Source of the DNA: a virus
Taxonomy: Duplodnaviria; Heunggongvirae; Uroviricota; Caudoviricetes
Direction: 5' to 3' (one strand)
DNA: 64,000 nucleotides
Virus record (IMG/VR): IMGVR_UViG_3300038443_000660
Span: 66,082-130,081 of that record
Notes under the pieces: generated by a model
Database searches by the model: none
Told to the model about the DNA's origin: nothing
Seen by the model: the letters and a program-made list of their open reading frames with translations, nothing else
Program-made: the position numbers and the translations under genes
In this document: piece by piece, positions 1 to 64,000 of the stretch
How the letters are laid out: the number at the start of each line of letters is the position of its first letter
Position numbering within the stretch: the stretch's first letter is position 1

Positions 1-217
1 TGAGAGGGATATGTTCTATATGTTCGTTGTCATTCTCCATTCGAGAAATAATAAGATCGACTACACCTTTGGAATCAGGCCCACGGTCGATGTAGTCGCC
101 CACAAAGATAATTTTGGTGTCCTGTCCATGTGATTCGATATCTTTGTCAATAGCATCAAGCAAAGCCACCAATTCAGCTTTGCACCCATGCACGTCACCT
201 ATCGCATATAAAATCAT
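1..217 (-). CDS. Ser/Thr metallophosphatase (calcineurin-like), partial - C-terminus lies outside the window
   Basis: Minus-strand translation from ATG at 217 gives MILYAIGDVHGC...IFVGDYIDRGPDS, the GDxHG and GDxxDRG metallophosphoesterase motifs. The start overlaps the stop of the upstream gene (ATGA). Confidence 0.6.
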   Translation of the reverse strand, partial: MILYAIGDVHGCKAELVALLDAIDKDIESHGQDTKIIFVGDYIDRGPDSKGVVDLIISRMENDNEHIEHIPL

Positions 218-672
218 TCTGCTATTCCTTGCCCACAATCAAACACAAAAATATTCTTGTCATTGTAACAATTTTTTACAACATTGGGCCGGTCATCAAA
301 AGCCATGAAAATCGGACCATATTTTTCTTCAATTTCATCGACCAACTCTCTCTTGACTTCCCAATCTGGTCTGAAATCATTCTTCTTTCTCATATACATT
401 TCTGTATAATGCAAACCATTTTTTGCCAACCACGCTTCGGATTGTGGGCGTTCATTTTCTGAACGAGCGGTGACAATGAGATTGATTACATCTGGATTTG
501 CGGAAAGAAGTTTGTATAGCAACAATGTTTGCGGAATCGGATCGTCATTGACTGATTCCTGCATAAATTTTTTCCAGTTTTTTGGCTTTTCCTTGATTAA
601 GGGAAGCCGCCATGAACTGTCACTTAATGTTCCATCCAAATCATGGCAACAAATGAGTTTCTTCATTGACAA
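214..672 (-). CDS. HAD-superfamily phosphatase (polynucleotide 3'-phosphatase / nucleotidase-like)
   Basis: 152 aa; N-terminal CCHDLDGTL is the DxDGT HAD motif I; it sits next to a metallophosphatase. Confidence 0.55.
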   Translation of the reverse strand: MSMKKLICCHDLDGTLSDSSWRLPLIKEKPKNWKKFMQESVNDDPIPQTLLLYKLLSANPDVINLIVTARSENERPQSEAWLAKNGLHYTEMYMRKKNDFRPDWEVKRELVDEIEEKYGPIFMAFDDRPNVVKNCYNDKNIFVFDCGQGIAE

Positions 673-947
673 TTGTTTCCGTAAATTTGATTATTAAAAT
701 ATTCCACGATTTCAGGAGAAGCGGTTATCAGAACGAACTCGATATCAGTTAAACCCAATTCATCATCAGTCGATAGTTCTTCTTTGAGTAGTTCTTTTTC
801 TATCTCTATTTGGTTATCGTCCAAAACAACGTCATAGCCAACGAAATGCAAAATTTCAGTCAAAGCAATGTCATAGCCCACGAAATGCAAAATTTCAGCG
901 GTGTTATTTGGATTAACAGCAATTATTCCGGTTAAAAATTTATTCAT
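663..947 (-). CDS. hypothetical protein with internal tandem duplication
   Basis: 94 aa ORF; EILHFVGYD is repeated because of a ~39 bp direct DNA repeat at 841-900. Confidence 0.35.
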   Translation of the reverse strand: MNKFLTGIIAVNPNNTAEILHFVGYDIALTEILHFVGYDVVLDDNQIEIEKELLKEELSTDDELGLTDIEFVLITASPEIVEYFNNQIYGNNCQ

Positions 948-965
948 GTTTTCTAGTGTTTTAAA

Positions 966-1042
966 TGGTGCGACCGTTCGGACTCGAACCGAAATAGCAC
1001 CTGTTATGAGCAGGGGTCATTAACCAATTATGATACAGTCGC
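966..1042 (-). tRNA. tRNA-Met (anticodon CAU; elongator or Ile-lysidine type)
   Basis: Hand-folded cloverleaf: acceptor GCGACTG/CGGTCGC, T-loop TTCGAGT, anticodon loop CTCATAA, CCA encoded. Confidence 0.7.
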
Positions 1043-1331
1043 TTTATTTTAAAATGTAAGTGCAATACTCATGTGTGTCAAGAGATAATAAATCCAGTAT
1101 CCTACTGTTCCCATGCCAATAAAAGCAAATATCGACCCAAAAAACATAAGAGGATACAGAACATTTTCTAAATCTGTTTTAAACATTTACACTCTTTCAA
1201 ATTCATCTGGTTTCAAATCGATATATCGAATCGATTGAGTATAATCCTTGACGACAGCGAAGCCGGTTGGCAAGACAATGCTTGCCAACAACACACGTAA
1301 CCTATTTAGCACCATATTCATACTCTCTGTT

Positions 1332-2096
1332 TCACTTTTGCTTCTTTTTTGGAACCGGGCCTTTTCCCTCAATCCATAGTTCCAAATCTTCAACGGTAAA
1401 CCAACCGAAGTTATTGGTATCCTGTTCGTAAGGATTAAGCCAGTAAACTACCGGATACTTGGTGTCAATATCCGAAAATTTCGAAGACCAACGGGGAGAA
1501 CACGCAAAATACTTCTTACCCGCCGCATTCAGCTTATCATGAATTCCGGTCTTTTCCGACTCTGCCTTGAGCCGAATATTATCATCGATATCTTCATCGA
1601 ATTCCTTGATTTTGAATTCGGGAAGCTTATCGAGGTATACGAAATTCAGACCGGACTTTCCAGTCATTTTTGCGCTGATAAGAGGAACGACACGCTTTTT
1701 CATGATGTTGGTGTAAAGTTCCTCGACAACGGCCTTGTACGGTTCCTCGAAGGCCGCAAGAAGAAACCTGTTTTCATCCCAATAGGAAACAAAACCGTTT
1801 CGTGCGAAATAGTTATATTTTGGGCTAAGATTATACTGCTTAATCAAGGACGCTTCGTCATACCCATAGATACTCGTCATGGTTACGGCGGTGAGGGACT
1901 TCTTTTTGATAAATCGAATACTGTCTGTATTGCTGATTACTCGATCAGCGAAATAAGCGTCTTCACTGGCATTTACACCAAGTGAAGATTTCAACCTCTT
2001 GATGCCCCATTCGTGTTCCGATACATGGTCAAATCCCATCGAAAACCCGACTTCCGTAGGACCAACATCAGACAAACCCAACCGCATATCAATCAT
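1332..2096 (-). CDS. hypothetical protein
   Basis: 254 aa minus-strand ORF with no recognised motif; a TTGACA-type promoter lies just upstream (~2139-2144). Confidence 0.5.
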   Translation of the reverse strand: MIDMRLGLSDVGPTEVGFSMGFDHVSEHEWGIKRLKSSLGVNASEDAYFADRVISNTDSIRFIKKKSLTAVTMTSIYGYDEASLIKQYNLSPKYNYFARNGFVSYWDENRFLLAAFEEPYKAVVEELYTNIMKKRVVPLISAKMTGKSGLNFVYLDKLPEFKIKEFDEDIDDNIRLKAESEKTGIHDKLNAAGKKYFACSPRWSSKFSDIDTKYPVVYWLNPYEQDTNNFGWFTVEDLELWIEGKGPVPKKKQK

Positions 2097-2279
2097 CCTC
2101 TATTCAACTAATGTGTTTGTATTTCATAGATAATATATTGTCAAGACCTTTTATATAAAAAAGAGTAGTGGTTATCCACTACTCTTTCTTCATACGCTCT
2201 TGATGCGTCCATCGTTATCCCAATCTCATTGCAAGCGGTCGCCCCATGTATTGAGTGTGCCGAAGATTGAGCGTATTAT

Positions 2280-2480
2280 CTTTCAAAACCGTTTTCTAAT
2301 TCATACAATCTATCTAATTAACCTAAATGTTCTTAGCTAACCGAAACCGTTTACAAACATTTTAATCATCCTACCGTTTTCTAATTCATACAATCTATCT
2401 AATTAAAAACTAAATGTTCTTAGCTAAAGGAAATCATTCACGAACATTTATCTAATTCCTACTTTTCAAACATAATCTAT
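2280..2480. repeat. iteron-like direct repeats (2 full ~55 bp copies plus a partial third)
   Basis: accgttttctaattcatacaatctatctaatta..taaatgttcttagctaa occurs at ~2289-2340 and ~2374-2428; a related tctaattcctac...aatctatcaatctaa lies at ~2450-2478; the region has no long ORF. Confidence 0.6.
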
Positions 2481-2566
2481 CAATCTAACACACTAGAAAG
2501 AGGAACGGGTTACATGACTTTATCTCCTGTCTGTTTCACTCAATCTCAACTCAACCCTACATTTAT

Positions 2567-2595
2567 TAATATAATCGGATTCTATAGAATGTCAA
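2567..2595 (-). promoter_or_regulatory. sigma70-like promoter (TTGACA-N17-ATATTA) firing leftward into the repeat block
   Basis: Minus strand reads TTGACATTCTATAGAATCCGATTATATTA; it belongs to the conserved promoter family. Confidence 0.5.
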
Positions 2596-2605
2596 CACCT
2601 ATTTT

Positions 2606-3214
2606 TCAATAATATATAATTTTTTCGATGATATCCCACAATTCGGCTTCGTCCATTTTCTTGGAGAATGGGCATACATCGGGAGCAACTACAGGCTTGA
2701 TAATTCTGGCGTAATCTTTGATAATTTCGCCTCTTGTCAGATAAGTTATCGTTGGTTCATGGTATTTAATTCTATGGAATGCATCAGCAGACAAAGCATA
2801 TTCAGAACCTTCGGTCAGACTAAAGCTGCACACCATAGAAATATCAACCTCTTTTAGAAAATGCGGAGGCTTGCCTGCATCTTCCATAGAACACGACACT
2901 TCAAATAATCCCAAATCAGTAAATAACATGGAATCATAAACGAAAATTTCATTAGTCAACGAACCTTTTAGAATTCGACTTCTAAAAGTATATCGGTGGT
3001 CGTGAATTTCTTCATCATCCAGAATCGGCATCAACTCTGGATGATAGAAATGAATTCGTTCGTATTTATTCAGCTTCAATTGAATGAAACCAAGGCCAAA
3101 ATAGTGTGGAGTACCAAGAGTTTTTAGATACTCCACATTATTCTTATACAGCTTGTATTCTTGTAGTTCTATTTCCATCGTTATCATTATCCCTTTTTCT
3201 ATGCTTATCGACAA
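2606..3214 (-). CDS. hypothetical protein with His cluster (possible metal-binding / cupin-like)
   Basis: 202 aa; HFYHPELMP...EEIHDHRYTF; the true start is probably an internal Met (~3178-3187) because of a 70-nt overlap with the HNH gene. Confidence 0.45.
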   Translation of the reverse strand: MSISIEKGIMITMEIELQEYKLYKNNVEYLKTLGTPHYFGLGFIQLKLNKYERIHFYHPELMPILDDEEIHDHRYTFRSRILKGSLTNEIFVYDSMLFTDLGLFEVSCSMEDAGKPPHFLKEVDISMVCSFSLTEGSEYALSADAFHRIKYHEPTITYLTRGEIIKDYARIIKPVVAPDVCPFSKKMDEAELWDIIEKIIYY

Positions 3215-3779
3215 TCAGGTTATTGGTTGAGAATGCTGGCAAAAATTGTGCCCAATTAGGGTCATCAATCACCAATGGATATTTTGCCCGAATTTCAATC
3301 ATTTGAAAGAAAGACGGTTCGAAAATTTTCTTTTTCGGTTGCCACTTACCTACAGGCATGGATGCACCTTTCATCCGGTTACATTCCGGGCAGGATGCCA
3401 CCAGATTGGTCCATTCGGTCTTACCGCCTTTTGACAATGGCACAACGTGGTCATCCGTCATGGTGTTGCGTTGATGCTTTTGCTTTGTCAAAGGCATGTC
3501 ACACCAAAAACATCTTGTGTTATCTCTGTAATACAAGGCTTCTTTCGTCAATCTGACTTTGTTGATGAATTTTTTGGCATGTTTGGTCACAACCACAGAT
3601 GGCCAGTACAGGTCACGCCGAGAGGGCGTTAAAATTGGTCTATCATACCAATAAACGACATCAACTTTCCCTGATAGATATCCACAAATAGCGTCCCTTG
3701 CCAACACTGTTGACAATGGAAAAACTGAATGCGGCATAAATGATTGGTCCAGAACCAATGTCCTTAAATTGATTTCCAT
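3144..3779 (-). CDS. HNH endonuclease
   Basis: CFWCDMPL...DHVVPLSKGGKTEWTNLVASCPECNRMKG is a canonical HNH motif. Confidence 0.7.
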   Translation of the reverse strand: MEINLRTLVLDQSFMPHSVFPLSTVLARDAICGYLSGKVDVVYWYDRPILTPSRRDLYWPSVVVTKHAKKFINKVRLTKEALYYRDNTRCFWCDMPLTKQKHQRNTMTDDHVVPLSKGGKTEWTNLVASCPECNRMKGASMPVGKWQPKKKIFEPSFFQMIEIRAKYPLVIDDPNWAQFLPAFSTNNLIVDKHRKRDNDNDGNRTTRIQAV

Positions 3780-3848
3780 GGTTGCATCTTCATTTTTGAT
3801 AAATAAGACAGAGTATATAACATTTTCCTAGAAAGTTCAATAATAAAA

Positions 3849-5717
3849 ATGTCATTTAAGCATTTCATTACCGAAGCCTCTTTTAATTCCAAAGATGTTC
3901 CAGAAGTAATCAAAAAGGTTTCAAATATCGTATCAGATAAGCTTGGCAAGAAGTTGTATCCATACAATCAAACCGGTTATCAGGAATTGATGTCTGGTGG
4001 AAAAACATATCAATGTTATTTATTCTTCATGGACGACTGTAAAGCAGTAAGATTTAACACAATTAATGGAACTTTTGATTCTATTGAAATCTGGAATAAG
4101 TATAAAACGAATGGTATCGATGAACCGAAATCAGATTTCACTATCCGCCTAGATGGAATGAATATTCTAAAGGTTATTGATTCGCTTGTCAACGTGATTA
4201 AGAAGCCACGAGAAGGAACATATCGCATCAACGTAAACGAAGATTCTGACCAAAATAAGCAGATGATTTTTGAATCAAATGCTGCCGAAGAAGCCGCTAG
4301 ACTTGGATTGCAAAATCTTGGTTATGGTCGATATGGTCGTGAGATTGACGGCGAGATGGTTCAAACACATAGAGTTGATAAGTTGCGTGATCGATTGGTC
4401 GATTTTCAACCTACAGCACCAGAATCCAGAAAGAAGCAAGTCAAAGACCCTCATGACTGGCACATGATGGCAATTAAAACATTTGGTGATACCAAAAATC
4501 TTTCAAGATTATCGTGGTCCGATGTTGAAATCATTGCTGCCAAAAATGGCGTCACTATTCCCGGTTGGGTTAGAGCATCCGGTGTAGGCAAGGGGAAGAA
4601 CAAGACATTTTCTTCTGTTCCATCAGCGCATCTTACGCAACCCGCCGAAACCATGCAGCAGGCCGGTGAACATAAAGGCGTTCAATATTTTGCGAAAATA
4701 TCGCCTCGTGATCCTATCACCAATAAATTTACTTCTGTCAAAGATGATGAATACGCTCAACGCTTGACGAAAATGATGGATGCAGCCCTGAATGCCCCGT
4801 CACACGATGTGATTGAAAAAGAAATGGTCGATCCAGATACACTTTTTGGTAGAATGTCTGACCTAATTAAACTTATCGTCAAAGGCGTTTCTCCATCGTT
4901 GTTCATTTATGGTGGTCCCGGTATTGGTAAAACATTCATTGTTAACAAAACATTGAAAGAAGCTGGTTTGAAAAAGAATCAGGATTACTACATCGTTAAG
5001 GGTAAAATCACACCAACAGCCCTTTATCAAACTCTTTATACCCATAGAAATGGTAATACTATGTTGGTGTTTGACGATGCCGACTCCGCATTTAGAACAG
5101 AAGATTCAGCAAATATTTTGAAAGCCGCTCTTGATTCGTATGAAGAAAGAGAAATTTCATATTCATCCGCCAGAACCATTAACGTAGATAAGTGGTCTGA
5201 TGAAAAACGTGAAGCATATGAAGCTAAACTAGATAAGCATTTGTTGTCTATCGGTGATGACGATGACGATGACGATCTTGAAGACGATGACGATTTTGGT
5301 GCCGATGACAATGCGGCCTTTCCCGGCAATGGTCGTGGTATGAATAAAGGTGAAAAAAAGAAAAAGAAAAAAGAAGAAAAGATAACCAAACTTCCTTCAA
5401 AATTCAAATTCGATGGAAAAATCATCTTCATTTCAAACTTGGCTAGGGACCAAGTTGACGACGCTGTTCTTTCTCGTTCATATAAGATTGATATGGAAAT
5501 GACGGCTGAACAACGCTTCAAGCGCATGGAAAGCATTCTGCCGTATGTTGTACCAGAAGTTGAAGATACAGAGTTGAAAAAGCGTGTCATGGAAGCAATC
5601 AAAGTTAACCACAAGCTTGGTAAACTTGACCTTCCATCCATGAGAATGTTTGAATCTGGTATTAAAGTTGCAGCTTCTGGTTTACCTAACTGGAAGGAAC
5701 TATTAGATTATATCTAA
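3849..5717 (+). CDS. AAA+ ATPase with ~300-aa N-terminal domain of unknown function and poly-Asp/poly-Lys linker
   Basis: Walker A GGPGIGKT, Walker B MLVFDDAD and sensor region AVLSRSYKID; DDDDDDDLEDDDD then KKKKKKEEK; one of only two plus-strand genes. Confidence 0.75.
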   Translation: MSFKHFITEASFNSKDVPEVIKKVSNIVSDKLGKKLYPYNQTGYQELMSGGKTYQCYLFFMDDCKAVRFNTINGTFDSIEIWNKYKTNGIDEPKSDFTIRLDGMNILKVIDSLVNVIKKPREGTYRINVNEDSDQNKQMIFESNAAEEAARLGLQNLGYGRYGREIDGEMVQTHRVDKLRDRLVDFQPTAPESRKKQVKDPHDWHMMAIKTFGDTKNLSRLSWSDVEIIAAKNGVTIPGWVRASGVGKGKNKTFSSVPSAHLTQPAETMQQAGEHKGVQYFAKISPRDPITNKFTSVKDDEYAQRLTKMMDAALNAPSHDVIEKEMVDPDTLFGRMSDLIKLIVKGVSPSLFIYGGPGIGKTFIVNKTLKEAGLKKNQDYYIVKGKITPTALYQTLYTHRNGNTMLVFDDADSAFRTEDSANILKAALDSYEEREISYSSARTINVDKWSDEKREAYEAKLDKHLLSIGDDDDDDDLEDDDDFGADDNAAFPGNGRGMNKGEKKKKKKEEKITKLPSKFKFDGKIIFISNLARDQVDDAVLSRSYKIDMEMTAEQRFKRMESILPYVVPEVEDTELKKRVMEAIKVNHKLGKLDLPSMRMFESGIKVAASGLPNWKELLDYI

Positions 5718-5720
5718 TAC

Positions 5721-5752
5721 AAAAATAACCCCGGAATTTCCGGGGTTATTTG
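5721..5752. terminator. rho-independent terminator (palindromic hairpin)
   Basis: aaccccggaatttccggggtt followed by ttatttgatt, immediately after the plus-strand AAA+ gene. Confidence 0.6.
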
Positions 5753-5756
5753 ATTC

Positions 5757-5860
5757 TGGTAGGGGAAGTCAGACTCGAACTGACAATTGATATGCATATG
5801 CTTAACCGGAACATATCGGCGGCTCTACACCGCTGTGTCTACCAATTTCACCATTCCCCT
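5757..5860 (-). tRNA. class II tRNA, anticodon ambiguous (UAG-Leu or GUA-Tyr), unusually long (~104 nt)
   Basis: Acceptor AGGGGAA/TTCCCCT with CCA, 3-bp D stem, T-loop TTCGAGT; anticodon loop TGTAGAG has G at position 33; variable region ~35 nt. Confidence 0.45.
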
Positions 5861-5867
5861 AAGTTGG

Positions 5868-5949
5868 TATGGGCGACCGGACTCGAACCGGTACGGATAA
5901 ATCCGAGAGATTTTAAGTCTCTTGCGGCTACCAATTACGCCACGCCCAC
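5868..5949 (-). tRNA. tRNA-Leu (anticodon UAA), class II
   Basis: Acceptor GTGGGCG/CGCCCAT, anticodon stem AGAGA/TCTCT with loop CTTAAAA, variable arm CGGATTTATCCG, T-loop TTCGAGT. Confidence 0.65.
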
Positions 5950-5959
5950 ATATTTCTAT

Positions 5960-6241
5960 TTATATGATTTCATGACCGTCCATGAATGGTTTAACACACT
6001 CAATAGGGACCATGAACCATACTTTTGGCCTTGTATCTCGACAATCTTTGGCCATTTCGAATTCTTCCACACAGTAGCAAATCAAAGCAGCTTCAAACGC
6101 AACATTGTCTACAAGACAAACCGCTATCTTGTTATTGTATTTGTAACTAGGCGGTGCCATGCCAACCGGCTTGACCAAATCGCCATGGTCATTCAGGAAT
6201 TCACTCTTAGTTACATTCGCTGGATTTATATAGAAGCCCAT
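5960..6241 (-). CDS. hypothetical protein
   Basis: 93 aa minus-strand ORF that tiles with its neighbours. Confidence 0.4.
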   Translation of the reverse strand: MGFYINPANVTKSEFLNDHGDLVKPVGMAPPSYKYNNKIAVCLVDNVAFEAALICYCVEEFEMAKDCRDTRPKVWFMVPIECVKPFMDGHEII

Positions 6242-6543
6242 TACACGAACCTTTTCAAATCTTCAATATCGTCCATCCCATTAAGACGTTGTTCTTGCAA
6301 TTGCATCAAGATATCCATAAGCCATCCGTGCATTTTTGCAAGTTCGGTAATCATGGAATCATGCTGAATTCGAGCCATTTGGAACGTTTCAGGCTTCAAC
6401 TGATAGTCACGGCCATGCGGTCTAGCCTTTGCCATCATGTCGATAAGTTCTTTAGTTTTCTGGTACAATTCGTGATAGCGAATATAAAGTTCGTCACCAT
6501 CTGTACCATTGATATTAATCGTAGGAGCGATATTTTCACTCAT
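6241..6543 (-). CDS. hypothetical protein
   Basis: 100 aa ORF that tiles with its neighbours. Confidence 0.4.
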   Translation of the reverse strand: MSENIAPTININGTDGDELYIRYHELYQKTKELIDMMAKARPHGRDYQLKPETFQMARIQHDSMITELAKMHGWLMDILMQLQEQRLNGMDDIEDLKRFV

Positions 6544-6802
6544 GACAAATACCTCTTTTATTCAATCCCCGCTCCGCAAGCCTAAACCCAGAACGAATTT
6601 CAAGCAAGCGATTCGTGGACAACTCCGAATAGGTTTTCCACAACTTCATCCATTTCCACGGCGGAACATCGTCGGAAAAATCCATCAATTGCTGAATGAG
6701 ACGGCTTCGATCTATTTTCATGCTGCTAGTGCCTGCCCATAAACCGAATACCAACCCCGAAGCCATTCGAAGTAGAAACGGGTATTGACACGATACGGAC
6801 AA
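6536..6802 (-). CDS. hypothetical protein
   Basis: 88 aa ORF. Confidence 0.35.
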   Translation of the reverse strand: MSVSCQYPFLLRMASGLVFGLWAGTSSMKIDRSRLIQQLMDFSDDVPPWKWMKLWKTYSELSTNRLLEIRSGFRLAERGLNKRGICHE

Positions 6803-6899
6803 TTCGTCTGAAATCCATCAAGGGCGGCAGACCGGCCTTCACGAAAGAAAATTGATTCCATAATCAAACCCTCGTTTCGATTATTATGTATCACAGATT

Positions 6900-7136
6900 C
6901 TATCGAACGTCAAGTAGCGTTAGGTTAGAATCTATATCCTCGATTGTTACCATTCCAAGACGAATTGCGAATGTTTTGGCAGGAACCTTTTCTTTGCAAC
7001 GATATACCGCCAATTCTTTCGAACCATCTTCTTTTGTAACAATTTTGGTCCAATGATTAAACATTTCGAAATATTCAATCGCTCGATAAACAGACATTCG
7101 AATTTTCTTCGATTCATATGTGGAGTATTTTGCCAT
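6900..7136 (-). CDS. hypothetical protein
   Basis: 78 aa ORF. Confidence 0.35.
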   Translation of the reverse strand: MAKYSTYESKKIRMSVYRAIEYFEMFNHWTKIVTKEDGSKELAVYRCKEKVPAKTFAIRLGMVTIEDIDSNLTLLDVR

Positions 7137-7159
7137 GGCCTTACCAGTTATCAGAAAAT

Positions 7160-7417
7160 TTAAATTTCTGCTATTTCATTAAGATGCTTCTGGTTTTCTT
7201 CCGAAAACATGTGCCAGAATGAAGCTACCGAATTGATACCGATAACATCATGTGGTCCATTGTCTTCCTTGTCAACCTTGTCATAATGCTCGACACAATT
7301 CCATAGCTGTTCGTAGAGATTTCCGAAGTCGAACACACCATTCCAACATTCGGCAACCGTATCTGGCGTGATATATTTAAAGCGCTCGTGCGGTTTGATT
7401 TCAGTCATCATAGTCAA
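7160..7417 (-). CDS. hypothetical protein
   Basis: 85 aa ORF; its start overlaps the stop of the upstream gene. Confidence 0.4.
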   Translation of the reverse strand: MTMMTEIKPHERFKYITPDTVAECWNGVFDFGNLYEQLWNCVEHYDKVDKEDNGPHDVIGINSVASFWHMFSEENQKHLNEIAEI

Positions 7418-7767
7418 CCATTCACCGATTCCAGAAGTTCAACGATGGTATCAATTTCCTGCTGGCAATAGCCACCAGCCGAATTCTTGTCGTATGCATC
7501 CTTACCATGAATCATGTGCTTGACCATGTTCTTCTGCAAATCAACCGCCAATGCGGGAACTTTCTTGAAAATCTGTTCGTAAACAAAACTTTTCGGAAGC
7601 CGCCGCACGAAAGCAGTAAAATTAACCAGCGTGGTCGTTACAAATCCACCATTCATCAAATTTGCGGCCATAATCGCAGGCGCAATCGAAATGAACTGAA
7701 CGAACGGAAGCTTCTCGATTCGCATGGCGAGAGCAAGAACATCGTCAAACTTGGTGCTGTCGTACAT
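7414..7767 (-). CDS. hypothetical protein
   Basis: ORF-track start 7806 lies inside the promoter -10 element; internal Met at 7767 is preceded by AAAGAGGG. Confidence 0.45.
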   Translation of the reverse strand: MYDSTKFDDVLALAMRIEKLPFVQFISIAPAIMAANLMNGGFVTTTLVNFTAFVRRLPKSFVYEQIFKKVPALAVDLQKNMVKHMIHGKDAYDKNSAGGYCQQEIDTIVELLESVNG

Positions 7768-7799
7768 ATTCATTCCCTCTTTCACAAGTTCATTTATAT

Positions 7800-7827
7800 A
7801 ATACAAAAATGTAGGTGAATGTCAACG
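7800..7827 (-). promoter_or_regulatory. sigma70-like promoter TTGACA-N16-TATTAT (conserved family)
   Basis: Minus strand: TTGACATTCACCTACATTTTTGTATTAT. Confidence 0.6.
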
Positions 7828-7831
7828 GCTT

Positions 7832-8110
7832 TTAATGAACGCCATTGTTAAAATTGCGGCCATACAATTCATAATAATATTCAAGGAAAGTTCCGTATTT
7901 TCCGGTATCGTGGTTCAGAAACAGCTTGGCCTTTTCGATGGTATCGACTTCATGGTATTTGAGTTCACCCATGTTGTGAATCTTGTTATCGATAGTCATC
8001 ATCAGGTCAGCGGTTTTACGGTCACAGTCAACCGTCATCAGTGCTTTGACGTTGTTATACACACCCTTGACGGTGAACGAAGAAGCATAAATCATATCAA
8101 AATTCCTCAC
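7832..8110 (-). CDS. hypothetical protein
   Basis: 92 aa ORF. Confidence 0.4.
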   Translation of the reverse strand: MRNFDMIYASSFTVKGVYNNVKALMTVDCDRKTADLMMTIDNKIHNMGELKYHEVDTIEKAKLFLNHDTGKYGTFLEYYYELYGRNFNNGVH

Positions 8111-8125
8111 AATTTTAGTTATCTC

Positions 8126-8320
8126 TTAATCTTCGATTTCAGCCTGCCATGTCTTACCACCATCCATGCGGCTAAAAATAGATTCTCTTTCGGCTTCTGC
8201 CTTTGCAAACTTGATTGCTTCGGCTTTAGTTCTGGCCTCGACATAGGTTTCCCAAGAATGGTGATATACACTCGGATACTTCAATTTCGCAACCACTCGA
8301 TATTTGTGATATGCTTTCAT
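8126..8320 (-). CDS. hypothetical protein
   Basis: 64 aa ORF. Confidence 0.3.
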   Translation of the reverse strand: MKAYHKYRVVAKLKYPSVYHHSWETYVEARTKAEAIKFAKAEAERESIFSRMDGGKTWQAEIED

Positions 8321-8336
8321 ATCATAGTTTTCCTAA

Positions 8337-8567
8337 TTAATTCTGGTGAACCAAACGACCTTCATACCATCGAGGAAATATAACAACGTCGAGCATACCT
8401 TGCGTTTCGTAGTGACAGTATCCTTTATATTGATACCCAAAAAAATCACTTTTAGTTATATGCTTGCTTCCAACCGTTTCCATAATCCCGTCAATGATAA
8501 CTGTATCACCTATCCGAAGTTGCGAAATATGAACTTTTTTAGTAGTAAAACGAACCGGTAAATTCAT
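8337..8567 (-). CDS. hypothetical protein
   Basis: 76 aa ORF directly downstream of a promoter. Confidence 0.4.
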   Translation of the reverse strand: MNLPVRFTTKKVHISQLRIGDTVIIDGIMETVGSKHITKSDFFGYQYKGYCHYETQGMLDVVIFPRWYEGRLVHQN

Positions 8568-8597
8568 AAACTCAACTCCATCAGTAATCTATAATTT

Positions 8598-8625
8598 ATA
8601 TTATTGAAATTTGTAGAAATGTCAA
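8598..8625 (-). promoter_or_regulatory. sigma70-like promoter TTGACA-N16-TAATAT (conserved family)
   Basis: Minus strand: TTGACATTTCTACAAATTTCAATAATAT. Confidence 0.6.
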
Positions 8626-8630
8626 CACCA

Positions 8631-8660
8631 AAATAAAAAAGAAGGGGATTTCTCCCCTTC
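8631..8660 (-). terminator. rho-independent terminator
   Basis: Hairpin gaagggga-tttc-tccccttc followed on the minus strand by TTTTTTATTT, just downstream of the DUF932 gene. Confidence 0.65.
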
Positions 8661-8663
8661 CTG

Positions 8664-9641
8664 TTATGCAGCTTCGGCCATTTCCAAAGCAAGGTTCAGC
8701 GCTCGAACTTTCAGGTCACGAGTCGTACCATACCATGCGTTGTTGAGCCGGTTTTCTTGGGAACGGCCAAGCTGGTGGTCAGACATATAGGTGATGGTAT
8801 TGAAAAGCTGCCAATACGTCCCTTCACCAAGTTCAGCGCCGGGTTGCGTTTCCATGAATTCCAACGCCTTGATTGCGTTCCTAGAACCTTTCTCTTTCTT
8901 TTCTTCGTCCTTGGAATTGGAAGGAAATAGCTTCTGGAAGTATTCCTTGACCAAATCCTTCTTGTATTTCTTTGTAATCAGGAATTCAGCCCGCTCACGG
9001 TATTCAGTCAGATTTTCCTTGGCGGCGAACAGAGTTTCTTTGACCACTTCCGGGTCAAATTTCTGGTCATGGTTCATCTTGACAATTTTCGCTGATGCCT
9101 TGGAAAGGGCGAGGGTTAGTGTATTATTGCACACCACTCGCACGTCCGTCTGGTCAACGATGATTGCTCGACCAAATTCATGAGGATTAGAAAACAGAAG
9201 GTAATCCTCAATCACGTCTTCCTTGTTACCAAAGCGAAGCCGGAATTTTTCCTTCGTCTTCGCCAGTGCCCAAGTACGGCGTCCTTTGCAAATCGAACCG
9301 GCAGTGTTCATTTCCAATTCGCCAGCCCGAACGAATTCATCGAAAAATTCGAACGCCTTTTCATTCTGCAAAGGTTCCCAATTATCAGGAACAAAAGTCA
9401 GAATCGAATTGTCTGTGTCACGAACAAGCGCCGTCATGGTCGTCTGCCGCAGGTCATCTCCGTTCTTCATATACAGTGGCTGTTTAGAGACGGTCCAGTC
9501 CAATCCAGCAGCTACCAGCATTTCATGTGGTGTCAGGTCATTGGAAACCTTCGTACCCAAACCGTGCCAGCACGGTTCACCTGAATACGCCATGGATGCT
9601 TTTCCGCCAACCATTTCAAGATTATGAGACATTATGTTCAC
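8664..9641 (-). CDS. DUF932 / phage-plasmid-like protein (TIGR03299-type)
   Basis: 325 aa with the family's length and overall pattern (N-terminal MNIMSHNL...PCWHGLG); flanked by a promoter and a terminator; GC-richer than its surroundings. Confidence 0.5.
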   Translation of the reverse strand: MNIMSHNLEMVGGKASMAYSGEPCWHGLGTKVSNDLTPHEMLVAAGLDWTVSKQPLYMKNGDDLRQTTMTALVRDTDNSILTFVPDNWEPLQNEKAFEFFDEFVRAGELEMNTAGSICKGRRTWALAKTKEKFRLRFGNKEDVIEDYLLFSNPHEFGRAIIVDQTDVRVVCNNTLTLALSKASAKIVKMNHDQKFDPEVVKETLFAAKENLTEYRERAEFLITKKYKKDLVKEYFQKLFPSNSKDEEKKEKGSRNAIKALEFMETQPGAELGEGTYWQLFNTITYMSDHQLGRSQENRLNNAWYGTTRDLKVRALNLALEMAEAA

Positions 9642-9687
9642 CTTTCACGTTCACGTTCACGTTGCAATTTGAAATTTCAATAATGCA

Positions 9688-9716
9688 AATATCGTTTATT
9701 ATTATCCGTATGTCAA
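9688..9716 (-). promoter_or_regulatory. sigma70-like promoter TTGACA-N17-GATATT
   Basis: Minus strand: TTGACATACGGATAATAATAAACGATATT. Confidence 0.5.
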
Positions 9717-9750
9717 GCGAAATTTGATAATGAAATAAAAAAATTTGAAA

Positions 9751-9780
9751 AATAAAAAAAGCCGGGTAAAACCCCGGCCA
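9751..9780 (-). terminator. rho-independent terminator
   Basis: gccggg-taaaac-cccggc hairpin with TTTTTTTATTTTT on the minus strand. Confidence 0.6.
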
Positions 9781-9797
9781 TCAGAAGCATGTTTTTG

Positions 9798-10103
9798 CTA
9801 TGCCGACACATAAACCTTTTCGTTAGGATGCTCTACACAAGCCGCCATGATTCGGGCCATGAACAGAATACCACCAGCGGCAGACCCCCAACCGTTAGGC
9901 GCATTATACCTTTCATAATGACAACCTCGATGAATCGAATCGAACGCTGAACTTAGAATAGCAACCGCTTCCTTACCGGTTCGGTTATGCAGGCACTGAA
10001 TACCAGTATTTCCATGTTCATCATGAATATGTTCATGAAACATATTGGCTAGATTGCTCGTATAGTTTGCGTCGAAACTACCAACAGAAACGTCATAACT
10101 CAT
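9798..10103 (-). CDS. hypothetical protein
   Basis: 101 aa ORF. Confidence 0.4.
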   Translation of the reverse strand: MSYDVSVGSFDANYTSNLANMFHEHIHDEHGNTGIQCLHNRTGKEAVAILSSAFDSIHRGCHYERYNAPNGWGSAAGGILFMARIMAACVEHPNEKVYVSA

Positions 10104-10309
10104 TTCGAATTCTCCATAATTTCCATATTCAAAACCTTCATCGCATGAATAATATCATAAGCCTTGGCGATGCGGATTTCCCGAAGTCCCTTTCTTAGAC
10201 GATAAAATGATTTTTCAGTTGCTTCGTATTCAGCCATCCATATTGCTGCCGCCAGTTTCGTAGCAGCATTTCTACAATTTTCAGGAACTTCTTCTGCACG
10301 AGTTACCAT
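10100..10309 (-). CDS. hypothetical protein
   Basis: 69 aa ORF; start/stop overlap with neighbours. Confidence 0.4.
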   Translation of the reverse strand: MVTRAEEVPENCRNAATKLAAAIWMAEYEATEKSFYRLRKGLREIRIAKAYDIIHAMKVLNMEIMENSK

Positions 10310-10310
10310 G

Positions 10311-10514
10311 TTAACCCTTTCGCTTCTGTGCCTTCAAAATTCGCTTGGCGGCAGCAAGTCGGGCATTATCTTCGGGAGTGTTCAAAGCACCGCCAAAAAG
10401 CGACAGCGCCTTGACCATATTTCGAAGACTTGCACCCTGATTATTGCCGACCAATGCATAATCGGCAGCAAGTGCCGGATTGTTCTTGCGAAGGTCATCA
10501 AGCCAAGTACCCAT
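10311..10514 (-). CDS. hypothetical protein
   Basis: ORF-track start 10532 sits at the transcription start; internal Met at 10514 has an AGGAG SD 7 nt upstream. Confidence 0.45.
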   Translation of the reverse strand: MGTWLDDLRKNNPALAADYALVGNNQGASLRNMVKALSLFGGALNTPEDNARLAAAKRILKAQKRKG

Positions 10515-10542
10515 TCCGAATCTCCTATTCACTTCGATTTAT

Positions 10543-10570
10543 ATATTATCGAAATCTAGGAGAATGTCAA
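10543..10570 (-). promoter_or_regulatory. sigma70-like promoter TTGACA-N16-TAATAT (conserved family)
   Basis: Minus strand: TTGACATTCTCCTAGATTTCGATAATAT; divergent from the plus-strand gene at 10626. Confidence 0.6.
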
Positions 10571-10625
10571 CTGATAATTTTTAAACCCCCAAGATTCATA
10601 AATATGAGTAAATTAGGGAAATAAC

Positions 10626-11312
10626 ATGAAAACGTCTTTTAAAAAATATCTTCTGGAGTCTGTAGAAGTAGATGAAGAAAAGATTGAAAAGTATTATCAA
10701 AAACTTCTGCCGAAATTACAACAAATAGAACGAACGTTTGAACAAGTTTTACGTTCGTCTTTACCCAAACGGATACAGAAAGTTGATAAGTTTGGTAAAG
10801 CGTATTCAGCACAACCAATAATTATTACAAATATCAAACCGGCAGCTTCTGTAATTTCTAAAGTGAAACGTGGTAAAAAGATTGAACAAATTGGTGATAT
10901 GGTTCGTGGTGCAGTTTTGTTGCCAGATTCAAAATCAGTGGACGAATTTGCCAAAATGTTTGTTCGAAAAAATCAAGGAATAATCGACAAGTTAGATATA
11001 AAAAAATTTGGAGAGGATAAAACATATGGATATTACGGGTCACAACACATCGATTTGGTGATTAGCGGGTTGCGAGTGGAACTTCAAGTTATGACACAAA
11101 AGTTGTGGAAGATGAAACACTACGCACACCAAATTTATACTAAAACCAGAGATTCAGGTGTAACTACTGACAGCGACCGAATTCAATCCAAAAATATCTT
11201 CAAAATTGGAAATAAGCCTAAGTTTGTAAAAGAATGCGAAGTGCCAGATGATATCGATGCGCTCTATGAATTCATGTTAATCGATGACCGTTGGAAGTTA
11301 TATCTGGATTAA
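10626..11312 (+). CDS. RelA/SpoT-family nucleotidyltransferase (small alarmone synthetase-like, toxSAS-like)
   Basis: IGDMVRGAVLL (D-x-G-x-R), YGYYGSQHIDLV (G-Y-x-S-x-H) and LRVELQVMT...HYAHQIYTK (E-x-Q-x-x-T...A-H-x-x-Y-K) match the synthetase-domain signature; isolated plus-strand gene with stop codons convergent and overlapping with the gene at 11309. Confidence 0.5.
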   Translation: MKTSFKKYLLESVEVDEEKIEKYYQKLLPKLQQIERTFEQVLRSSLPKRIQKVDKFGKAYSAQPIIITNIKPAASVISKVKRGKKIEQIGDMVRGAVLLPDSKSVDEFAKMFVRKNQGIIDKLDIKKFGEDKTYGYYGSQHIDLVISGLRVELQVMTQKLWKMKHYAHQIYTKTRDSGVTTDSDRIQSKNIFKIGNKPKFVKECEVPDDIDALYEFMLIDDRWKLYLD

Positions 11313-11695
11313 CTCTTTTTGACGAAATAGAATACACCAGCCCACTCATAAAACATATAATCCGTAAGCTTAAGAGCAAACTTACTTGCGAGTTTATGAT
11401 AAATTCTTCTCTTTTTCTTTGTATTAGCAGAGAAATATAGTATGTATGGGTGATTAGTCGCTAGATACTCCATAATGATGTTCTCGACAATTCGGAACAC
11501 CTTTCTGGCATTCGTAAAATACCTTCTATCTCGCATACCAAACTCAACGAAGTCATCATTCCACTCTGGCACAAATTCGTTTATGTCGGTTCCACCACCG
11601 ATTAGATTAAAAGTGACTCGACCGGAAACACTAATATCCAGTCTGTAGTAAAGCCCACCTATATCAAATTTTCTAACAAACACAATTGCACACAT
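11309..11695 (-). CDS. hypothetical protein
   Basis: 128 aa ORF; very short leader after the promoter; stop overlaps the stop of the plus-strand SAS-like gene. Confidence 0.4.
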   Translation of the reverse strand: MCAIVFVRKFDIGGLYYRLDISVSGRVTFNLIGGGTDINEFVPEWNDDFVEFGMRDRRYFTNARKVFRIVENIIMEYLATNHPYILYFSANTKKKRRIYHKLASKFALKLTDYMFYEWAGVFYFVKKS

Positions 11696-11709
11696 TTCCT
11701 TTCATTTAT

Positions 11710-11737
11710 ATAATATCAAATTATAGGAGAATGTCAA
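11710..11737 (-). promoter_or_regulatory. sigma70-like promoter TTGACA-N16-TATTAT (conserved family)
   Basis: Minus strand: TTGACATTCTCCTATAATTTGATATTAT. Confidence 0.6.
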
Positions 11738-11743
11738 TAGGAA

Positions 11744-11911
11744 TTAGAACATAGTAAGAAGAAAAATATCAGTGAGAACAAACATAAAAAGTGGAATAAC
11801 CAGCGCTGATTTTCTCACACCTTTAATATTTCTGTTGACCAACGCAATAAAAATAACGAGGGTGCCAAAAAGAAAATATGTCAATGTAAAATAGTAAAAA
11901 AACTCGTTCAT
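11744..11911 (-). CDS. small membrane protein (55 aa), not in ORF track
   Basis: MNEFFYYFTLTYFLFGTLVIFIALVNRNIKGVRKSALVIPLFMFVLTDIFLLTMF preceded by AGGA-N8-ATG. Confidence 0.35.
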   Translation of the reverse strand: MNEFFYYFTLTYFLFGTLVIFIALVNRNIKGVRKSALVIPLFMFVLTDIFLLTMF

Positions 11912-12034
11912 TTTCAATATCCTAATCTTTCAATGCGACCTTGAATGCCACGCTTCTTGCAAGTTTTTGATGCGAATCTTGTTGTTCAAAAATCCAGAGC
12001 GAACAGAGTACATAGTTGGTTGATTTGCGTTCAT

Positions 12035-12346
12035 CTAAAACGTCCGTCCGTCGATGATTTCTTTAATGGCTTTGGTTGGTTGAATACCAAAATGCGTATC
12101 GAATTTTCCACGAGCCTTGTAGATTTGTTCAATGGTAGTTTTCGAATTTCTATCTTTAGTATCCTCATATAAAGCGTCAATAGCTTTATCAAGAATCTCG
12201 TTAAAATCTTTGGTTAGCTGTTCATATTCGTCCTCGGTCTGAACAGCATCGACCAATTGCCAATATCTCGTTTCCGCCGCTTCAATTTCAGGAAGCAGTT
12301 TTCGGGTATGATTGTATCTCGGCGTCTTTTCGATAATGTTCGTCAT
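12035..12346 (-). CDS. hypothetical protein
   Basis: 103 aa acidic ORF downstream of a promoter. Confidence 0.4.
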   Translation of the reverse strand: MTNIIEKTPRYNHTRKLLPEIEAAETRYWQLVDAVQTEDEYEQLTKDFNEILDKAIDALYEDTKDRNSKTTIEQIYKARGKFDTHFGIQPTKAIKEIIDGRTF

Positions 12347-12376
12347 GACCCTGTACTCCTATGTACACTCATAGAT

Positions 12377-12404
12377 AATATAGCATAACCTATTGGAATG
12401 TCAA
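12377..12404 (-). promoter_or_regulatory. sigma70-like promoter TTGACA-N16-TATATT
   Basis: Minus strand: TTGACATTCCAATAGGTTATGCTATATT. Confidence 0.55.
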
Positions 12405-12430
12405 GACTATTTAATTTGCTTACGTTTGGA

Positions 12431-12466
12431 TGCAAAAACGGGGCCTGCCATATTGACAAACCCCGT
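12431..12466 (-). terminator. rho-independent terminator
   Basis: acgggg...ccccgt hairpin followed on the minus strand by TTTTTGC, downstream of the GapR-like gene. Confidence 0.5.
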
Positions 12467-12489
12467 TCGATGAATTTCAAAATTATAAA

Positions 12490-12750
12490 TTAGACCATCC
12501 CTAGCGCCGCTTTATACAAATCCAAAATGGATTCTTCTTCCTGCCGTTCGGCAGCATCCTTCTTACGCATGGAGACAATCTGTCGGATGGCCTTGGTATC
12601 AAAACCAGTGCCCTTCGCCTCGGCATAGACTTCCTTGATGTCCGTGGAAATCGAATCCTTTTCTTCCGTCAACCGTTCAATTCGTTCGATGAATGCTCTT
12701 AGCTGGCCAGCCGCAACCGTCTGTGACGTTTCTGTAATTTCTTCGCTCAA
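12490..12750 (-). CDS. GapR-like DNA-binding protein (DUF2312/UPF0335)
   Basis: [49 protein letters not shown] matches the conserved GapR core. Confidence 0.65.
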
Positions 12751-13040
12751 TTTTTAACTTTCTCTAGCTACTCGATGAATGTCGGAGCGAGAAATTCCAA
12801 TGTCTGAAAGTTCTTTGTTCGACAATCTCGATAATTCTCTGACTGTATTGATGTATGTTCTTCTGTGATTGATGTAGTTTCTAATTCTGTTAAACACGGT
12901 TGTCTTTCCTTATGCAAATAGGTGTATCACCTATATTTATTGTGCATTGCACAAAGAATCAACCGCTATTTTTGCATTCCTCCTATGCTTAATCTATGAA
13001 TTCTAATGGATTGTAACCGATTGCTTCAATAAAAATAATT

Positions 13041-13277
13041 TTACATCCTCGGATACATTGATTGCATTGATACTGGCGCACCATAACTTCCTGAACATGT
13101 TTCACAATGAAAAAGATGTTCTTCTACAGAGTAACACGAATCTGGAATGGAAATAGAAGACGTTTTTTCTGTAACCCTCATGAATCGACCACAGCTAGAA
13201 CACTTGATAGAATTCGAACAAATAATTACTTTGCGCATGATTGATACTCCATTTGAGGTATAGAATATCAATATCAT
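13041..13277 (-). CDS. zinc-ribbon protein
   Basis: 78 aa with CSSCGRF...CETCSG Cys pairs. Confidence 0.4.
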   Translation of the reverse strand: MILIFYTSNGVSIMRKVIICSNSIKCSSCGRFMRVTEKTSSISIPDSCYSVEEHLFHCETCSGSYGAPVSMQSMYPRM

Positions 13278-13286
13278 TAACTAAAG

Positions 13287-13646
13287 TCAATGAATTTTGT
13301 TTTTATTTGCTGATAGATTCCACATAAATGAATCGAATTTATGATATTCTACTAGTGTCCTTTTGACAGATGTATAGTAATAATAAGAACATTGTCCATT
13401 AGACCATTGTATTCTTATTTTTGAATAATCATGAAATTTTGGTTTTTTCGGTTTCTTTAATGGTTTTCTAAAAATTTTTCTAAAGAAATTCGATACTTTG
13501 AATGTTTGTATACGTCTTATATTACATTCTTTGGAATGGCACCACGGTATAATAACACCGTAGTCTCTAACATGTTCGGCATTGATTTCGAGGGAACTAA
13601 ATTCTCTATCCTCCATTGTATTTTCGAATCGATACATATTAACCAT
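13287..13646 (-). CDS. hypothetical protein
   Basis: 119 aa ORF. Confidence 0.35.
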   Translation of the reverse strand: MVNMYRFENTMEDREFSSLEINAEHVRDYGVIIPWCHSKECNIRRIQTFKVSNFFRKIFRKPLKKPKKPKFHDYSKIRIQWSNGQCSYYYYTSVKRTLVEYHKFDSFMWNLSANKNKIH

Positions 13647-14067
13647 TTGTAAACATCCTCAATTCATTTCTCTTGGCCATCAGTAGTTTTCCAAGATGAT
13701 TGTGACCGACACCATCACAAACGCCCCAAAATTTATCTCCCCATGTGTTCCCCTCTACCAATTCTTCATCGCCCGTCGCTAGTAATTTGTCGGCTAATTC
13801 TCGATCTTCAAATTTGAAATTCAGCCACATGCACATGACCGGAATTTTTATTTTATCCCAATCTTTTCGCATATCGCAAAACTGGCCAAGTATCTTAGCT
13901 TTACCCGGCGTTGGTGCGTTTCTGATTTCTTCCCGTTGGGCTTTGTTTCTGGTCTTACATGCCTGATATCCATGTTCAACGGTAGGATATAATTTACCAC
14001 CAAACACGATTGGTGATTCGTAAAAATTTGATAAGAAGCGATATTCGCCGTGGAAATTGTCAATCAT
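13639..14067 (-). CDS. NADAR-domain protein (YbiA-like N-glycosidase / ADP-ribose processing)
   Basis: FLSNFYESPIVFGGKLYPTVEHGYQACK...GNTWGDKFWGV is the NADAR/DUF1768 signature. Confidence 0.65.
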   Translation of the reverse strand: MIDNFHGEYRFLSNFYESPIVFGGKLYPTVEHGYQACKTRNKAQREEIRNAPTPGKAKILGQFCDMRKDWDKIKIPVMCMWLNFKFEDRELADKLLATGDEELVEGNTWGDKFWGVCDGVGHNHLGKLLMAKRNELRMFTNG

Positions 14068-15088
14068 TTTTTAATTCGTTGATTTCTTTGGCGTTTCCGA
14101 AAAACCAATGGGTAGCGGTTTGAACATGGTTTTCCCTGACATATTTCCCGACATTATTACGAAAATCTCTCCACAAGAAATCCCCCGCTCGTCGGATGAC
14201 AAAGCCTTCCACGTTGGCGGATTTTCCGTTAACTTCTCGGATGATTCTTTCAAGTTCTTTTTCGTCATATTTTCCTCGATACAGAATAGGAACGTGAGTG
14301 ATTCCTAATAGATTGAACCATTCTACAGTTTCATCCCATGGCAGACATCTCAAACCATGCCAAATAGAGAACCCCATGAGATATGACGGTAGATTATCAT
14401 ATTTGATTGAGTGTTTGGCATATAAATTTTCCGCACAAATCCGCCAATCATCCGGCAAGTCATAGGCAAAATTTTGTGCGAAATTTTTTGTCCAATCTCT
14501 GGACCAGTGATTGCGACCATCCACGGAACGAGCATGGATATATCCGTCCGAATAAATTGTGGTATTTTCACCATCCATTTTTTCGGTAATGACAACATCT
14601 TGACCGTGGAAAAAGTCCATGGATTTCATCATGCGGTCATCATCATTCATGCCGGGAGACATAACGACATGATAAGTCCGTGGGTACTTCATTCTGGTAG
14701 TGTATAAATCAAGAACACCACCTTGTTTCAAAATCTTTTGGACAGATTCGTCATCAAACAATTCGCCACGAACACGCTGCCCATTTTCTAAAACAATATC
14801 TCCCCATTTTGTGTAGGAAACATCGGAATAAAAATGTTCTGGCAAAGCAGGTTTCAATATGCCTGCATATTCTCTGATTTGCTCGACAGATATTAATGTT
14901 TGTTCACATTCAATATGATGCTTTTCACAAACGGAAGCGCCGTTTTCGAGATAGTAGCCGCCATCAGAGAACAATCGCCTTTCCAATATATGGTGAGCGT
15001 CAACAGCATCTTCACCACAGACAACGCATTTATGGTTGTCTCTGGCAAACACACCTTCTCTAAAATCGTCTCTGGACAGTAGTTTCAT
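14060..15088 (-). CDS. HNH endonuclease domain fused to RNA-ligase (Rnl-family nucleotidyltransferase) domain
   Basis: N-term HKCVVCGEDAVDAHHILERR...CEKHH (HNH); then EKMDGEN (KxDG motif I), VEGFVIRR (motif IV) and NVGKYVRENH (motif V). Confidence 0.55.
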   Translation of the reverse strand: MKLLSRDDFREGVFARDNHKCVVCGEDAVDAHHILERRLFSDGGYYLENGASVCEKHHIECEQTLISVEQIREYAGILKPALPEHFYSDVSYTKWGDIVLENGQRVRGELFDDESVQKILKQGGVLDLYTTRMKYPRTYHVVMSPGMNDDDRMMKSMDFFHGQDVVITEKMDGENTTIYSDGYIHARSVDGRNHWSRDWTKNFAQNFAYDLPDDWRICAENLYAKHSIKYDNLPSYLMGFSIWHGLRCLPWDETVEWFNLLGITHVPILYRGKYDEKELERIIREVNGKSANVEGFVIRRAGDFLWRDFRNNVGKYVRENHVQTATHWFFGNAKEINELKND

Positions 15089-15266
15089 AAAAAGAATCCT
15101 TTAGCATAATCAATACACTAAAGGATTAAGTTTGTCAATGTTAAATCAATGAATAACCGATTAACGCTACGAGTACGATTATCCAGAACAAACCAATGAA
15201 AAATGAAAATTCACCGTTTGAATATCTAAACCATATCTTAAACCAGTCTGGCATTTGTCGCTCTAA

Positions 15267-15908
15267 TCACTGAATGTATAGAGTTGGGTAGGCAAGGAAG
15301 GCGGTCCATGCCGCCGTCCCATTCTTCTTCAAGTGACGGAGCCGCCCCTTGATTTCCGAAAGCTTGAACTTCGGCTTGATATCAGCCTCGATGTTAGCCA
15401 TATAGGTCCAAACAACATCCGTGTACCGACCCTTAGCATCCTTGGCATCACTCATGGCGATACCGACCTTCTGGACACGAGTCTTGCTCCACTCGGAATA
15501 TCCACCGTAAACTCGTTCAGGACCAACCCAGAACAGAACACCGGTAGTGCCGACCGGAACCTTGCGGCCCTTGACAACCGTAACAGTATCACCCTTTACA
15601 GGCTTACGGAGTGCAGCAAGATATCCGGCAAAAACATCACGGCGAAGCTTCTTATAAGCCCAAGCATCAGCCTTGGCCTTATTCTCGGCAGTAACATCAA
15701 GAGAGGCAGTACCACCACCAGCGAACCGAGTCGTTGCATACTCATACTTAGTGATTTTCTGGTTCTCGTCATCCCATGCAATTACATAGAAATCCGAGTC
15801 GTGATAGCCGTTATACTCACGCATGGCGATAACACCGTCCTGAAACAGAACCTTCTCACCACCGTCACGATTAGGCATATAAACAGGCATGACAATCTCC
15901 ATTTCCAA
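15267..15908 (-). CDS. hypothetical protein
   Basis: 213 aa, GC-richer ORF; promoter-like TTGACA at 15954-15959. Confidence 0.45.
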   Translation of the reverse strand: MEMEIVMPVYMPNRDGGEKVLFQDGVIAMREYNGYHDSDFYVIAWDDENQKITKYEYATTRFAGGGTASLDVTAENKAKADAWAYKKLRRDVFAGYLAALRKPVKGDTVTVVKGRKVPVGTTGVLFWVGPERVYGGYSEWSKTRVQKVGIAMSDAKDAKGRYTDVVWTYMANIEADIKPKFKLSEIKGRLRHLKKNGTAAWTAFLAYPTLYIQ

Positions 15909-15969
15909 CCTCGATTATTTACATAATCAAAATTTATAAGATTGTCAAGTTATTAAATTATCAAAATTC

Positions 15970-16521
15970 TTACATATCATCGGTAAAGAATTTTGCAGGA
16001 TTGTATAATTGATGAAGCCGCTTTAGAGATTCTTTTGCTGTTTTGTGAACGATAAATGTGCCACCAGAATTAACCCATAGGTCCATATATTTTGTTCTGT
16101 CATCAATTAGAATGTCGCCGGGAGAACAGTAAAAGTGTTTCTCTTTCGATTTACAAACAATCGTCGGAATGTTCGGAAAATGTTCTCTACCCCAACGAAA
16201 TTTTTGTAAATATCCCCATTCGGCTGGCGAACCGGTTAGAATAGCAACGTCAAAATTATTATCGATAGCCCATTCTGAAACACCAGATACCAATTCAAAA
16301 GCATCCGGCATAGGTTTGAGTCGTTCAAAGAAAAACGGGTCAATAGAATGTGTATGATTCCACATTTCTTCTTTGGTCATTCTTCGCCTAATTGTTTCAG
16401 CGTCAAATTCCCAAAATTCAAACCATCGCTGATTAAAATCTGCGAGTACCCCATCCATATCGATGTAAACTGTGTTGTCAGTCATAGGTTGTCTTTTATT
16501 TTGTGATGAACATATAATCAA
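15970..16521 (-). CDS. 5'(3')-deoxyribonucleotidase (NT5C/HAD family)
   Basis: VYIDMDGVLADFNQRWFEFW at the N-terminus is typical of NT5C-type deoxyribonucleotidases. Confidence 0.7.
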   Translation of the reverse strand: MIICSSQNKRQPMTDNTVYIDMDGVLADFNQRWFEFWEFDAETIRRRMTKEEMWNHTHSIDPFFFERLKPMPDAFELVSGVSEWAIDNNFDVAILTGSPAEWGYLQKFRWGREHFPNIPTIVCKSKEKHFYCSPGDILIDDRTKYMDLWVNSGGTFIVHKTAKESLKRLHQLYNPAKFFTDDM

Positions 16522-16703
16522 TTTTTTCGTTAAGAAAATTTAATACATTTTGTGCATTTTGTTTGGTGCTGTTTCGAAGAACCATACAAATAGATAAATC
16601 ACTATCTGAACAAATTATATAATAACTCGTATGTTTTTGGTTATTGTTGGTTGAATTGCGTTCGATTTCTTTAATTTCAAATTGCATTTCGAACCTTTGA
16701 AAT

Positions 16704-16780
16704 TTGGTGCCAGATTGTGGTTTCGATCCACATCCTATAGTTCTTCAAACTATCGCTTCTACCAAGTTAGCTTATCTGGC
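16704..16780 (-). tRNA. tRNA-Phe (GAA)
   Basis: Acceptor GCCAGAT/ATCTGGC, anticodon loop TTGAAGA, T-loop TTCGAAA-like (GGATCGAAACC), CCA encoded. Confidence 0.65.
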
Positions 16781-16782
16781 AT

Positions 16783-16865
16783 TGGTGCTGGTGGAGAGAC
16801 TCGAACTCCCGATGTTTGTATGACGCCTTACAAGAGCGTTGCAGTCGCCGCTGTGCCACACCAGC
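16783..16865 (-). tRNA. tRNA-Thr (UGU), atypically long (83 nt)
   Basis: Acceptor GCTGGTG/CACCAGC, anticodon stem ACGCT/GGCGT with loop CTTGTAA, T-loop TTCGAGT; 12-nt variable region. Confidence 0.5.
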
Positions 16866-16875
16866 ATTCTTACTA

Positions 16876-16904
16876 TATTTATAACAAAAACAATGGTTTG
16901 TCAA
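16876..16904 (-). promoter_or_regulatory. sigma70-like promoter upstream of the tRNA-Thr/Phe pair
   Basis: Minus strand: TTGACAAACCATTGTTTTTGTTATAAATA. Confidence 0.45.
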
Positions 16905-16957
16905 TAGATAAATGGGAGAAGTGTTTAATTTCTCCCATTTATCTTGGTTAGCAAAGG

Positions 16958-17494
16958 TTAACGGCGACCCTTGCCCTTATCGCCCTTATGCCCATTATTG
17001 GAATTATCCTTATCAACCTGTCCCGGAGGGCCGGAATGATGGTGATTTTTATCACCATAGCCGTTACCGGGCTTATCCCTATCGGGCGTGTTCGCATGAC
17101 CATGACCATGACCATGATTACCAGCGTGACCATGATTACCATGGTTTCCGTGATTGCCGTGGTTTCCATGATTACCATGATGGTCGTGATGACCGTGGCT
17201 GTGATGCCCATGATGGCCATGGTGGCCATGATGTCCGTGTCCATGTCCCGGATTTGTAGGCCCGTTTCCGTCATCACCGCCGCCAGAACCATCGTCACCA
17301 CCGGACGGGTCTGTTGGGCTAGTCGGACTGGCTACTGCATTACGAACGGCTGGATGGTCCCCAGAGCGAACGCAACGCATATCATGATACGGCTTGGCAA
17401 GACACTCGTAGCTGACATTCGGACCAGCGAACGCATATCCGGTAACGAACAGAGTTGCGACACAACTCATTACAAACACAAAAAACTTGTTCAT
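16958..17494 (-). CDS. secreted histidine-rich (HGH/GNH repeat) protein
   Basis: Signal peptide MNKFFVFVMSCVATLFVTGYAFA; then HGHGHHGHHGHHGHHSHGHHDHHGNHGNHGNHGNHGNHGH encoded by GC-rich 15-nt tandem DNA repeats. Confidence 0.6.
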   Translation of the reverse strand: MNKFFVFVMSCVATLFVTGYAFAGPNVSYECLAKPYHDMRCVRSGDHPAVRNAVASPTSPTDPSGGDDGSGGGDDGNGPTNPGHGHGHHGHHGHHGHHSHGHHDHHGNHGNHGNHGNHGNHGHAGNHGHGHGHANTPDRDKPGNGYGDKNHHHSGPPGQVDKDNSNNGHKGDKGKGRR

Positions 17495-17629
17495 ACTCAC
17501 TTCTCCATCATTTTCGTGTTTCAAAATGAAACACTAGTACATGACTCGTACCATTACGAGTCATTAGTTCACATATATACGAGAAATCTATAAATTACAA
17601 GTGTTCTCTTATAATATGGTAAATATTAT

Positions 17630-17941
17630 TTACCACAAATCATAGTTGGTTAAGTCGAATTTTTCACCGGATGAATGTTCGACAACATAGATAACCCCAA
17701 TTGAAGTAGGAGTCATCTGATAAGTAAACTCACCACCGATAGCGCCCAATTCCTCAATCGGAACTTCGACTTTCTTTTTCCAAGTTTGGAATTTTTTCAG
17801 AGTGGCTTTATCCACTTGAATCGTCAGACCGCAGAAGTCCATATCAACTTGATTGGCAATTTTCTTTTTTAATTTTTCCTTGCGGTCAGGGGAAAACAAC
17901 TCAACTAACTTGTTTAATTTTTTTGTCATAATTATCACCAA
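17630..17941 (-). CDS. hypothetical protein
   Basis: 103 aa ORF. Confidence 0.4.
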   Translation of the reverse strand: MVIIMTKKLNKLVELFSPDRKEKLKKKIANQVDMDFCGLTIQVDKATLKKFQTWKKKVEVPIEELGAIGGEFTYQMTPTSIGVIYVVEHSSGEKFDLTNYDLW

Positions 17942-17952
17942 TTCAATATTTT

Positions 17953-18027
17953 TGGAGCGGGCAACCGATACCGCCTCGGTCTTTCCAGTTTGGAAAACTG
18001 GCGCACATCTATCTATACCATACCCGC
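17953..18027 (-). tRNA. tRNA-Gly (UCC)-like with aberrant D arm and T-loop
   Basis: Acceptor GCGGGTA/TGCCCGC plus CCA, anticodon stem CCAGT/ACTGG with loop TTTCCAA; T-loop GGCGGTA is non-canonical and the D stem is poor. Confidence 0.4.
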
Positions 18028-18035
18028 TTATTTAA

Positions 18036-18236
18036 TCAATAATCCCAAATGACCAAATCGGCTTTGCCTCTAATAACCAGCCATAATGCTCTTAGCGTTC
18101 TTCGAACAGAGAATATTCTTTCTGGTCTGGCAAACCCAACCTTACCATCCTTTGTTTTATACATAGTCATATTAGACGGATATGTCAAATGATTAATATG
18201 GTAAATATTGGGGCTAGTAGGCATTTTACTGCGCAT
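18036..18236 (-). CDS. hypothetical protein
   Basis: 66 aa ORF. Confidence 0.3.
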   Translation of the reverse strand: MRSKMPTSPNIYHINHLTYPSNMTMYKTKDGKVGFARPERIFSVRRTLRALWLVIRGKADLVIWDY

Positions 18237-18237
18237 T

Positions 18238-18432
18238 TTACTGCTTTCCTACAAATTCTTTGGCTTCGGCCTCGGTATCACACACTTTGATAACCTGCCA
18301 CTTGAATTCAGGGTCATCGTCATCGAAATGTACCAACGTCATATTCCATACGTTGAATTTACCATCAAGACGACTGCCAATTTCAAACGGCAGACTATCG
18401 GTGAACCAATTAGAAGTTTCGATCTTGTTCAT
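18238..18432 (-). CDS. hypothetical protein
   Basis: 64 aa acidic ORF. Confidence 0.3.
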   Translation of the reverse strand: MNKIETSNWFTDSLPFEIGSRLDGKFNVWNMTLVHFDDDDPEFKWQVIKVCDTEAEAKEFVGKQ

Positions 18433-18460
18433 GTTTTATTTATGCCTTCTATTAAGAAAG

Positions 18461-19621
18461 TTACTGGAATTCCGTTAAATTTTTGCCCTTGCGGTTCAAA
18501 TAATCTTCGGAAACGAATTTGAGAATCACTCTGCCTAGTTCATCGTTTCGCTGTTCCCTAATTGGAGTAACAACTACACCCTCACGGATATTTTCACCAT
18601 TTCCAACTACAGTTTCACCATCAACATATTTTGATACTTCCTCTTGCGTATCTACAATGTCAAGAATAGGGACATGTTGAATATCAAGTTGTTTGAAGAA
18701 CTCGTATTTAAGATCGGCATCCATGTAACCGGTAATGTCCATGAAATCAAATGCTCTAAAGGTTGGTGTTTTTTGTGAATAGTGCAAATCTTGAACACCA
18801 ACACCAAATATTTCACCAAACAAGAAGTATGGACTAATTGACACGCCGATTTGTTTGATACTGTCAATAATACCAGTTTCTTTTAGAGTTTTAACATATA
18901 AATTCTTTGCATTGTTTTCATTATCTTTGAAAACTAGCCCAGATGCACCGAAACCCTTGGAAAATACAACAATCGAATTGCCCTTTCCATCAGAAATCAA
19001 ATCAGGATGTTCAAGATTTGGAATGAATCCAATTCCACAGAAAGTTCCATGCAACTTTTCAGTAATGTAGAACGGACCAATATCGTTTGTCAAAACATTT
19101 GGATATTTTTTGACGTTTTCGATGTCGTATTTTGGAATAGACACGTAAGAGCCGATGTATAAAATTTCACCGTCCATATATGCTGGAATTACTGGTTCAT
19201 ACTTGGTAATACCCAAGAACTCTGAAACGTCATCCCCGACTTGTAGGCAATGTGAAGAATCGCCTACAGAATTATAAAGGATGTTCCCGCCCATTTTCTT
19301 GATTACGGGTAGTAGAATACCTTCTGATAGGACGTTCCGAAGACGAATTGGTCTTACTCGATTACCATCGGGTCCACCAAGCATCCCCTTGTTATTTTTT
19401 TCATCCCAGAAGCCATCTTTCAAAATGTAATCTGGAACGATAGAATCAGCCTGTACATAGACAACCCAATCGCCGGGATTATATCTATGTGAACCATCTT
19501 CAAGCTTGCCAGAAACAATTTGATAACTGAAACCTTTAAGTTTGATAATCGATAACCTATCAGCATTCGGATGGTCGATTACATTCTCGACCACCATTAC
19601 TTTTGATTCAAAATTTGCCAT
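18461..19621 (-). CDS. RNA ligase (Rnl family) with N-terminal tRNA-binding OB domain
   Basis: N-term VIDHPNADRLSIIKLKGF...LRNVLSEGIL (CsaA/Trbp111-type tRNA-binding domain); ITEKLHGT (motif I Lys), REGVVVTP (IV), RVILKFVSEDY (V). Confidence 0.6.
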   Translation of the reverse strand: MANFESKVMVVENVIDHPNADRLSIIKLKGFSYQIVSGKLEDGSHRYNPGDWVVYVQADSIVPDYILKDGFWDEKNNKGMLGGPDGNRVRPIRLRNVLSEGILLPVIKKMGGNILYNSVGDSSHCLQVGDDVSEFLGITKYEPVIPAYMDGEILYIGSYVSIPKYDIENVKKYPNVLTNDIGPFYITEKLHGTFCGIGFIPNLEHPDLISDGKGNSIVVFSKGFGASGLVFKDNENNAKNLYVKTLKETGIIDSIKQIGVSISPYFLFGEIFGVGVQDLHYSQKTPTFRAFDFMDITGYMDADLKYEFFKQLDIQHVPILDIVDTQEEVSKYVDGETVVGNGENIREGVVVTPIREQRNDELGRVILKFVSEDYLNRKGKNLTEFQ

Positions 19622-19848
19622 AGTTTCTTTCGTTTTCTATTAATTTTTTTATTAAGCGTTTCAGAACCGAGAAATTCTTTTTTAGCAATCAAGCCATGTG
19701 CTTGACCTATCCAGTCAACTACATCTTCACGGCTTTTCGGATTACATTGTATAATAGGGTCAACACACAAATTTGTGTGTTTCAAAGCATCACGAACTTC
19801 TTTGGGAAAATTATCGTAATAAAGATTAAGATAGCGTATCTTGTTCAT
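19597..19848 (-). CDS. hypothetical protein
   Basis: 83 aa ORF. Confidence 0.35.
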   Translation of the reverse strand: MNKIRYLNLYYDNFPKEVRDALKHTNLCVDPIIQCNPKSREDVVDWIGQAHGLIAKKEFLGSETLNKKINRKRKKLWQILNQK

Positions 19849-19864
19849 GTAGTCAATTACATTT

Positions 19865-20413
19865 TTATTCGTCTTGAAAGAAATCTACAATATTTTTAAG
19901 AACATTCTTGTTCATGAGAATTTCGAAATGATTAGACTCAACTGGAATATAGTTGGCATCTTCGATACTCATTTGACTGGCTATAGAGACGACGCCATCG
20001 TTCCTTGAAAATAACCATGGATTATTACCGGAACATGTTACGTAAAGTTGATGCTGGACCGATATCGATTGTGTGTGTTTAATCAGTTTCTTTAATTCAT
20101 GACCAATTGTTTTTGGTGGCCAAAACGAGCCTATACCACCAATTGGTGCGGCCAAAGTTGCGATTTTGTTGACATTCAATCCAGTATTAGACAGAGCGAT
20201 TGCAAGAACACCACCTAGAGAATGTCCGACAATGTTTACAGGTTCTTGACTTTTGTTTAAAATTTCATTTCGAATCGTATCCAAAACCTTTAACAAACGT
20301 TCCGATGAATCATATTTTACAACGATTTCATTCTTCCATTTGTGAATTTCTCGAAAATAATTAAAAGTAGATGGGGCAGAGAATGCCCCATGTATGAATA
20401 CCGTTGGATGCAT
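19865..20413 (-). CDS. alpha/beta-hydrolase (lipase/esterase-like)
   Basis: Nucleophile elbow VGHSLGG; 182 aa. Confidence 0.55.
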   Translation of the reverse strand: MHPTVFIHGAFSAPSTFNYFREIHKWKNEIVVKYDSSERLLKVLDTIRNEILNKSQEPVNIVGHSLGGVLAIALSNTGLNVNKIATLAAPIGGIGSFWPPKTIGHELKKLIKHTQSISVQHQLYVTCSGNNPWLFSRNDGVVSIASQMSIEDANYIPVESNHFEILMNKNVLKNIVDFFQDE

Positions 20414-20414
20414 A

Positions 20415-21455
20415 CTAGTATTTAGGTGTCGGTATCATATCCTCGATGATAGTTTTGACTTGTTCGGTTCTTTCTTCAAAATCAGAAGATGAAATAATTT
20501 CAAACGGTTTCTGCCATGCCTCCAATTGAGCCATGATTGAATGATAAAAATTCCAGCGCTTGGATTCGTTATCGGAAATTCGAAAACCGTCTTGCACCCA
20601 TGGAACAGTAGGAGCCAACAAAATATATTTGTCAATTTGTTGGTTTTCGGCAAACTTATATAATTCAGAGTTGTCATCATTTGGAAGCCAGATATCAGCA
20701 TACAGTGCGGTAATGAGTGCTTCCGTATCGGTAACGACAATTGGACACAACTCGTTCGAACGGGCCGAATCAATCATCATTTTTTGAGTTTTTTGAATTA
20801 TACGGAAATCCGTATAATCCAATTCATTTTTGCGATTGACGGCAAGAAAGCGCCCATATTCAGGAACCGGCCATGCAGTCAGGTCGCTTCCAAGTTCTTT
20901 GACAAGAGTCGATTTACCGGTTGATTCTGGACCAACAACAGCTACGACTTTCGACAAATCATGTCGAACATAAGACGGAAGCATGCTGAAGTTCACTTCA
21001 AAATTGTTTCTGATATCAGTAGCAGAGATTGGAACAGTTTCCCTGTCAGGGTCTACCGGCACCCAAACACAATTCAATTCCTTGGCGATTCGTTCACCAT
21101 ACAAATCAGAAGTGAATACATGTGATGGATGAATTGAAATGAAATTGAGAATGCGTTTTGTATCATCTAACCATCTAATCCAGTATGATTCATCAGTAAT
21201 CGTACCGAATGCATCCTTCTGAACGCTCTTATCGAATTCTTCTTGTTCGACAATAACAACATCACCACGACGATTATAATCGAAATTTGACACACATTTC
21301 CGAATCCAGCGCTTTCGAGCATCAAATGAATATGGGTCATTGTCATCAACACCAACAAGGACAATGAGATAATCACAATTTACCATTGCTGTGTTGATAA
21401 GGAACTCATGTCCCTTGGTGAACGGAAGAAATTTACCTAGAGTAAGACCAATCAT
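20415..21455 (-). CDS. nadR: NadR-like bifunctional NMN adenylyltransferase / ribosylnicotinamide kinase
   Basis: N-term GKFLPFTKGHEFLI (nucleotidyltransferase H-x-G-H-type motif); C-terminal P-loop VGPESTGKST. Confidence 0.65.
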   Translation of the reverse strand: MIGLTLGKFLPFTKGHEFLINTAMVNCDYLIVLVGVDDNDPYSFDARKRWIRKCVSNFDYNRRGDVVIVEQEEFDKSVQKDAFGTITDESYWIRWLDDTKRILNFISIHPSHVFTSDLYGERIAKELNCVWVPVDPDRETVPISATDIRNNFEVNFSMLPSYVRHDLSKVVAVVGPESTGKSTLVKELGSDLTAWPVPEYGRFLAVNRKNELDYTDFRIIQKTQKMMIDSARSNELCPIVVTDTEALITALYADIWLPNDDNSELYKFAENQQIDKYILLAPTVPWVQDGFRISDNESKRWNFYHSIMAQLEAWQKPFEIISSSDFEERTEQVKTIIEDMIPTPKY

Positions 21456-21931
21456 AGTTTCTCTCGTTCTATCATATTCTTTATAGCTTTCAGAAGAAAA
21501 TCATCCACTGTAATGTTCTCTTTCAGTGCCGTTTCTTCTATAATGTTCATTGTACCTTCGTCAATATCAAAATTCATTACGACATCGGTATCAAATTTAC
21601 GATTAGTTAGGATCGCTTTCACCTTATCCAAGATATCAGTTTCATCATCCGTAATTGCCGCATCGGATACAATATTTTTATTTTTATTGTATTCATATCT
21701 CGCTTCCTTGATACCGGGTTGCAACCATCTATATTGGTGCTGGCGGCTTAATTTATCAGAAACAAAAACTTCATAGATTTCTAAAGTTTTTGGGTCAAAA
21801 TAAGCCCACGCAAAACCAGCTTTAGTTTCAGCATCGATAACTCTGGTATCCTTCGGATAGCAATCCAGTTCTGCTAGATTGCCTTCCACAACCATGTAAT
21901 CAACAGCCTTCATAAAATCGATGAATTTCAT
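21452..21931 (-). CDS. hypothetical protein
   Basis: 159 aa acidic ORF between nadR and pnuC. Confidence 0.4.
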   Translation of the reverse strand: MKFIDFMKAVDYMVVEGNLAELDCYPKDTRVIDAETKAGFAWAYFDPKTLEIYEVFVSDKLSRQHQYRWLQPGIKEARYEYNKNKNIVSDAAITDDETDILDKVKAILTNRKFDTDVVMNFDIDEGTMNIIEETALKENITVDDFLLKAIKNMIEREKL

Positions 21932-21944
21932 ACTCTAATTTCCT

Positions 21945-22652
21945 TTAAGATATGTTATGTGACCTGTAGAGTTTCCATGAATAGAACCACTGGTATAGCC
22001 CATAGAATGCATTACCAAGAAATAGCATATACTGGAACGCCAGAAGATACAATTCAGAAGTTGAAAATACATAGATTGAAATTACGTTAACAGCAATCCA
22101 CACAAGCCAGCATTCAAGTTTCTTGAAATTCATGAACCATTGGGCAATGACTGAAAACACCAGAATCGCACCATCAAACCCGGCAAGATTTCCACCATAA
22201 TATTCTGTTACTGTCTTTGCCCCATACCAAATAATAGGAACAAAAATGATTGCAGAAATTATTTGTGAAAAAGACAGATTTGATACATGAAGGTTATCAC
22301 GTTCACTCGGTCCATTACCACGCCACCAAACAAACCATCCAAGAATTTGAGCGGCGACGAAAAACACGGATTGTAGAAAAAAACTTGCCAGCAAGTTTTG
22401 TTGTAGACACAGTAGACCGATTAGCATTGATGCCGCAATACCGATTGGCCATTGCACAATACTTTGACGTGTAGCGAGATATACACAGGAAAAATTAAGA
22501 AGAACACAAGTGGCTTCGAATGATAAACTCGTATAATTTACATCATCACCAAACCAATTGAGATAATATCCAAGAAAATAGGAAATGCTAGTAAGACCAA
22601 GCCCTACTAGCATCCCTTCGATGAAATCACGATAATAAGAAGGTGTAAACAT
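21945..22652 (-). CDS. pnuC: PnuC-like nicotinamide riboside transporter
   Basis: 235 aa Trp-rich multi-TM protein of PnuC size, adjacent to NadR. Confidence 0.55.
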   Translation of the reverse strand: MFTPSYYRDFIEGMLVGLGLTSISYFLGYYLNWFGDDVNYTSLSFEATCVLLNFSCVYLATRQSIVQWPIGIAASMLIGLLCLQQNLLASFFLQSVFFVAAQILGWFVWWRGNGPSERDNLHVSNLSFSQIISAIIFVPIIWYGAKTVTEYYGGNLAGFDGAILVFSVIAQWFMNFKKLECWLVWIAVNVISIYVFSTSELYLLAFQYMLFLGNAFYGLYQWFYSWKLYRSHNIS

Positions 22653-22743
22653 TCTAAATCCTATTCAGAATCAATAAGTTCTTTCCAACGTTCAGTAGAA
22701 CACGTTATTTCTGTTGTCAATCTGTTTTTCACTATATGTGGTT

Positions 22744-23298
22744 TCATTCATTCTCTTCTTTTTCGTAATATGCAAATGAAGCGTTTAGTTCGTTCCAAGT
22801 TTGTTCATCGACCAGTTCAATCATTGCCAAGAACGTATGGTATTCATGAGAAGAAAACCATTGTCCATCTTTATGGTGCTTCCATTTATTATCTTTTGCC
22901 CATGCCACAGCACAGTCAGAAGGTTCGAAGCCCATTTCGTAATATTCTTGACATATAGAACAAAAATTAATCCAAACTTCTTTATCATTTTTGCAAAGAA
23001 CGTGAATCATGTTCCAAAGAACAACAGACCACTTAGTATCGACATTTTTACGCATATCGGTATGAAATGCCATACCAAAAGATACGTTTTTGCGATATTC
23101 CTTGTTGATGTTTTTGATCGCTTTAATAAAATCATTGCGGTATGATGTCATTAAATTATATTCAACAGCACCAAGACGTTGATACCGCAGCGCTTTGACG
23201 TGATTGCCAGTATCTAACGCTTCTATCATTTTTTCATGATAGTGTGCATGGTTGGCCATGGATACAGAATAATACTTATATGCTTCATATGCGCTCAT
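22744..23298 (-). CDS. hypothetical protein
   Basis: 184 aa ORF. Confidence 0.4.
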   Translation of the reverse strand: MSAYEAYKYYSVSMANHAHYHEKMIEALDTGNHVKALRYQRLGAVEYNLMTSYRNDFIKAIKNINKEYRKNVSFGMAFHTDMRKNVDTKWSVVLWNMIHVLCKNDKEVWINFCSICQEYYEMGFEPSDCAVAWAKDNKWKHHKDGQWFSSHEYHTFLAMIELVDEQTWNELNASFAYYEKEENE

Positions 23299-23346
23299 AA
23301 TATATCCTTTCGTATATAAATCGTTAATATATACGAACGTACATCA

Positions 23347-23799
23347 TTATGGATAAAGTTTCAAGAGGCTGGTCACTGAATTTACATCAAATGTATCTTT
23401 GTCACCAAACACATAAGCGCCCGTCAATAGAGGAACCAAATGTACGACAGAGCCATCAGATACAGGATAAGATGGGTCAAAAATAGAACCAAATATGATG
23501 GGTCGATTGTCTTCCCAATTCCACGCCAATTCATCGTTGTATCCTACCGTGCATTGATTGTGAATAGCTTCAATTGTTTTGATGGAAGTTTCCAAAACGA
23601 TTGTTGTACCAAATCCTCTTAAACTGGCCCATTCCAGCCATAACGTCTTTAGCGTAGCTTCCCTCTTGTTTTTGGAGGAAAACATTCGCTCAATAATGGT
23701 TTGAACGGCATTTGCGCCGTGGCAGGCTTGTGCTGCTAACTTTCCAGAATTCAGAGAATTAAGGTCATTTCGCATTAGCAAATAAAGACAAGGATTCAT
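23347..23799 (-). CDS. peptidyl-tRNA hydrolase, PTH2 family-like
   Basis: LMRNDLNSLNSGKLAAQACHGANAV matches the PTH2 N-terminal signature (R-x-D-L-x-M-x-x-G-K-x-A-A-Q-x-x-H-A). Confidence 0.55.
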   Translation of the reverse strand: MNPCLYLLMRNDLNSLNSGKLAAQACHGANAVQTIIERMFSSKNKREATLKTLWLEWASLRGFGTTIVLETSIKTIEAIHNQCTVGYNDELAWNWEDNRPIIFGSIFDPSYPVSDGSVVHLVPLLTGAYVFGDKDTFDVNSVTSLLKLYP

Positions 23800-23833
23800 A
23801 ATATACTCGTATTGTTTTGTTCAATCTTTTCCA

Positions 23834-25009
23834 TTAGATAAATCCTACTTTCTGTTTACCCTTATTGTAATTAGATTCCTCGGCGTACAGTGGGTTGGTG
23901 ATTTTAGCAAGAGAAATCGTATCAGTTTTCTTCATATCGATTGAAGAAATACCGAACTTTTTGGCCACTACATGTGCTTCGTCATAATCCAGTTCACGGA
24001 AATTAATAACATCAAAGCACCGTCCCGGTCTAACCAAGGCATGGTCCGTCTGATTGAAATCGCTATAATCAAGGTTGGCCGTGAATATAATCTTCTTGTT
24101 TGATTGTATCAGGCCATCAGAAATATTCAGCAACTTCGACATAATTTTATTGTTAGTCTGTTCACGAGATTGAATTAAAACGTCAGCGTCTTCCATCACA
24201 AGAATATTGGAATCGCCTTGAATAAAATCCATGTACATTTCGTCTGAATTCATTAGGAATTCATCATAGGTAATTGTTACTTCCAAATTATTGGTGGTAA
24301 TCAACTCACGCAAAAGCGATGACTTTCCCGTACCGGGCGGGCCGAGCATGATAAGAACATTAGCAGATGCTGAAATATACTTATCAAAAAAATCAGATAC
24401 CGAACCATATTTTTCGATAAGCCATGGATAAGCTTCGTCATAAAAAATCTTATTCGGCTTGATATCCATCGTCTTATAGGTAAATCGTCCACCAGATGTA
24501 TAGCACCACTTTACATTAGCAGACTTTGCCTTTTCGGGAATTGTCAAGAACAATGTATGTACAGCATCGGAAGCACCGCACACCATAATTTCCATATTTT
24601 CATCAGTTTGCTTGGAGAAAATATTCTTTTGATTTTTCTTTGGATATTCCTTGGACATGAGTTTGAGAATAAGAGTGTCGTTCTCAAAAACGTCAATGTA
24701 GAAATTCGGTCCACAATAAAAATGGTTGATTCTGGTGTGAATGGTTCTGTCAGCGAATGCGTTTTCCACCATACTAACAAGTTCTTTAACGGCTTCAAAA
24801 ATTGAAGTTGAATAGTCAAAGATAAATTGCGAGATTAGAAAATCATCTTGTACAGTTTTAGAAAATGTTAAGTAATGATACAGAAAATGTGCGTTATCAT
24901 CCTCAACAAGTGAATAATTAAAAGATATATTCGAGTCAGGCATAGAAAGCTTTCTGCTGTTAAGTTTTGCGGCTTTTGTTTTTAGATAATATGAAAGTGG
25001 TGGACCCAT
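23834..25009 (-). CDS. AAA+ ATPase with ~200-aa N-terminal domain
   Basis: Walker A GPPGTGKS, Walker B ILVMEDAD, ALVRPGRCFD (classic AAA sensor-2/Arg region). Confidence 0.7.
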   Translation of the reverse strand: MGPPLSYYLKTKAAKLNSRKLSMPDSNISFNYSLVEDDNAHFLYHYLTFSKTVQDDFLISQFIFDYSTSIFEAVKELVSMVENAFADRTIHTRINHFYCGPNFYIDVFENDTLILKLMSKEYPKKNQKNIFSKQTDENMEIMVCGASDAVHTLFLTIPEKAKSANVKWCYTSGGRFTYKTMDIKPNKIFYDEAYPWLIEKYGSVSDFFDKYISASANVLIMLGPPGTGKSSLLRELITTNNLEVTITYDEFLMNSDEMYMDFIQGDSNILVMEDADVLIQSREQTNNKIMSKLLNISDGLIQSNKKIIFTANLDYSDFNQTDHALVRPGRCFDVINFRELDYDEAHVVAKKFGISSIDMKKTDTISLAKITNPLYAEESNYNKGKQKVGFI

Positions 25010-25432
25010 TCAAATACTGATACTTTTCCAAGGTGTACTTGTTCCGCCCATTATTACAGATTCAAGATACTCGCCAATCTGTTGAGGCGTCATATCAGTG
25101 AGGTCGTTCAAATCAACTAAACACACTATAGGTTCTTGTTCTGTATTGATAATATCAAAACCATTGCCCGTTCTTCCAAAACTATCGAACATACCTAATT
25201 TTGATATTAGAGTATCGGGAGCGGTTCCGTCAAATGTTCCTTCAAAATAAATGCCGCCATTTGTTTTTACTTCTTTAGGGATTGCTAAAGCATTACACAT
25301 ATGACCAAAACAACAACATGAACCGTCAGGTCGTTCTAAAACACCACTTGCTTTTCGCAGATGCGGTTGCTTTAAATACGCAACAGCCTTTAATCTATTA
25401 GCATAAATTTCTTTATCAGATAGTGTAGACAT
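25010..25432 (-). CDS. hypothetical protein
   Basis: ORF-track start 25477 overlaps a tRNA; internal Met at 25432 is more plausible. Confidence 0.35.
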   Translation of the reverse strand: MSTLSDKEIYANRLKAVAYLKQPHLRKASGVLERPDGSCCCFGHMCNALAIPKEVKTNGGIYFEGTFDGTAPDTLISKLGMFDSFGRTGNGFDIINTEQEPIVCLVDLNDLTDMTPQQIGEYLESVIMGGTSTPWKSISI

Positions 25433-25466
25433 TGTTATATCTGTTTCTTTATGAAAGGGAAGATTT

Positions 25467-25541
25467 TGGTCCGGCATCGGAGAATCGAACTCCGCACTTT
25501 GGGGTGAAGGTCCAAGATTTTGACCACTAAACTAATGCCGG
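25467..25541 (-). tRNA. tRNA-Glu (UUC)-like, C at position 33
   Basis: Acceptor CCGGCAT/ATGCCGG plus CCA, T arm CGGAG-TTCGATT-CTCCG, anticodon loop CCTTCAC (E. coli Glu has CUUUCAC). Confidence 0.5.
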
Positions 25542-25543
25542 TC

Positions 25544-25636
25544 TGGTGTGGGAAATGGAAAGACTCGAACTTCTTGCCGCAAGGGAACTGGTTTACAGCC
25601 AGCCGACAGCACCCGCTATCCTTACTTGCATTTCCC
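25544..25636 (-). tRNA. tRNA-Tyr (GUA), class II
   Basis: Acceptor GGGAAAT(G)/(C)ATTTCCC, anticodon stem GCTGG/CCAGT with loop CTGTAAA, variable hairpin CTTG-CGG-CAAG, T-loop TTCGAGT; 3' tail CACCA. Confidence 0.55.
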
Positions 25637-25649
25637 ATATAATCTATAT

Positions 25650-25943
25650 TTAGTCTACCTTCATGCCTTTTGCAACCTTTTTGTAGGTGTTTTTTGCAGA
25701 TTTCGTTAATTCTTTTGTAGCATTATTAACTGTTTCTGCCAATTCTTTTTGCGAAGGAATATTTTCTACAATAGTTTCCTTCGCAGACATAGCAGTTTCT
25801 ACAGCAATGTCCTTTGCCGACGATACTTTATCAGAAACCTTTTCCAATGCAGGCTCAACAGCATCAATGCCTTCTGAAATAGTTTCGGCGGTCTTGCTAA
25901 CCAGATTTTTGGTCTTGTTCAGCACAGATTTGATAAATGACAT
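25650..25943 (-). CDS. Ala/Lys-rich amphipathic helical protein (phasin/LEA-like)
   Basis: 97 aa, low-complexity A/K/E/T repeats. Confidence 0.4.
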   Translation of the reverse strand: MSFIKSVLNKTKNLVSKTAETISEGIDAVEPALEKVSDKVSSAKDIAVETAMSAKETIVENIPSQKELAETVNNATKELTKSAKNTYKKVAKGMKVD

Positions 25944-25955
25944 GACACAATCCTT

Positions 25956-26219
25956 TTAGATGTTTCGACCAACATAAATTAAAAACTTGGCTGGTGCATA
26001 TACCGGCCATGCTATTCCTATTAATGCCGCATAATAGGCATTGGATTGAAAGCACAACCCACGTTCGATTCCCGGTTCGGCAGGACAACCTTGGGATATA
26101 TATTCCATTTTGGAAAAATGCCCAAAAATAACAAAGCCGAATATGATGTATGCAGCAAGAACAGAAAAGAATGTTATATTTTTCTTCCGCTGTGTGTGCT
26201 TCCAATCATCGTCTTTCAT
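25956..26219 (-). CDS. small membrane protein
   Basis: Internal Met start avoids an 88-nt overlap with the upstream ORF; hydrophobic helices. Confidence 0.3.
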   Translation of the reverse strand: MKDDDWKHTQRKKNITFFSVLAAYIIFGFVIFGHFSKMEYISQGCPAEPGIERGLCFQSNAYYAALIGIAWPVYAPAKFLIYVGRNI

Positions 26220-26266
26220 ATCATCTCCAATATGGTTGTCAACTGAAAATTCAATTGTTTTTATAA

Positions 26267-26545
26267 TCAGTGCAACGAAAACACAGTTTGAAAATGTTCT
26301 GTTTTCCAAACTTGTCTTATTACATTTTTCTTTGTAAAATACAGAACTAACCAATCTCCAACATTTATTTCGTGTTCTGCGTCATCAAAATAAAATTGAA
26401 CAATTCTTTCCGAAGGCGGAAGTTTTGTTCCTCGAATTGAACCATTACAATACTTCGAAATTAAATCATGATTATCTTCCGTCAATTGCATGGCGTGAAT
26501 AGTTATATCGTTGTTTACGAATGCATGTGTCTGTGTCTGTGTCAT
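26267..26545 (-). CDS. hypothetical protein
   Basis: 92 aa ORF; (TGTGTC)3 microsatellite at the 5' end. Confidence 0.35.
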   Translation of the reverse strand: MTQTQTHAFVNNDITIHAMQLTEDNHDLISKYCNGSIRGTKLPPSERIVQFYFDDAEHEINVGDWLVLYFTKKNVIRQVWKTEHFQTVFSLH

Positions 26546-26777
26546 AGAAGCGTGTGTTTTTCTGGAATTTCGTAATATTTCATTGAATTATTATATTCCA
26601 ATATCAGCCAACGTTAAAATGGGCGTCGAACCCATGTTTCCAGTTATCCAACCGGTGTCCTATCCACCTAGACGATTTAACTCAATGCAATCTTAGATCG
26701 GCAAATCCATTTCATGCATCGTGGCGACTGAACTATTTAAACATTGCCGTGTAGAAATAGTTCAATTCTGTTGTTGT

Positions 26778-27083
26778 TTATTCACTTGACTTTATTAGGC
26801 CAACTTTTGATTGTTCTTTTTCTATTAAAGCTTGAATTTCTTCTAAACTTTCAGATACATTAAACGATGACTTATTGTTCATATAGACGGCATAAGGTAT
26901 CTTCGTCTCATGGTGGTTTACACCTTTGTTAATCGTAACAAGTGAAATATTATTTGCGATAACCAACACCGGTTCAGTAGGTTCATCATAGTTAATATAA
27001 CCGGCTATTTCTCGATACATATGCAATGTAATTGTCGTTAACATTGTTTGAAAATTTCCTTGTATCTCGCCTTTGGTATCCAC
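26778..27083 (-). CDS. hypothetical protein
   Basis: 101 aa ORF. Confidence 0.35.
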   Translation of the reverse strand: MDTKGEIQGNFQTMLTTITLHMYREIAGYINYDEPTEPVLVIANNISLVTINKGVNHHETKIPYAVYMNNKSSFNVSESLEEIQALIEKEQSKVGLIKSSE

Positions 27084-27547
27084 TCACCAATCATGGCATT
27101 TATTCTGTGTTCTTGTAATATACGTTTTTCTTCTTTTCTTATATCGTTGTGAAATATATAATGTTCGATTTTATATCGCCGTAGTGGATCGCAAGTCTGA
27201 TATGTGTTTAATCTAGTTTTTACATTACGAGTTATTCCAATTTTATAAAAATCTGGAAATGCTTCGTTACTGATTACATAAACAAAACCACTTTTACTTG
27301 TGGGGTTTTTCTTAATAGGAACTTCAACAATTTCCCTACGTTTTTCGTTTAATTTTATAAGAGATAATGCAGCAAGTTTCTTTGCGTATCTAATATTATT
27401 TGATTTTATCTTTTTAGTAGTTCTAGCGTACTGATGACCATATTCATCATAGAATGCATCTATAATATCGTGCGTCACTTCAAATGTGCCAAATTCCGGT
27501 ATAAAACCATGTTTTATTAAATTCTCAATGACAGCTTGGTCTTTCAT
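27038..27547 (-). CDS. T5orf172-domain (GIY-YIG-like) protein
   Basis: GFVYVISNEAFPDFYKIGITRNVKTRLNTYQTCDP...EWIPKAR fits the T5orf172/MUG113 pattern. Confidence 0.55.
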   Translation of the reverse strand: MKDQAVIENLIKHGFIPEFGTFEVTHDIIDAFYDEYGHQYARTTKKIKSNNIRYAKKLAALSLIKLNEKRREIVEVPIKKNPTSKSGFVYVISNEAFPDFYKIGITRNVKTRLNTYQTCDPLRRYKIEHYIFHNDIRKEEKRILQEHRINAMIGEWIPKARYKEIFKQC

Positions 27548-27568
27548 TTCGCTTTTCGTATATAAGAA

Positions 27569-27644
27569 TGGCTCTGGCCGCTGGGATCGAACCAGCCTAT
27601 ACAGGGTAACAACCTGTCGCCTCCGCCGAGTTGGCTTGACCAGA
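27569..27644 (-). tRNA. tRNA-Asn (GUU)
   Basis: Acceptor TCTGGTC/GGCCAGA, anticodon stem ACAGG/CCTGT with loop TTGTTAC, T arm GCTGG-TTCGATC-CCAGC, CCA encoded. Confidence 0.65.
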
Positions 27645-27679
27645 ATATTTCTTGATACTATTCTATTTATATCGTTCTG

Positions 27680-27925
27680 TCAATAACTTTTTTCTTTGTA
27701 TCCAGAACTTTCAAACTCAACAATCAAATCAAACCAGTTCTTAAATGGAGTTTCGTTCATTCGATTTGCAAGCTTTTCCAATTTGTATCTGGCATTGATT
27801 TTTGTGTAGATGAAATCTGGTGGAGTATAATAGAGAATGCCTTTTTCCAAAATTCTAATATACAATCTTTTCTCGAATTTTTTGACTTCGGCTGTGTAAT
27901 ACAATTCTGGAAACACTACGGTCAT
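27680..27925 (-). CDS. hypothetical protein
   Basis: 81 aa ORF. Confidence 0.35.
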   Translation of the reverse strand: MTVVFPELYYTAEVKKFEKRLYIRILEKGILYYTPPDFIYTKINARYKLEKLANRMNETPFKNWFDLIVEFESSGYKEKSY

Positions 27926-28161
27926 TTGTCTATTTCTTCATATCCATATTCAAGACCACAGGAAGTCCCCAACAGTTCATTAATATTGAATATGTTAGGC
28001 GCTTTCTGGTGATATGGTTCATCCACACCAACGGCATATTGATCGCCATTCAGGCAATCCGTGCAAATATGTTTCAACAATTCTAATCGTGCTTGATTGA
28101 CAGAATCAAACTCTTTTGTCCATCCCGGAATAGAATATTTGTGAAGAAGAATTTTACACAT
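27922..28161 (-). CDS. hypothetical protein
   Basis: 79 aa ORF. Confidence 0.35.
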   Translation of the reverse strand: MCKILLHKYSIPGWTKEFDSVNQARLELLKHICTDCLNGDQYAVGVDEPYHQKAPNIFNINELLGTSCGLEYGYEEIDK

Positions 28162-28357
28162 TTTCTAAATATTCAGAAATTTTTGTTCGCAACGCCGAGT
28201 CACAATTGGAGTCAAATCCATATCGAAGCCCTTCAATGAAGGCTTTCTTGGCGATGTCGGTTTTCAATGCTTCTCGAAAAATGCCTGACATATGTCCAAA
28301 ATTTTCTTTTGGAAAGGTTGTGTCGAACCATTCATCAAAAATTTCATCCATGTTCAT
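28154..28357 (-). CDS. hypothetical protein
   Basis: ORF-track N-terminus runs through two tRNAs; truncated to the internal Met. Confidence 0.3.
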   Translation of the reverse strand: MNMDEIFDEWFDTTFPKENFGHMSGIFREALKTDIAKKAFIEGLRYGFDSNCDSALRTKISEYLENV

Positions 28358-28365
28358 TCTTTCTT

Positions 28366-28443
28366 TGGAGATTCCGGCAGGATTCGAACCTGCAACTTCA
28401 TGATTCGTATTCATGGGCTTTATTCCAGTTAAGCTACGGAACC
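28366..28443 (-). tRNA. tRNA-Arg (ACG)
   Basis: Acceptor GGTTCCG/CGGAATC, D stem GCTT/AAGC, anticodon stem CATGA/TCATG with loop ATACGAA, T arm GCAGG-TTCGAAT-CCTGC, CCA. Confidence 0.7.
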
Positions 28444-28449
28444 AAATGG

Positions 28450-28523
28450 TGGTAGGCAATGAGAGAATCGAACTCCCGACTATTGGGTGTAGACCAAGTG
28501 TTTTCCCGCTAAACTAATCGCCC
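28450..28523 (-). tRNA. tRNA-Val (UAC)-like, C at position 33
   Basis: Acceptor GGGCGAT/ATTGCCT (G-U wobbles), T arm GGGAG-TTCGATT-CTCTC, anticodon loop TCTACAC, CCA. Confidence 0.5.
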
Positions 28524-28558
28524 ATACAATGTATTTATACTTCAAATATGACTAATTG

Positions 28559-28819
28559 TCAAACTTTATCAATCATTTCTGACAACATAATGAGAGTGCG
28601 GTTTGCGTGGTCCAATGCTTTATTGCGGCCAGTTTCGTCCACTACAACCCATTTACCTTCAATAATATTGGAGCATATGCAGTGACCAGCATTGCATGGG
28701 ACAAAACATCGAAGGCCATGAGCGGCAGGAACGACATATAATTTTCCGGTCACGCCTTGGAGACGTAACAGTTCCGCCGCCGTTTTCAGTTGGTTTTTCA
28801 AATCATCAAAAGCAGTCAT
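28559..28819 (-). CDS. hypothetical protein
   Basis: 86 aa ORF. Confidence 0.35.
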   Translation of the reverse strand: MTAFDDLKNQLKTAAELLRLQGVTGKLYVVPAAHGLRCFVPCNAGHCICSNIIEGKWVVVDETGRNKALDHANRTLIMLSEMIDKV

Positions 28820-29369
28820 ATTTTATACCGAATCAATCAATGTAAGATATAAATGCAACGAAGCAAGCTAAACCAGCAAATCCAGCCATAACTAATAGTG
28901 CAAATACCAATCCAGTTGAAATATAGCTGGCTAATACGACGCACACTGCTGTAAGAACGTAAAGCCAAATAATGCATTTCAAATTCACAGACATAATAAA
29001 ATTTCCTTTTTTATGGTGCCAACAAAGTCAAAGCCACAATAAAAATAGCCAATGAGGTATTGAAGAAATCGATGTAAGCTTTCTTGCGTTCGCCCTTCTT
29101 AAATTTTATCAAGCCTGTCGCAAAACACATGCCAGCGCTAAACGTTAGAACATATGTTGCGATAAATAGTATCGGAGTCATCATATTTGTCATCCTTTTA
29201 CAAAAGATATGAAGTTAGTGCTGCTAGAAGAAATGCCGCCGAAAATATCAAGCAAAACACGGAATCTCGTGTTTGATGTATCACATTAAAATGTATAGCC
29301 AAAGAGAAATACATTCCTGAACAAAACATCAAGGTAAAGACGGAAATTACGGTTAAAATACTTGTAAAT

Positions 29370-29756
29370 TCATTCGGTGTCAACATAAAATTCCTTCATC
29401 TTTTTCGTTTCGGCATTTTCATGGAAACGTGTTCTGCTTCGAACAAATTTCTTTGCTCCACGAACAGCCTTGGCCATGCCACGATGGCCATTGGTAAAAT
29501 CGTTGCTGATAGATGCACCAATTTGTTTATCAGCAAGTTTTGATAAATTTCCCCAACCATGTAGAGATTTATCGAGATAGCGGGTTCGTCCCACACGCTG
29601 ATAAGATTCAGTAGGATCAGTGTTTTCGATTTCATGCATAGTTGGACGGGCTTCATCCGCAATGCGTGAGGCTGGAATTGAATAGCCATTACGATACGTA
29701 TTGTGGCGCAAAGCAACCGGCTTCCGATTCTTTCGTCTATGATTGATATCAGTCAT
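29370..29756 (-). CDS. basic hypothetical protein
   Basis: 128 aa, Arg/Lys-rich. Confidence 0.35.
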   Translation of the reverse strand: MTDINHRRKNRKPVALRHNTYRNGYSIPASRIADEARPTMHEIENTDPTESYQRVGRTRYLDKSLHGWGNLSKLADKQIGASISNDFTNGHRGMAKAVRGAKKFVRSRTRFHENAETKKMKEFYVDTE

Positions 29757-29983
29757 TTCAAAGATTCCTGAATAATGTTCTTGATATAATAATCTGTCTC
29801 TATTTCGGTGTCAAATTCTTTTATTTCCACTGAACAATTGTGGAAATCAGAATAAATTATGTTCATCAGGTCATTTACAGAAATATTTTCGCTCAAATAC
29901 CCGAAATTCTCTTGGTATTGAGAATACGAACCAAGAAAAATTTCTCCATATTCTCCAATACTTATGACAAGATGACGGGTCAT
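29753..29983 (-). CDS. hypothetical protein
   Basis: Internal Met start abuts the stop of the upstream gene. Confidence 0.3.
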   Translation of the reverse strand: MTRHLVISIGEYGEIFLGSYSQYQENFGYLSENISVNDLMNIIYSDFHNCSVEIKEFDTEIETDYYIKNIIQESLK

Positions 29984-30591
29984 ACCGTCACCGTATAGTC
30001 TTCTGGTGCATAGTTCTTTAGATTGATTCGGCAATAACCAATCTTCTGGTTCCAATAAACATTCATCTTTCGATTCCGCCTATAAAGCGTGGTTCGCTTG
30101 AATTCATCTGCCGGAACACCAGAGAATGTAATTGGTTTCTTGAACTTGACTGTCGCACCTTCTGGAATAGCTGCCGCTACCAACTTCTTCTGATTGCGGC
30201 AACCGTCACGCCACTTCTTGGCGTGTTCACCACCGTATTCATCAGTGACGATTTCAGACAGAAGGCCCAGAATCTTTGCAGGGCAATCCCAATAATAGGG
30301 TCCAGCATCTTCGCTCATATCCTTCCAAAGAAACTCTCCCTTGGAACGCTTGGTGAGAACTACTGCACCATAGACGAAGGCATTTTTGTCATCGGTCTTC
30401 CAACACTTGTATGTGTCAACCCGCTCACCCTTCACGACAACACGAATTGCCGCATAGACCGTAGTTCCGACCATTCGTGTCATGAGAACGGAAGAAACAA
30501 TCTTGTCATTCTCATAATTGTAATCATCGGTAACAAACTTGGAAGGATTCGTTACCTTCTGATAAACACCATTCCAACCCATTTCGAACAC
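29980..30591 (-). CDS. hypothetical protein
   Basis: 203 aa ORF downstream of a TTGACT/TATAAT promoter-like site (~30615-30640). Confidence 0.45.
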   Translation of the reverse strand: MFEMGWNGVYQKVTNPSKFVTDDYNYENDKIVSSVLMTRMVGTTVYAAIRVVVKGERVDTYKCWKTDDKNAFVYGAVVLTKRSKGEFLWKDMSEDAGPYYWDCPAKILGLLSEIVTDEYGGEHAKKWRDGCRNQKKLVAAAIPEGATVKFKKPITFSGVPADEFKRTTLYRRNRKMNVYWNQKIGYCRINLKNYAPEDYTVTV

Positions 30592-30645
30592 CTTTCTATC
30601 AATCTCGAATCTATATTATACAAGATTGTAGAAAAGTCAAGTATG

Positions 30646-31338
30646 TTATTTTAGAGTTTCCAGAATTTTCATGACTTTCGCCGCATCAATTTTTCCTTTA
30701 TAATGTTTCATCGCCTGTCCGACAAACCAGTTATAAAGTTGTGGGTTGAGTTTCGCTTTCTCCCACTGCTTATCATTTTCATTGATGACGTTTTTCAAAA
30801 ATATTTCAATTTCTTCGTTTGAAATATCTTCAAAAACATGTCGCTTACGAGCAACATCATATTCCAAGTTCTCATTCAAAATATCCGTCAGGATATTCAA
30901 TTTCTGCTTAAATTTCAATTCTGTATCGGATAGTAGAAAAACCAAATCATGAAATTTTACAGCGTTAATCAATGCTTTTCCGTGTAGCTTGTGGTCTTTA
31001 CCATAAACAGACACTGGACCAAGATACAACTTTATCGTTTCTGATACATAATCTATTGAATTTTCAAAAATAATTTGTAAATTAGCCAAGAGAATATGAA
31101 AATCAGGATGAAATCCATCGAAAATATTTTCGATATCATCTGAAATTAATGACTCAATATCGATTCCATGCTTCTCTTTGATATGTTTTTTGGGAGAATC
31201 AACAACCCAAGAAAATTTTTTGAACCAAGCTTCGTCATTCAATTTGGTCCAAACAGAAGAATATTCTTTAGTTTCATCGTCAAATGTTCGACCGGTTATC
31301 CAATCTCTATCTGTGCTGATAATCTGAATATGCTTCAT
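30646..31338 (-). CDS. protein with C-terminal GatB/YqeY-like domain
   Basis: C-terminus LYNWFVGQAMKHYKGKIDAAKVMKILETLK resembles the YqeY/GatB C-terminal motif. Confidence 0.4.
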   Translation of the reverse strand: MKHIQIISTDRDWITGRTFDDETKEYSSVWTKLNDEAWFKKFSWVVDSPKKHIKEKHGIDIESLISDDIENIFDGFHPDFHILLANLQIIFENSIDYVSETIKLYLGPVSVYGKDHKLHGKALINAVKFHDLVFLLSDTELKFKQKLNILTDILNENLEYDVARKRHVFEDISNEEIEIFLKNVINENDKQWEKAKLNPQLYNWFVGQAMKHYKGKIDAAKVMKILETLK

Positions 31339-31541
31339 TTTTCATCTTCCGGTAATTCAAATAATCCAAAGAATTCAACTTCCACCGGGTCAATCATAAC
31401 CCAAACTTTTGGTCCTGCTTTGCGACGGACACAACCAAATGATTTATTACAGGAATTGCAATGCCAGATCGCACCAGCTTGCATATCTTCCTCTTTACAT
31501 TCAGTTTCTTCACCACAAATGCAGGACCAAATATATTTCAT
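31335..31541 (-). CDS. zinc-ribbon protein
   Basis: CICGEETEC...CNSCNKSFGC; 68 aa. Confidence 0.4.
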   Translation of the reverse strand: MKYIWSCICGEETECKEEDMQAGAIWHCNSCNKSFGCVRRKAGPKVWVMIDPVEVEFFGLFELPEDEK

Positions 31542-31544
31542 CGA

Positions 31545-32447
31545 TTACTTCAATTCATCCTTGATACCGGGCTTGTCTACATTTTTCAATGTATCATCGT
31601 TCATGTTCAGCATGAAATTGGAATCCGCACCCATAATCTTTGGCAGGATGCCATCCCACTTCTGAATCATCATGTATCGAACCAATGTAGTGGTCAACGA
31701 TTCGGTAAGAAGCTTATTGGCCTTCGCCTGTGCATCAGCTTCAAGAATGATAGATTCTGCCGTTCCTCTAGCTTCCTCAATCTTCTTTTGCGCTTCCGCC
31801 TTAGTCTGTTCGATTTCATTTTGACGCTGTTGTGTCTTTTGGGTTGCTTCAATCTTGGCATTGATAGAAGCGACAACATTATCAGGAAGCCTTAGCGTTC
31901 CTACCCAATAAACACGTTCGATAACGATACCGATTGGTGAAACCTGTTGACGGACTCGATCTTCAACGGAACGAATCAAATCTTCCTTACCCGCACCATA
32001 GACGGATTCAATCCTAAGCCTAGATGCTTCGGCCACCATCGCATCACGAACCATGTTACGGAGATAAATTGACGTGATTTCCTCAACACCACGGCGATAC
32101 TTCTGGAAAATGACCGGAACCATGTCAGGCTTGATTGAATACGAAATGCCAACATCGGCATTCACGTTCATACCTTCGACAGTTTGGAAAGTCAGAGATT
32201 CATCTTCTGTACCAGTTTCGTCAGGTTCACGAGTCCACACATAGTTCTGTGTAAACGTTGGGAAAACGTGAAGTTCCTGATTCCAGCCAACCCAATATCG
32301 TCCCGGCCCAAGGGCTTCCGCATCAACACCCTTGTCAGAACCATAAAGGTTGATACGAACGCCGACATTACCAGCCGGAACTTTTCCACATGCAGCAAGC
32401 ATGAGTGAAGCACCGATAATCGCTAAAACAGAATGCGCTTTCTTCAT
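31545..32447 (-). CDS. SPFH/Band-7 (prohibitin/HflK-like) lipoprotein
   Basis: Lipoprotein signal MKKAHSVLAIIGASLMLAACG; SPFH-type core followed by a coiled-coil Q/E/K-rich tail. Confidence 0.55.
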   Translation of the reverse strand: MKKAHSVLAIIGASLMLAACGKVPAGNVGVRINLYGSDKGVDAEALGPGRYWVGWNQELHVFPTFTQNYVWTREPDETGTEDESLTFQTVEGMNVNADVGISYSIKPDMVPVIFQKYRRGVEEITSIYLRNMVRDAMVAEASRLRIESVYGAGKEDLIRSVEDRVRQQVSPIGIVIERVYWVGTLRLPDNVVASINAKIEATQKTQQRQNEIEQTKAEAQKKIEEARGTAESIILEADAQAKANKLLTESLTTTLVRYMMIQKWDGILPKIMGADSNFMLNMNDDTLKNVDKPGIKDELK

Positions 32448-32453
32448 TGTATT

Positions 32454-32669
32454 TTACATACCCTTGATTTTGTTAATAATATACTTGCCTTCATCGGACA
32501 TATACCAAATCCTGATAAGATATCCGATTGCAACTAGTGTTGACGGAATTGAAATAAATCCGAGAATCACCAATACATTTGACGGCGCTGAAATTAGTTC
32601 GGGCGCTACCACACCAAAGCATGTGATAATTAAGAAAATTATCGTGCTTGCCACAAAAACCGTTACCAT
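32454..32669 (-). CDS. small membrane protein
   Basis: 71 aa, two TM helices. Confidence 0.35.
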   Translation of the reverse strand: MVTVFVASTIIFLIITCFGVVAPELISAPSNVLVILGFISIPSTLVAIGYLIRIWYMSDEGKYIINKIKGM

Positions 32670-32885
32670 CTAATTCGCTCCATAAAAAATTGCTATCATA
32701 ACTGCAATGAACACGCAGATTACAAAGAAACCGATAACCATTTGATTACTAGTTGAAGTTGACGTTGAGGAAATCAACCAATCATCGTCTTTCCAGTCCG
32801 AAAACAAAGGTTTCACTTCTTTTTCGGAAGGTTTCTTGGTGAGAATGTCATCAAGAAATTTGGAAAGTTTATCAAGCATACCCAT
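32670..32885 (-). CDS. small membrane protein
   Basis: 71 aa with a C-terminal TM helix. Confidence 0.35.
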   Translation of the reverse strand: MGMLDKLSKFLDDILTKKPSEKEVKPLFSDWKDDDWLISSTSTSTSNQMVIGFFVICVFIAVMIAIFYGAN

Positions 32886-33999
32886 TTTTTATCTTCTCGT
32901 CAATCCATTTTGTTCTAATTCGTTTCAATTCTTTACCTAATTCTGGTCCCGGTTCAAAACCTTGTTGAATAAGTAACAAAGAACTACCAACCGGCCACGA
33001 ATCCAGATTTGGATAATCGTTAAAAAATTTGTTCCAAGCATCTGAATTTCGCATTACACCGACAGAAGCCAGATATTGCACCCATGCTCGTTTCTCGATG
33101 TTATTCAACGTGTAATCCAGAATATGATAATTGTCGGTTCTGGAATTGTTGAGAACAAAATATTGCTTGACAAAATCTTGTTCAACAGAAGACGCTTTAT
33201 AACGAGATTTCAGTACATGTAAGACATCTTCGTTGAAGTTAAAGAGCGCTATCAACCGCAACAGATAACTTTTATTGCGAAAATCATTGTAATGAAGACA
33301 CGAATGAGGAATATCGATATATGGTCCGATAGACCTTGACATAGCCTGAATGACAGGGAAATTTCCTATTTCCAAAATTTTTGTTAGTTCTGCCCAGATG
33401 CGTTCACCAGAGATAGATTTAAGACCATCGCCAAGCTTTTCGATGATAGCCAAATTGTCTCTAAGAGTCTGGTCATAAACAATAGTTTTCATCTTACCCA
33501 AGAACCTGAAATATCTCAAAATTCTTAAATAATCTTCCCGAATGCGATCTTCTGCATTACCCACAAATTGTAGATGGCATTGCTTCAAATCTCTCTTGCC
33601 ATCAAAATAATCATAAATTTCACCAAATCGGTCCATGAACATAGCATTGATTGTGAAATCACGGCGGGAAGCGTCCAACCTCCAATCATCGGTAAATTCC
33701 ACGACCGCATGGCGACCATCGGTTTCCTTGTCGATTCGTAATGTAGTTACTTCAAACGGAATTTTATCGACAACAATCGTTACCGTACCATGCTTAAGAC
33801 CGGTAGGAATGACTTCTTTATCAAGTCTAGTGAATATCTCGACAATTTGTTCTGGCAATGCCGTAGTAGCAATGTCGATATCATGCGGCTGGATACCGGA
33901 AAGAAAATCACGCACTGCACCACCGGCAATTCTGGCCTGAAAGCCAGAATTTTCAATCGTTTGCATAATCCATTCGGCAATGGGATTCAGAGATTTCAT
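32872..33999 (-). CDS. cca: tRNA nucleotidyltransferase (CCA-adding enzyme)
   Basis: ARIAGGAVRDFL...PHDIDIAT...TLRID...RRDFTINAM are class II CCA-adding head-domain motifs. Confidence 0.75.
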   Translation of the reverse strand: MKSLNPIAEWIMQTIENSGFQARIAGGAVRDFLSGIQPHDIDIATTALPEQIVEIFTRLDKEVIPTGLKHGTVTIVVDKIPFEVTTLRIDKETDGRHAVVEFTDDWRLDASRRDFTINAMFMDRFGEIYDYFDGKRDLKQCHLQFVGNAEDRIREDYLRILRYFRFLGKMKTIVYDQTLRDNLAIIEKLGDGLKSISGERIWAELTKILEIGNFPVIQAMSRSIGPYIDIPHSCLHYNDFRNKSYLLRLIALFNFNEDVLHVLKSRYKASSVEQDFVKQYFVLNNSRTDNYHILDYTLNNIEKRAWVQYLASVGVMRNSDAWNKFFNDYPNLDSWPVGSSLLLIQQGFEPGPELGKELKRIRTKWIDEKIKNGYA

Positions 34000-34455
34000 T
34001 CAATCCGCCATTTTATCTATAAATTTCTTTAGATAATCAATACCCGAAACTTCAAGAATAATTCTCTCGCCTCTCCGACGCTTCTTTAAAATAGACAGAA
34101 TCTTATCTAAGCCATGAAAATTATTTGTAGTAAATAGACCAAATACTTTTGACACGATAACAAACTTGATTTTTTCATTAATATAGATGGTAAACGAATA
34201 CGCAGACATAAACTTTGAATATTCGAATGTTAAACTAACATTGTTTGGAAAACGATATTTTATATCGCAATTGATGTCGTTTAAATTATAGGAATAAGTC
34301 CATTGAATTGGTATCGAGGAATCCGAAATGTACTTTATGATAGCATCGACTAATGGGTCATTTTTCTCGGCCACATAACGAAATTCGTTTTCAGATGCGT
34401 AGACAAACTTTGATACAAATTCGGCGTTATTCATTGTTTGAATTTTCTTTAACAA
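34000..34455 (-). CDS. hypothetical protein, paralog A of tandem pair
   Basis: Shares DPL[VI]..I.[KR]YI...S..W.Y..NL..I.CDI.Y with the next gene. Confidence 0.45.
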   Translation of the reverse strand: MLKKIQTMNNAEFVSKFVYASENEFRYVAEKNDPLVDAIIKYISDSSIPIQWTYSYNLNDINCDIKYRFPNNVSLTFEYSKFMSAYSFTIYINEKIKFVIVSKVFGLFTTNNFHGLDKILSILKKRRRGERIILEVSGIDYLKKFIDKMAD

Positions 34456-34870
34456 ATTTGATTAGTGTGCTGATAGCCGCATTTCCAGATTTTTTCAAAA
34501 CATCATTTCTTTTGGAATGAAGAATACGCTTAATTTCAGAAAATCCATGAAATTTTGGACTTGAAATCCAACCACGAAATTTTTTTGATATTGGAAATAC
34601 GTTAATCTTATTCACAGAAATGACGAATACTTCATTCATAAGATTATAATACGATATTGTCATGGAATGATAACCAACAGCTTTATAATAAATGTCACAA
34701 TCAATTTTATCTAGATTATTGTTGTACACCCAATCGATAGATGTGCCATCCTTGGCAATATATCTTACAATAGAATTAATGAGCGGATCGTGTTCATCAT
34801 CTACCTTATACCAATAGGTATTATTACCTTTATAGGTAAATTTTGAATCTGATAATGATAACTTAATCAT
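34427..34870 (-). CDS. hypothetical protein, paralog B of tandem pair
   Basis: Same motif pattern as 34000-34455. Confidence 0.4.
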   Translation of the reverse strand: MIKLSLSDSKFTYKGNNTYWYKVDDEHDPLINSIVRYIAKDGTSIDWVYNNNLDKIDCDIYYKAVGYHSMTISYYNLMNEVFVISVNKINVFPISKKFRGWISSPKFHGFSEIKRILHSKRNDVLKKSGNAAISTLIKFVKENSNNE

Positions 34871-35187
34871 TACTTGAAACCTTCCAATGAACCACATTCT
34901 TGTTTGGCAAATTCTATTAACTTGTCAAATGTGGATGCATAAATTTTATAGGAACCTATTGGTGTATCTGGATACCATTGTAAAGACCACAACTCATTCG
35001 TTAAACAAGCTTGCGTGTAATCTGCTTCATCAATCCATTCATCGGAATGATACCTGTCACTAGAATTAAAATATTGTTCGACAGTTTCATAGGATGACAA
35101 ATGATCGTTGTGTTCTATGTAACATGAAATTTTGTGCGGTGGTAATTCTATTGGCAATTTTCTACTCTTATGATGTTGCGATACCAC
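34870..35187 (-). CDS. hypothetical protein
   Basis: 105 aa ORF. Confidence 0.35.
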   Translation of the reverse strand: MVSQHHKSRKLPIELPPHKISCYIEHNDHLSSYETVEQYFNSSDRYHSDEWIDEADYTQACLTNELWSLQWYPDTPIGSYKIYASTFDKLIEFAKQECGSLEGFK

Positions 35188-35483
35188 GACATGAATGGAA
35201 TACGAATACCGGAAACCAGTACCGAATCACATGTCAAGTCCTTGCGAATCATGCGATGAACATCAGCCGAATTGAACTTCATGAACGACCATTCATCAGT
35301 ATTTTCAAAAGTTTCATCAGTCGAATATTCAAGAAACTTACATTCATTATCAGAAGAACAGACTCGTTCTCCATCTTTGACAAATGTAACGTTCGTCAAA
35401 GTTTCCGACCACGTAATCCGGTAGGCGACATAACCGCCTACCAAAACGCCGATTGCCAGAGCGCCGATAAAAATCTTTCTCAT
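35148..35483 (-). CDS. membrane-anchored/secreted hypothetical protein
   Basis: N-term MRKIFIGALAIGVLVGGYVAY. Confidence 0.4.
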   Translation of the reverse strand: MRKIFIGALAIGVLVGGYVAYRITWSETLTNVTFVKDGERVCSSDNECKFLEYSTDETFENTDEWSFMKFNSADVHRMIRKDLTCDSVLVSGIRIPFMSWYRNIIRVENCQ

Positions 35484-35494
35484 TGATTCAAACC

Positions 35495-35749
35495 TTACTG
35501 AATAACGACATAAGAATTACGGTTGCGAGGATCACCGAACAGAGACTTCATTTCAACCCGAATGAAACGCTTATTGGTTTCCTTGTCGTTGGGATTAGGA
35601 ATGGTGATATACGCCTTCTTACCATGAGAATATGCTTCCCACTTGTTCAGCAGTTTATCGAAATACGATACGTCCAACTTCTTACCAGAAGTGAACTTGC
35701 CACCCAAACCGCCCTTAGACGTATACTTCGGCCTCGACTTAATTGCCAT
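35495..35749 (-). CDS. hypothetical protein
   Basis: 84 aa basic ORF. Confidence 0.35.
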   Translation of the reverse strand: MAIKSRPKYTSKGGLGGKFTSGKKLDVSYFDKLLNKWEAYSHGKKAYITIPNPNDKETNKRFIRVEMKSLFGDPRNRNSYVVIQ

Positions 35750-35936
35750 AACATATTCTCCTATTCAATCAATGTTGTTCATTTGTTTAAGTTTCTGTTC
35801 TAATACATCTGGTGACATATCAATGTCAAGAACTTTAGGTAAATTATTCCAGATTTCTTCAATCTTATGAGAACCATACATAGTTCCCGGTCTGTCTTGT
35901 TTCAACCAAAACAGAAAGTACATCAGGTTAGATTTT

Positions 35937-36455
35937 TCATTCAAATTTTCCATGATTGATTTCCAAAATTAAATCTACCAATCTATTCTTGTCCAATCCA
36001 TTGTACAGATTGTATACAGGAATTTCTCTCTCATATGCCAGTCTGATAGCAGTTGCGGTTCCACCAGAAGGAAAACCATCTTCTGTATAACATATGAGAA
36101 ATTTGGATGGAGTTTTTAAATCTTTTCCTAGAACTTGGTGAACATTTCTAGCATGAAGTTTTTTATGCGAATCCTTTAATTTGTTCCATGCCGGATGAAT
36201 TGTTGCGGCTATATCAAAAGATTCGGGCGATGGCAATAGCAATGAAGTAGAATTGTTGAATCCAATCCATGGCACCCAAATTTCTTTTTCTCCATTGCGT
36301 CTGTCCGTGCCAGTTTCAAATGCTAAATCTGCACCATCTGCACCACCAGAACGAAGAATAAAGTTAGAAACCGCAAGATATCCAGAAAGAACCATCATTA
36401 GGTTTTGGATGTTTTGTGGGGTTTTTCTTGACCCCACACCAGTAAAATAATTCAT
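35937..36455 (-). CDS. DprA/Smf-like (SLOG/Rossmann) protein
   Basis: GVGSRKTP...LRSGGADGADLAFETG...GGTATAIRLAYEREIPVY resembles the DprA-like Rossmann fold. Confidence 0.45.
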   Translation of the reverse strand: MNYFTGVGSRKTPQNIQNLMMVLSGYLAVSNFILRSGGADGADLAFETGTDRRNGEKEIWVPWIGFNNSTSLLLPSPESFDIAATIHPAWNKLKDSHKKLHARNVHQVLGKDLKTPSKFLICYTEDGFPSGGTATAIRLAYEREIPVYNLYNGLDKNRLVDLILEINHGKFE

Positions 36456-36958
36456 TCATATATTTCCATGGTGTTAGCGTCTTTTAGTTTTACCCAAAAG
36501 CGGCGTTTTCTGCCCTTTTTCATTGTTCCACCATCTCTTTGTGATGTTAAAAATGAAATATCTGTTTTGGAAATATTAAAAGTAATTGATGAATAATCCG
36601 ATGCACCCTTCCTGATAAAAACACGGTCAACCTTTAATTCTGTGTTTTTTGGTAATGTTATAGGATAAGCTACCGGTTCAAGATGATAACGTACATGATG
36701 CTGAATATATTCGCTCCAAAGAAAATCTATCGTTTCTTGTGGTTTTCCACTATGAACAGCATCAAAATATTCGATATGGGCATGTTCATATTTTAGCCTG
36801 CGAATTTCACGTTCTTCATCATAGAATTTATTCATATTGGAATTCAAATCAGCAAATGAATCCCAAACATCATCATTTCTATATTCTTTATAGAGCGGAA
36901 AACTCCAATCGGCAGCTAACGTGATAGTATCACCGATATCAGGAATATGTAATCTCAA
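36452..36958 (-). CDS. hypothetical protein
   Basis: 168 aa ORF. Confidence 0.4.
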   Translation of the reverse strand: MRLHIPDIGDTITLAADWSFPLYKEYRNDDVWDSFADLNSNMNKFYDEEREIRRLKYEHAHIEYFDAVHSGKPQETIDFLWSEYIQHHVRYHLEPVAYPITLPKNTELKVDRVFIRKGASDYSSITFNISKTDISFLTSQRDGGTMKKGRKRRFWVKLKDANTMEIYE

Positions 36959-37241
36959 TATAATGCCTCGCTACAGTTGAATCGTGAACATTCTGTCGAA
37001 TGATATTCGTTTTGATATATTTTCCATACCTGATTGCATTCGAGACAACGATAGGCATAAATTGTGTGATCAAGTTGTCTTAGATATGCTCGATTCTTCT
37101 TTCCATCAATGTATCTGTTACCATGTTCATCTACAGATGAATTTTTCCATCGTTTCCAAATGCGCTCTTGTGCTTTGTTGTAACGATAGTTTTCCCGTCG
37201 CCGTATATTTACGGGATCATATGAAAGTTGTCTAGGCATGT
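36955..37241 (-). CDS. zinc-finger hypothetical protein
   Basis: Truncated to the internal Met to avoid tRNA overlap; CLECN...CSRFNC. Confidence 0.35.
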
Positions 37242-37253
37242 AAAATCCTATAA

Positions 37254-37344
37254 TGGCGGAAAGTATCCGATTTGAACGGATGGAACGTATGAGGTTCGGC
37301 GACTTAGCAAGCCGCTGCAATAAGCCAGACTCTGCCAACTTTCC
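37254..37344 (-). tRNA. tRNA-Ser (GCU), class II
   Basis: Acceptor GGAAAGT/ACTTTCC, disc G, CCA; anticodon stem GCGGC/GTCGC with loop TTGCTAA; T arm ATCCG-TTCAAAT-CGGAT; long variable arm. Confidence 0.65.
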
Positions 37345-37352
37345 GCTAATAT

Positions 37353-37763
37353 TTATTCAGCAGCAACGCTCATTTCAGCTTCAAGAGCGTTTTCGATTTC
37401 GGTATTGAACTTATCCCGAAGGAATTCATCAGCCGATACACGGCGACGATAATCCTTGGCGCACTGGCGAGCGTTCAACATGGTATTTGCCAAAATACAG
37501 GTCAACGCAATCGTGCGCTGGTGAGCGCCCATATCAATACCCTTCTTGGCGAGTTGCTTGGATTCACGGCTCAATTCGCTGATATTGTCATAGGTGCGCT
37601 TCCAAAGATCAGTCCACTTAAGGTATGTGGTCTTGTCCATGTCTTCAAAACGAACATCTAGGAAACGAAAAACCGGTTGAATCAGTGCTTCCAAATCATT
37701 GTATGCCCAGATTTCCTTGAGAGAATAGGCGTTCTGGCGAAACTTAGAATTTGCCTTGTTCAT
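37353..37763 (-). CDS. hypothetical protein
   Basis: 136 aa ORF. Confidence 0.4.
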   Translation of the reverse strand: MNKANSKFRQNAYSLKEIWAYNDLEALIQPVFRFLDVRFEDMDKTTYLKWTDLWKRTYDNISELSRESKQLAKKGIDMGAHQRTIALTCILANTMLNARQCAKDYRRRVSADEFLRDKFNTEIENALEAEMSVAAE

Positions 37764-37944
37764 GAATACATTCCTCTTTCTGTCTATTATCGCATGATAG
37801 TTTAAGTTTTAAAATTTCAGTCACTTCTAACCAAGGATTATGATTGAGAGGTTTGGAAATTATTAAACCTTGGCATGATACTAAGATAAATGAAGAACAG
37901 ATTAAAAGCAAGGGGAAAAATAGTTTCTTCATGTTTATACGCAA
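37744..37944 (-). CDS. small lipoprotein
   Basis: MRINMKKLFFPLLLICSSFILVSC lipobox. Confidence 0.4.
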   Translation of the reverse strand: MRINMKKLFFPLLLICSSFILVSCQGLIISKPLNHNPWLEVTEILKLKLSCDNRQKEECIHEQGKF

Positions 37945-37958
37945 GTTTTTAGAGTTTT

Positions 37959-38043
37959 TGGTGCGGAATCCCGGACTCGAACCGGGACGCCTTACGGCAT
38001 GACGTTTTGAGTGTCACATGGCTACCAATTACATCAATCCCGC
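37959..38043 (-). tRNA. tRNA-Leu (CAA), class II
   Basis: Acceptor GCGGGAT/ATTCCGC plus A plus CCA, anticodon loop CTCAAAA, variable hairpin GCC-GTAA-GGC, T arm CCCGG-TTCGAGT-CCGGG. Confidence 0.6.
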
Positions 38044-38047
38044 CCAA

Positions 38048-38130
38048 TGGTGCGCCGGGGGAGATTCGAACTCCCAAAAGCACGGTTTCTAAGACCGTTA
38101 GCTGTACCGATTTGCATATGCCACCAGCGC
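38048..38130 (-). tRNA. tRNA-Leu (UAG)-like with enlarged D region
   Basis: Acceptor GCGCTGG/CCGGCGC plus A plus CCA, anticodon stem ACGGT/ACCGT with loop CTTAGAA, T arm GGGAG-TTCGAAT-CTCCC; D region ~23 nt. Confidence 0.5.
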
Positions 38131-38139
38131 ATTTCTTTA

Positions 38140-38168
38140 TTTATAATCTATGAGACAAAACTTGTCAA
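38140..38168 (-). promoter_or_regulatory. sigma70-like promoter driving the tRNA-Leu pair
   Basis: Minus strand: TTGACAAGTTTTGTCTCATAGATTATAAA; predicted start ~3 nt before the tRNA 5' end. Confidence 0.5.
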
Positions 38169-38173
38169 CAGTT

Positions 38174-38389
38174 TTAAGCATTGACATACATTGTAGATGA
38201 TTCACGCTGCGTCTTGGCATTCTTTCGGCACTTCTTGTAAAGTTCAGCATTCTTCTTGGTAGAGAAATTCTGAACTTCATTATCAGGGCCAATGACTGTC
38301 CATTTCAGCATCGGATCATGCCAATCACCATCATGATAAGGCTTATCAAGCTTACAAACAACGATACCCTTCACTTCCGCCTCCATCAA
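38174..38389 (-). CDS. hypothetical protein
   Basis: 71 aa ORF. Confidence 0.35.
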   Translation of the reverse strand: MMEAEVKGIVVCKLDKPYHDGDWHDPMLKWTVIGPDNEVQNFSTKKNAELYKKCRKNAKTQRESSTMYVNA

Positions 38390-38688
38390 TAATAAATCAT
38401 CTGCAATCCGAGATTGTCACAACGAGTCGGAATGCCCCGTACACTTGGATAATTATTCAACTCACACACAATATCATAGGCGGTTGCTTCACCATCGTTT
38501 TCTTCTGCTTCGGTAGCAATAGCGACGGCATAGGCATAACCGATTTTCGCCGCATCGCCACTTCCACAAACAATACCAGTGGTAGTTCGACCGAACATAC
38601 CACGGCCCGAATAATCCTCGTAAACCTCTGCCTCAACGTCCATTTCACCCAGAACATCGACAACACGCTTTGCAACAGCAAGTTCCAT
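38386..38688 (-). CDS. hypothetical protein
   Basis: 100 aa ORF, GC-richer. Confidence 0.4.
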   Translation of the reverse strand: MELAVAKRVVDVLGEMDVEAEVYEDYSGRGMFGRTTTGIVCGSGDAAKIGYAYAVAIATEAEENDGEATAYDIVCELNNYPSVRGIPTRCDNLGLQMIYY

Positions 38689-38700
38689 TTCAAAACCCTT

Positions 38701-38985
38701 TCAATAATAAACCTTCATCTCACCGTAACCAGCCCAAATGTTGGTGTGAAGCTTCCCATCAGAGCCTTGAGCAAGGCCCTCTTTATCGTGAGGAGTCATT
38801 TGAGTTTCATCACGAAACGCCGCAATCTTGGCGAAGCCATCGTAATGCTTGGCAATCATCGCATAGGCAACCTTCCGACCAAGGTTTGTCTTCACATGCT
38901 CCCACTTGGTGGCACCATCAGGAAGGAGAATATCAGCAAAGTAGTTCGCTTCCGGCTTTCTGGTCTGGTATCCATAGACAGTCAT
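38701..38985 (-). CDS. hypothetical protein
   Basis: 94 aa ORF downstream of a promoter. Confidence 0.4.
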   Translation of the reverse strand: MTVYGYQTRKPEANYFADILLPDGATKWEHVKTNLGRKVAYAMIAKHYDGFAKIAAFRDETQMTPHDKEGLAQGSDGKLHTNIWAGYGEMKVYY

Positions 38986-39014
38986 TTCGAAACCCTCTTT
39001 CTTCCTACATTTTT

Positions 39015-39042
39015 ATAATATAGAAATAATCGAGAATGTCAA
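39015..39042 (-). promoter_or_regulatory. sigma70-like promoter TTGACA-N16-TATTAT (conserved family)
   Basis: Minus strand: TTGACATTCTCGATTATTTCTATATTAT. Confidence 0.6.
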
Positions 39043-39050
39043 TCGTGTTT

Positions 39051-39347
39051 TTATCTAATAATCAAAGAAAATTTTCTGAATTTTTCACCAGTAAATTCCA
39101 GCAATTCTGTGATCGCCGCTATTGTGGTTTTGCCCCAACCACGATTACCAGATTCTTCGTCTCCATCAAAAAAAGCACACCATATCTTATCGTCATGTTC
39201 TGCTTTTTGAATTACTATATTTTTTCGTATCGGATACCACCTAACGGCGGCTATTGGTGTGATGATACCATCTACAGGACGCCAAATAAATTCCATGATT
39301 TTACTCCAAAATATTACAAATTTCTGGGTCAGCTTCCATTTCTTCAA
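39051..39347 (-). CDS. hypothetical protein
   Basis: 98 aa ORF. Confidence 0.35.
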   Translation of the reverse strand: MKKWKLTQKFVIFWSKIMEFIWRPVDGIITPIAAVRWYPIRKNIVIQKAEHDDKIWCAFFDGDEESGNRGWGKTTIAAITELLEFTGEKFRKFSLIIR

Positions 39348-39507
39348 TCAAACGTGATAAAATTACTCTATTGGCGTTCGGATAATTAATGGTATCGTGC
39401 AACACTCTGATTGCTGCATCATAAGCGGCTTGTAAAACATCTTTTGGAGGAAGTTCATCCGACTGGAAATGGTCTTTAAGCCATCTGTTCATTGTCGTTT
39501 CCCTTTT

Positions 39508-39831
39508 TTACAGCTTGGTATAAAGGCCAGTCTGTTCGGTGAAAATATCCTGTAGCTGGTCCCAATAGACATTGGCAACCGTGTAAACAAGTCGGTTTTC
39601 CAGCTTCTTTGCATTCCACTTGTTGAACGTCATGCGATACGTATCGTTAACGTCAAGAGTAATGTTGATATTGTTGATTCCGTTCTTCAACGGAATCCAG
39701 AAATTCAGACATTCATCGCCAGCAGTAAACTTTTTGGCACCAGTCATGGCGATAAATCGCTGCCCGCCAAGCTGGTTCAGGATAGTGTGAGCAACCTCTT
39801 GATTATAGGACATTTTAATTCCCGTTAGCAT
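39508..39831 (-). CDS. hypothetical protein
   Basis: 107 aa ORF. Confidence 0.4.
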   Translation of the reverse strand: MLTGIKMSYNQEVAHTILNQLGGQRFIAMTGAKKFTAGDECLNFWIPLKNGINNINITLDVNDTYRMTFNKWNAKKLENRLVYTVANVYWDQLQDIFTEQTGLYTKL

Positions 39832-40024
39832 AGATTTTCAGAAGAACCAAATCACCACCAAGAGCGGCGATGACAGCTTCGGCAAGCTTTCGTTCTGCCC
39901 TAGCCCGACTCTGCATCGCCACAATCTGTGGATTCTGGTCCTTGATAGCTTCCACTTCTTCCGAAGAATCGACAACCTCTTTCAGAAGCTTCTTAATCAG
40001 CAGTTGTTCTTTCACATTAACCAT
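39815..40024 (-). CDS. hypothetical protein
   Basis: 69 aa ORF downstream of a promoter. Confidence 0.35.
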   Translation of the reverse strand: MVNVKEQLLIKKLLKEVVDSSEEVEAIKDQNPQIVAMQSRARAERKLAEAVIAALGGDLVLLKIYANGN

Positions 40025-40052
40025 GTCGGAACCTCAATTCATCTTCATTTAT

Positions 40053-40080
40053 ATAATACGAAAATGTAGACGAATGTCAA
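40053..40080 (-). promoter_or_regulatory. sigma70-like promoter TTGACA-N16-TATTAT (conserved family)
   Basis: Minus strand: TTGACATTCGTCTACATTTTCGTATTAT. Confidence 0.6.
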
Positions 40081-40550
40081 GCGTTTTTATTTTCCAGAGC
40101 ATTTTTAAGAAAATGATAAGTTTTCACATACTTATTCATCCTCTCCAAATCTTTTTCACGAATGCCTTTCAGCCGTCGCAAATCCATGTTGTGGCGAAGA
40201 TCGCACATTTTTACTTTAGTTGCATCATGGTTCGACATCAAATTGGCGATATACGAATCATACGAATCTTCGTCTTTGTGGGTAAGCAATCGAACAGCCG
40301 CAACAACCCTATCGGTCATACCGATGTATTTCAAGGCTTCGAAACCAGCTTCATGATCGTTTGAGTAGGCGTCTTCAACAACATCATGCAGAACGGCGAT
40401 AGCCATCAGTTCTTCATCATCAGTTTTCAGGAAACTCATTACCCGGAGCGGATGCAGAATGTACGGAAGTCCACCACGATCAAACTGTCCGTCATGCTTC
40501 TGTGTCGCAAATGTAATTGCCTTTGAAAGAATGTGTTTATTGTTCATCAC
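40077..40550 (-). CDS. small alarmone hydrolase (HD domain, SpoT/Mesh1-like (p)ppGpp hydrolase)
   Basis: AITFATQKHDGQFDRGGLPYILHPLRVMSFL...AIAVLHDVVEDAYS is the RelA/SpoT HD hydrolase signature; 157 aa, no synthetase domain. Confidence 0.65.
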   Translation of the reverse strand: MMNNKHILSKAITFATQKHDGQFDRGGLPYILHPLRVMSFLKTDDEELMAIAVLHDVVEDAYSNDHEAGFEALKYIGMTDRVVAAVRLLTHKDEDSYDSYIANLMSNHDATKVKMCDLRHNMDLRRLKGIREKDLERMNKYVKTYHFLKNALENKNA

Positions 40551-40801
40551 TTGCCTTCTTTATTGATATAGTAATCCTCTTTATGCCAACCAGTTTCGTA
40601 TGCTTCATAAGGATCAGGTTCTACATCAGAATCATACGGATTGTCGTACTGACCCTTTGACCGGTCATGTATTCCACCAAGCATTGTGTACCATGCTGGT
40701 GTAAACATTGGATATTCTTTAAAATCTGTATTCATGTCATTACACCCTTTCCATATTTTCATTTTATAGAAGTAATAATGGTTGTCAAGAAATTTCTTCA
40801 A
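40547..40801 (-). CDS. hypothetical protein
   Basis: 84 aa ORF. Confidence 0.35.
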   Translation of the reverse strand: MKKFLDNHYYFYKMKIWKGCNDMNTDFKEYPMFTPAWYTMLGGIHDRSKGQYDNPYDSDVEPDPYEAYETGWHKEDYYINKEGK

Positions 40802-41009
40802 TCAACCAAATCATGTCGTTTCTAACACGGCGGTCTTTCGACCAACTTGCCAAGCCGCCTCTTTTGGTCAACACAATGGGTTGGAATGCACCTTCGTAAC
40901 GCCCAACAAAATAATTATTATTTTCGTCGGACCACAAAATTTCACACACATTTCCCAGATTATTTTTGTATCTTTTACCGACTTCTAACGCAATCATAGA
41001 ATTCTCCAA
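40785..41009 (-). CDS. hypothetical protein
   Basis: 74 aa ORF. Confidence 0.35.
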   Translation of the reverse strand: MENSMIALEVGKRYKNNLGNVCEILWSDENNNYFVGRYEGAFQPIVLTKRGGLASWSKDRRVRNDMIWLIEEIS

Positions 41010-41045
41010 AAAAAGAAGGCGACTCCCGAAAGAGCCGCCTTTAAG
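41006..41045 (-). terminator. rho-independent terminator
   Basis: AAGGCG...CGCCTT hairpin followed by TTTTTTTGG on the minus strand, downstream of the solute-binding protein gene. Confidence 0.55.
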
Positions 41046-41068
41046 TTGCTCCCTACTAAGAAGCTGTA

Positions 41069-41980
41069 TTAATTACCGTATTCCGACACGATAGAAGCCT
41101 TGGCACGGTTCATGTACTTAATGAAATCACCCAAAGCCTTTTCATTCTGAAACTTTTCGGGGTTGATGTATACACCAGCCAACCACGATACAGTTTCACG
41201 CTTTCCACCAAAGAAACCCTGCAAATTTTTGTAGGTGCGGGGAATGTCAATGAACTCATAGAGCGGCTTGCCCCGAATATCCTTGGCGTCGTTGAAGTCC
41301 CAATCGGTGGCTTCCGCCATGACAACAGAGTCGGAAAGGTTGTCGTTAGCTTCCTGCATGGTCGAATTATTCAAGCCAGCAGCGATAATCATACAAGTGG
41401 TTTCACCCGATGAAACCGAACCAAGAGCAATATTATCCGGTTCGTTCATCGTTGGAACGTCCTTATACGAAGCATCCTCGGCAATGAAGTTCTGCCAAAT
41501 AGCCCATGCACCAGAGCCTTCCTTACCGATATTGACCGTGAACGGATTACCGGCAGAATCCTTGCCACCGGGCAAATCCTCGATATCGTCAACACCGGAT
41601 TCCTTGTTGCAAAGCACCTGTAGATATTCACGGTGCAACTGGCCGACTTGCTTGACCGGCAGCGACTTATTAGCCCGCTTTGCCAGAACTACGGCGTCGG
41701 GCTGGCCAATGAAGGCATCGCAAGAATCAGGTTCACCGGCAACAACATCGACCGAGCGGCGGATATTATCGAGAGAACCGGCTGATTCGACAACATTAAT
41801 ACGAACGTTGGCCGAACCATTTGCCTGCGAAGCAATCATCTTGCCTGCCTGATTATACGGAAATCCGCTAGAACCAGTGCAGAGAGTGACCGAAGTCGGT
41901 TCGGCGGCGGCAACAGACGCAAAACCAATTGTTGCCGCCAGTGCTGCCGAAACAGCAAAAATCATAGTCTTAATCTTCAT
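41069..41980 (-). CDS. periplasmic solute-binding protein (TAXI/TRAP- or phosphonate/phosphate-binding-like), GC-rich island
   Basis: Signal peptide MKIKTMIFAVSAALAATIGFASVAAA; 303 aa; local GC ~50 percent versus the ~35 percent backbone. Confidence 0.45.
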   Translation of the reverse strand: MKIKTMIFAVSAALAATIGFASVAAAEPTSVTLCTGSSGFPYNQAGKMIASQANGSANVRINVVESAGSLDNIRRSVDVVAGEPDSCDAFIGQPDAVVLAKRANKSLPVKQVGQLHREYLQVLCNKESGVDDIEDLPGGKDSAGNPFTVNIGKEGSGAWAIWQNFIAEDASYKDVPTMNEPDNIALGSVSSGETTCMIIAAGLNNSTMQEANDNLSDSVVMAEATDWDFNDAKDIRGKPLYEFIDIPRTYKNLQGFFGGKRETVSWLAGVYINPEKFQNEKALGDFIKYMNRAKASIVSEYGN

Positions 41981-41991
41981 GATATATAATC

Positions 41992-42411
41992 CTATTCTTT
42001 CTTCAAGAGTTTGTTTACAAGTTGGGAAGCAAGTTTACCATCGTATTGGTTTGCATAATTGGCCTTTAAATGACCCATTAATGCCCCAATATTCGCCTTT
42101 CCATCATCGATAGCATTCTGAATAATATCTGTCAACTCTTTTTCAGAAAGATTTTGAGGAAGATATGTCAAAAGAATATTCTTTTCAGTGAGTAACGCCT
42201 TGTCTTCCTTGATTTTCAGTGTGTCATCGATATTTTTGACAAACTTCTTAACAGTAGATACAGCAAGGTCGTCGGAAATACACTTTTTTCCATCTTCAAT
42301 GACAGATTTGGTTTCCATCTCCCCGATTAAGGTAGACAGAAGCAAAGATTTCTCTGTTTCTCTGTGCTTTCGAGCCTCAACGAAGTCTCTCTTGATAATA
42401 TCAATCAGCAT
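41992..42411 (-). CDS. GatB/YqeY-domain protein
   Basis: 139 aa; LLTYLPQNLSEKELTDII...GALMGHLKANYANQYDGKLASQLVNKLL matches the YqeY pattern. Confidence 0.55.
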   Translation of the reverse strand: MLIDIIKRDFVEARKHRETEKSLLLSTLIGEMETKSVIEDGKKCISDDLAVSTVKKFVKNIDDTLKIKEDKALLTEKNILLTYLPQNLSEKELTDIIQNAIDDGKANIGALMGHLKANYANQYDGKLASQLVNKLLKKE

Positions 42412-42412
42412 T

Positions 42413-42874
42413 TTAAGGTTCCAATACTTCTTTCAACATTTCGATTGTGTCATTTAACTTGATATTGTTATATGATTCCCCAGAAGCATGATGTTCATAC
42501 CCGTCTAATTCGTCTCTGACATTTTCTAAAACTGGCAAAGTTTCTTTGACTAGTTTAAATAGACTACAAACAACATCAGCCAAGTCAGCAGAAGCTTTCG
42601 CTTCTCTATGTAACCATTGGGCGAGATATACGGGCGTCGATTCATCTACATGGCCGTCCAATTGATTGGCCACTTCATATACGTCACGTCCATTGATTGT
42701 CAACGATGTAATATCACCACCATAATTTTTTTCTTCAATTTTATTCACAATCTGGCTCTCAATATTTGATGAATGGAGTGACAGGAAGCCGCCGTTTATG
42801 TATAGTTGCGAAATATCTGTCCACAATCTTATTGTGGGCTTCAATCCCCACGTCCTTACCTTCAAGAAAATCAT
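42413..42874 (-). CDS. hypothetical protein (start uncertain)
   Basis: 153 aa ORF overlapping the nadE 3' end by ~115 nt; the true start may be downstream. Confidence 0.3.
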   Translation of the reverse strand: MIFLKVRTWGLKPTIRLWTDISQLYINGGFLSLHSSNIESQIVNKIEEKNYGGDITSLTINGRDVYEVANQLDGHVDESTPVYLAQWLHREAKASADLADVVCSLFKLVKETLPVLENVRDELDGYEHHASGESYNNIKLNDTIEMLKEVLEP

Positions 42875-43598
42875 CGATTTGGGAATAAGTCAGTCCAAAT
42901 GCAACTTCATCTGGTAATCCCGGCTTATTCGTTTCCAAATCGGCAGTCGGCACCTTATTGACCAGTTCATCTGGAATGTTCAACGCTTTACCAATTTTCA
43001 TGATTTGACGTTTATTTAAACCAGCGAGAGGCATAATATCAGCAGCGCCGTCACCAAATTTCGTAAAGAAACCCATTACAGCTTCGGCAGCATGGTCCGT
43101 TCCTACAACTAAGCCATTGGTTTCACTAGCAACGGCGTATTGTACAACCATACGTTGCCTTGCTTTGATATTACCCAAATTAAAATCGGATAGCATCTTA
43201 GAAGTACCCTCAAACAAGGTATTATCGACCGATGATGCTAAATCGTCAGTGCATGACTTGATATTGATTTCCAGTGTTCTATCCGGTTGGATAATTGATA
43301 AGGCATTACGAGCATCTTCTTTATCAATTTGCATACCATATGGCAAGCGGACGCCAATCATTGTAGCATCGTATTGATAGCATCGTAGAATGGTAACAGC
43401 ATTTCTAACCAGCACACCGGCGACCGTGGAATCCACACCACCAGAAATACCGATGACATATGTGTTGTGACCGGAATTTTGCAAAGTATCTACCAAAAAT
43501 CTTGTTCTAAGGCAAATTTCCTTCGACATGACGATTGATGGCCTGACACCGAAATGATTAATTATCAAGGTTTGTTCACTAGAAAGCATAATACACAT
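42759..43598 (-). CDS. nadE: NH3-dependent NAD+ synthetase
   Basis: PP-loop YVIGISGGVDS; NadE-like architecture; ~275 aa. Confidence 0.65.
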   Translation of the reverse strand: MCIMLSSEQTLIINHFGVRPSIVMSKEICLRTRFLVDTLQNSGHNTYVIGISGGVDSTVAGVLVRNAVTILRCYQYDATMIGVRLPYGMQIDKEDARNALSIIQPDRTLEINIKSCTDDLASSVDNTLFEGTSKMLSDFNLGNIKARQRMVVQYAVASETNGLVVGTDHAAEAVMGFFTKFGDGAADIMPLAGLNKRQIMKIGKALNIPDELVNKVPTADLETNKPGLPDEVAFGLTYSQIDDFLEGKDVGIEAHNKIVDRYFATIHKRRLPVTPFIKY

Positions 43599-43606
43599 CC
43601 TTTATA

Positions 43607-43682
43607 TGGCCGGGACACCGATATTTGAAATCGGCCTAACTCTTAGACAGAGAGTCGTGCTAAGCCACTACACTATGCCCCG
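43607..43682 (-). tRNA. tRNA-Asp (GUC)
   Basis: Acceptor CGGGGCA/TGTCCCG, disc G, CCA; D stem GTGT/GCAC; anticodon stem ACTCT/AGAGT with loop CTGTCTA; T arm CCGAT-TTCAAAT-ATCGG. Confidence 0.65.
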
Positions 43683-43949
43683 GTTTGTTTCAACCGTAAT
43701 CTTAATTTCCAACGGTTGTGCGTAAATTACCTTTATCACATCATTATGATGAAATCTAAGATAATTGTCAAGTTCTTCTTTGGTTTCAAAAACCAAATAG
43801 TCGATAGAGGTTATGGTTTCTGTGTATGCCGGATAACCATGGCCCGGATTTGTTCGACTTCTTTCATCGCCTTCATGATGTATGGTTCGAACATTATTTC
43901 GTAGGACAGCATAATGTTCAGTTTTTGGAATGTTTTTCAATTCGGTCAT
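43668..43949 (-). CDS. hypothetical protein
   Basis: 93 aa ORF; 3' end overlaps the tRNA-Asp 5' end by ~15 nt. Confidence 0.3.
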   Translation of the reverse strand: MTELKNIPKTEHYAVLRNNVRTIHHEGDERSRTNPGHGYPAYTETITSIDYLVFETKEELDNYLRFHHNDVIKVIYAQPLEIKITVETNRGIV

Positions 43950-43962
43950 ATCTCACCTGTAT

Positions 43963-44199
43963 TTATACGATTTCTGGAGTCCAGTCTCTTTTATGTTGAT
44001 AGCATTTTTTGCAAATTGGTCTAATTGGATTTCCCGTATTTCTATCGAATTGTGGCTTCCAATCGTGTTCTTCACGTTGTTTGTGTCCATCTGGTGTGGA
44101 CGAATAGGTTGTTCCACATTCTTCGCAACCCTGACAATCCTGCGGCCAATCAGAGCCGAACCAATTGCTTTTTCCACACTTGCATCTTAGATAAATCAT
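43963..44199 (-). CDS. zinc-ribbon protein
   Basis: CKCGKSNWF...CQGCEECG...CKKC. Confidence 0.4.
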   Translation of the reverse strand: MIYLRCKCGKSNWFGSDWPQDCQGCEECGTTYSSTPDGHKQREEHDWKPQFDRNTGNPIRPICKKCYQHKRDWTPEIV

Positions 44200-44465
44200 A
44201 TAAGTTCAACTCGGTTTAATTTAGTAAAACGAGCATTCCAGTCGTCAATCATCCCATTTCCATCTAATCGTGGAATATCAAGTTCTAAATATATTCCCCA
44301 ATAATCAGGACCATATGCATCTTTAATGATTGCTTCTCGATTCTTCCTACGATACTTTATCATGACCTTTCGACCAACCAAGACGGATTTCAAATAATCC
44401 AAATATTCTTTTTCGGTTTCTCGGAATTCAAAATATTTCTCATTGAATTCTTCATCCAGCGCCAT
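44196..44465 (-). CDS. hypothetical protein
   Basis: 89 aa ORF. Confidence 0.35.
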   Translation of the reverse strand: MALDEEFNEKYFEFRETEKEYLDYLKSVLVGRKVMIKYRRKNREAIIKDAYGPDYWGIYLELDIPRLDGNGMIDDWNARFTKLNRVELI

Positions 44466-44467
44466 GA

Positions 44468-46675
44468 TTATGTTCCCGGTTCTATTTCTAGAATATCGTA
44501 AATTACCTGAACATCTGTATTCGTTACATCATAAATGATGTCTGCTTCCTCTGGTGAATCCACAATAATATCGTTAGCAGAATGATACAAATGTAGAACT
44601 TTAGCAAATGTCGGCTTCTTGTTTGGAAGATTGACGATATTCTTTGCCATGCTTTTTACTTTACTGGTCATCGAAATCATGTTGGAATACATTCTCCTAG
44701 ACCCATAAAGGTCAATCAAAATGACTTCTCTGGTCTTAAGGTCAAAAGCGAAGGCCATGAAAGTGTTCGTTTTTCCGGTCAATTTGACTTTAGTTTTTAC
44801 TGACTTTGGTTCAAATAGTTCACCAGAACTAACATCCTTTCTTTCCATAAAGCCAGCATAACATTCAAATGTATCAAAAGGATCGCCACGATATGAAATA
44901 ATATTCGACACCACATATCGAGTATTATTGCCTACATGCTCAACACATTTCTTGATATCAATATCGATGAATTCGGTAGCACCATCGGGAGCCGATTGAA
45001 TATCACCAGAGTGAATGGAATAACTTTCGTTCGATCTAAGGCGTGTATAGGCAACATGGTCAAGAAAATCCCAATTTTCGTCATAAAATGCCGCCGACAA
45101 ATCAACGTCAACATGCCCCTTCCACCATGTATACAAACGAATCACGTCACCCTTAAAGGCAACTCGTGACCCTTTCGACAATATATTTTCTGACTTATCA
45201 GAATCACCACGGCGATTAAATGGAACGACAATACCGTGCAAGGTACGGTCGATAAATACCTTGCGCTCATCACCCGGAGCATTACCAGTCCGAAACCGGT
45301 CAATTAATACTTCGTCAATTGATTCAACAATCTGAATAGCATGAAGCGTATCAACATTCTTCCGATTTTCTGGACGCATAAAATATTTGTTTTGATTTCC
45401 CTTGATGAAGAAAATGCGAGTGTCGGCATCCGCATTGTTTCGATCACCAAAATGTGAACTCAACTCAAACAAGACTTTGGTGGAGATATTTTTGGCAACT
45501 TCCCTGAACTTAGGGAGAAATTCTTTCCAGAACTTTTCTTCATCATTATTCAGATTGCGAACGATGAAATCAACCCGGCGCACGAATTCACCCGGCCTCG
45601 ATGCCAGAAAATCGATCAAGCCAGTGATATCATTGCATTTTGTATAAATTTCAGCCTTTCGATTAAACGTCATAATACCCTTCGGATAATTCCTAAGAGT
45701 ATTGAACGCATTTGCCAATTTTGGATATTTATTGGTATTCTTGGCAGAATTAGGGTGCGCAATCTCACCAAAACGAAGCCAGCGCTCACGGTTACGCATG
45801 AAATCTTCTTCCAAATTAGGAAGCGTTTCCAGCATCACCATGAAGTTCCTGATATCGGCACCCTTCAATGAAAACTTCACATTATCCTTTAGTGACAAAT
45901 CGGCATTTTCATCTGACATGTAGTAAGCCAGTCGAAGAACATCTGTCGCACCAGAAAGTTGCGATGTCACATACTTAATATTCTTGGAATATTTGTAGAT
46001 GAACGGGAGCGTTTCCTTAAAACATTTTTCAGGAAAATTGCGAAAATCTGTATACTTGATATATTCAGCAAGAAAGTCCTTCTCTAGTTCAGATAGCGAA
46101 GAATGACGAGAAAGAAGCTGATTAGCTTTTTCCGCAATTTCTTCCCTACCGATAACGTACAAAGGCTTCAACGGGGTCACGCATTCGAATTTCATATTCG
46201 AACGAGTTGGTGTATCTAGTTCGTTCACCTGAAACTGACAAATTGGGCATACACCAAAATCATTGATATTAAACAAATTTTCGTCAATGACATGACCACA
46301 TGACAAAAACTTGCCCTTGGCATCAGGGAACATATTTCCGATAGCACCAAGGATACGATTGATATTGTACTCAAATGGGTCAGGAGTATCATAAGGAAAA
46401 TTATTGAATAGAACATTCACATTAGGAATGTTTGAAAATTGCGACAAATCGGCAAGAATGTATTTGCGGACCAGCGAAAAATTCGCTTTGGAAATAGATT
46501 TGGGGAAGTTGACGATTGAATATCCGGTAGCGGATATTTCTTTCCGAAAGATATTCAAATCATCGTTGCTAACATTCTCAATCCAAGCGACATTATTTGG
46601 GCCGGGCATATAAACGCAAGAATATAGGGGAATCAAGTACCTATTGAAGTTCAACATAATAAAATCCTTTAACAA
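44468..46675 (-). CDS. large multidomain protein with C-terminal TerD-like domain
   Basis: 735 aa; the C-terminal region VDVDLSAAFYDENWDFLDHVAYTRLRS...IHSGDIQSAPDGATEFIDIDI...YVVSNIISY follows the TerD pattern (DhDLSA ... HSGD ... G..E.I.hDL). Confidence 0.45.
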   Translation of the reverse strand: MLKDFIMLNFNRYLIPLYSCVYMPGPNNVAWIENVSNDDLNIFRKEISATGYSIVNFPKSISKANFSLVRKYILADLSQFSNIPNVNVLFNNFPYDTPDPFEYNINRILGAIGNMFPDAKGKFLSCGHVIDENLFNINDFGVCPICQFQVNELDTPTRSNMKFECVTPLKPLYVIGREEIAEKANQLLSRHSSLSELEKDFLAEYIKYTDFRNFPEKCFKETLPFIYKYSKNIKYVTSQLSGATDVLRLAYYMSDENADLSLKDNVKFSLKGADIRNFMVMLETLPNLEEDFMRNRERWLRFGEIAHPNSAKNTNKYPKLANAFNTLRNYPKGIMTFNRKAEIYTKCNDITGLIDFLASRPGEFVRRVDFIVRNLNNDEEKFWKEFLPKFREVAKNISTKVLFELSSHFGDRNNADADTRIFFIKGNQNKYFMRPENRKNVDTLHAIQIVESIDEVLIDRFRTGNAPGDERKVFIDRTLHGIVVPFNRRGDSDKSENILSKGSRVAFKGDVIRLYTWWKGHVDVDLSAAFYDENWDFLDHVAYTRLRSNESYSIHSGDIQSAPDGATEFIDIDIKKCVEHVGNNTRYVVSNIISYRGDPFDTFECYAGFMERKDVSSGELFEPKSVKTKVKLTGKTNTFMAFAFDLKTREVILIDLYGSRRMYSNMISMTSKVKSMAKNIVNLPNKKPTFAKVLHLYHSANDIIVDSPEEADIIYDVTNTDVQVIYDILEIEPGT

Positions 46676-46860
46676 ATCTGGCTACTAAAAGGTTGCGTTG
46701 GTGAATCTATATAGAAGGAAGCACACCAATGGGTTAAAGATTTTTAATGAAACGAATCGGATAGCTAATTATTCAGCCAAAAGAAATTGTAGAAGGAAGC
46801 ATTTCCATAGGTTTCATGTTCACGAATATATAATCTATTTATCTGTCTGTCAAGGAAAAT

Positions 46861-47319
46861 TTACATTTTCTTCAACTCTTTTTTGTTAGAATTGTAAAAA
46901 AACTCGGCAAGAATGCCGATTGTGATATGGAATTTGTTGAAATCAGGTAATCCAAGTTCAGCACGAATTTTTCTGATATCATCAGAATAGACATCAATAA
47001 AATAGTAACGGCCAATCTTCTCAATATCAACCGGGCCATTGTCGCCAGAATATCGAACGATTGGCTCATAGGAGAAAGAAATTTCTTTCTTGTCCCAATT
47101 CATGGCAATATCATATTTTTCTTCAAAATTTATTTTTGAAATCGTGATATGCGAATTCCATGATGGTCTGAACAGTTTGATATGTTCATGGCGGTATAAT
47201 TCCTCACGATAATATCGTGACAATTCTTCGCATGTTGATGCAGTAATCAAAAAATTTGTTGTGTGATTAATCTTTTTTGGATTCTTGACAACATGTACGG
47301 TAGCCGTGGAGGAAAACAT
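46861..47319 (-). CDS. 2H phosphoesterase (LigT/2'-5' RNA ligase/cyclic phosphodiesterase-like)
   Basis: Two H-x-T-x motifs, NSHITISKI and KFHITIGIL, at typical spacing; 152 aa. Confidence 0.55.
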   Translation of the reverse strand: MFSSTATVHVVKNPKKINHTTNFLITASTCEELSRYYREELYRHEHIKLFRPSWNSHITISKINFEEKYDIAMNWDKKEISFSYEPIVRYSGDNGPVDIEKIGRYYFIDVYSDDIRKIRAELGLPDFNKFHITIGILAEFFYNSNKKELKKM

Positions 47320-47492
47320 TAGTCAACTTGTTTCAACTTCTTCTTTCAATTTATTTTACTCATCAATATATTTGAAGATAACATAGTACTCTGGATACAT
47401 TTTTCTGACAATTCGTTTTAAAAGAACATTATGACTGAAATTTAAGTCTCGTTCAGTTTTACCAGAAATTTCCATTATTAACACTTCTTTCA

Positions 47493-47696
47493 TTATGGAT
47501 TCCTTGAGAAAATTTGAGAGTCTAACAGACCGTCTTTCGAAATATTGGCCCGAATTAACTTGTCTTTTAATTGAAACTGAATATATTCGTCATTACGTTG
47601 AATGAGACTTCCGTCCATTTCCTGTAGACGAATCAAGAAATCATCAACTGGAATAAAATCCGGGTCTGTAGACATATTGATTTCATTCATATTCAT
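47493..47696 (-). CDS. hypothetical protein
   Basis: 67 aa ORF. Confidence 0.3.
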   Translation of the reverse strand: MNMNEINMSTDPDFIPVDDFLIRLQEMDGSLIQRNDEYIQFQLKDKLIRANISKDGLLDSQIFSRNP

Positions 47697-47864
47697 CTTT
47701 GTTTGGTATCCTTAACTTTAATTGAAAAATCATCTTCTGGATGCTTTTCTTTTAACGCATCTTTCAGTAGTTTTTTGAAACTAACGCCCCAAATCTTTTT
47801 ACTTTCTTCATCTAATTCTTTATCAATTTCGATGGTTTTTTTCATTGGAGTTTCTTTCTAAGAT

Positions 47865-47941
47865 TGGTTGACGGGGATGGATTTGAACCATCGATCTTTC
47901 GATTATCAGTCGAATGCATTAGACCGCTATGCTACCCGTCA
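47865..47941 (-). tRNA. tRNA-Ile (GAU)
   Basis: Acceptor TGACGGG/CCCGTCA plus A plus CCA, D stem GCAT/ATGC, anticodon stem TTCGA/TCGAA with loop CTGATAA, T arm GATGG-TTCAAAT-CCATC. Confidence 0.7.
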
Positions 47942-48430
47942 AAACTATTACCTATTATCCCTGTATTCTGACCAATTTACCATCAACAATCTTGAACGTA
48001 TTTGGGAAGAAATGTTGAAGTACGGCAGTTTCAGCCGAAAACGTATCTTCGAATTTCATGACTTGTTGTTTAAGGCCGGTATCGAGGGAATTCGATAGTG
48101 TTTTCATATCAGTTACTCTTTAGTTTCAATTTGGTTGGAATGCCACTCCCATTCCTAGATAATACTTCGTCCTTATGACGTGACCTTATCTCTGGTGCCA
48201 GCATGGACTCGAATACCTTCCGGTATACCTGATATTTATACACCATGGAGCGTAAGCATGGTGTTTATATGGACACGGAACCGCTTTTTGTAGAATTCTA
48301 CCTATCAACCACGACCTTGTTGCAACTAAAGGCTAGTCCATATTCTCGATTAAAACCAGATTAGCCGTATCGAACGGCTTTTTGGCCGATCAACCAAACG
48401 CAATCACACTCATCGAGGTTTAATCAATTG
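47942..48430. other. ORF-poor structured region (candidate ncRNA) ending in a plus-strand hairpin plus T-run
   Basis: No ORF over 76 aa; local hairpins (ccatgg-agcgtaag-catgg); agccgt-atcga-acggct plus ttttt at 48363-48383. Confidence 0.3.
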
Positions 48431-48664
48431 TCATCGTTGTAATTTAAAATCGTTTGCTTTCGTTATAACACCACCGTACACACTAAAATAGTCATTTGCG
48501 ACTTTGTATTCATTCTTATTCAACCATGCTAGAAACACAGGATAAAATGTATTATTTCGAATATGGTCAACTGTCCACAAATCTATATCGTAATTGTCGG
48601 AAAATGCTGATGCTCTCCCAAGTGTTATTTCTGATATAACATACATTTTTTTGTGTTTGTTCAT
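48431..48664 (-). CDS. hypothetical protein
   Basis: 77 aa ORF. Confidence 0.35.
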   Translation of the reverse strand: MNKHKKMYVISEITLGRASAFSDNYDIDLWTVDHIRNNTFYPVFLAWLNKNEYKVANDYFSVYGGVITKANDFKLQR

Positions 48665-48682
48665 AACAATATGTCCAAAATG

Positions 48683-48775
48683 TGGCGGTAACGGTAGGAT
48701 TCGAACCCACGGAACGCTATTAACGTCCTCTAGTTTTCAAGACTAGCGCCATAAACCAGACTCGGCCACGTTACC
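48683..48775 (-). tRNA. tRNA-Ser (UGA), class II
   Basis: Acceptor GGTAACG/CGTTACC, disc G, CCA; anticodon stem CTAGT/ACTAG with loop CTTGAAA; long variable arm; T arm GTGGG-TTCGAAT-CCTAC. Confidence 0.7.
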
Positions 48776-48784
48776 ATTGTTATA

Positions 48785-48814
48785 TTTATACAATCTAACA
48801 CAAAACTTGTCAAT
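48785..48814 (-). promoter_or_regulatory. sigma70-like promoter driving tRNA-Ser
   Basis: Minus strand: TTGACAAGTTTTGTGTTAGATTGTATAAA. Confidence 0.5.
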
Positions 48815-48823
48815 ACTTTTTTA

Positions 48824-48934
48824 TCAATTTCCTCGCAATGCCATCCAAAACACCCAAAAGGCATGGCCAGTTTCGTGTGGATACCAAAGTATCATTATCA
48901 ACAAAAGTAACCAAAAGATTCCAGACACACGCAT
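48824..48934 (-). CDS. small hydrophobic peptide (36 aa), not in ORF track
   Basis: MRVSGIFWLLLLIMILWYPHETGHAFWVFWMALRGN between a TTGACA promoter (48983-48988) and the tRNA-Ser promoter. Confidence 0.25.
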   Translation of the reverse strand: MRVSGIFWLLLLIMILWYPHETGHAFWVFWMALRGN

Positions 48935-48984
48935 AATATCATTCCCTATCTTTTAGGTCTATATATTATGGTTTTATATAAATG

Positions 48985-49668
48985 TCAATCACTAATTGGC
49001 ACAGTGAACGTTTTTATTTCAAGATACTTATTCAACTCGTTAGGATAGCCCCACTGATTAGCAAGTACCCTGCAATTACCAATCATGAAATCCATATCAA
49101 CATGAGAATGTCCACAAATCCAAAATTTCTTGTTCGAATCAAAAATTTTTGTGTCCAGATTATTGTTGAAATATGTATTGAGCGGGTCGCCAGCATGTTT
49201 TTGAGCGATGCATTGGAAAGATGGTGTGAAATGTGTCAATACAATTTCAGAAGGACTATTAAAGATTTTATCGACATGCTCTTTGTTCATGTTGATACAT
49301 TTTTCAGTATTCCAATCAGGAATGTATTTGAAATCCCAAATACGGCGGGATGCATACCATGCATCATTCGGATTATTGTTAAAATTTGTCCAGAGACACC
49401 CACCGACAATGCCATCCTCGTCAAATGAATCATCGAAAACTTCTGTTTTGAAATAATCGTGATTGCCCATTACATACTTAAATGGGATAGTGATTTTTTC
49501 GAGAAATTGTTCTCGCTTCCTTCGGGACGAATGAATGTCACCGCCAATCAACAACATATCTAAATGCGTATGCGAGTTGATAAAATCGATGGTATTGGCG
49601 ATGAAATCCGAGTCCCGAAATTCCAGATGCGAATCGGAAAAATATCCTATCACTTTGACATTGTTCAT
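48985..49668 (-). CDS. calcineurin-like metallophosphoesterase
   Basis: GYFSDSH, LLIGGDIH, VMGNHD and ICGHSH motifs. Confidence 0.65.
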   Translation of the reverse strand: MNNVKVIGYFSDSHLEFRDSDFIANTIDFINSHTHLDMLLIGGDIHSSRRKREQFLEKITIPFKYVMGNHDYFKTEVFDDSFDEDGIVGGCLWTNFNNNPNDAWYASRRIWDFKYIPDWNTEKCINMNKEHVDKIFNSPSEIVLTHFTPSFQCIAQKHAGDPLNTYFNNNLDTKIFDSNKKFWICGHSHVDMDFMIGNCRVLANQWGYPNELNKYLEIKTFTVPISD

Positions 49669-49671
49669 TAA

Positions 49672-50106
49672 TTAACCCTTGAATGACACAGAAAACGCAA
49701 TCAACGGGTCCAATGTTTTCACACTCACCATTCTGCGAATCTGAATAGGATTATCAAATTTGAGTGAATTTTTGAATTCATACTTTTTAGTTATAAAAAT
49801 TTCTCTATGAATGTTGTATGCATGAATTGCCGCTTCTTTGCTATTAAAATCTAGGGCTGAAATTTTATATTCCAGTATTTTACTTTTGAACTCATCGTGC
49901 GACTCGTCGCCAGATGCAACATGTATTAGTGGTGTTATTACCTCAACAAGTGTGTTAAAATATTCATTAAGAACAACTTCATATTCGGCAAGTTCTTGTT
50001 CAAAAGTGGTTTTCGGCATATTCGGGATAGCCATCGCCGTGGTTGGTAAAAGACCACCAACTGTCACGGCACCCAAACACTTCAACAAATTTCTTTTATT
50101 AACCAT
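49672..50106 (-). CDS. secreted hypothetical protein
   Basis: N-terminal signal MVNKRNLLKCLGAVTVGGLLPTTAMA. Confidence 0.4.
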   Translation of the reverse strand: MVNKRNLLKCLGAVTVGGLLPTTAMAIPNMPKTTFEQELAEYEVVLNEYFNTLVEVITPLIHVASGDESHDEFKSKILEYKISALDFNSKEAAIHAYNIHREIFITKKYEFKNSLKFDNPIQIRRMVSVKTLDPLIAFSVSFKG

Positions 50107-50109
50107 GAT

Positions 50110-50544
50110 TTAATCCTTCGGTTTCCATTGCGTCTTACGCTGCGATTTCCAGTTACGTTCAATGCTCCTAGTACGGTCATCCCAAGAATTAGGAAGCAAA
50201 TTCCTCTTAGGGCGAGTAGGAAATTCCTGCGAACGTTCTTGCTTGGTTCTGACATTCTTGCAATAGGGTCCACCGTTGTAATTACGAATGCCGGGAACCG
50301 GCCCACGACGATGGACATATTTCTTTCGACCGTACCAGTGTTCCAGTTGCGCCTTGCGCATTTTCCAGAAAACATCATAGAGTTTTACGATGTCAATCGG
50401 CTGGTGGTCGTAAGAATCAAGAATACTGATTTCAAGTTCATGTTCATTATGACGATAATGATAAAATTCTCCCCAATAAGCACTGACAACTTCTTCAAGA
50501 GTCTCAAACTTACGGTAAGTAAGAAACGTTTTGACAATATACAT
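50110..50544 (-). CDS. hypothetical protein
   Basis: 144 aa basic ORF. Confidence 0.4.
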   Translation of the reverse strand: MYIVKTFLTYRKFETLEEVVSAYWGEFYHYRHNEHELEISILDSYDHQPIDIVKLYDVFWKMRKAQLEHWYGRKKYVHRRGPVPGIRNYNGGPYCKNVRTKQERSQEFPTRPKRNLLPNSWDDRTRSIERNWKSQRKTQWKPKD

Positions 50545-50645
50545 TTTGTTCTCCTAAGTTAAACTAACTTAGAAAAACTGGTCCTGTGCAAAAGAATAGG
50601 CAAACATCATTTTAATCCTTACTGCCAATCAACGGTATTACCGTA

Positions 50646-50981
50646 TCATGTATTTATGTCGTTGTCAAATTCTTTTTTACATTCTACAACTGTAGAACGT
50701 TTAATCATTTTATCGTTTTCAGACACAATTTCCCATTCGGTATCAGAATCATATTCTGTCACTCGAATGTATTTTCCAAGCAATTCGAATTTGCATTTTT
50801 CACACAAATCCAATTCGAGACTATCCATATCCTGAAACCAATTTGCCCCATATCCGGCAGTATCCTTGTATTGAAGGAACTCCTGATAGTCCAAGGGGTT
50901 ATCATATGTTTTCTTACATACGTCACATGTGATTGAATCGAGGATATCGACAACATGTGTTTCTTGTCGGTAATTTTTCAT
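50646..50981 (-). CDS. zinc-finger hypothetical protein
   Basis: CDVCKK...CEKCK. Confidence 0.4.
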   Translation of the reverse strand: MKNYRQETHVVDILDSITCDVCKKTYDNPLDYQEFLQYKDTAGYGANWFQDMDSLELDLCEKCKFELLGKYIRVTEYDSDTEWEIVSENDKMIKRSTVVECKKEFDNDINT

Positions 50982-50984
50982 TGT

Positions 50985-51242
50985 TTATTCCTTATCTATT
51001 GTTTCGGCGATTGCCTGTTTAGCATATTCTAAATATTCTTGACGTTCATCACTGTCAAAAATGCCATCGCCCTTTGGATTTGCGGCATAGATAAGATTGC
51101 CGTCCTTATCATCCACGGTAAAACGACCGTGGCGAAGGCGAAGATAGCCAACATATTCACCATTATAGTACGCATCGTATTGTTCTGGACATGCACCGCA
51201 CGTTTCTTCCAATTTGATATCATCGGCATTAATCATATTCAA
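50985..51242 (-). CDS. hypothetical protein
   Basis: 85 aa; CGACPEQ. Confidence 0.35.
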   Translation of the reverse strand: MNMINADDIKLEETCGACPEQYDAYYNGEYVGYLRLRHGRFTVDDKDGNLIYAANPKGDGIFDSDERQEYLEYAKQAIAETIDKE

Positions 51243-51442
51243 TCTCCATAATAATCCATCATTTTATGACCTGATCTTAGAATATACACGAAACTACCAA
51301 CATATACAATAGGCCAACCGATAATAAACCAATCATATCGCCATGTCAGAATCAAATAGAAAAACAGCAAGGGACAACATATAGCCAATGACAGAATGAA
51401 GTTGATTGTTGGTTTGTTGATGTAACGCTTAATTTTTACCAT
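51239..51442 (-). CDS. small membrane protein
   Basis: 67 aa with two TM helices. Confidence 0.35.
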   Translation of the reverse strand: MVKIKRYINKPTINFILSLAICCPLLFFYLILTWRYDWFIIGWPIVYVGSFVYILRSGHKMMDYYGD

Positions 51443-51993
51443 TTCCCTTCCTGCTTCATTTTCAAAATATGTGCAGTATAAACATTATTGGAAAATATCA
51501 ATAATTCTAAACGAGCATACAATGTATATCGAAATTTGTCAATCGTGGAAACAGGGCTGCGAACTTTACTATGCAACCAAGTTCTGAACTTTTTGACGTG
51601 AGGATAAAATTTCAAACGGGTCATCAATTTGAAAAAAGTGTAATTCGTTGTGTGCCTAGTCGAATTACATTCAGCGCAAGTCAGAATGAGATTTTTAACC
51701 AGATGTTCGCCGCCCCTGCTAACTGCTTTGATATGTTCAAACGTAGCATATCGTGGTGATGTTGCTTTAGAGAATTTCATCTGTTGTTGGCAGCAATCGC
51801 AAAGGCCATTCTGATTTTTGAACATTTGCGCCTTCAAAATATCAATATGAAGGATGAAGCCTCTGCCTAATTTAAGCGGAGTATTGGTGGAAATGTTCTG
51901 AATAAGCGTATTTTTTGATGATTTAAACGTGTTTGCTATGATACGATATTTCACAATCTTTCGGAATTCGGAAACGTTTAAATCAATTTTCAT
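51436..51993 (-). CDS. HNH endonuclease
   Basis: CDCCQQ...FEHIKAVSRGGEHLVKNLILTCAECN. Confidence 0.6.
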   Translation of the reverse strand: MKIDLNVSEFRKIVKYRIIANTFKSSKNTLIQNISTNTPLKLGRGFILHIDILKAQMFKNQNGLCDCCQQQMKFSKATSPRYATFEHIKAVSRGGEHLVKNLILTCAECNSTRHTTNYTFFKLMTRLKFYPHVKKFRTWLHSKVRSPVSTIDKFRYTLYARLELLIFSNNVYTAHILKMKQEGKW

Positions 51994-52013
51994 GTGGGAA
52001 CTACTTAAGAAAA

Positions 52014-52090
52014 TGGTGATTCCAGTAGGACTCGAACCTACAACCTACAGATTAGAAGTCTGTCGCTCTGTCCAGTTGCGCTATGGAACC
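52014..52090 (-). tRNA. tRNA-Arg (UCU)
   Basis: Acceptor GGTTCCA/TGGAATC plus A plus CCA, D stem GCGC/GAGC, anticodon stem ACAGA/TCTGT with loop CTTCTAA, T arm GTAGG-TTCGAGT-CCTAC. Confidence 0.7.
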
Positions 52091-52105
52091 ATATTTCTAT
52101 TTATG

Positions 52106-52588
52106 TTACTTGCTCATGACATTCTTGAATTTCACAGGTGGCTTTTCGACCAACGCAATAAACTGTAATGGAAATATTCCATAAACCAATTCTGGGTCAT
52201 TTTCAAGCTGTTGACGACAATAATCTTGTGCCTCTTTGATAGAATTAAATAGGGCTGAATATTCTGGCCCCGTACCCTCGTATTCGGCAACCAAATCCAT
52301 TCTACAAACAATAACGAACTGTTTCGTATTAGTTGTGTCTTTCTTTTTCGTTGAATTAGAATAATGATATCTAAAATTTTTTGCCTTGTACCAAATCGTT
52401 TCATTCTCATAGTACGTAGAATTGCCGCCCTCGGCAGAAATTCTTATTAACTGCCCAGAACCTTTCATAGTATCCGTGACTACATATGGCTTTCCCCGTT
52501 CAGCGCTCATATAATATGCAGTAGGCGTTACAACATCCCCAACAACGTAATCTTGCATTATTTTAATTCCTTTGGTGTATACGGGCAA
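52106..52588 (-). CDS. hypothetical protein
   Basis: 160 aa ORF. Confidence 0.4.
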   Translation of the reverse strand: MPVYTKGIKIMQDYVVGDVVTPTAYYMSAERGKPYVVTDTMKGSGQLIRISAEGGNSTYYENETIWYKAKNFRYHYSNSTKKKDTTNTKQFVIVCRMDLVAEYEGTGPEYSALFNSIKEAQDYCRQQLENDPELVYGIFPLQFIALVEKPPVKFKNVMSK

Positions 52589-52742
52589 AATATTTTGGTT
52601 CTTTCTCCGTCTTTTATGTAATCGATGTCAACAGCTTCATACCAGATACATTCAAAATCATGGGTCATTGTTCCGTTTTCGTCTCTCTGAACACCACAAC
52701 AAATACAATAACCACGTTTAACCTTAATTGCCTTGCCTATGT

Positions 52743-53468
52743 TCATTTTTTAAAAATCATGTATGACGAATTGGATATCGTTGAAAGCTGATTTTCGTTC
52801 TCTGCATTCTGAACTACTGTAAAAATTTCGGTTCTTCTCGAATCTACTTTTGCTGTGAATTCCTTGATGGTCCCATGGCACAATTCAAAACCAGAACCAT
52901 ATCTGGCGTTGATATACAGGACTTTATCGCCAATATTTAGCATATTTCCATCAATATCATGTTGTTCAGGATTGGCCAGAACATCAGTCTTGGCCGTTTT
53001 TGCGTCGAATTTTTCCCAAACGGTAGGCCCGTTATAATTCAGAAGTGCGACAACTTCTCGATTGTAGAGAGAAGTTTTTACGGAATTTTTTCGGCCATCC
53101 CAATGACAAATCCCGTACATAGAATCGTTTATGATTCCATACTGACATTCTGGTCTATAACTATACCCACGGCGATAATCGATTGTGATTTCTTTTTGAG
53201 AAAAATTATAATCTTTTGTGTTGGGTTTTACCTTGGCGATAGAACCTTTTCGATCACCAGAAATGAACTTAATGTATAATGTTCCTTCCCATAGCTTACG
53301 AGAAACTTCATTCAGGACTCGTACAATTTCAACGGCTGTAGGATCGTCTTTATCCTCGAAACCGTTACAGTATGGAAATGGAATTGAACAAGGAAATTCG
53401 TCTGGAAACATGATAATCTTTCTGTATTTTTTCAATATATATATGCATTTTTTCTTAGAGTCAACCAA
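52743..53468 (-). CDS. hypothetical protein
   Basis: 241 aa ORF. Confidence 0.45.
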   Translation of the reverse strand: MVDSKKKCIYILKKYRKIIMFPDEFPCSIPFPYCNGFEDKDDPTAVEIVRVLNEVSRKLWEGTLYIKFISGDRKGSIAKVKPNTKDYNFSQKEITIDYRRGYSYRPECQYGIINDSMYGICHWDGRKNSVKTSLYNREVVALLNYNGPTVWEKFDAKTAKTDVLANPEQHDIDGNMLNIGDKVLYINARYGSGFELCHGTIKEFTAKVDSRRTEIFTVVQNAENENQLSTISNSSYMIFKK

Positions 53469-53539
53469 AGAGAAGTTGGAATATCTGATAATGCCATAAG
53501 AAAAGATTCAAATGTAGAAATCTTATATAAACAAGCAAC

Positions 53540-53565
53540 CACACCCAATTGGGTGTGGTTTTATT
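53540..53565. terminator. palindromic hairpin (possible bidirectional terminator)
   Basis: ccacaccc-aatt-gggtgtgg with T-rich flanks on both strands. Confidence 0.4.
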
Positions 53566-53566
53566 T

Positions 53567-53653
53567 TGGAGGATCGGGTGAGGCTCGAACTCACACGGGC
53601 TTTACGCCGCCAAATTAAAAGTTTGGTCGCTTCACCAATTTGCATACCGATCC
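53567..53653 (-). tRNA. class II (long variable arm) tRNA with anticodon UUU and U73 - unusual
   Basis: Acceptor GGATCGG/CCGATCC plus T plus CCA, 3-bp D stem, clean anticodon stem CCAAA/TTTGG with loop CTTTTAA, 15-nt variable arm, T arm GTGAG-TTCGAGC-CTCAC. Confidence 0.5.
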
Positions 53654-53698
53654 ATTATTTATACTTTATTCAGCAAAACTATCTTTGTCAAGCTTTAA

Positions 53699-53938
53699 TT
53701 AAACCCAAACAGTCCATACTTCTACTTGGTCTTCTGAAAATGAACGCCATTCTGAAATATCAACATCAAACACTTTGATAATATCAGGATTCACATAGCC
53801 ACCAGAACCGGTAGGATGTTTGTCCGCTGGAATCAAATCGAAATTCTTGGTGCAATTCATGTGCCTGATTGTACCATCTTTCTTGGTAAATGTTACATAA
53901 ACCGTACCGTTTTTCAAAGCATCTTTCAAATTATGCAT
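53699..53938 (-). CDS. hypothetical protein
   Basis: 79 aa ORF. Confidence 0.35.
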   Translation of the reverse strand: MHNLKDALKNGTVYVTFTKKDGTIRHMNCTKNFDLIPADKHPTGSGGYVNPDIIKVFDVDISEWRSFSEDQVEVWTVWV

Positions 53939-53951
53939 AGTTACTTTTCTC

Positions 53952-54236
53952 CTAATGTGTGTTTGCTATCAAAAGGTCGCCAATTTCATAAAGGGCTTCC
54001 TCATTATATTCCATATCCATCACCTGATTATATTCACATACCCATTCTGCCGAAAGCATTCTCGCCTTTGCTCTAACAACGACTTTTTCAACGACAATTT
54101 TCATTTCCTCGAAACTGGTTTCAGAAGTTACAGGACTGAAAATAGTTCCATTAGATGTTGCTGGTGCGCTTGTCGTGACCACAATGCCAGCAACAGCAAC
54201 AGAACCGACACCAGAGATAAATTCACGTCGATTCAT
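53952..54236 (-). CDS. small Tat-signal secreted protein
   Basis: MNRREFISGVGSVAVAGIVVTTSA twin-arginine motif plus h-region. Confidence 0.45.
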   Translation of the reverse strand: MNRREFISGVGSVAVAGIVVTTSAPATSNGTIFSPVTSETSFEEMKIVVEKVVVRAKARMLSAEWVCEYNQVMDMEYNEEALYEIGDLLIANTH

Positions 54237-54478
54237 TTAATACGCCTAATACACGCATCAGTAATCGAAACACAAGAATAATTATATCCCATGCTTCGAA
54301 TTTTGTTGGTATAGTCGTCATCAACTCGAATAATGTATGCGCCCCAACCCGGAGGATAATTTGAATCATCAGCATGTGCTACACCAGCCGATGGACCACG
54401 ACCACAAATTGTTCCGGTGATTCCATTCATCGATGGAATATTATAAAGTTCTACTCTATCACCTTCAAGAAACTTCAT
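54233..54478 (-). CDS. hypothetical protein
   Basis: 81 aa ORF. Confidence 0.35.
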   Translation of the reverse strand: MKFLEGDRVELYNIPSMNGITGTICGRGPSAGVAHADDSNYPPGWGAYIIRVDDDYTNKIRSMGYNYSCVSITDACIRRIK

Positions 54479-54647
54479 CGACGTTCTCCCTTAGTTGCTA
54501 TCCACAATACTCCATATCCAGCTAAAAGCATAGCAATACCTATCAACGGAAAATAAACTGGTATGTAAAAATCATAGCCTCTCGATAAGAGAATGAAGGC
54601 TATGATTCCGACACACCAGACAGAAAACAAAATATATGGAAGATTCT

Positions 54648-55049
54648 TCATTTCTCTGGATACCGCCAGTAGAATTGTTCACGATACCCTTCCGCAATCT
54701 TGCTGTCAACAGTTTCATTCCAAACTCGTTTTGCCATTCCATCAGGAAGTTCTTTGGCGGCTTCACGAATATTCATAAGTTGTTCACGACCACGCCGATA
54801 TACCGAACCATCATCGGAATACATATGGGTCAAATCATGGCTAACGCACATATTTCGAAAAAGTTCTTCCAATACAGAGTCATACAGTTTCATATATGCA
54901 ATTGGATGGTCTGAACCGGTTCGTTGCCAAGAAAAAATATTCTGTGCTGGAATAACTCGGCCATCCGACATCTTGGCCAGATAGAAACGAGGGAATTTCA
55001 TCGGCTTGTCGTTCGAAGTATGTTCAATCCAATTTTCAGCTTCATCCAT
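54648..55049 (-). CDS. hypothetical protein
   Basis: 133 aa ORF downstream of a promoter. Confidence 0.4.
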   Translation of the reverse strand: MDEAENWIEHTSNDKPMKFPRFYLAKMSDGRVIPAQNIFSWQRTGSDHPIAYMKLYDSVLEELFRNMCVSHDLTHMYSDDGSVYRRGREQLMNIREAAKELPDGMAKRVWNETVDSKIAEGYREQFYWRYPEK

Positions 55050-55085
55050 AATACTTCACCATATCCATGCGATAATCTTTATTAT

Positions 55086-55113
55086 AGAATATAGGTTCTA
55101 TCGAAAATGTCAA
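55086..55113 (-). promoter_or_regulatory. sigma70-like promoter TTGACA-N16-TATTCT
   Basis: Minus strand: TTGACATTTTCGATAGAACCTATATTCT. Confidence 0.45.
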
Positions 55114-55340
55114 GCCCCGTTTAGAACTTTGCACCAGCACTGATTGGGCGACAAAATCCATCCTTCCATAATCAAATTTTGACCGATATCGGACTGAATA
55201 TCAATTTCACTAACAGAAACATCAGAATAAACAGTACAGTATCGGAATTCTACATTGATAGGACGGCCAATGTATTGCTCGATTTCCTGTATTACCTTGG
55301 TCCAGTTCATCATCTTCACTCCATCACCAGAACTAGCCAA
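55110..55340 (-). CDS. hypothetical protein
   Basis: 76 aa ORF. Confidence 0.3.
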   Translation of the reverse strand: MASSGDGVKMMNWTKVIQEIEQYIGRPINVEFRYCTVYSDVSVSEIDIQSDIGQNLIMEGWILSPNQCWCKVLNGA

Positions 55341-55367
55341 CCATACTCGAAAAATCTTAACAAATGG

Positions 55368-55799
55368 TTAAGCGGCCTTGATAATTCGGTAAATTGCAAT
55401 AGTATTGAAAGTTTGAATGACCGTCGCAAAAATCACGAATTGGGCGAATGTATGCATCCAATATATTGCGTTAAACGAAAAAATAAACATGATTGCAACA
55501 GATAGAGCAACATCGCTTAGGGGCTTCAAAAACCAAAGCTTTTCTAATTTATGACGAATAAATTTTTCTGGTTCATTTACAACCGCTGATTTAATAAATG
55601 GCTTCAAGAAAATGAAAGCGAATGAACAGAGTATCACCATTAGAATATAGATGATAGACATTGCAGCATAAGGAACCACGGAAACACTATATGAAGACAA
55701 GAAAACCATTAAGTAAACCGAAAGCATATATCCCGCTCTGGTCAAAATAAATTTATAAGTTTCAGTAGCGTTAACGGCTTTCATTTCTAGTTCAGTCAT
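55368..55799 (-). CDS. membrane protein
   Basis: 143 aa with 4 predicted TM helices. Confidence 0.4.
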   Translation of the reverse strand: MTELEMKAVNATETYKFILTRAGYMLSVYLMVFLSSYSVSVVPYAAMSIIYILMVILCSFAFIFLKPFIKSAVVNEPEKFIRHKLEKLWFLKPLSDVALSVAIMFIFSFNAIYWMHTFAQFVIFATVIQTFNTIAIYRIIKAA

Positions 55800-55839
55800 A
55801 TAATGTTTCCGTGATTGTATTGTACGTTATTTGTGAGAA

Positions 55840-56529
55840 TTACGAATTAATAGCAGTCTTTTCTTCATCAGTCATGTATGAGGCCGAAGCTGATGCAGTA
55901 GCTGCATATCTTATGCTTGAGCCTACCAAGGAACGAGCCGTATCCATAAAGTTTACCGGATTATAGGCATTAAGTGTTCCTAGATTTGAAACGATTTTTG
56001 CACCACCATTGAATGCTTCAAGCGTAGCACCAAGATATGTTACCGGCCAATTCTTCTTTTCATACTTAGCCAGAAGTTTCTTGGTATCTTCTAAAGAATG
56101 TTCGGTGGAAACATTTTCGTCACCATCCGTAATGATAACAAACTGAACCAAATCAGTTTTCTTCAAACCATTCTTCTTAGGAGTAGAGCCAAATTCACAA
56201 ATTGCATCGTACAGCGGCGTCATACCCCTTGGTGCAATTGACTTGTCATTGGCGGAAAATTCCGTCCAGTTTGAAGCATTCATGTATTTGTATTGAAGAA
56301 TCGGTTCAAGCCTAGACGAACCGTCATTGTAGAGGCGGTTGAAGTTCGGATAGGCTTCCTTGTCAAAGAATGCCAGTGTCAACAAAACATTGACATCATT
56401 ATTGCTTTTTAGTGTATTTAAATACTCATTCAAAGTTGCAATAGTCTTAGACCAATGAGTAGACATAGAACCAGTACGGTCAACCAAAACATATAGATTA
56501 AGAGTCTTCTTTTCAGTGTTAGTAGTCAA
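55840..56529 (-). CDS. von Willebrand factor A (vWA) domain protein
   Basis: MIDAS motif LVDRTGSMS; later VIITDGDEN. Confidence 0.6.
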   Translation of the reverse strand: MTTNTEKKTLNLYVLVDRTGSMSTHWSKTIATLNEYLNTLKSNNDVNVLLTLAFFDKEAYPNFNRLYNDGSSRLEPILQYKYMNASNWTEFSANDKSIAPRGMTPLYDAICEFGSTPKKNGLKKTDLVQFVIITDGDENVSTEHSLEDTKKLLAKYEKKNWPVTYLGATLEAFNGGAKIVSNLGTLNAYNPVNFMDTARSLVGSSIRYAATASASASYMTDEEKTAINS

Positions 56530-56560
56530 AATTTTCCTCGAATTGTTTGAGTTGTAGATA

Positions 56561-56583
56561 AAATAAAAGGGCCATTCAGGCCC
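56561..56583 (-). terminator. rho-independent terminator closing the ORF-free region
   Basis: gggcc-attca-ggccc with TTTTATTTT on the minus strand. Confidence 0.55.
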
Positions 56584-56585
56584 AT

Positions 56586-57425
56586 ATTATAAATTTCAAA
56601 GATATAAGTGAAACGTTGAGATTTAAGTTTCGCCACGGCCTTTCAGGACATTATAGGTTTGTTGCGCAAACCCTTCTTCCCTTATCCACCACCTTTTGAG
56701 TGGTATCCGCTAGGAATTTTTTGTATTCGACATCCACGATTTACTCGGCAACTTCTACATTAAATAGACCGGCCAAAGTCCACCTAATATTTCCCTTACC
56801 AAATTCCAACTACCTTGCGGGTAATCAGAACACCATATTCTGTTTCCAGTATGGTATTAATTCCCTTCATCGTGAACCGGAACAGACTTTGCTTTTTTAT
56901 AATAGACATTGGAATTGAACCAATATTCTATCGCTCCAAATGCGATTGCCTTACCATTCGGCTAGTCTGTAACCCACCAAGACGTGCTGTTCCAGTTGTT
57001 CCATAAACTTTTGGTCTACAGAATGCAACACGCCTCATATTTTCGACTTGCGGTCTACTCATGATCTTTCAAGAATCAGTTACCTTGCGGTCCCAAATCC
57101 TATCAGAATGACATTCGCCCTTGTCTGCTAAACTCGGACTAAAAATGCCCCAAAACGTTAGCTATCAACCATGGATAAGTTTTGCGTGGTATAAGATGCT
57201 TGCGGCATCGATTTCGGTCCAGTGTTACCCAACCTAATCTTTTTCTACCCTTATCGTCCGATCTATTTCCAACCTTGCGATTGAAACCATGCCTAAGTCT
57301 ATCAAACTCGTGCATGAAGCCCGTTCGCCGTATGCAACCTCTATTTCTAGAGTCGATAGAAACATGGGATTTCTATCTGTCAGAGTGTTACCACTCCTAT
57401 CATCACACGGAAAAATTCCTTGGTA
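56586..57425 (-). ncRNA. candidate large structured non-coding RNA (~0.85 kb, unclassified)
   Basis: No ORF over 85 aa; GC-richer than the backbone; at least five CCGCAAGG-type hairpins with GCAA (GNRA) loops on the minus strand; terminator at the 3' side. Confidence 0.35.
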
Positions 57426-57956
57426 TTAGTTACCATTGACTAATACAATTTTCTCCACAAATGTAATAGCTTTAGATATTTCTATCTTAAACCATTCTCC
57501 GTTGTTTTCGTAGCCAACCAATTCTTTTATTAGTAATTGTTCAGCCAATTTTCTATCATTAACTTGTCTTAAGTGACATAAGTTATATGATCTTGTTGGA
57601 TCACCAGTTTGATAAACTGATAGTCTTCGTTTTATGTTTAAAGCACATCCAATTTTAACCCAACCGGGCCATGCCTTATTTTCTATAACATAAACTGAAC
57701 CACTTTTTTGTGAATTTTGCGTTCCTACTACTCTATTCGCATCTTCACAAACAGATTCAACGTTTATTTTTACTTCTTTTAAGATTCTCTCTTTTTTTCG
57801 AGTTTCTTTCTGTAAGGCGATGTTCTGCTTTCTCTTATTACGCCTACCATTCAATGTCAAGTTTTTGTTTCTTGTTGTTATTTGGCAGGCGACACATGTT
57901 TTTTCATAACTATCATGCTTTGAACATGTCCATTTATAATTGTTTATGAAGGACAT
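57426..57956 (-). CDS. T5orf172-domain (GIY-YIG-like) protein with N-terminal Cys cluster
   Basis: GSVYVIENKAWPGWVKIGCALNIKRRLSVYQTGDP...EWFKI; N-term CSKHDSYEKTCVAC. Confidence 0.55.
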   Translation of the reverse strand: MSFINNYKWTCSKHDSYEKTCVACQITTRNKNLTLNGRRNKRKQNIALQKETRKKERILKEVKINVESVCEDANRVVGTQNSQKSGSVYVIENKAWPGWVKIGCALNIKRRLSVYQTGDPTRSYNLCHLRQVNDRKLAEQLLIKELVGYENNGEWFKIEISKAITFVEKIVLVNGN

Positions 57957-58152
57957 TTCATTATCTTTTTCATATCTAGGAGTGGTGTCTTAAAAAGCTG
58001 ACAGACTCTCTTATTAGACGACTGCATAAGCAGAATGGACTTTACACCATCATTGCCACTTATTTCTTTAACGATTGTTCAAGAAAACAGTTTATTTTGA
58101 ACTATTTGCTTCAACAATCAGTATTCATTTAATATAGTTTATTTAGTTCCCT

Positions 58153-58450
58153 TTGTCAACAAGAAAATTTAAAATTTTCCAACTATTTTCATTTTTTTCA
58201 ACTTTTTTCGTTGGTATTGGGAGAATGGACAGGCTCTAGAAACCCATGCTTTCGACTTCCCATATTGTGCAAGTTTTTTAACCTTTTCCATTTAGATGGT
58301 TAGCAGGCCATCTATCGAAAGAAAAGCTGTGAATTGCTAGTCCACCACTTGCACCCAAGTTATGTTGTTGTTGACACTACCCTATTCTTTTTCGTGTGTC
58401 AACAAGGAAATTCAAAATTTTCTAACTATTTTCACTTTTTCTCTAGAATT
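58153..58450. repeat. two ~53 bp direct repeats (tgtcaacaag-aaaattyaaaattttcyaactattttcay-ttttt)
   Basis: Copies at ~58153-58205 and ~58388-58440; related ttttcactttttctctagaa again at 58751-58770. Confidence 0.55.
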
Positions 58451-58671
58451 TCGATTTCAGCGAAAGAAAGACGAACAATCGGCTTTCCATAGTCATTTGT
58501 CTCACGCTTCTTGAAGGTAACTTTGTAACGATTACCCTCCATCTTTTCCATGGAAGCGTAAATGGTCCTCGTGCCAGCAGTCATGGACTTATTGTCCACC
58601 ATCCACTGAATGATTTCACGCTGTCTAGCAGTCACATGACGGGCAGCTACAATCTTGTACGAAGCAGACAT
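58432..58671 (-). CDS. hypothetical protein
   Basis: 79 aa ORF. Confidence 0.35.
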   Translation of the reverse strand: MSASYKIVAARHVTARQREIIQWMVDNKSMTAGTRTIYASMEKMEGNRYKVTFKKRETNDYGKPIVRLSFAEIEILEKK

Positions 58672-58747
58672 TTATCCCTCCAACCAATCTACAATCAAAA
58701 CGTACTATAGATTAGAAAGAATGTCAACTCATAAAAAAAATGTATTT

Positions 58748-58939
58748 TCACTTTTTCTCTAGAAATCTATTTTCAGTTTCACGAATGAACAGACATGTCG
58801 TGGAATGTATTCCACAATATTCACGTTCTATCATTTCAATCAATTTCCATCCAAAATCGCCTTGTTCATTCAGCCATTCTATGGATATCTGGGTCTTTTT
58901 ACCCGGATTGATATGTTTCTTATATTCGTATTGTTTCAT
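58748..58939 (-). CDS. hypothetical protein
   Basis: 63 aa ORF. Confidence 0.3.
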   Translation of the reverse strand: MKQYEYKKHINPGKKTQISIEWLNEQGDFGWKLIEMIEREYCGIHSTTCLFIRETENRFLEKK

Positions 58940-58941
58940 GG

Positions 58942-59364
58942 TTAATCCATCCTGCTACCCGGATAGGCGTTGATACCAGCTTCCCGAAGGACATTGGCAA
59001 AGGCACGAGCGTAAGCTTCCTTTCGCTGCATCGACTGCCCGCCTTCCGAAACCCAAATCTCATAGCCGCCATAGTATCCGGCATGGCCACGAACGCCGTT
59101 CTTCTTGCACCACGTCACAAACGGGCCTCGACCGGGCGCAATCGTCACCCACGCAAAACCACAAACCCCGCCTTCCTCGTAATAGGTCGGCTTCGAATAA
59201 TCGATCTTGTCAGACAGGCCGATGGCCGAACCGACAATCATTGGGACAGGGCGAGTCGCCTCAAGGGCAGCAAGACCAGCCGCACGAGCCTTCTCATAAA
59301 GAATGCCCGCCTGCTTAGGCGTCATCTTGACCGACTTCTTAACCGAATTCTCCATTTCTCTCAT
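58942..59364 (-). CDS. hypothetical protein (GC-rich)
   Basis: 140 aa, Gly/Ala-rich, ~55 percent GC. Confidence 0.45.
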   Translation of the reverse strand: MREMENSVKKSVKMTPKQAGILYEKARAAGLAALEATRPVPMIVGSAIGLSDKIDYSKPTYYEEGGVCGFAWVTIAPGRGPFVTWCKKNGVRGHAGYYGGYEIWVSEGGQSMQRKEAYARAFANVLREAGINAYPGSRMD

Positions 59365-59398
59365 TCTCCTAAAAAGAGGAAACCAACGATGTATCTTT

Positions 59399-59427
59399 TA
59401 TATAGAATGAAATTGTAGAAGTGTCAA
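59399..59427 (-). promoter_or_regulatory. sigma70-like promoter TTGACA-N17-TATATA
   Basis: Minus strand: TTGACACTTCTACAATTTCATTCTATATA. Confidence 0.55.
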
Positions 59428-59447
59428 GCGGTCATTTTCAAAATGTT

Positions 59448-59539
59448 TGGTAGGGGACCAAGGATTTGAACCTTGTCGAGAACGATAATCTGTCGCTGAA
59501 AGGTTTATAAAACCTCCCTGTGTACCAACACCATCCCCC
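59448..59539 (-). tRNA. tRNA-like gene, 92 nt, anticodon possibly UAU, very long variable region
   Basis: Acceptor GGGGGAT/GTCCCCT (two G-U) plus A plus CCA, T arm CAAGG-TTCAAAT-CCTTG, anticodon stem GAGGT/ACCTT with loop TTTATAA, ~24-nt variable region. Confidence 0.4.
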
Positions 59540-59545
59540 AATTTC

Positions 59546-59878
59546 TCACGTATCCGAACTCTCAAAATATTTTTGAGGCAGGAAGGAAACCACAGAATTC
59601 CTTTGGTTGTCATAGGCAATAGGGACATTAGTTCCTGCCAAATTCATGGCAAAAATAGAAATTCTGTTGGTCTTATGTTCAAGAAACATAGCTTCGCCGT
59701 TCTGAATCTGATTCTTGATATGATAGATATCGGATTCAGAAAAATTCAAATCATATCGCTCTTTAGCCCTAGTCTGTGCGTGTTTGGTTTGAGCGTTGAT
59801 TTTGTTCTTATACTTTCTTGACTTCTTTCTCGGATTTCCCGTTTTCTTCATTTTTTGCTCCATTAATTTCGTCATCAA
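59546..59878 (-). CDS. hypothetical protein
   Basis: 110 aa basic ORF. Confidence 0.35.
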   Translation of the reverse strand: MMTKLMEQKMKKTGNPRKKSRKYKNKINAQTKHAQTRAKERYDLNFSESDIYHIKNQIQNGEAMFLEHKTNRISIFAMNLAGTNVPIAYDNQRNSVVSFLPQKYFESSDT

Positions 59879-60146
59879 AATAATGCGAGATTTTCAGATA
59901 TTCTTCCTCGGAAAGCAGAACATCATGATAGTAATATCCGTTATTTTCGATACCAAGAATATACTTAATGCCTAACCACAGACGCTTGGTGAACCTAAAC
60001 TTCGCCAAGGTTGCGTGAATTGTATATTCTATCGAGTCGGGATAGTCATCACCCCAATCATGTCGTTCTATAAGAATATGATGTTCAACATCAGGACATG
60101 TACAGGGAATAAATTTTACATTTCGCTTAGGTTGCAGATTGTTCAT
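59808..60146 (-). CDS. hypothetical protein
   Basis: 112 aa ORF. Confidence 0.35.
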   Translation of the reverse strand: MNNLQPKRNVKFIPCTCPDVEHHILIERHDWGDDYPDSIEYTIHATLAKFRFTKRLWLGIKYILGIENNGYYYHDVLLSEEEYLKISHYFDDEINGAKNEENGKSEKEVKKV

Positions 60147-60576
60147 TATATTTCTTTCCAGATGTATCTTTCAGGTTCGTCATAAAATCATTGCAGGCTT
60201 CAATGATGATATCGACCGGAAGATTGAATTTTTCAGTCATATATGACAAAAACGATACCGTGTCAAATGTTCCGTGACGATGTTTCCAATATTCGTATTC
60301 GATAAAACATTTCAACGGTAACGGGTCCGACGAAAAATAAAAAAATTTTTTTTGGTTCGTCTCTGTGATTTTCATGAAATCGATGAACGGGAACCACACC
60401 CATTTGATATGGGTTTTTCTGGAAATCCTACCGTCTAATTCATATTCCCACTTGGTTTTTTTTCTGATGCCAATCAAAGGCAAAATTTTGTATTTCATCC
60501 GCTTTTTGAATGCGGTGCCGAGTAGAATATACCTAGTCGTATTGTCGTCAAATAACTTGAATTTAATAGTTCTCAT
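60127..60576 (-). CDS. hypothetical protein
   Basis: 149 aa ORF. Confidence 0.4.
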   Translation of the reverse strand: MRTIKFKLFDDNTTRYILLGTAFKKRMKYKILPLIGIRKKTKWEYELDGRISRKTHIKWVWFPFIDFMKITETNQKKFFYFSSDPLPLKCFIEYEYWKHRHGTFDTVSFLSYMTEKFNLPVDIIIEACNDFMTNLKDTSGKKYNEQSAT

Positions 60577-60867
60577 TTACGATATTTTAGAATATTTATT
60601 CAAGAATTCGTCATTTTTTAGGATTTCTATATTATCGGTTTCAGGATTATGGACAATCCAATCCAATTCATAGATGTGATAATGCACATTATTTTTGTAA
60701 TACAGCGATATATAATTGGGACCATAGTCTGTGCAAACAGAAAAAATTGAACTTAAATCAATCCAATTGGGTAATTTGACTTTTGCTACGTTAAATTCGA
60801 CTTGACTACCTTCTATATGAACACATTGGATTGCGGTAAATTCGACCGGTTTCTTCGTATAAATCAC
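60577..60867 (-). CDS. hypothetical protein
   Basis: 96 aa ORF. Confidence 0.35.
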   Translation of the reverse strand: MIYTKKPVEFTAIQCVHIEGSQVEFNVAKVKLPNWIDLSSIFSVCTDYGPNYISLYYKNNVHYHIYELDWIVHNPETDNIEILKNDEFLNKYSKIS

Positions 60868-60987
60868 TTCGAACCACCAGAAAATTTATCTGCCAAGAAC
60901 GCCATGACAAAAGCAAAACCAACCATGACGCTAATCAAAAGACCTGTAGCAAGCAATGCTTGTGCAATTTCTGTACCAGTACCCATG

Positions 60988-61392
60988 TTATTTCCTTTCT
61001 AAAATTTCTTTTGTTCCATCTGGAAAAACTATGTCAATTGGGGATTTTAAACGAAGCATATCGTTAGCTTCGATAATCATTCTATCTGTGAAATATCCTT
61101 CGATAGTGAATGGGAGTGCATCTGTATTTTCTACTGTAACTATCTCATATGCAACAATTTCGCATTCCATATACGGAAGAAATGCTCCAAATAAGCGAAC
61201 AGTTTCCCGTTTGCTATCAGAATAACATCTATATCCATAATCTCTATGGATAGCTTGGTTCAAATGATTTTTTAGAGCGCCAAGAGAAGCCCATGATTTT
61301 CCAGATTTGGTAAATGTTGGACTTGTTCCACCGGTAGAGAATAATCCATCAGATTTACGGCGAATCTTGTAGACGTATTTCTTGTTTGTCAT
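60988..61392 (-). CDS. hypothetical protein
   Basis: 134 aa ORF. Confidence 0.4.
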   Translation of the reverse strand: MTNKKYVYKIRRKSDGLFSTGGTSPTFTKSGKSWASLGALKNHLNQAIHRDYGYRCYSDSKRETVRLFGAFLPYMECEIVAYEIVTVENTDALPFTIEGYFTDRMIIEANDMLRLKSPIDIVFPDGTKEILERK

Positions 61393-61469
61393 ACGGGACT
61401 TTCTGAAAGAAATTTCAGAAGAACCGACGATTGTTTCCTGTAGTCGGATTTACAATCGTCGGTTCTTGA

Positions 61470-61546
<77 letters not shown>

Positions 61547-61573
61547 TATTCGTTATATATTTATGTTATCCTA

Positions 61574-62110
61574 CTATACTTTCCAATAATCGTCAAGCTT
61601 TTTATTCACATATTCGTTTCGCAACTCTCGATACACATATTGCCACTGAATACCATGATATTTTCTTTCTCTTTCATAGTCGGATGGTATCAAATCCGGC
61701 GAATATGCGTGATACGTAACCGGCACAGGCACTTTCAATTTCTTGTAGATATTGTGCATCATCACAACGGCATGTGCCATTTCATGGCATAAAACCACCT
61801 GCAATGAGTGTTTCCATGTTACTGGATGCTCGATAGAACCGATTTCTTCATCTGCTTCTATATGGGCATATTCATAGTACCCACAAATAGTATAATCGGT
61901 TATATAGAGAACCGAAATCTGAATATACGGTTCGTATCGTTTTCGAACCTTTTTTACTCCCCCTAAACATCCCTCATTTTTGTCGGTCACATTTAAAATT
62001 ACGTCTGGGAAACTTCGATAAATTGCAGTTTCGTTTAAGTAGCCCCTCATGTTGTTTATTGTTTCTGTCGCAAATTCCTTCATCGCCGCTAAATTATCTG
62101 GTTTCAACAT
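61574..62110 (-). CDS. SprT-like zinc metalloprotease domain protein
   Basis: HExxH motif LCHEMAHAV; 178 aa. Confidence 0.45.
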   Translation of the reverse strand: MLKPDNLAAMKEFATETINNMRGYLNETAIYRSFPDVILNVTDKNEGCLGGVKKVRKRYEPYIQISVLYITDYTICGYYEYAHIEADEEIGSIEHPVTWKHSLQVVLCHEMAHAVVMMHNIYKKLKVPVPVTYHAYSPDLIPSDYERERKYHGIQWQYVYRELRNEYVNKKLDDYWKV

Positions 62111-62240
62111 GTTGCCTCATCAACAAATTGTTAAACTTGATTCTTTCAACTTAAACGTTCAAACGAGGCAGGTCAAGCCAAAATTACACGTTGAAATGAA
62201 TCTTTATCTCGGAAACTGTGGATAACCTACAAAATAGTGT

Positions 62241-62435
62241 TTAGAAACTAGACCTTCCCCGCAGTTCTTCATATTCCGATTCGGTCATTTTCATTATCGT
62301 CATTGACCCCTTCATACTCAAATATTGTGAATTAAACTTCATCCTATGTTTTATAGATGGTTTTTCCATAGAATAAAACACAATATAATTATCATCCTTC
62401 GGGTCAGACTTGAAAACTATAAACTTGTTCATCAA
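62241..62435 (-). CDS. hypothetical protein
   Basis: 64 aa ORF. Confidence 0.3.
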   Translation of the reverse strand: MMNKFIVFKSDPKDDNYIVFYSMEKPSIKHRMKFNSQYLSMKGSMTIMKMTESEYEELRGRSSF

Positions 62436-62644
62436 CTAAAATTTGCCTTTGCGCACAATTCTTCATATTCTTGGTCGGTTAATAATCCACTCTTATTGAG
62501 ATATTTTTGTGCCACATATTTTTTCACCCATTTCTTTTTACCCATAGAAATCAATTTTGCTGTGGAATGCATCATATATTTCCCCTCCAAGAAACTGATA
62601 AAATCTGATTCTCCAAAATTCAGGATAAAAAACACTTGCTTCAT
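62432..62644 (-). CDS. hypothetical protein
   Basis: 70 aa ORF. Confidence 0.3.
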   Translation of the reverse strand: MKQVFFILNFGESDFISFLEGKYMMHSTAKLISMGKKKWVKKYVAQKYLNKSGLLTDQEYEELCAKANFS

Positions 62645-63009
62645 TCAATATCTTTCCAAAGTACAGGATTTAGTGGATACTCTGAATCTTCATCATCATG
62701 CTTGAACCACCAATCGGGCATAGACACTATTGGACCCCAACCTTCTCCCGACAAATCTTCATCAAAGCCACCACCAAAATCGGCCAAATACAACCCGTTT
62801 GGAGAATGGCCATTCCCTTCTACCCATGCAGCATAGGTCGTGATGCACTTTCCAGTAGGGTCGTCCAAATCTTGGTATGTATCGGCATCATGGTCATGAT
62901 AAACGAGAATTACACGGTCCTTCGGTGCAGAATCCATCGTTTTCATTTTGGATTTGATTAATTCCAAATTTTTAAAATTTCTTAGTGAGTACAAAATTTC
63001 GTTTGACAT
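62641..63009 (-). CDS. hypothetical protein
   Basis: 122 aa acidic ORF. Confidence 0.4.
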   Translation of the reverse strand: MSNEILYSLRNFKNLELIKSKMKTMDSAPKDRVILVYHDHDADTYQDLDDPTGKCITTYAAWVEGNGHSPNGLYLADFGGGFDEDLSGEGWGPIVSMPDWWFKHDDEDSEYPLNPVLWKDIE

Positions 63010-63010
63010 T

Positions 63011-63460
63011 TTAACCCTTTGGTAAGATTACAAGCCCGTCCAACCATGGAACAACCAAAACCGGAATGGAATAATATCTTCCCGTATAACCATTTCGCAA
63101 TGAAGTTGTCACGTCGAATCGATACAATGATTTTGACGAATCCAAGTTCATCAAATTTGCAAATTGTTCTTGTCCAATGTATATTATTAGCTGTTCTGGA
63201 TTGTACATGGAACAAATGTCATTAATGTTTTTGACATTTTTGAATATGAAATCATCCAGACGTTTTTGTTCTAATTCAGTAAATTTGAATACTTCATATG
63301 TTTCCCCATATAAATGTGTTTTTATTGCAGAAATTTTATGGAGAATTTTCCAGCAAATATCAGCCAACCACTTGTATTTTTGTGGCTTATATTCATATTT
63401 CGGTTCGTCAAGAATTTTTCTGTGTTTTCTAGAAGTGATAACAAAAGTTTTTATTTGCAA
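63011..63460 (-). CDS. hypothetical protein
   Basis: 149 aa ORF. Confidence 0.4.
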   Translation of the reverse strand: MQIKTFVITSRKHRKILDEPKYEYKPQKYKWLADICWKILHKISAIKTHLYGETYEVFKFTELEQKRLDDFIFKNVKNINDICSMYNPEQLIIYIGQEQFANLMNLDSSKSLYRFDVTTSLRNGYTGRYYSIPVLVVPWLDGLVILPKG

Positions 63461-63747
63461 ATCTTAAATCCTTCCGTGAAAGTTCCAGCAAATCTTGATG
63501 CCAAACTCTCATGTGTATCTGCTTTCAATAATTTTACAATATATGCAGAATTTCGCCATTTCAAAACAGAAACCAACCAATCTTTGGGGCGTGCCATCGC
63601 ATATTCATAGGCAGCTTTCCTTGCGGCTCTATAGTCATCTTGCCTTTTTTGCAGCTTTGGATTTTTTCGTAATCGCTCACGTAAGGCCCATTCATACATC
63701 AACGCATCCATGCGATAATCGAATGGGTGATAAATTTCATGTGGCAT
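63451..63747 (-). CDS. hypothetical protein
   Basis: 98 aa ORF. Confidence 0.35.
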   Translation of the reverse strand: MPHEIYHPFDYRMDALMYEWALRERLRKNPKLQKRQDDYRAARKAAYEYAMARPKDWLVSVLKWRNSAYIVKLLKADTHESLASRFAGTFTEGFKICK

Positions 63748-63985
63748 GAAGTGACGAACTCCAATAGCTTATGTAATCAATTGTAGAGCCTTCGTCATAT
63801 ATCCGATTACCTTGAAAAATTTCAGGGCAATCGTGCGTCACTGGCGCTCCACACGCCATTGTTGATAAATGCTCTGGTGTGCAAACAAATGTTGGGTTGT
63901 TGGGAACACCAACAACCCAACCACATTTACGGCAAAGCATTTCCTCTTTACCATATGGTTTGAAATCGTGTTTACGATATTTCAT
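63737..63985 (-). CDS. Cys-rich hypothetical protein
   Basis: 82 aa; CRKCGW...CTPEH...CGAP...C. Confidence 0.35.
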   Translation of the reverse strand: MKYRKHDFKPYGKEEMLCRKCGWVVGVPNNPTFVCTPEHLSTMACGAPVTHDCPEIFQGNRIYDEGSTIDYISYWSSSLHAT

Positions 63986-64000
63986 TTTCCGTGCATAATC

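Follow-up and report, generated by a model that had tools for sequence, protein, structure and literature searches.

A divergent small alarmone synthetase gene with a conserved partner gene and an Aph1-type hydrolase gene in a large, tRNA-rich phage

The window, that is, the whole stretch of 64,000 nucleotides of phage DNA analysed here, carries a gene for a small alarmone synthetase-like protein that is inverted within an otherwise one-directional gene array (Table 1). A preliminary description, made from the sequence alone, counted only two plus-strand genes in the window, and we find the same two. When codon-usage log-odds are computed with the long minus-strand ORFs as training set, the ORFs at 3849-5717 and 10626-11312 score 0.40 and 0.25 (minus-strand median, 0.29) and the remaining 23 plus-strand ORFs lie between -0.19 and 0.17. 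Gene calls made independently on the parent contig agree. The synthetase ORF exists as described, and its translation contains all four of the segments on which the first identification rested: IGDMVRGAV (residues 89-97), YGYYGSQHIDLV (134-145), LRVELQVMT (149-157) and HYAHQIYTK (165-173). The identical protein is encoded on 12 contigs from several samples. It is basic, with a pI of 9.4; about one third of its family members are acidic.

The phage had been called virulent, a label that we do not retain: the window is part of a metagenomic contig of 242 kb. Megablast of the 4 kb around the synthetase gene against 50,697 phage records gave no match, and the phage thus has no close cultured relative. 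A 735-aa ORF has distant matches only, to jumbo and other large phages. The cultured relatives that do carry comparable genes are the Sinorhizobium phages phiM12 and phiN3, with SmphiM12_365, SmphiM12_367 and a terminal HD gene. The genome was also said to be full of tRNA enzymes and this is indeed the case, with 19 tRNA genes, a CCA-adding enzyme, two RNA ligases and PNKP-type domains; genes for a 2H phosphoesterase and GatB/YqeY-like proteins are present as well.

The synthetase gene converges on a small minus-strand gene, here termed the partner gene, and their stop codons overlap as originally noticed: the plus-strand TAA occupies 11310-11312 and the minus-strand stop appears as TTA at 11309-11311 (read as TAA), so that the two genes share 4 nt. 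No terminator is predicted between or inside the pair, again in agreement with the first reading, and no hairpin was apparent at the junction, where four 111-nt RNA segments are no more stable than shuffled sequences (z from -0.68 to +1.63). Transcripts from the strong promoter upstream of the partner gene would cross the synthetase gene in antisense. An exact repeat of TTGACATTCTCCTA lies at this promoter, and its -35 box is common to one relative (L005) in an upstream-region alignment that is partly informative; conservation of the -10 box is given no weight here. On the other side, the possible promoter of the synthetase gene overlaps a strong minus-strand promoter (10570->10543) face to face. 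Because promoter-like sites are no more numerous in this region than in shuffled sequence, we treat this weak site as a candidate only.

Table 1. Genes, residues and promoters of the proposed synthetase, partner and hydrolase set in the window
Feature	Position	Strand	Description
Small alarmone synthetase-like gene	10626..11312	+	228 aa, ATG start, single RelA/SpoT-homologue synthetase domain
Synthetase key residues			K71, K79, R82, D91, G135-Y136, G138, H141, E152, Q154, H168, Y171
Conserved partner gene	11309..11695	-	128 aa, pI 9.5, phrog_24699 (function not known); candidate cognate inhibitor/regulator
Stand-alone HD-domain small alarmone hydrolase gene, Aph1/PbcSpo type	40077..40550	-	157 aa, GTG start
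Strong sigma-70-like promoter	11710..11737	-	TTGACA-16-TATTAT with TG, 11/12; directly upstream of partner gene
Candidate weak synthetase promoter, uncertain	10549..10578	+	TCGAAA-18-GATAAT, 9/12

Direct scans of the synthetase protein are nearly empty. It matches nothing in Pfam, NCBIfam or PADLOC, a single-sequence search of the PDB found nothing, and the sole direct family match is PHROG 37685 (function not known). The Pfam search suggested at the outset, with RelA_SpoT (PF04607), fails even at E<=1. Only with a profile of the whole family and a structure model could the protein be recognised. The AlphaFold (AF2) model (pLDDT 82, pTM 0.75), a check that had likewise been suggested, shows one domain plus terminal helices with the fold of an RSH synthetase: all 49 PDB matches found by Foldseek at E<=1e-3 are RSH synthetase domains, among them RelP, RelQ, CapRel, FaRel2, EAS and Rel N-terminal domains. 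Against PDB sequences, the family profile matches SAS/Rel synthetase chains only (best E=2.8e-4 to 4.5e-4), without a match to the CapRel, FaRel2 or Tas1 chains. PF04607 is matched at E<=1e-3 by 124 of the 142 family representatives, and gp92 of GD1, 31% identical to the window protein, reaches 32.1 bits against a cut-off of 27. At the sequence level, membership of the window protein in PF04607 is thus transitive only, via its relatives. In the 228 residues no other domain was detected with Pfam or NCBIfam, HD, TGS and ACT being absent.

The catalytic residues, whose absence would have spoken against the identification, are present and in register with RelQ and Rel. K71, K79, D91, G138, H141 and E152 are invariant across the 142 representatives, and the full set, including R82 and the patterns G135-Y136-x-G138-S-x-H141, E152-x-Q154 and H168-x-x-Y171, is invariant or at least 90% conserved. 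Their aligned counterparts in RelQ and Rel are the ATP-binding Lys/Arg, the Mg-binding Asp, the acceptor-stacking G-loop and the catalytic Glu. The motifs themselves are variants: ELQVMT stands for EIQIRT, and the first segment, although present, reads D91-M-V-R94-G95, which is DxxRG and not the canonical DxxGxR that had been assigned to it. Fold, profile and conserved residues bear out the proposed SAS architecture with its single RelA/SpoT-type synthetase domain, and the likeness far exceeds what chance would give; judged by profile and model, ORF 10626-11312 is a real but divergent SAS with an RSH synthetase domain. Its family comprises 172 clusters at E<=1e-30, all on viral or metagenomic contigs, and a scan of 185,579 species-representative genomes with two motif patterns found no relatives. 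Since the scan is limited by the motif pattern, absence from bacteria is suggestive, and the family is apparently phage-restricted. Nothing specific was found in the literature on this family, on the partner or on DUF6934 (see below).

What, then, is the partner? A homologue adjoins the synthetase gene in 16 of 20 lineages, in varying orientation (upstream, downstream or convergent). In most lineages the pair is co-directional and start and stop codons often overlap; overlaps of 4-11 nt, typical of coupled pairs, occur at L003, L007, L017 and L025. Three informative loci are without a partner, and in two of them (L002, L027) an HD gene is adjacent instead. Relatives at 65-69% identity (L005/L013, L014/L015) retain the convergent layout of the window, and in the distant L023 it has arisen independently. 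The preliminary description saw here a toxin/antisense-like layout. The toxSAS-like context, the overlap and the missing terminator all stand, but the neighbour encodes a protein partner and is co-directional in most lineages. Because the partner adjoins in 16 of 20 lineages, mostly co-directionally and often with overlap, the primary relationship appears to be protein-protein or operonic, and the antisense overlap would be at most an additional layer, in the convergent clade only. As its conservation indicates, 11309-11695 is a conserved protein partner, beyond being a source of antisense RNA.

The partner is conserved as a protein, with profile E-values down to 1e-50, and by sequence comparison it diverges faster than the synthetase: between relatives, its identity is 46-48% where that of the enzyme is 65-69%, and 22-25% where that of the enzyme is 35-41%. 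IapK likewise diverges faster than Aph1 (PMC12226406). The partner has a GNAT-like core without the acetyl-CoA motif. No polar residue is invariant in its family, as one would expect of a binding protein more than of an enzyme; since the acetyl-CoA loop is not conserved either, an active GNAT acetyltransferase is unlikely. Searches for relatives gave little: no match by sequence against the PDB, no significant match by Foldseek, nothing by single-sequence tblastn against the phage collection, no detectable similarity to Tis1/IapK or any toxSAS antitoxin, and a weak, sub-threshold likeness to Pfam DUF6934 in 3 of 12 members. No fusion of partner and synthetase was found among the 142 representatives.

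The stand-alone HD hydrolase of the alarmone family announced in the first description is indeed encoded on the minus strand about 29 kb from the synthetase gene, with HPLRV and LHDVVED in place. It had been labelled a (p)ppGpp hydrolase, but its nearest relative is the (p)ppApp-specific Aph1 and not a typical (p)ppGpp hydrolase. In fact, Aph1 (149 aa; PDB 7smg, E=3.8e-28) is the best solved relative and aligns with the window protein end to end over its full length. Five of six specificity residues are kept, D24, D116, R119, K133 and Y134 of Aph1 corresponding to D24, D123, R126, K140 and Y141; the sixth, R96, is replaced by N103. D24 and R119 are the residues that confer ppApp specificity on Aph1 (PMC10083569). 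The HD catalytic residues H33, H55-D56, E59-D60, D117 and N121 are conserved, the HD part of TIGR00691 (5.8e-11) and phrog_990 (9e-53) both match, and Pfam HD_4 scores 24.5 bits, slightly under its cut-off of 27.2. These similarities make the window HD protein a probable hydrolase of (p)ppApp or of adenosine 3'-pyrophosphate.

In other genomes the hydrolase is found much closer to the synthetase. The HD gene is adjacent to it in L002 and L027, forms part of three-gene arrays in L022, L023 and L028, and is fused to it in at least 10 proteins, in both domain orders. The Aph1 specificity residues recur in 6 of 10 fused HD domains and in the HD proteins of L002, L022 and the window; a minority of linked HDs (P0154, L027, L028) bear Arg24, as ppGpp hydrolases usually do. 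The first description also raised the possibility of a toxin/antitoxin pair whose two genes lie far apart in the genome. Adjacency and fusion in relatives speak for such a pairing, but phage records with a close HD homologue number 253 and those with the synthetase only 11. One of these homologues, the SAH of PVP-SE1, is 50% identical to the window HD and neutralises toxSAS as a stand-alone protein (PMC7229694). Since HD homologues, including that of PVP-SE1, are so much commoner than the synthetase, the window HD could be an independent counter-defence gene.

Together, the partner gene alongside and the repeated linkage or fusion to a hydrolase make this look like a toxin-immunity-style enzyme set. 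Fold, conserved active site, synteny, fusions and hydrolase signature are established here; beyond them we infer an enzymatic activity, an acceptor, an inhibition by the partner and a biological role. By sequence, model and analogy, we consider it somewhat probable, all parts taken jointly, that the locus encodes a catalytically competent pyrophosphokinase of the SAS subfamily, restrained by its partner, reversed by the HD hydrolase and making an adenosine-3' product. We envision that the synthetase would be an active RSH pyrophosphokinase of a divergent SAS subfamily and one part of a conserved module. The partner phrog_24699 would most likely bind the enzyme and restrain or gate it, as a toxSAS antitoxin or IapK/Tis1 does, and the Aph1/PbcSpo-type hydrolase, distant here and adjacent or fused in relatives, would reverse the reaction. 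The product would most likely be an adenosine 3'-pyrophosphate, be it (p)ppApp or a pyrophosphorylated tRNA 3'-CCA end, because the linked hydrolases mostly bear the adenosine-specificity signature. As the synthetase gene faces a partner gene with a strong sigma-70-type promoter and no terminator, transcription of the partner probably also dampens synthetase expression. The role of such a module may be host shut-off or the exclusion of competing phages.

Several observations count against this proposal. Pfam, NCBIfam and PADLOC are blind to the window protein, the partner is unlike known antitoxins and immunity proteins, and among solved structures the fold comes nearest to RelP and RelQ, which make (p)ppGpp. 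A toxin and its neutraliser are seldom both basic, as the two proteins are here, the HD gene is far commoner than the synthetase, and some linked HDs carry Arg24. The acceptor (G, A or tRNA) is at present not inferable from the sequence of the synthetase: swaps of the Syn motif are reported not to switch specificity (PMC12226406), and no simple determinants are given in the literature (PMC12691689).

The fold matches and the Arg24 residues could also be read as signs of a (p)ppGpp synthetase of the non-toxic, housekeeping kind, as RelP and RelQ are, with which the phage would trigger a stringent-like response, for example to draw host RNA polymerase away from rRNA promoters; in that case the partner would be an accessory regulator or unrelated, and the HD protein an independent counter-defence hydrolase against toxSAS systems of the host. 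The top structural matches are indeed the (p)ppGpp-making SAS2/RelP and SAS1/RelQ, the phage appears to use sigma-70-type promoters, and the HD gene is widespread in phages without a synthetase, including PVP-SE1 with its toxSAS-neutralising SAH (PMC7229694). We nevertheless think this unlikely. The PDB ranking is biased by the number of RelP and RelQ chains, with CapRel and FaRel2 reaching similar scores; the adenosine-specific Aph1 signature is present in most of the HD domains that are linked or fused to the synthetase; and RelP and RelQ lie outside conserved two-gene modules (PMC7229694), whereas the window family sits in modules in 16 of 20 lineages.

An alternative within toxSAS biology, which on balance we hold to be improbable, is that the enzyme pyrophosphorylates tRNA 3'-CCA ends like FaRel2, CapRel and PhRel, inactivating the tRNAs of the host or of competitors, and that the phage tRNA set, the CCA-adding enzyme, the RNA repair enzymes and the HD hydrolase sustain phage translation. 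The significant fold matches include CapRel and FaRel2, the enzyme is basic as are the tRNA-binding surfaces of toxSAS (bioRxiv 10.1101/2021.04.30.441581), and PbcSpo-type SAHs, to which the window HD belongs by its identity with that of PVP-SE1, neutralise tRNA-targeting toxSAS (PMC7229694). The GNAT-like core of the partner is also suggestive, the GNAT-toxin fold being one that recognises tRNA acceptor ends (PMC11245113), as is the company of tRNA genes, CCA-adding enzyme, RNA ligases and PNKP. Yet tRNA-rich large phages are common with or without a synthetase gene, the family profile does not match the CapRel and FaRel2 chains at the sequence level, the family includes many acidic members, and none of the features that we examined separates tRNA from nucleotide acceptors.

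A bolder version of the module, which we put forward as quite unlikely, would make it a three-component, phage-specific weapon: an adenosine-3'-pyrophosphokinase acting on tRNA 3'-CCA or making (p)ppApp, a GNAT-fold-derived inhibitor and an Aph1-type reset, with the phage tRNA, CCA and RNA-repair set sustaining viral translation. Its targets would be the tRNAs of the host or of rival phages, or the cell would be flooded with (p)ppApp, and phrog_24699 would be an inhibitor family not previously recognised.

Control at the RNA level, in which convergent, unterminated transcription from the partner promoter silences the synthetase in a type I-like manner or by transcriptional interference and the partner protein is incidental, appears very doubtful to us. 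The overlapping stops without terminator or hairpin, the strong promoter directed into the synthetase gene and the convergence kept in two pairs of relatives and arisen separately in L023 all speak for it. However, the genes are co-directional in most lineages and often translationally coupled, which leaves no room for antisense as the ancestral or general mechanism, and the partner is strongly conserved as a protein. Finally, that the ORF encodes a pseudo-enzyme, decayed or inactive and without catalytic role, as the silence of Pfam RelA_SpoT, the non-canonical DxxRG and a relative with the gene split in two ORFs (L022) might suggest, is scarcely credible for a protein with all catalytic positions invariant in 142 representatives, a confident model, gene-like codon usage and an identical sequence on contigs from several samples.

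Toxic alarmone synthetases are known as defence toxins of bacteria and prophages and as secreted or MuF-delivered effectors, and phage alarmone hydrolases are usually read as counter-defence. What emerges here is a large, apparently phage-restricted synthetase family with a structurally distinct, conserved partner, in big tRNA-rich phages that also bear a hydrolase. If the enzyme is active, these phages would make pyrophosphorylated nucleotides or tRNAs themselves, besides removing them, and the regulators or immunity proteins that accompany SASs would gain a new class in the partner. This would pose a testable question on host takeover or phage-phage competition and, because phiM12 and phiN3 are cultured, one that can be addressed directly.

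The closest known analogues are the Apk2-IapK(Tis1)-Aph1 module, carried by temperate phages (MuF polymorphic toxins; PMC10083569, PMC12226406), and the FaRel three-gene toxSAS operon. Like the former, the set described here is phage-borne and combines an RSH-type synthetase with a small, adjacent, apparently non-enzymatic protein and an Aph1-type HD hydrolase, which in the window is a clear relative of Aph1 itself. In both cases evolution is faster in the small protein than in the enzymes, and the hydrolase is sometimes missing from the immediate locus. Unlike Apk2, the window synthetase is free-standing, without a MuF or PAAR delivery domain, and no MuF domain was matched among its 142 relatives. 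The partner, with its GNAT-like core, does not resemble Tis1/IapK, the hosts are large phages and not prophages (no relative was found in bacterial genomes), the hydrolase lies far off in the window, and (p)ppApp synthesis is here a prediction.

The toxSAS systems comprise the FaRel three-gene operon, FaRel2, PhRel/Gp29-Gp30, PhRel2 and CapRel (PMC7229694, bioRxiv 10.1101/2021.04.30.441581). They share with our family a single-domain SAS within a conserved set of two or three genes that often overlap, in which an SAH hydrolase can be among the flanking genes, as in FaRel; phage-encoded cases exist (PhRel, PhRel2, CapRel), and the fold matches CapRel and FaRel2 significantly. In contrast, our family is without assignment to the five validated subfamilies, its profile leaves their solved chains unmatched, PADLOC gives no match, and the partner fold is unrelated to solved antitoxins. 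Gene order and orientation vary, convergent forms included, and toxicity and neutralisation are proposed by analogy. RelQ/SAS1 and RelP/SAS2 rank first by structure (Foldseek E about 4e-6 to 1e-5) and are likewise single-domain enzymes with the Syn motifs in the same order, but they are only 10-18% identical and lack the motif variants DxxRG and ELQVMT; they are bacterial, chromosomal, without a conserved partner, and non-toxic producers of (p)ppGpp/pGpp. Stand-alone phage SAHs, lastly, are represented by PbcSpo of Salmonella phage PVP-SE1 and PaSpo of SSU5 (PMC7229694). The window HD is half identical to the first of these, and its family is widespread in large lytic phages. Those phages are without synthetase and partner, and their SAH is read as counter-defence; in the window, in phiM12 and in phiN3, the HD hydrolase instead co-occurs with a phage-encoded synthetase.

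The gene for the small alarmone synthetase (SAS) is present where the preliminary description placed it and its translation holds every quoted segment, although within the first of these the motif is DxxRG (D91-M-V-R94-G95) and departs from the canonical DxxGxR. It is also, as claimed, one of only two plus-strand genes. A codon-usage score trained on the long minus-strand ORFs picks just this ORF (0.25) and a 622-aa ORF (0.40); the remaining plus-strand ORFs score -0.19 to 0.17 and the minus-strand median is 0.29. Gene calls made independently on the parent contig give the same picture. The window corresponds to a stretch of a 242-kb JGI metagenome contig, and the identical synthetase occurs on 12 contigs from several samples. 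No close cultured relative of the window was found.

The protein itself gave no RelA_SpoT match in Pfam, even at E<=1, and no match in NCBIfam or PADLOC scans. Cultured-phage homologues were found by tblastn: gp92 of Paraglaciecola virus GD1, 31% identical across 85% of the query, clears the Pfam RelA_SpoT cut-off (32.1 bits vs 27), and the phiM12 homologue is annotated as cd05399. In an exhaustive profile search 754 clusters reached E<=1e-3, 172 of them E<=1e-30. Although the window protein is unmatched, RelA_SpoT (PF04607), the search proposed initially, matches 124 of 142 family representatives; the window clade simply falls below the reach of the Pfam model. When PDB sequences were searched with family profiles, SAS and Rel synthetase chains came out on top (best E=2.8e-4 to 4.5e-4), and the motifs were in register: K71/K79/R82 fall on the ATP-binding basic residues, D91 on the Mg-binding Asp, GY(136)xGSxH(141) on the G-loop, E152-x-Q154 on ExQ and H168-x-x-Y171 on HxxY. 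K71, K79, D91, G138, H141 and E152 are invariant across the 142 representatives. Structure prediction, also proposed, gave an AlphaFold model (pLDDT 82, pTM 0.75) that resembles RSH synthetase domains only: such domains account for 49 of the 49 Foldseek matches in the PDB at E<=1e-3, which include RelP, RelQ, CapRel, FaRel2, an exported SAS and Rel N-terminal domains. Because PDB profile matches, AlphaFold/Foldseek, tblastn homologues and family conservation agree, the ORF belongs to a divergent SAS family and keeps its active site intact.

The convergent neighbour of the synthetase gene is its conserved partner. The gene immediately downstream of a Desulfovibrio-phage synthetase homologue resembles it (BLASTP 4e-7). 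Searches of the ORFs of 28 related loci (L001-L028), first by phmmer and next by a partner profile, showed that 16 of 20 distinct lineages have a partner homologue beside the synthetase gene. The convergent layout of the distant locus L023 arose independently of that in the window clade. Of the three informative loci without a partner, two have an adjacent HD gene in its place. In L022, a 166-kb viral contig, a frameshift or sequencing error splits the synthetase gene into two overlapping ORFs, with the downstream partner and HD genes intact. The synthetase ORF of Variovorax phage V45v66 (L004) has a C-terminal extension of ~140 aa, and a J-domain-like ORF separates it from the divergent partner homologue. 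The synthetase gene of partner-less L021 lies between two ORFs: one of 147 aa has two motifs of the H-x-T type (HMTI, HITV) and looks like a 2H phosphoesterase, and the other, convergent and of 394 aa, has an HExxH motif. In GD1 an annotated RNA phosphodiesterase lies three genes upstream of the synthetase.

In the window, synthetase and partner genes share 4 nt, the TAA of the former (11310-11312) overlapping the TTA (11309-11311, read as TAA) that ends the latter, as first reported. The reported lack of a terminator between them was borne out, none being predicted at or near the junction, where local RNA folds are no more stable than shuffled sequence. A strong sigma-70-like promoter lies directly upstream of the partner gene, and a second with the identical extended -35 motif, TTGACATTCTCCTA, just upstream of the next minus-strand gene; the synthetase gene is preceded by just a weak candidate. 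This promoter-like motif has two exact minus-strand sites and two with 1-2 mismatches (five matches in all vs 0.8 expected), and these sites probably represent one class of phage promoters, recognised by host sigma-70. Because there is no terminator, partner transcripts would run antisense over the synthetase gene, which may add transcriptional dampening in the window clade. Since the two genes run in the same direction in most relatives, antisense read-through cannot serve as the general mechanism.

The HD ORF is likewise present with its motifs, but it is closest to a (p)ppApp-specific hydrolase and not to the (p)ppGpp type proposed before. Its best solved relative, over the full length, is the (p)ppApp-specific Aph1 (7smg, E=3.8e-28; PMC10083569), vs E ~1e-8 for Rel and SpoT hydrolase domains. 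Aph1-type specificity is set by six residues, among which D24 and R119 were shown experimentally to give ppApp specificity (PMC10083569); the window protein keeps D24, D116, R119, K133 and Y134, and the sixth, R96, is Asn. HD genes adjoin the synthetase in L002, L022, L023, L027 and L028, forming three-gene arrays with the partner in L022, L023 and L028, and in at least 10 of the 142 representatives HD and synthetase domains are fused, in one order or the other. The short two-domain fusions among metagenomic relatives are small bifunctional proteins of RSH-like type, with more than one origin. The Aph1 signature is found in six of the fused HD domains and in the adjacent HDs of L002 and L022; a minority of linked HD domains have Arg24, as in ppGpp hydrolases. 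The HD family occurs in 253 phage records vs 11 for the synthetase. The window HD is 50% identical to that of Salmonella phage PVP-SE1, whose small alarmone hydrolase (SAH; PbcSpo subfamily), expressed alone, neutralises all tested toxSAS (PMC7229694); thus the HD can act independently of the synthetase. Both genes are encoded tens of kilobases apart in phiM12, phiN3 and the window. The linear records of the two cultured Sinorhizobium phages, phiM12 and phiN3, end with the Aph1-like HD gene, which lies ~48 kb from their synthetase-partner pair; this mirrors the window's separation.

The sole other gene-like plus-strand ORF of the window weakly matches P-loop AAA_16, nSTAND6 and PADLOC mad8, adjoins an HNH endonuclease gene, and is possibly an accessory gene of the STAND-NTPase type; the two genes on the opposite strand thus both look conflict-related. 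All 19 tRNA genes are on the minus strand, and one odd call reads 'tRNA-???' with a two-base anticodon. A dense RNA repair/tRNA toolkit holds two RNA ligases, one overlapped by a NADAR-domain protein (PADLOC PDC-M42C, 5e-6), a CCA-adding enzyme, HAD_PNKP and Metallophos domains, a 2H phosphoesterase, GatB/YqeY-like proteins, NAD synthase and a NadR-like protein. The window also encodes a protein like GapR, an alphaproteobacterial nucleoid protein; this gene and the relatives among Sinorhizobium phages may be a clue to the host group.

Coordinates and arrangements of the features discussed (window positions unless a locus or accession is named)
Feature	Position or members	Strand	Detail
Synthetase ORF	10626-11312	+	ATG start, 228 aa
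Partner gene	11309-11695	-	128 aa, phrog_24699
HD gene	40077-40550	-	157 aa
Strong sigma-70-like promoter	11710-11737	-	TTGACA-16-TATTAT with TG, 11/12 matches
TTGACATTCTCCTA sites	10557-10570, 11724-11737, 7812-7825, 40067-40080	-	two exact, two with 1-2 mismatches
Other plus-strand ORF	3849-5717	+	622 aa
HNH endonuclease gene	3144-3779	-	
tRNA genes	966-61546	-	19
Odd tRNA call	26610-26683		
RNA repair/tRNA toolkit	13639-15088, 18461-19621, 32872-33999 and neighbours		
GapR-like DNA-binding protein	12490-12750	-	Pfam 1.4e-34
Partner downstream, same strand	L001/L024 (phiM12, phiN3), L003, L016, L017, L018, L019, L020, L022, L028		
Partner upstream with overlap	L007, L025		
Partner divergent	L004		~1 kb upstream
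Partner convergent, ends overlapping	window, L005/L013, L014/L015; L023		window clade; L023 distant
Split synthetase locus	L022 3884-4572		
V45v66 locus	L004 1358-4080		
J-domain-like ORF	L004 1802-2830	-	
Partner-less locus	L021 3409-5917		
phiM12 HD gene	KF381361.1 194258-194698		
phiN3 HD gene	KR052482.1 206254-206685		
Fusion, HD then synthetase	P0148, P0054, P0075, P0068, P0127, P0131, P0091		
Fusion, synthetase then HD	P0154, P0042, P0146		

The best-supported model, in which activity, toxicity, binding and role are inferred, has three parts: a predicted active pyrophosphokinase, a cognate partner protein that would restrain or gate it, and an Aph1/PbcSpo-type hydrolase that would reverse its product. 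That the hydrolase has the adenosine-type signature points to this product being an adenosine 3'-pyrophosphate. Candidates are (p)ppApp and a tRNA CCA end carrying a pyrophosphate, the latter because pyrophosphorylation of tRNA, too, is reversed by SAHs of this kind (bioRxiv 10.1101/2021.04.30.441581; PMC11245113). These two are inseparable here, since Syn-motif swaps leave specificity unswitched (PMC12226406) and the closest solved folds span (p)ppGpp makers and tRNA modifiers. Against an inhibitor role for the partner, both it and the synthetase are basic, and it is unlike any known immunity protein.

That a phage carries the synthetase gene is in itself not new, because phage-encoded SAS and SAH genes are already known (PMC7229694) and the phiM12 gene has been annotated RelA/SpoT since deposition. 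What appears undescribed in the literature searched is the recurrent synthetase-partner module, whose partner family has an unknown function and a distinct fold, its recurrent adjacency to or fusion with Aph1-type hydrolases, and its apparent restriction to viral contigs. Sixteen synthetase loci lie on IMG/VR viral contigs, and pattern-limited scans of 185,579 species-representative genomes found no relatives. The logic of the three-part model is that of Apk2-IapK/Tis1-Aph1 (PMC10083569, PMC12226406) and of the FaRel three-gene toxSAS operon (PMC7229694).

What the first reader, a model, noticed from the sequence alone, without database searches (positions are those of the whole stretch)
14060..34000. 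Extended tRNA processing/repair toolkit scattered among ~20 tRNA genes (CCA enzyme, two Rnl ligases, 2H phosphoesterase, PTH2, phosphatases)
Within one window the phage encodes a class II CCA-adding enzyme (32872-33999), an HNH-RNA ligase fusion (14060-15088), an RNA ligase with a CsaA/Trbp111-type tRNA-binding OB domain (18461-19621), a LigT-like 2H phosphoesterase (46861-47319), a PTH2-type peptidyl-tRNA hydrolase (23347-23799), two calcineurin-like phosphatases (1-217, 48985-49668), HAD and NT5C phosphatases and a NADAR domain. T4 repairs anticodon-nuclease (PrrC) damage with Pnkp and Rnl1. This is a much larger and differently composed set, with the end-healing activities (2H cyclic phosphodiesterase, metallophosphatase, HAD phosphatase) split over several proteins. 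It points to a multi-route counter-defence against host tRNA-cleaving systems (PrrC/RloC, colicin-like ACNases, VapC-type toxins, PARIS, retron or CBASS effectors). The CCA enzyme would restore 3' ends removed by CCA-trimming defences.
Basis: partly seen in the sequence, partly recalled or inferred. Interest (0 to 1): 0.75.

Follow-up and report, generated by a model that had tools for sequence, protein, structure and literature searches.

The report
Jumbo-phage tRNA field with RNA-repair genes
A large uncultured phage carries about 20 tRNA genes mixed with RNA ligases, RNA-end-cleaning enzymes, a CCA-adding enzyme and a peptidyl-tRNA hydrolase; the genes are real and look active, but this toolkit has already been described for jumbo phages, so this is a new example and not a new kind of system.

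Summary
They include an HNH-RNA ligase fusion, an Rnl5-type OB-RNA ligase, a class II CCA enzyme, a 2H phosphoesterase, a divergent PTH2, a Pnkp-type HAD phosphatase, two metallophosphatases, NT5C and NADAR. They sit among 19-20 same-strand tRNA genes. The flank adds more: 4.4 kb past the left edge the same 242-kb metagenomic contig encodes a T4 Rnl1-type ligase, so the phage has three RNA ligase families.

Corrections:
- The OB domain is the Rnl5 N-domain, not a demonstrated tRNA-binding domain.
- The 2H fold is as close to Acb1-type and 2',5'-phosphodiesterases as to LigT.
- NT5C and the second metallophosphatase have no link to RNA.
- No 5'-kinase is recognisable in the window.
- The genes form no conserved cassette.

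Counter-defence by tRNA repair is a reasonable inference, but it is untested. It is also the published reading for jumbo phages (Iyer et al. 2021, Viruses 13:63). Verdict: new member of a known kind, with modest interest. The least understood part is the highly conserved, uncharacterised HNH-ligase.

The parts
966..61546 (-). Field of 19-20 tRNA genes, all on the coding strand and spaced about 1-9 kb apart. Anticodons: Met CAT, Leu TAA, Phe GAA, Thr TGT, Glu TTC, Asn GTT, Arg ACG, Val TAC, Ser GCT, Leu CAA, Asp GTC, Ile GAT, Ser TGA, Arg TCT, Lys TTT, Gln TTG, Ile TAT, Pro TGG, and one undetermined.
   Evidence: ARAGORN. Rfam tRNA confirms 13 of them above the gathering score and adds one at 5760-5860. 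Seventeen of 19 carry a genomically encoded 3' CCA. None lies in the 10-kb flanks.
1..217 (-). First 72 codons of a 232-aa lambda-phosphatase/Pnkp-type metallophosphoesterase. The rest lies beyond the left edge of the window.
   Evidence: GDVHG and GDYIDRG motifs. Metallophos scores 56.8 bits. The best NCBIfam match is the phosphoesterase region of bacterial Pnkp (TIGR04075) at 83.5 bits, against PrpE at 75.8 and ApaH at 75.3. phrog_246 NinI-like also matches. Its ATG overlaps the HAD stop codon (ATGA).
214..672 (-). Stand-alone HAD 3'-phosphatase of the polynucleotide kinase-phosphatase type. There is no kinase domain. The likely start is the ATG at 666.
   Evidence: PF25109 HAD_PNKP scores 50.4 bits. 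phrog_415 and phrog_505 'polynucleotide kinase' match. phmmer to the Pnkp1 phosphatase domain 4xrp_A gives E 5e-7, with the DLDGT motif aligned. tblastn hits the phosphatase part of T4-like Pnkp genes. The 150-aa form is the one on record.
13639..14067 (-). NADAR-domain protein. Its start overlaps the stop of the HNH-ligase by 8 nt.
   Evidence: PF08719 scores 83.4 bits and TIGR02464 scores 76.1 bits. Overlap shown. A NADAR gene lies 0.3 kb downstream of the ligase, one small ORF between, in a cousin phage at 75% ligase identity, together with HAD_SAK_2 and Macro. It is not kept in SCTP-2, RsoM2USA, CcrBL9 or ME3.
14060..15088 (-). HNH endonuclease domain (aa 1-62), a conserved middle region, and an Rnl2-like adenylyltransferase domain (aa 164-317). 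There is no Rnl2 C-terminal domain.
15970..16521 (-). NT5C-type 5'-deoxynucleotidase. It is probably nucleotide-pool metabolism and not RNA end healing.
   Evidence: PF06941 scores 39.1 bits. An NT5C gene also lies within a few kb of the HNH-ligase in ME3, in a 668-kb contig and in the cousin phage. In the 668-kb contig it sits beside thymidylate synthase and dUTPase.
18461..19621 (-). Rnl5-family (DraRnl/NgrRnl-type) RNA ligase with an N-terminal OB domain and a C-terminal adenylyltransferase domain.
   Evidence: PF21189 plus PF09414. TIGR02306 scores 145.6 bits against a cut-off of 151. NgrRnl 5cot gives E 4e-13. Motifs: K189 (KLHG), E270, E347, K368, and the OB residues D59 and K140 that align with NgrRnl D53 and K121.
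23347..23799 (-). Divergent PTH2-like peptidyl-tRNA hydrolase.
   Evidence: PF01981 scores 24.3 bits against a cut-off of 23. Twelve of 18 homologues carry PF01981, and one is annotated as peptidyl-tRNA hydrolase in a Brevundimonas jumbo phage. A family profile hits the PTH2 structures 1rlk, 1q7s and 1xty at E about 2e-4. Invariant residues: K20, Q24, H27, D108.
30646..31338 (-). Protein with a C-terminal GatB/YqeY domain, a tRNA-associated helical domain.
   Evidence: PF02637 scores 51.7 bits over aa 115-227. It matches the C-terminal region of GatB.
32872..33999 (-). Class II CCA-adding tRNA nucleotidyltransferase without an HD domain.
   Evidence: PF01743 scores 113 bits. NF009814 CCA tRNA nucleotidyltransferase scores 194.9 bits over the full length, against PcnB at 126.5. 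Motifs: GGAVRD at 26, DIDIAT at 40, RRDFTINA at 112, EDRIR at 150.
40077..40550 (-). Small alarmone hydrolase (HD domain, SpoT/Mesh1 type). It is a possible tRNA 3'-end de-pyrophosphorylase.
   Evidence: phmmer to the (p)ppApp hydrolase 7smg gives E 3.8e-28. HD_4 scores 24.5 bits. Some SAH enzymes reverse pyrophosphorylation of the tRNA CCA end by toxSAS (bioRxiv 10.1101/2021.04.30.441581).
41992..42411 (-). YqeY-like protein, a stand-alone GatB/YqeY tRNA-associated domain.
   Evidence: PF09424 scores 45.8 bits.
46861..47319 (-). Small 2H phosphoesterase of 152 aa. The substrate is unresolved: RNA 2',3'-cyclic phosphate ends or cyclic/2',5'-oligonucleotide signals.
48985..49668 (-). Second calcineurin-like metallophosphoesterase, substrate unknown.
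   Evidence: PF00149 scores 39.4 bits. phrog_1649 metallo-phosphoesterase matches. TIGR03729 scores 32 bits. There is no RNA-specific match.
20415..22652 (-). NAD+ salvage pair: NadR-like NMN adenylyltransferase/ribosylnicotinamide kinase (20415-21455) and the PnuC transporter (21945-22652). NadE lies at 42759-43598. This is a neighbouring module and not RNA repair as such.
   Evidence: AAA_28 scores 73.8 bits plus CTP_transf_like. TIGR01526 scores 167 bits. PF04973 scores 125 bits. NAD synthase scores 341 bits.

Best explanation
The window is the tRNA-bearing accessory arm of an uncultured jumbo phage, a contig of at least 242 kb. It holds a loose, mosaic set of translation-maintenance genes. 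The proposed working model has four parts.

1. About 20 phage tRNAs, with CCA already encoded, replace or dilute host tRNAs that defence nucleases destroy.

2. Broken RNAs are healed and sealed.
- A 2H phosphoesterase and/or a Pnkp-like metallophosphoesterase opens 2',3'-cyclic phosphate ends.
- The stand-alone Pnkp-type HAD phosphatase, which is translationally coupled to that metallophosphoesterase, removes the remaining phosphate.
- An unidentified kinase phosphorylates the 5'-OH. It may be the Zeta-toxin-like P-loop protein three genes downstream.
- Three ATP-dependent ligases with different substrate geometries then seal the breaks. The Rnl1 type just outside the window would handle anticodon-loop breaks. 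The Rnl5 type and the HNH-fused Rnl2-like type would handle nicks in base-paired regions.

3. The 3' end of tRNA is repaired by the CCA-adding enzyme, and possibly by the small alarmone hydrolase acting on pyrophosphorylated CCA ends.

4. The PTH2-like hydrolase releases peptidyl or N-blocked aminoacyl groups from stalled or damaged tRNAs.

An adjacent NAD+ module (PnuC, NadR, NadE, NADAR) counters NAD+ depletion or ADP-ribose-based signals.

Shown here: the fold and family of each protein, intact catalytic residues, gene order, and translational coupling of two gene pairs. Inferred: the RNA or tRNA substrates, the order of the steps, the kinase, and the counter-defence role.
For: -
- The Rnl5 assignment rests on NgrRnl at E 4e-13.
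- The HAD matches the phosphatase domain of an RNA-repair Pnkp1 and of T4-like Pnkp.
- The metallophosphoesterase matches the bacterial Pnkp region best and is coupled to the HAD by an ATGA overlap.
- A T4 Rnl1 homologue, including the C-terminal domain, lies 4.4-5.6 kb beyond the window.
- Seventeen of 19 tRNA genes encode CCA, so the CCA enzyme is not needed for maturation.
- In a cousin phage the HNH-ligase is followed by NADAR, the RNA-repair HAD_SAK_2 and Macro.
- SAH enzymes can repair pyrophosphorylated CCA ends.
- The same combination is described and read the same way across jumbo phages (PMC7824862).
Against: - No experiment and no host are known.
- No recognisable polynucleotide 5'-kinase is in the window. 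The flanking P-loop protein has only a weak Zeta_toxin match and no PDB or NCBIfam match, and its homologues are unannotated.
- The genes are scattered over about 55 kb and are not a conserved cassette. Each has a different set of nearest relatives. The neighbours of the HNH-ligase differ in SCTP-2, RsoM2USA, CcrBL9, ME3, two other large contigs and Leptospira.
- Characterised Rnl5 enzymes seal duplex nicks, and their physiological substrate is unknown (PMC7261155, PMC5397189).
- The 2H protein is structurally as close to anti-CBASS Acb1 and viral 2',5'-phosphodiesterases as to LigT.
- The metallophosphoesterase scores almost as well against the Ap4A hydrolases PrpE and ApaH, and matches NinI-like protein phosphatases best in PHROGs.
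- The PTH2 match is marginal against curated cut-offs.
Confidence: 0.6

Rival explanations
1. The region is a heterogeneous accessory-gene region and not a repair pathway. The enzymes act in unrelated processes:
- The 2H protein is an Acb1-like degrader of cyclic-oligonucleotide immune signals.
- The metallophosphatases are Ap4A hydrolases or NinI-like protein phosphatases.
- NT5C and the HAD shape nucleotide pools.
- NADAR, PnuC, NadR and NadE deal with NAD+ and ADP-ribose.
- The Rnl5 and HNH-Rnl ligases seal nicks in RNA-DNA hybrids or ribonucleotide-containing DNA during replication and repair.
On this view the co-location with tRNAs only reflects a common early-gene arm.
For: - The metallophosphoesterase scores PrpE 75.8 and ApaH 75.3 bits against Pnkp 83.5, and its best PHROG is NinI-like.
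- There is no conserved synteny across relatives.
- The HNH-ligase sits next to thymidylate synthase, NT5C and dUTPase in a 668-kb contig, next to gp32 and RecA-like genes in RsoM2USA, and next to a DNA polymerase in another contig.
- Loss of DraRnl sensitises Deinococcus to radiation (PMC5397189).
Against: - The HAD is specifically of the Pnkp phosphatase type and is coupled to the metallophosphoesterase.
- A true Rnl1 with its tRNA-specific C-domain is nearby.
- The only Pfam match of the 2H protein is the RNA-repair SAK clade.
- The CCA enzyme, PTH2 and the YqeY domains are tRNA-specific by family.
- In the cousin phage the HNH-ligase sits with HAD_SAK_2.
Confidence: 0.22
2. The genes provide housekeeping support for the phage's own large tRNA supply and are not counter-defence. 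The CCA enzyme repairs exonucleolytic nibbling of highly expressed phage tRNAs. PTH2 recycles peptidyl-tRNA drop-off during intense late translation. The YqeY/GatB domains and the ligases assist tRNA processing and quality control.
For: - All the tRNA-specific enzymes lie inside the tRNA field, and the field ends where the window ends.
- Encoded CCA on 17 of 19 genes makes the CCA enzyme a turnover or repair enzyme, like E. coli Cca (established knowledge of cca function).
- No defence target can be named.
Against: - Housekeeping does not explain three ligase families together with 3'-end-healing phosphoesterases. Normal bacterial tRNA processing creates no 2',3'-cyclic phosphate or 5'-OH breaks.
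- Hosts already supply Cca and Pth.
- The neighbouring NAD+ and SAH genes point to conflict functions.
Confidence: 0.13

Closest known systems
RNA-repair and translation-rescue complement of jumbo phages, as catalogued by Iyer, Anantharaman, Krishnan, Burroughs and Aravind 2021 (Viruses 13:63, section 3.4.9)
   Same: The parts list is the same: many tRNAs; Rnl1 and Rnl2-family ligases, including Rnl2 with an N-terminal HNH; 2H phosphoesterases; HAD phosphatases of the PNK and SAK types; occasional calcineurin-like phosphatases; a CCA-adding enzyme; PTH2; NADAR; and NadR-type NAD+ salvage. The counter-defence interpretation is also the same.
   Different: This phage is not in that survey. It is known only from metagenomes, and its nearest isolate is Salicola phage SCTP-2, at 60% identity for one protein. 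It has three distinct ligase architectures (Rnl1, Rnl5 and HNH-Rnl). Its Pnkp-type HAD lacks a fused kinase. No RtcB, RlaP, Thg1 or KptA was detected in the 84 kb examined.
Phage T4 Pnkp plus Rnl1 repair of PrrC-cleaved tRNA-Lys
   Same: There is an Rnl1 homologue with the C-terminal domain (E 2e-29 to T4 Rnl1) and a HAD phosphatase homologous to the Pnkp phosphatase domain. ATP-dependent ligation needs a 3'-OH and a 5'-phosphate.
   Different: The healing functions are split over separate genes and added to: a stand-alone HAD, a metallophosphoesterase and a 2H protein. The 5'-kinase domain is missing or unrecognised. Two further ligase families, a CCA enzyme and PTH2 are present. No anticodon nuclease of the host is known.
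Bacterial Pnkp/Hen1 and Pnkp1-Rnl-Hen1 RNA repair systems (Clostridium thermocellum, Capnocytophaga gingivalis)
   Same: The metallophosphoesterase matches the phosphoesterase region of bacterial Pnkp (TIGR04075). The HAD matches the phosphatase domain of Pnkp1, 4xrp_A.
   Different: There is no Hen1 methyltransferase and no fused kinase-phosphatase-ligase polypeptide. Here the domains are separate small proteins in a phage.
Rnl5 nick-sealing RNA ligases (Deinococcus DraRnl, Naegleria NgrRnl)
   Same: The 18461-19621 protein has the N-terminal OB plus C-terminal NTase architecture. It also has the motif I, III, IV and V residues and the OB residues that contact ATP.
   Different: It scores just under the curated equivalog cut-off (145.6 against 151). 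It is about 45 aa longer. Its activity and substrate are untested, and the physiological role of the family is itself unknown.
Acb1 anti-CBASS phosphodiesterase and viral 2',5'-phosphodiesterases (2H superfamily)
   Different: There is no detectable sequence similarity: tblastn at E below 1e-3 finds only unannotated jumbo-phage genes. The only Pfam match is the RNA-repair 2H-SAK clade.

Membership tests
T4-type Pnkp/Rnl1 tRNA repair pathway | Rnl1-family ligase with the C-terminal tRNA-specificity domain | tested here: met
   It lies outside the window at L007 15116-16282, which is window -4449 to -5615. PF09511 scores 109 bits and T4_Rnl1_C 32.7 bits. T4 Rnl1 2c5u gives E 2e-29 with the KEDGS motif aligned. 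TIGR02308 scores 161 bits, below its cut-off of 242.
T4-type Pnkp/Rnl1 tRNA repair pathway | HAD-type polynucleotide 3'-phosphatase | tested here: met
   Window 214-672: PF25109 scores 50 bits. Pnkp1 4xrp_A gives E 5e-7 with DLDGT aligned. T4-like Pnkp genes are hit by tblastn.
T4-type Pnkp/Rnl1 tRNA repair pathway | Polynucleotide 5'-OH kinase | tested here: inconclusive
   No Pnk-type kinase is in the window. Walker A motifs occur only in two AAA ATPases, NadR and one 98-aa ORF. A 417-aa P-loop protein in the flank has a weak Zeta_toxin match at 25.6 bits and no PDB or NCBIfam match. The rest of the genome was not visible.
T4-type Pnkp/Rnl1 tRNA repair pathway | Restores tRNA cleaved by a host anticodon nuclease | not testable with these tools
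   The host and its defences are unknown. Infection and biochemical assays are needed.
Rnl5 RNA ligase (DraRnl/NgrRnl) | N-terminal OB module followed by a C-terminal nucleotidyltransferase domain with motifs I, III, IV and V | tested here: met
   PF21189 covers aa 11-106 and PF09414 covers aa 183-370. NgrRnl gives E 4e-13. The residues are K189, E270, E347 and K368. TIGR02306 scores 145.6 against a cut-off of 151.
tRNA_bind OB domain (CsaA/Trbp111/EMAP II, PF01588) | Significant match to the tRNA_bind profile | tested here: not met
   PF01588 scores 13.3 bits (E 0.09) over aa 9-39 only, against a cut-off of 27. The MetRS C-domain 5h34 gives E 0.28. An HPNADRL-like strand is shared, but the domain is the Rnl5 N-domain. 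In NgrRnl that domain contacts ATP (PMC7261155).
Rnl2-family RNA ligase | Adenylyltransferase domain closest to Rnl2, with the catalytic lysine | tested here: met
Rnl2-family RNA ligase | Rnl2-type C-terminal domain needed for nick sealing | tested here: not met
   The protein ends about 25 residues after motif V. The extra modules are N-terminal: HNH plus a conserved region at aa 63-163. It is therefore a distinct architecture (phrog_24030).
HNH (beta-beta-alpha-Me) nuclease | CxxC...HH...N...CxxH zinc/metal finger with the catalytic His and Asn | tested here: met
Class II CCA-adding enzyme | PolyA_pol head domain with the GGxVRD, DxD, RRD and EDxxR motifs, and a best full-length match to CCA enzymes and not to poly(A) polymerase | tested here: met
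   PF01743 scores 113 bits. The motifs are at aa 26, 40, 112 and 150. NF009814 scores 194.9 bits over the full length, against PcnB at 126.5; both are below their curated cut-offs. The order of nucleotide addition was not tested.
2H phosphoesterase (LigT / RNA 2',3'-cyclic phosphodiesterase) | Two HxT/S motifs on the 2H fold | tested here: met
2H phosphoesterase (LigT / RNA 2',3'-cyclic phosphodiesterase) | Belongs to the RNA-end-healing clade and not to the signal-degrading clades | tested here: inconclusive
PTH2 peptidyl-tRNA hydrolase | Match to the PTH2 profile, with the conserved GK..AQ..H segment and the catalytic Asp | tested here: met
   PF01981 scores 24.3 against a cut-off of 23. The family profile hits 1rlk, 1q7s and 1xty at E about 2e-4, and the Asp aligns. 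K20, Q24, H27 and D108 are invariant. NCBIfam equivalog cut-offs are not reached (19.4 against 126). It is a divergent subfamily with a 30-aa insertion.
Bacterial Pnkp metallophosphoesterase domain | Calcineurin-type motifs and a best match to the Pnkp phosphoesterase region | tested here: inconclusive
   GDVHG, GDYIDRG and GNHE are present. TIGR04075 positions 184-302 score 83.5 bits, only slightly above PrpE at 75.8 and ApaH at 75.3. The best PHROG is a NinI-like phosphatase.

The most novel reading that the evidence does not exclude
The HNH-Rnl protein (14060-15088) may be a self-contained 'trim-and-seal' RNA repair enzyme. Its invariant HNH active site would cut back damaged RNA ends to give the 3'-OH and 5'-phosphate that its own ligase domain needs. 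That would bypass the kinase-phosphatase route and explain why no 5'-kinase is recognisable. In this phage lineage it would work with the translationally coupled NADAR protein. The family is large (over 5000 homologues). It is about 60% identical between this phage and both other large (phage-sized) contigs and a Leptospira chromosome. In the held literature it appears only as a computational prediction.
Probability: 0.12. Interest if true: 0.65.

Novelty: new member of a known kind. Interest (0 to 1): 0.3.

Why it matters
If the model is right, this phage shows how far the T4 repair idea has been expanded in large phages. It would have three ligase geometries, split end-healing enzymes, 3'-end repair and peptidyl-tRNA recycling, all sitting beside a tRNA supply and NAD+ salvage. 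That would be a layered answer to host systems that shut down translation.

In practice the window offers a compact set of small, apparently active enzymes that could be expressed and tested: the HNH-ligase, the Rnl5 ligase, the stand-alone Pnkp-type HAD, the 2H protein and the PTH2-like protein. None of these phage versions has been characterised biochemically.

It does not open a new category. The pattern and its interpretation are already in the literature.

Tried and rejected
- Nucleotide search: megablast of 20 kb against 50,697 phage records found nothing, so no close isolate is available for annotation transfer.
- HAD start codon: the exact-protein look-up of the 152-aa form failed. The 150-aa form starting at the ATG at 666 is the one on record.
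- Split-Pnkp idea: in Klebsiella phage Miro the homologue of the flanking P-loop protein is followed by a HAD gene. That HAD is unrelated to the window's Pnkp-type HAD (BLASTP E 1.9), so it gives no support.
- Conserved neighbours of the HNH-ligase in four isolates and four other contexts: none is shared, apart from NADAR in one cousin phage.
- The 2H profile against PDB sequences gave no hit. Fold comparison was needed.
- RtcB, RlaP (PF10127), Thg1, KptA/Tpt1 and Hen1: Pfam scans or precomputed Pfam annotations of the window ORFs of 60 aa or more and of called genes in the two 10-kb flanks found none.
- Considered and rejected: the NadR P-loop domain as the missing RNA kinase. It matches AAA_28 and NadR over its full length and sits next to PnuC.
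- Not done: a third large protein-database search on the flanking P-loop protein. It was judged unlikely to settle the substrate.

Full report
**What the window is**

Nearly all ORFs and all tRNA genes lie on the minus strand. GC content is 36-41%. No phage record shares nucleotide similarity. Single proteins have their best matches in jumbo phages:
- Salicola phage SCTP-2, 60% identity
- Ralstonia phage RsoM2USA
- Caulobacter and Brevundimonas jumbo phages
- Acinetobacter phage ME3
- metagenomic 'huge phages'

Exact-protein look-ups place the window on a 242,456-bp contig of JGI metagenome 3300038393. Near-identical copies occur in several other samples. Window base 1 corresponds to about record base 24,037. 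This let me read 10 kb beyond each end (loci L007 and L013).

**Check of the observation**

- HNH-ligase, 14060-15088.
  - RNA_ligase PF09414 scores 111 bits over aa 164-317. The whole length matches phrog_24030, and several HNH PHROGs hit aa 8-64.
  - In an alignment of 32 homologues, the HNH residues C21, C24, D30, H32, H33, N49, C54 and H58 are invariant. So are the ligase residues K170, D172, G173, E220, E294, G295 and K315.
  - The protein has no Rnl2 C-domain.
- Rnl5-type ligase, 18461-19621.
  - PF21189 OB plus PF09414. TIGR02306 (DRB0094) scores 145.6 bits. Naegleria NgrRnl gives E 4e-13.
  - K189, E270, E347 and K368 are in place, as are the OB residues D59 and K140 that align with the ATP-contacting residues of NgrRnl.
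  - The 'CsaA/Trbp111 tRNA-binding' label fails the profile test: PF01588 scores 13.3 bits against a cut-off of 27. In NgrRnl this OB domain promotes adenylylation (PMC7261155).
- CCA enzyme, 32872-33999. PolyA_pol head scores 113 bits. The best full-length match is a CCA tRNA nucleotidyltransferase, ahead of PcnB. The GGAVRD, DIDIAT, RRDFTINA and EDRIR motifs are present.
- 2H protein, 46861-47319.
  - 2H-SAK scores 28.5 bits. The motifs are HIT at 57 and HIT at 131. H57, H131 and T133 are invariant in 35 divergent homologues.
- PTH2-like protein, 23347-23799.
  - The Pfam hit is marginal, at 24.3 bits against a cut-off of 23.
  - Twelve of 18 homologues carry PF01981. A family profile finds four PTH2 structures at E about 2e-4, with the catalytic Asp aligned. 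K20, Q24, H27 and D108 are invariant.
- Phosphatases.
  - 214-672 is a HAD of the polynucleotide kinase-phosphatase type (PF25109). It matches the phosphatase domain of Pnkp1 4xrp_A at E 5e-7 and T4-like Pnkp genes by tblastn. It has no kinase domain.
  - 1-217 is the start of a 232-aa metallophosphoesterase. Its best NCBIfam match is the phosphoesterase region of bacterial Pnkp, only narrowly ahead of PrpE and ApaH.
  - 48985-49668 is a generic metallophosphoesterase.
  - 15970-16521 is NT5C, and 13639-14067 is NADAR.
- tRNAs. ARAGORN. Thirteen of these and one further gene (5760-5860) pass the Rfam gathering score. Seventeen of 19 end in an encoded CCA. There are none in either 10-kb flank.

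**What the surroundings add**

Beyond the left edge the contig continues as follows:
- the rest of the metallophosphoesterase
- a DPBB protein
- a 417-aa P-loop protein with a weak Zeta_toxin match
- 4.4-5.6 kb out, a 388-aa T4 Rnl1 homologue (E 2e-29 to T4 Rnl1), with KEDGS and the C-terminal domain aligned

The phage therefore has three ligase families.

Two gene pairs are translationally coupled. The HAD stop overlaps the metallophosphoesterase start (ATGA). The HNH-ligase stop overlaps the NADAR start by 8 nt.

- a small alarmone hydrolase at 40077-40550, which matches a (p)ppApp hydrolase at E 3.8e-28
- two GatB/YqeY-domain proteins

Some SAH enzymes remove the pyrophosphate that toxSAS defence toxins put on the tRNA CCA end.

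A NAD+ module is interleaved with these genes: PnuC, NadR-like and NadE.

The right flank holds thymidine kinase, an MT-A70 methylase and a nucleoside deoxyribosyltransferase, and no RNA-repair genes.

**What is missing or weak**

- No polynucleotide 5'-kinase is recognisable in the window. The flanking P-loop protein has no PDB or NCBIfam match. Its homologues in T4-like Klebsiella and Aeromonas phages are all 'hypothetical'.
- A possible split kinase-HAD pair in phage Miro did not hold up.
- The toolkit is not a cassette. Each component has a different set of nearest relatives.
- The neighbourhood of the HNH-ligase is not conserved across SCTP-2, RsoM2USA, CcrBL9, ME3, two other large contigs and a Leptospira chromosome.
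- The one exception is a cousin phage at 75% ligase identity. There the ligase is followed by NADAR, DUF4170, the RNA-repair HAD_SAK_2 and a Macro domain.

**Most likely mechanism**

This is a layered translation-maintenance set.
1. Phage tRNAs substitute for host tRNAs that are lost.
2. Broken RNAs are healed by the 2H protein and/or the metallophosphoesterase, which open cyclic phosphates, and by the HAD, which acts as a 3'-phosphatase. An unidentified kinase phosphorylates the 5' end.
3. The breaks are sealed by Rnl1 in loops, and by the Rnl5 and HNH-Rnl ligases in base-paired contexts.
4. The CCA enzyme, and possibly the SAH, repair the 3' end.
5. The PTH2-like enzyme frees blocked tRNAs.

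Domain identity, active-site integrity and gene coupling are shown. Substrates, the order of steps and the defence context are inferred. I put about 0.6 on this.

The main rival (about 0.22) is that these are functionally unrelated accessory enzymes, with the 2H protein acting as an Acb1-like signal degrader, the metallophosphatases as Ap4A or protein phosphatases, and the ligases acting on RNA-DNA nicks. A smaller rival (about 0.13) is housekeeping support for the phage's own tRNA pool.

**Comparison with what is known**

Iyer et al. 2021 (PMC7824862, section 3.4.9) describe the same combination for jumbo phages and interpret it as a counter to host attacks on translation. Their list is:
- high tRNA counts
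- polynucleotide kinases
- 2H phosphoesterases
- PNK-HAD and Swiss-army-knife HAD phosphatases
- occasional calcineurin-like phosphatases
- CCA-adding enzymes
- PTH2

NADAR and NadR-type salvage are covered in the same paper and in PMC9503650. The finding is therefore a new member of a known kind.

Differences worth recording are the three-ligase complement including Rnl5, the kinase-less Pnkp-type HAD coupled to a Pnkp-like metallophosphoesterase, and the presence of an SAH.

**Verdict**

Interest is 0.3.

The most novel reading not excluded concerns the HNH-ligase. It has over 5000 homologues. Its top 120 homologues are 57-94% identical to it (most about 60%) over the full length and include a Leptospira chromosome. 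Both of its active sites are invariant. In the held literature it appears only as a computational prediction. It could be a self-sufficient trim-and-seal repair enzyme. I give that about 0.12.

Noticed in passing
window 56613-57036 (-): A full-length match to GOLLD RNA (RF02032): 168.5 bits against a gathering score of 150, E 1.6e-45. A tRNA-like element (ARAGORN 'Gln TTG' at 56899-56972, no CCA; Rfam tRNA 54.8 bits) sits inside it. GOLLD forms 14-mer RNA nanocages, and tRNAs in its linker are known (PMC12286853). Its function is unknown.
   Followed up: partly
window 20415-21455, 21945-22652, 42759-43598 (-): An NAD+ salvage and synthesis set: NadR-like NMN adenylyltransferase/ribosylnicotinamide kinase, the PnuC transporter and the NadE NAD synthase. 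It is interleaved with the RNA-repair genes and is probably a counter to NAD+-depleting defences. SCTP-2 has a NadM-Nudix gene two genes from its HNH-ligase.
   Followed up: partly
window 40077-40550 (-): A small alarmone hydrolase that matches the (p)ppApp hydrolase 7smg at E 3.8e-28. It could degrade (p)ppGpp or (p)ppApp, or remove pyrophosphate from tRNA CCA ends modified by CapRel/FaRel2-type toxins.
   Followed up: partly
L007 11621-12874 (window about -954 to -2207): A 417-aa protein with a Walker A motif (GGAASGKG), a weak Zeta_toxin match and a low-complexity C-terminal half. It lies three genes after the HAD-metallophosphoesterase pair. Homologues are widespread in T4-like Klebsiella, Aeromonas and Cronobacter phages, and all are unannotated. 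It is a candidate for the missing kinase.
   Followed up: partly
L022 (cousin phage, 261-kb contig of JGI 3300037418) 5001-8573: Gene order: HNH-ligase, a 101-aa ORF, NADAR, DUF4170, HAD_SAK_2, Macro. This is a tighter RNA-repair and ADP-ribose cluster than in the window, where the ORFs after NADAR (13287-13646 and 13041-13277) have no family match.
   Followed up: no
window 44468-46675 (-): A 735-aa protein that starts 185 nt after the 2H gene. It matches the MXAN_6230/SCO0854 RING-domain family (294 bits, below its cut-off of 600) and phrog_33734. Its function is unknown.
   Followed up: no
window 5760-5860, 16783-16865, 53567-53653, 59448-59539 (-): Unusual tRNA calls: an extra 101-nt Rfam tRNA that ARAGORN missed; Thr TGT at 83 nt; Lys TTT at 87 nt; and 'Ile TAT' at 92 nt with the anticodon at position 31. 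Six ARAGORN calls fall below the Rfam gathering score. These may have long variable arms or insertions, or be miscalls.
   Followed up: no
window 35937-36455 (-): A 172-aa protein with a GSR..P...SGGA.GAD motif and a faint DprA (DNA_processg_A) match (E 0.011). It may be a SLOG-type domain of the kind linked to ADP-ribose or nucleotide signalling in phages.
   Followed up: no
window 3144-3779, 51436-51993, 27038-27547, 57426-57956 (-): Two free-standing HNH endonucleases and two T5orf172/MUG113 proteins are scattered through the tRNA field. They are likely homing-type mobile nucleases.
   Followed up: no
window 16958-17524 (-): A 188-aa predicted secreted protein with a long run of His/Gly/Asn repeats (HGHHGHHGHH...GNHGNHGNHG). 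It has no family match and may bind metal.
   Followed up: no
window 31545-32447 (-); L015/L016 4012-5121: An SPFH/Band 7 protein lies about 0.4 kb from the CCA enzyme gene. A Band_7 gene also sits about 1 kb from the chromosomal HNH-ligase in Leptospira. This may be coincidence.
   Followed up: no
window 12490-12750 (-), 41069-41980 (-): A GapR-like DNA-binding protein (111 bits), and a signal-peptide-bearing NMT1_3/TAXI-like periplasmic binding protein. The second is unusual cargo for a phage.
   Followed up: no

Follow-up and report, generated by a model that had tools for sequence, protein, structure and literature searches.

What would a phage do with a single protein chain that joins an HNH nuclease to an RNA ligase, and would the two activities act on the same nucleic acid molecule? 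The question is raised by a gene in the 64,000-nucleotide stretch of viral DNA analyzed here (the window), which is jumbo-phage-like and contains 19 tRNA genes. The gene lies on the minus strand at 14060..15088 and, according to the open reading frame list and its translation, is an uninterrupted frame of 342 amino acids that begins with an ATG at 15088 and ends with a stop codon at 14060-14062. The strand is the sole correction to what the initial annotation had observed for this interval.

The protein is built of three parts. As a whole, the fusion of HNH domain, bridging module and RNA ligase (342 residues; 14060..15088, minus strand) is supported by the translation, by full-length homologs and by a full-length match to PHROG 24030, a 342-position profile named 'RNA ligase' whose positions 1-335 match residues 1-333 (E=1.9e-135). 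The HNH nuclease domain, of the beta-beta-alpha-metal type (residues 1-65; 14894..15088, minus strand), has the zinc ligands C21, C24, C54 and H57 and the catalytic residues H32/H33, N49, H58 and E62; within its first 60 residues the strings C21-V-V-C24, D30-A-H32-H33, N49 and C54-E-K-H57-H58 can be read, with H33 encoded at 14990-14992. It is followed by a family-specific bridging module (residues 66-130; 14699..14893, minus strand) in which P83, Y87, D89, K94, W95, G96, R105, G108, F111, D113, Q117 and K118 are conserved. The remainder is a minimal, Rnl2-like ATP-dependent ligase nucleotidyltransferase domain (residues 131-342; 14063..14698, minus strand) defined by motifs I, III, IV and V. 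The C-terminal two thirds of the protein contain the strings E-K170-MDGEN, V-E294-GFVIRR and G-K315-YVRENH, and the motifs are assigned as K170-M-D172-G173 (I; the K170 codon is 14579-14581), E220-N221 (III), E294-G295 (IV) and K315..R318 (V). Stand-alone homologs of 206-211 amino acids that begin with 'KYPRTxH', the equivalent of residue 133, show where the ligase domain begins; about 25 residues follow motif V, and the C-terminal domain typical of Rnl2 ligases, on which their nick sealing depends, is absent.

Profile and fold comparisons agree with this division. Pfam RNA_ligase (PF09414) matches residues 164-317 with E=7e-32 (27-bit cut-off), about ten PHROGs named 'HNH endonuclease' match residues 8-64 with E=1e-6 to 1e-3, and sequence searches of NCBIfam and the PDB retrieve the HNH domain of IscB. 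Searches of the PDB by phmmer and with the family profile matched IscB HNH domains only and no solved ligase, and a fold comparison was therefore needed. For the N-terminal part it returned IscB (8.3), EcoKMcrA (8.0) and the HNH protein of phage GVE2 (7.8), and all the structures that resemble the HNH domain, the closest of which are IscB, McrA-type restriction enzymes, the GVE2 nickase and Cap5, belong to endonucleases or nickases acting on DNA. The N-terminal domain has the beta-beta-alpha-metal fold, and the ligase domain combines the nucleotidyltransferase fold with motifs III, IV and V. For the bridging module, residues 66-130, taken by itself, no matching structure was found; in the predicted full-length model (pTM 0.85) the linkers are confident. 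We consider the identities of the domains, and the intactness of both active sites, to be highly probable. The initial annotation had recognized an N-terminal HNH domain and ligase motifs I, IV and V in one chain, and this description is borne out by Pfam, PHROG 24030 and the fold comparison.

The active sites are strongly conserved, as counted in 270 retrieved homologs aligned to the family profile. Across 61 homologs with 57-94% identity, the HNH residues C21, C24, D30, H32, H33, N49, C54, H58 and E62 are invariant, as are the ligase residues K170, D172, G173, E220, N221, E294, G295, K315 and R318 in the same set. The zinc set and the catalytic set are both kept in 119 of the 120 close homologs among the matches listed, and in 81 of 97 distant representatives (~84%; 50%-identity clusters having the N-terminal domain). 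In the latter, H33 is conserved in 91/97, N49 in 95/97 and H58 in 89/97, and the zinc ligands C21, C24 and C54 each in at least 94/97; at position 57, 52 representatives have His and 41 have Cys, which fits a fourth zinc ligand. On the ligase side, K170 is present in 106 and G173 in 109 of 110 representatives. In the alignment with IscB, H33 corresponds to the second His of its 'HH' pair, and N49 and H58 align as well; it is this second His that is mutated to inactivate the IscB HNH domain. The retention of both sets in 81 of the 97 representatives argues for selection on nuclease chemistry, beyond preservation of the fold. About ten divergent representatives have lost the catalytic HNH residues and retain the domain and K170. 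Thus, the catalytic HNH residues and the motif I lysine that accepts the adenylate, both of which the initial annotation had singled out for checking, are in place, and the N-terminal domain is not a generic zinc ribbon; the suggestion that it might be a degenerate zinc module with recognition as its sole role is disfavored by the intact H33, N49 and H58 in these close and distant homologs.

The fusion itself is neither rare nor new. A protein search yielded 5286 homologs at E<=1e-5; the 120 among the matches listed are without exception full-length, at 57-94% identity; an exhaustive search of 50% cluster representatives gave 2300 at E<=1e-3 and 485 at E<=1e-30. Among 270 sampled homologs, 174 retain both the fusion and its bridging module; they come from phages, an archaeal virus and bacteria, and the architecture persists at 29-38% identity, archaeal virus included. 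Deposited phages with the full-length protein include Salicola phage SCTP-2, at 60% the best identity to any deposited phage protein, and Ralstonia phage RsoM2USA; it is also present in the Caulobacter Bertelyvirus group, Acinetobacter phage ME3, several uncultured megaphages and the archaeal virus HGTV-1 (29%). Named members are HGTV-1 gene 233, SCTP-2 gp101, Caulobacter phage CcrBL9 gp226 and ME3 gp200. A megablast search of deposited phages with 10 kb around the gene gave no nucleotide match, so this phage is not itself among them. In bacteria, the fusion is found in chromosomes and assemblies of many phyla, including those of Leptospira, Achromobacter, Pararhizobium and Croceicoccus. The HGTV-1 (Halogranum virus) gene is annotated 'RNA ligase; HNH endonuclease domain', and HNH-Rnl2 fusions are described in section 3.4.9 of Iyer et al. 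2021 (PMC7824862), which cites Burroughs and Aravind 2016. What the initial annotation regarded as an unusual fusion is, accordingly, an already described and widespread family; judged from its sequence, the 342-residue protein is a further member of the PHROG 24030 HNH-ligase family, and the window gene adds membership only. Full-text literature searches found no biochemical study of any member of this fusion family. Giant multi-domain proteins of 940-2792 amino acids that resemble the conflict ('polyvalent') proteins of phages likewise include homologs of the ligase domain, and some homologs of the ligase contain inserted inteins. A neighbor-joining tree of the ligase domain is star-like, with HNH-bearing and HNH-less forms interleaved.

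A clue to function comes from the distribution of the HNH module relative to a partner enzyme. Loci were scanned in one genome per species, using the 61-homolog alignment because a more diverse alignment was too variable. The 80 loci comprise 20 with the full-length fusion and about 60 with the ligase domain only, the latter 45-51% identical to residues 131-330. In this sample of 80 loci, and with BLAST for one kinase type, an HD-Pnk-type kinase is adjacent or fused in 36 of the 60 ligase-only loci and in none of the 20 HNH-fused loci (Fisher p=6e-7). Three arrangements are seen: a 420-amino acid protein directly downstream, often overlapping the ligase gene; a 320-amino acid protein directly upstream, in Paenibacillus, Brevibacillus and Lysinibacillus; and a C-terminal fusion, in Streptomyces. 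By Pfam, the kinase partners contain AAA_33 in 18 cases and HD in 17, an architecture that identifies them as HD-Pnk end-healing enzymes. Over these 80 loci, the HNH module and HD-Pnk exclude each other, and the window gene likewise has no HD or P-loop kinase gene beside it. The HNH-fused genes lack any recurrent neighbor in the 20 genome loci, whose surroundings are heterogeneous; RtcB was seen in two related assemblies and HAD_SAK_2 once.

The ligase-only loci share the ligase-HD-Pnk layout that Munir and Shuman (Shuman laboratory) are reported to have described in Runella slithyformis, in which a ligase open reading frame lies just upstream of HD-Pnk, the two overlapping at their ends. HD-Pnk is an RNA/DNA end-healing enzyme that in Runella is linked with Tpt1. 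The Runella ligase, the sole enzyme with such an arrangement for which the literature searches found published biochemistry, is reported to become adenylylated but to seal none of the standard 3'-OH/5'-phosphate substrates tried. From the operon layout we infer that the Runella ligase probably belongs to the same ligase family as the HNH-ligase. Its failure to seal suggests that the substrate of this type of ligase may be unconventional.

In the window, the gene is surrounded by functions that point toward RNA. Directly downstream is a NADAR-domain gene (13639..14067, minus strand; Pfam NADAR E=1.3e-24); because the two frames share 8 nt, from its ATG to the end of the ligase stop codon, the genes are probably co-translated. 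Directly 5' of the ligase start codon, a scan for terminator-like structures identified a 14-bp RNA hairpin (15095..15127, minus strand; -15.4 kcal/mol, z=-4.3) that has an AAAGGA ribosome-binding site in its 3' arm and is followed by a U-run. It could act as terminator for the gene upstream or serve to control translation, and contig L089 has a different, likewise strong hairpin at the equivalent place. Further genes in the window encode an NT5C-type HAD phosphatase (15970-16521), a second, Rnl5-like RNA ligase (18461-19621) with an OB domain and PF09414 that matches NgrRnl at E=4e-13, a NadR-like enzyme (20415-21455), a PnuC transporter (21945-22652), a HAD_PNKP phosphatase (217-672), a 2H-SAK phosphoesterase, a CCA-adding enzyme (32875-33999) and an NAD synthase (42762-43598). 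Contigs L087 and L089, the two closest long phage contigs examined (75-78% identity), have the same gene order as the window: the Rnl5-type ligase and, further on, NT5C, one other gene, the HNH-ligase, a small open reading frame, NADAR and DUF4170. Past DUF4170, L087 continues with HAD_SAK_2 and then Macro and GapR, and L089 with Macro and GapR without HAD_SAK_2. In this phage clade, the gene thus belongs to an island of genes for RNA repair and ADP-ribose processing. We considered NADAR as a general partner of the ligase and rejected it, as NADAR genes are common in unrelated phages and, in the single record compared, that of megaphage LR756501, NADAR is far from the homolog of the ligase domain (residues 129-340); the linkage is treated here as clade-specific context. 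The defence models of PADLOC-DB gave no match at E<=0.01.

Altogether, the reading that we favor, tentatively and at slightly less than an even chance, is that of a bifunctional break-repair enzyme in which the HNH domain would prepare ends for the ligase to seal. By the conserved covalent chemistry of the nucleotidyltransferase superfamily, the ligase is predicted to react with ATP to form Lys170-AMP, to transfer the AMP to a 5'-phosphate end and to seal this end to a 3'-OH. Its likely job would be to mend breaks in RNA, e.g. in tRNAs cut by host defence nucleases, and we consider RNA the most likely target because the gene lies among tRNA, RNA-repair and NAD-metabolism genes. The HNH domain, held by the bridging module, would trim a damaged or blocked end to leave the 3'-OH and 5'-phosphate for the ligase, and would in this way stand in for the HD-Pnk phosphoesterase/kinase partner of the HNH-less relatives, a role comparable to that of the phosphoesterase domain in LigD. 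Such a role as a healing module, suggested by the complementary distribution, seems to us possible, if somewhat doubtful. In its most specific form, a self-sufficient 'trim-and-seal' enzyme whose HNH domain would cut back ends bearing a 2',3'-cyclic phosphate and a 5'-OH before the ligase reseals them, the proposal is rather unlikely, although it would explain why HD-Pnk is absent wherever HNH is present; to our knowledge, end healing by this logic has not yet been demonstrated for RNA repair. HNH cleavage leaves 3'-OH/5'-phosphate products, which match the requirement of this class of ligases, so the idea put forward at the outset that the protein might cut and rejoin nucleic acid is chemically coherent; its more specific proposals, excision of a damaged anticodon loop or processing of the phage's own tRNAs, have no direct support.

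The RNA-repair context of 19 tRNAs, the Rnl5-type ligase, HAD_PNKP, 2H-SAK, the CCA-adding enzyme and NADAR speaks for the healing model. Several observations count against it. The structural neighbors of the HNH domain are all DNA enzymes and none is an RNA end-trimmer. Trimming shortens RNA, which would harm a tRNA anticodon loop unless a nucleotide-adding enzyme restored the bases. The phage already encodes separate healing enzymes, HAD_PNKP and 2H-SAK, so that in this phage HNH is not obviously needed for healing. The approximately ten divergent relatives with a decayed HNH site have kept the ligase lysine. Finally, the reported inability of the Runella ligase to seal standard substrates weighs against the model as well.

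The two activities might instead be independent, with the HNH domain serving as a DNase weapon against the DNA of the host or of rival phages and the ligase separately repairing RNA, as proposed by Iyer, Anantharaman, Krishnan, Burroughs and Aravind in section 3.4.9 of their 2021 article (PMC7824862). The HNH relatives IscB, the McrA-type enzymes, the GVE2 nickase and Cap5, DNA nucleases without exception, fit this proposal, as does the occurrence of ligase-domain homologs within the conflict-like ('polyvalent') proteins of 940-2792 residues. It accounts less well for the rigid architecture, with its invariable domain order and conserved bridging module, or for the bacterial chromosomes in which the fusion gene stands alone without an immunity gene and a free DNase would be dangerous, and it leaves unexplained why HD-Pnk is absent exactly where HNH is present; we consider it improbable, though a serious contender. 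The alternative named in the initial annotation, in which the HNH domain and the bridging module mainly clamp the nucleic acid, holding the break in position for the ligase and cutting little or not at all, we judge decidedly unlikely. A clamp would parallel the C-terminal domain of T4 Rnl2 or the N-terminal OB domain of Rnl5 and would suit a minimal ligase domain without any other substrate-binding domain, and the conserved Lys, Arg and Trp of the bridging module and the few divergent members that keep the HNH domain and the ligase lysine with the catalytic HNH residues lost point the same way. The layout of an accessory N-terminal module followed by a ligase with its lysine at position 170 is also that of NgrRnl, whose nucleophile is likewise Lys170. 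Nevertheless, the general base His33, Asn49 and His58 are kept beyond what a zinc fold needs (in 119 of the 120 close homologs listed and ~84% of distant ones), and ligase-only relatives exist without any N-terminal module.

A substrate of DNA or RNA-DNA hybrid, which the enzyme would nick and reseal, or in which it would seal nicks with a 3'-OH ribonucleotide during maintenance or repair of the phage genome, would agree with the kinship of the HNH domain to DNA nickases and endonucleases. Ligases of the Rnl2 and Rnl5 families seal nicks in duplexes, which adds to this case, and at one locus, that of HGTV-1, a DNA ligase and a DNA methyltransferase are nearby. Yet in the clade of the window the gene is found in the company of tRNA genes and of genes for RNA repair and ADP-ribose processing, and the ligase-only relatives pair with HD-Pnk, which heals ends of RNA as well as DNA; we regard this substrate as very unlikely. 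We find it hardly credible that the HNH domain represents a selfish homing endonuclease fused in frame by chance. Free-standing HNH genes are present in the window (e.g. 3147-3779), and the inteins in some ligase homologs indicate that the gene attracts mobile elements, but such an element should be patchy in occurrence, whereas 174 of 270 sampled homologs have kept the fusion and its bridging module; this wide distribution over phages, an archaeal virus and bacteria largely refutes the reading.

In the contest between phages and the host defence nucleases that cut tRNAs, RNA ligases play a central part. Should nuclease and ligase work on one and the same molecule, as in the bifunctional break-repair enzyme that we favor, the fusion would represent a new way of readying broken RNA ends, and it might shed light on why the operon-matched ligase of Runella reportedly failed on standard substrates. 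If the activities are independent, the protein would be one more multi-tool conflict protein of phages. The useful new lead is the mutually exclusive occurrence of the HNH module and the HD-Pnk partner.

Comparison with known systems places the protein closest to the HNH-Rnl2-type fusions of jumbo phages (PHROG 24030), with which it shares the same full-length three-part architecture at 29-60% identity and from which it differs in sequence alone. The stand-alone ligases of HD-Pnk operons (~210 amino acids) are 45-51% identical to its residues 131-330 but are without the HNH domain and the bridging module, whereas the window gene is without an HD-Pnk neighbor. Identity to T4 RNA ligase 2 (gp24.1) of the Rnl2 family is 15%, and where Rnl2 has a C-terminal domain the window protein has none and has an N-terminal HNH module instead, so that it is not an Rnl2 ligase in the strict sense. 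Nor is it an Rnl5 ligase: Naegleria NgrRnl and Deinococcus DraRnl have an N-terminal OB fold in place of the HNH domain, no PHA02142/OB match was found in the HNH-ligase, unlike in the second ligase of the window, and that Rnl5-type ligase (18461-19621) has no significant similarity to it. With the HNH domains of IscB/Cas9, the McrA-type enzymes and the GVE2 nickase it has in common the fold, the CxxC...Cxx[H/C] zinc site and the HH...N...H residues; IscB/Cas9 and McrA-type enzymes, however, are guided or modification-dependent DNA nucleases, whereas here the HNH domain is joined to a ligase via a private bridging module. Finally, we note a functional analogy to bacterial LigD, a DNA double-strand-break repair enzyme composed of a ligase, a polymerase and a 3'-phosphoesterase. 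Although the nuclease folds are unrelated and the window protein has no polymerase domain, LigD likewise unites an end-resecting or end-healing metallo-nuclease and an ATP-dependent ligase in one chain.

The entire window (1-64000) is an island of tRNA, RNA-repair and NAD-metabolism genes, and nearly every gene in it lies on the minus strand. ARAGORN finds 19 tRNA genes, and the stretch also encodes a HAD_PNKP phosphatase (217-672), GapR (12490-12750), a NadR-like protein (20415-21455), PnuC (21945-22652), a GatB/YqeY-like protein (30649-31338), a CCA-adding enzyme (32875-33999) and an NAD synthase (42762-43598), together with matches to 2H-SAK, PTH2 and metallophosphoesterase. One tRNA-like gene (26610-26683, minus strand), to which ARAGORN assigns no identity and only a two-base "anticodon" (ga), may be a tRNA with an unusual anticodon loop or a pseudo-tRNA. 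Two further genes of the window encode HNH endonucleases that stand alone (E=1e-11 to Pfam HNH); one of them lies at 3147-3779 on the minus strand. Two more genes are T5orf172/GIY-YIG-like, and all four are probably mobile nuclease genes.

Within this island, the gene for the HNH nuclease-RNA ligase fusion (HNH-ligase) heads a minus-strand chain in which 8-nt overlaps join three consecutive genes (13287-14067 from the end of HNH-ligase onward): the HNH-ligase stop overlaps the start of the NADAR gene at 14060-14067, and the NADAR stop overlaps the start of a 119-aa ORF, for which family searches gave no match, at 13639-13646. A Cys-rich 78-aa ORF comes next (13041-13277, minus strand). At the other end of the fusion gene, a 14-bp hairpin on the minus strand (15095-15127; -15.4 kcal/mol, z=-4.3) is immediately preceded by a TTGACA box and buries an AAAGGA ribosome-binding site; a U-run then follows, and the ATG starts 6 nt past the end of the hairpin. 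At the equivalent position in L089, one of the two closest long phage contigs, the hairpin is a different and stronger one (-33 kcal/mol), again with a TTGACA box.

An SPFH/Band_7 gene lies a few genes from HNH-ligase both in Leptospira (L004, 3865-5109) and in the archaeal virus HGTV-1 (gene 229; L086, 3198-4100), and the window itself carries one on the minus strand (31548-32447), at a distance of 17 kb; this recurrence may be coincidence. HNH-ligase also occurs on three contigs of 211-427 kb (L009, L012 and L017), amid many short ORFs of shared orientation. Binning assigned them to a Thermoplasmatota archaeon, a Bacteroidota bacterium and Sediminibacterium; they look like jumbo-phage contigs wrongly placed in metagenome-assembled genomes.

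Five homologs of 530-743 aa (P0122, P0128, P0131, P0136 and P0145) match the fusion protein in two parts, interrupted near aa 175. The insertion in P0122 falls immediately past ligase motif I (KMDGE|C...HN|C), and the extra sequence looks like an intein within the ligase active site. In actinomycetes (Actinosynnema, Saccharothrix, Nonomuraea and Streptomyces), the ligase domain lacking HNH sits inside proteins of 560-1250 aa at seven loci (L057, L068, L070, L072, L074, L081 and L083), some with N-terminal extensions as well. Most of the seven (L057, L070, L074 and L083) have a C-terminal P-loop kinase segment, which places sealing and kinase parts in a single chain; searches of L072 and L081 for a kinase gave no match.

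HNH-ligase is not the only RNA ligase of the window. A second one, of a different type, is encoded 3.4 kb away (18461-19621, minus strand) and combines an N-terminal PHA02142 OB-fold with PF09414. Comparison of the two ligases found no significant similarity, and the related phage contigs L087 and L089 retain both. The second ligase matches NgrRnl of Naegleria (E=4e-13), a member of the Rnl5 family of RNA ligases.
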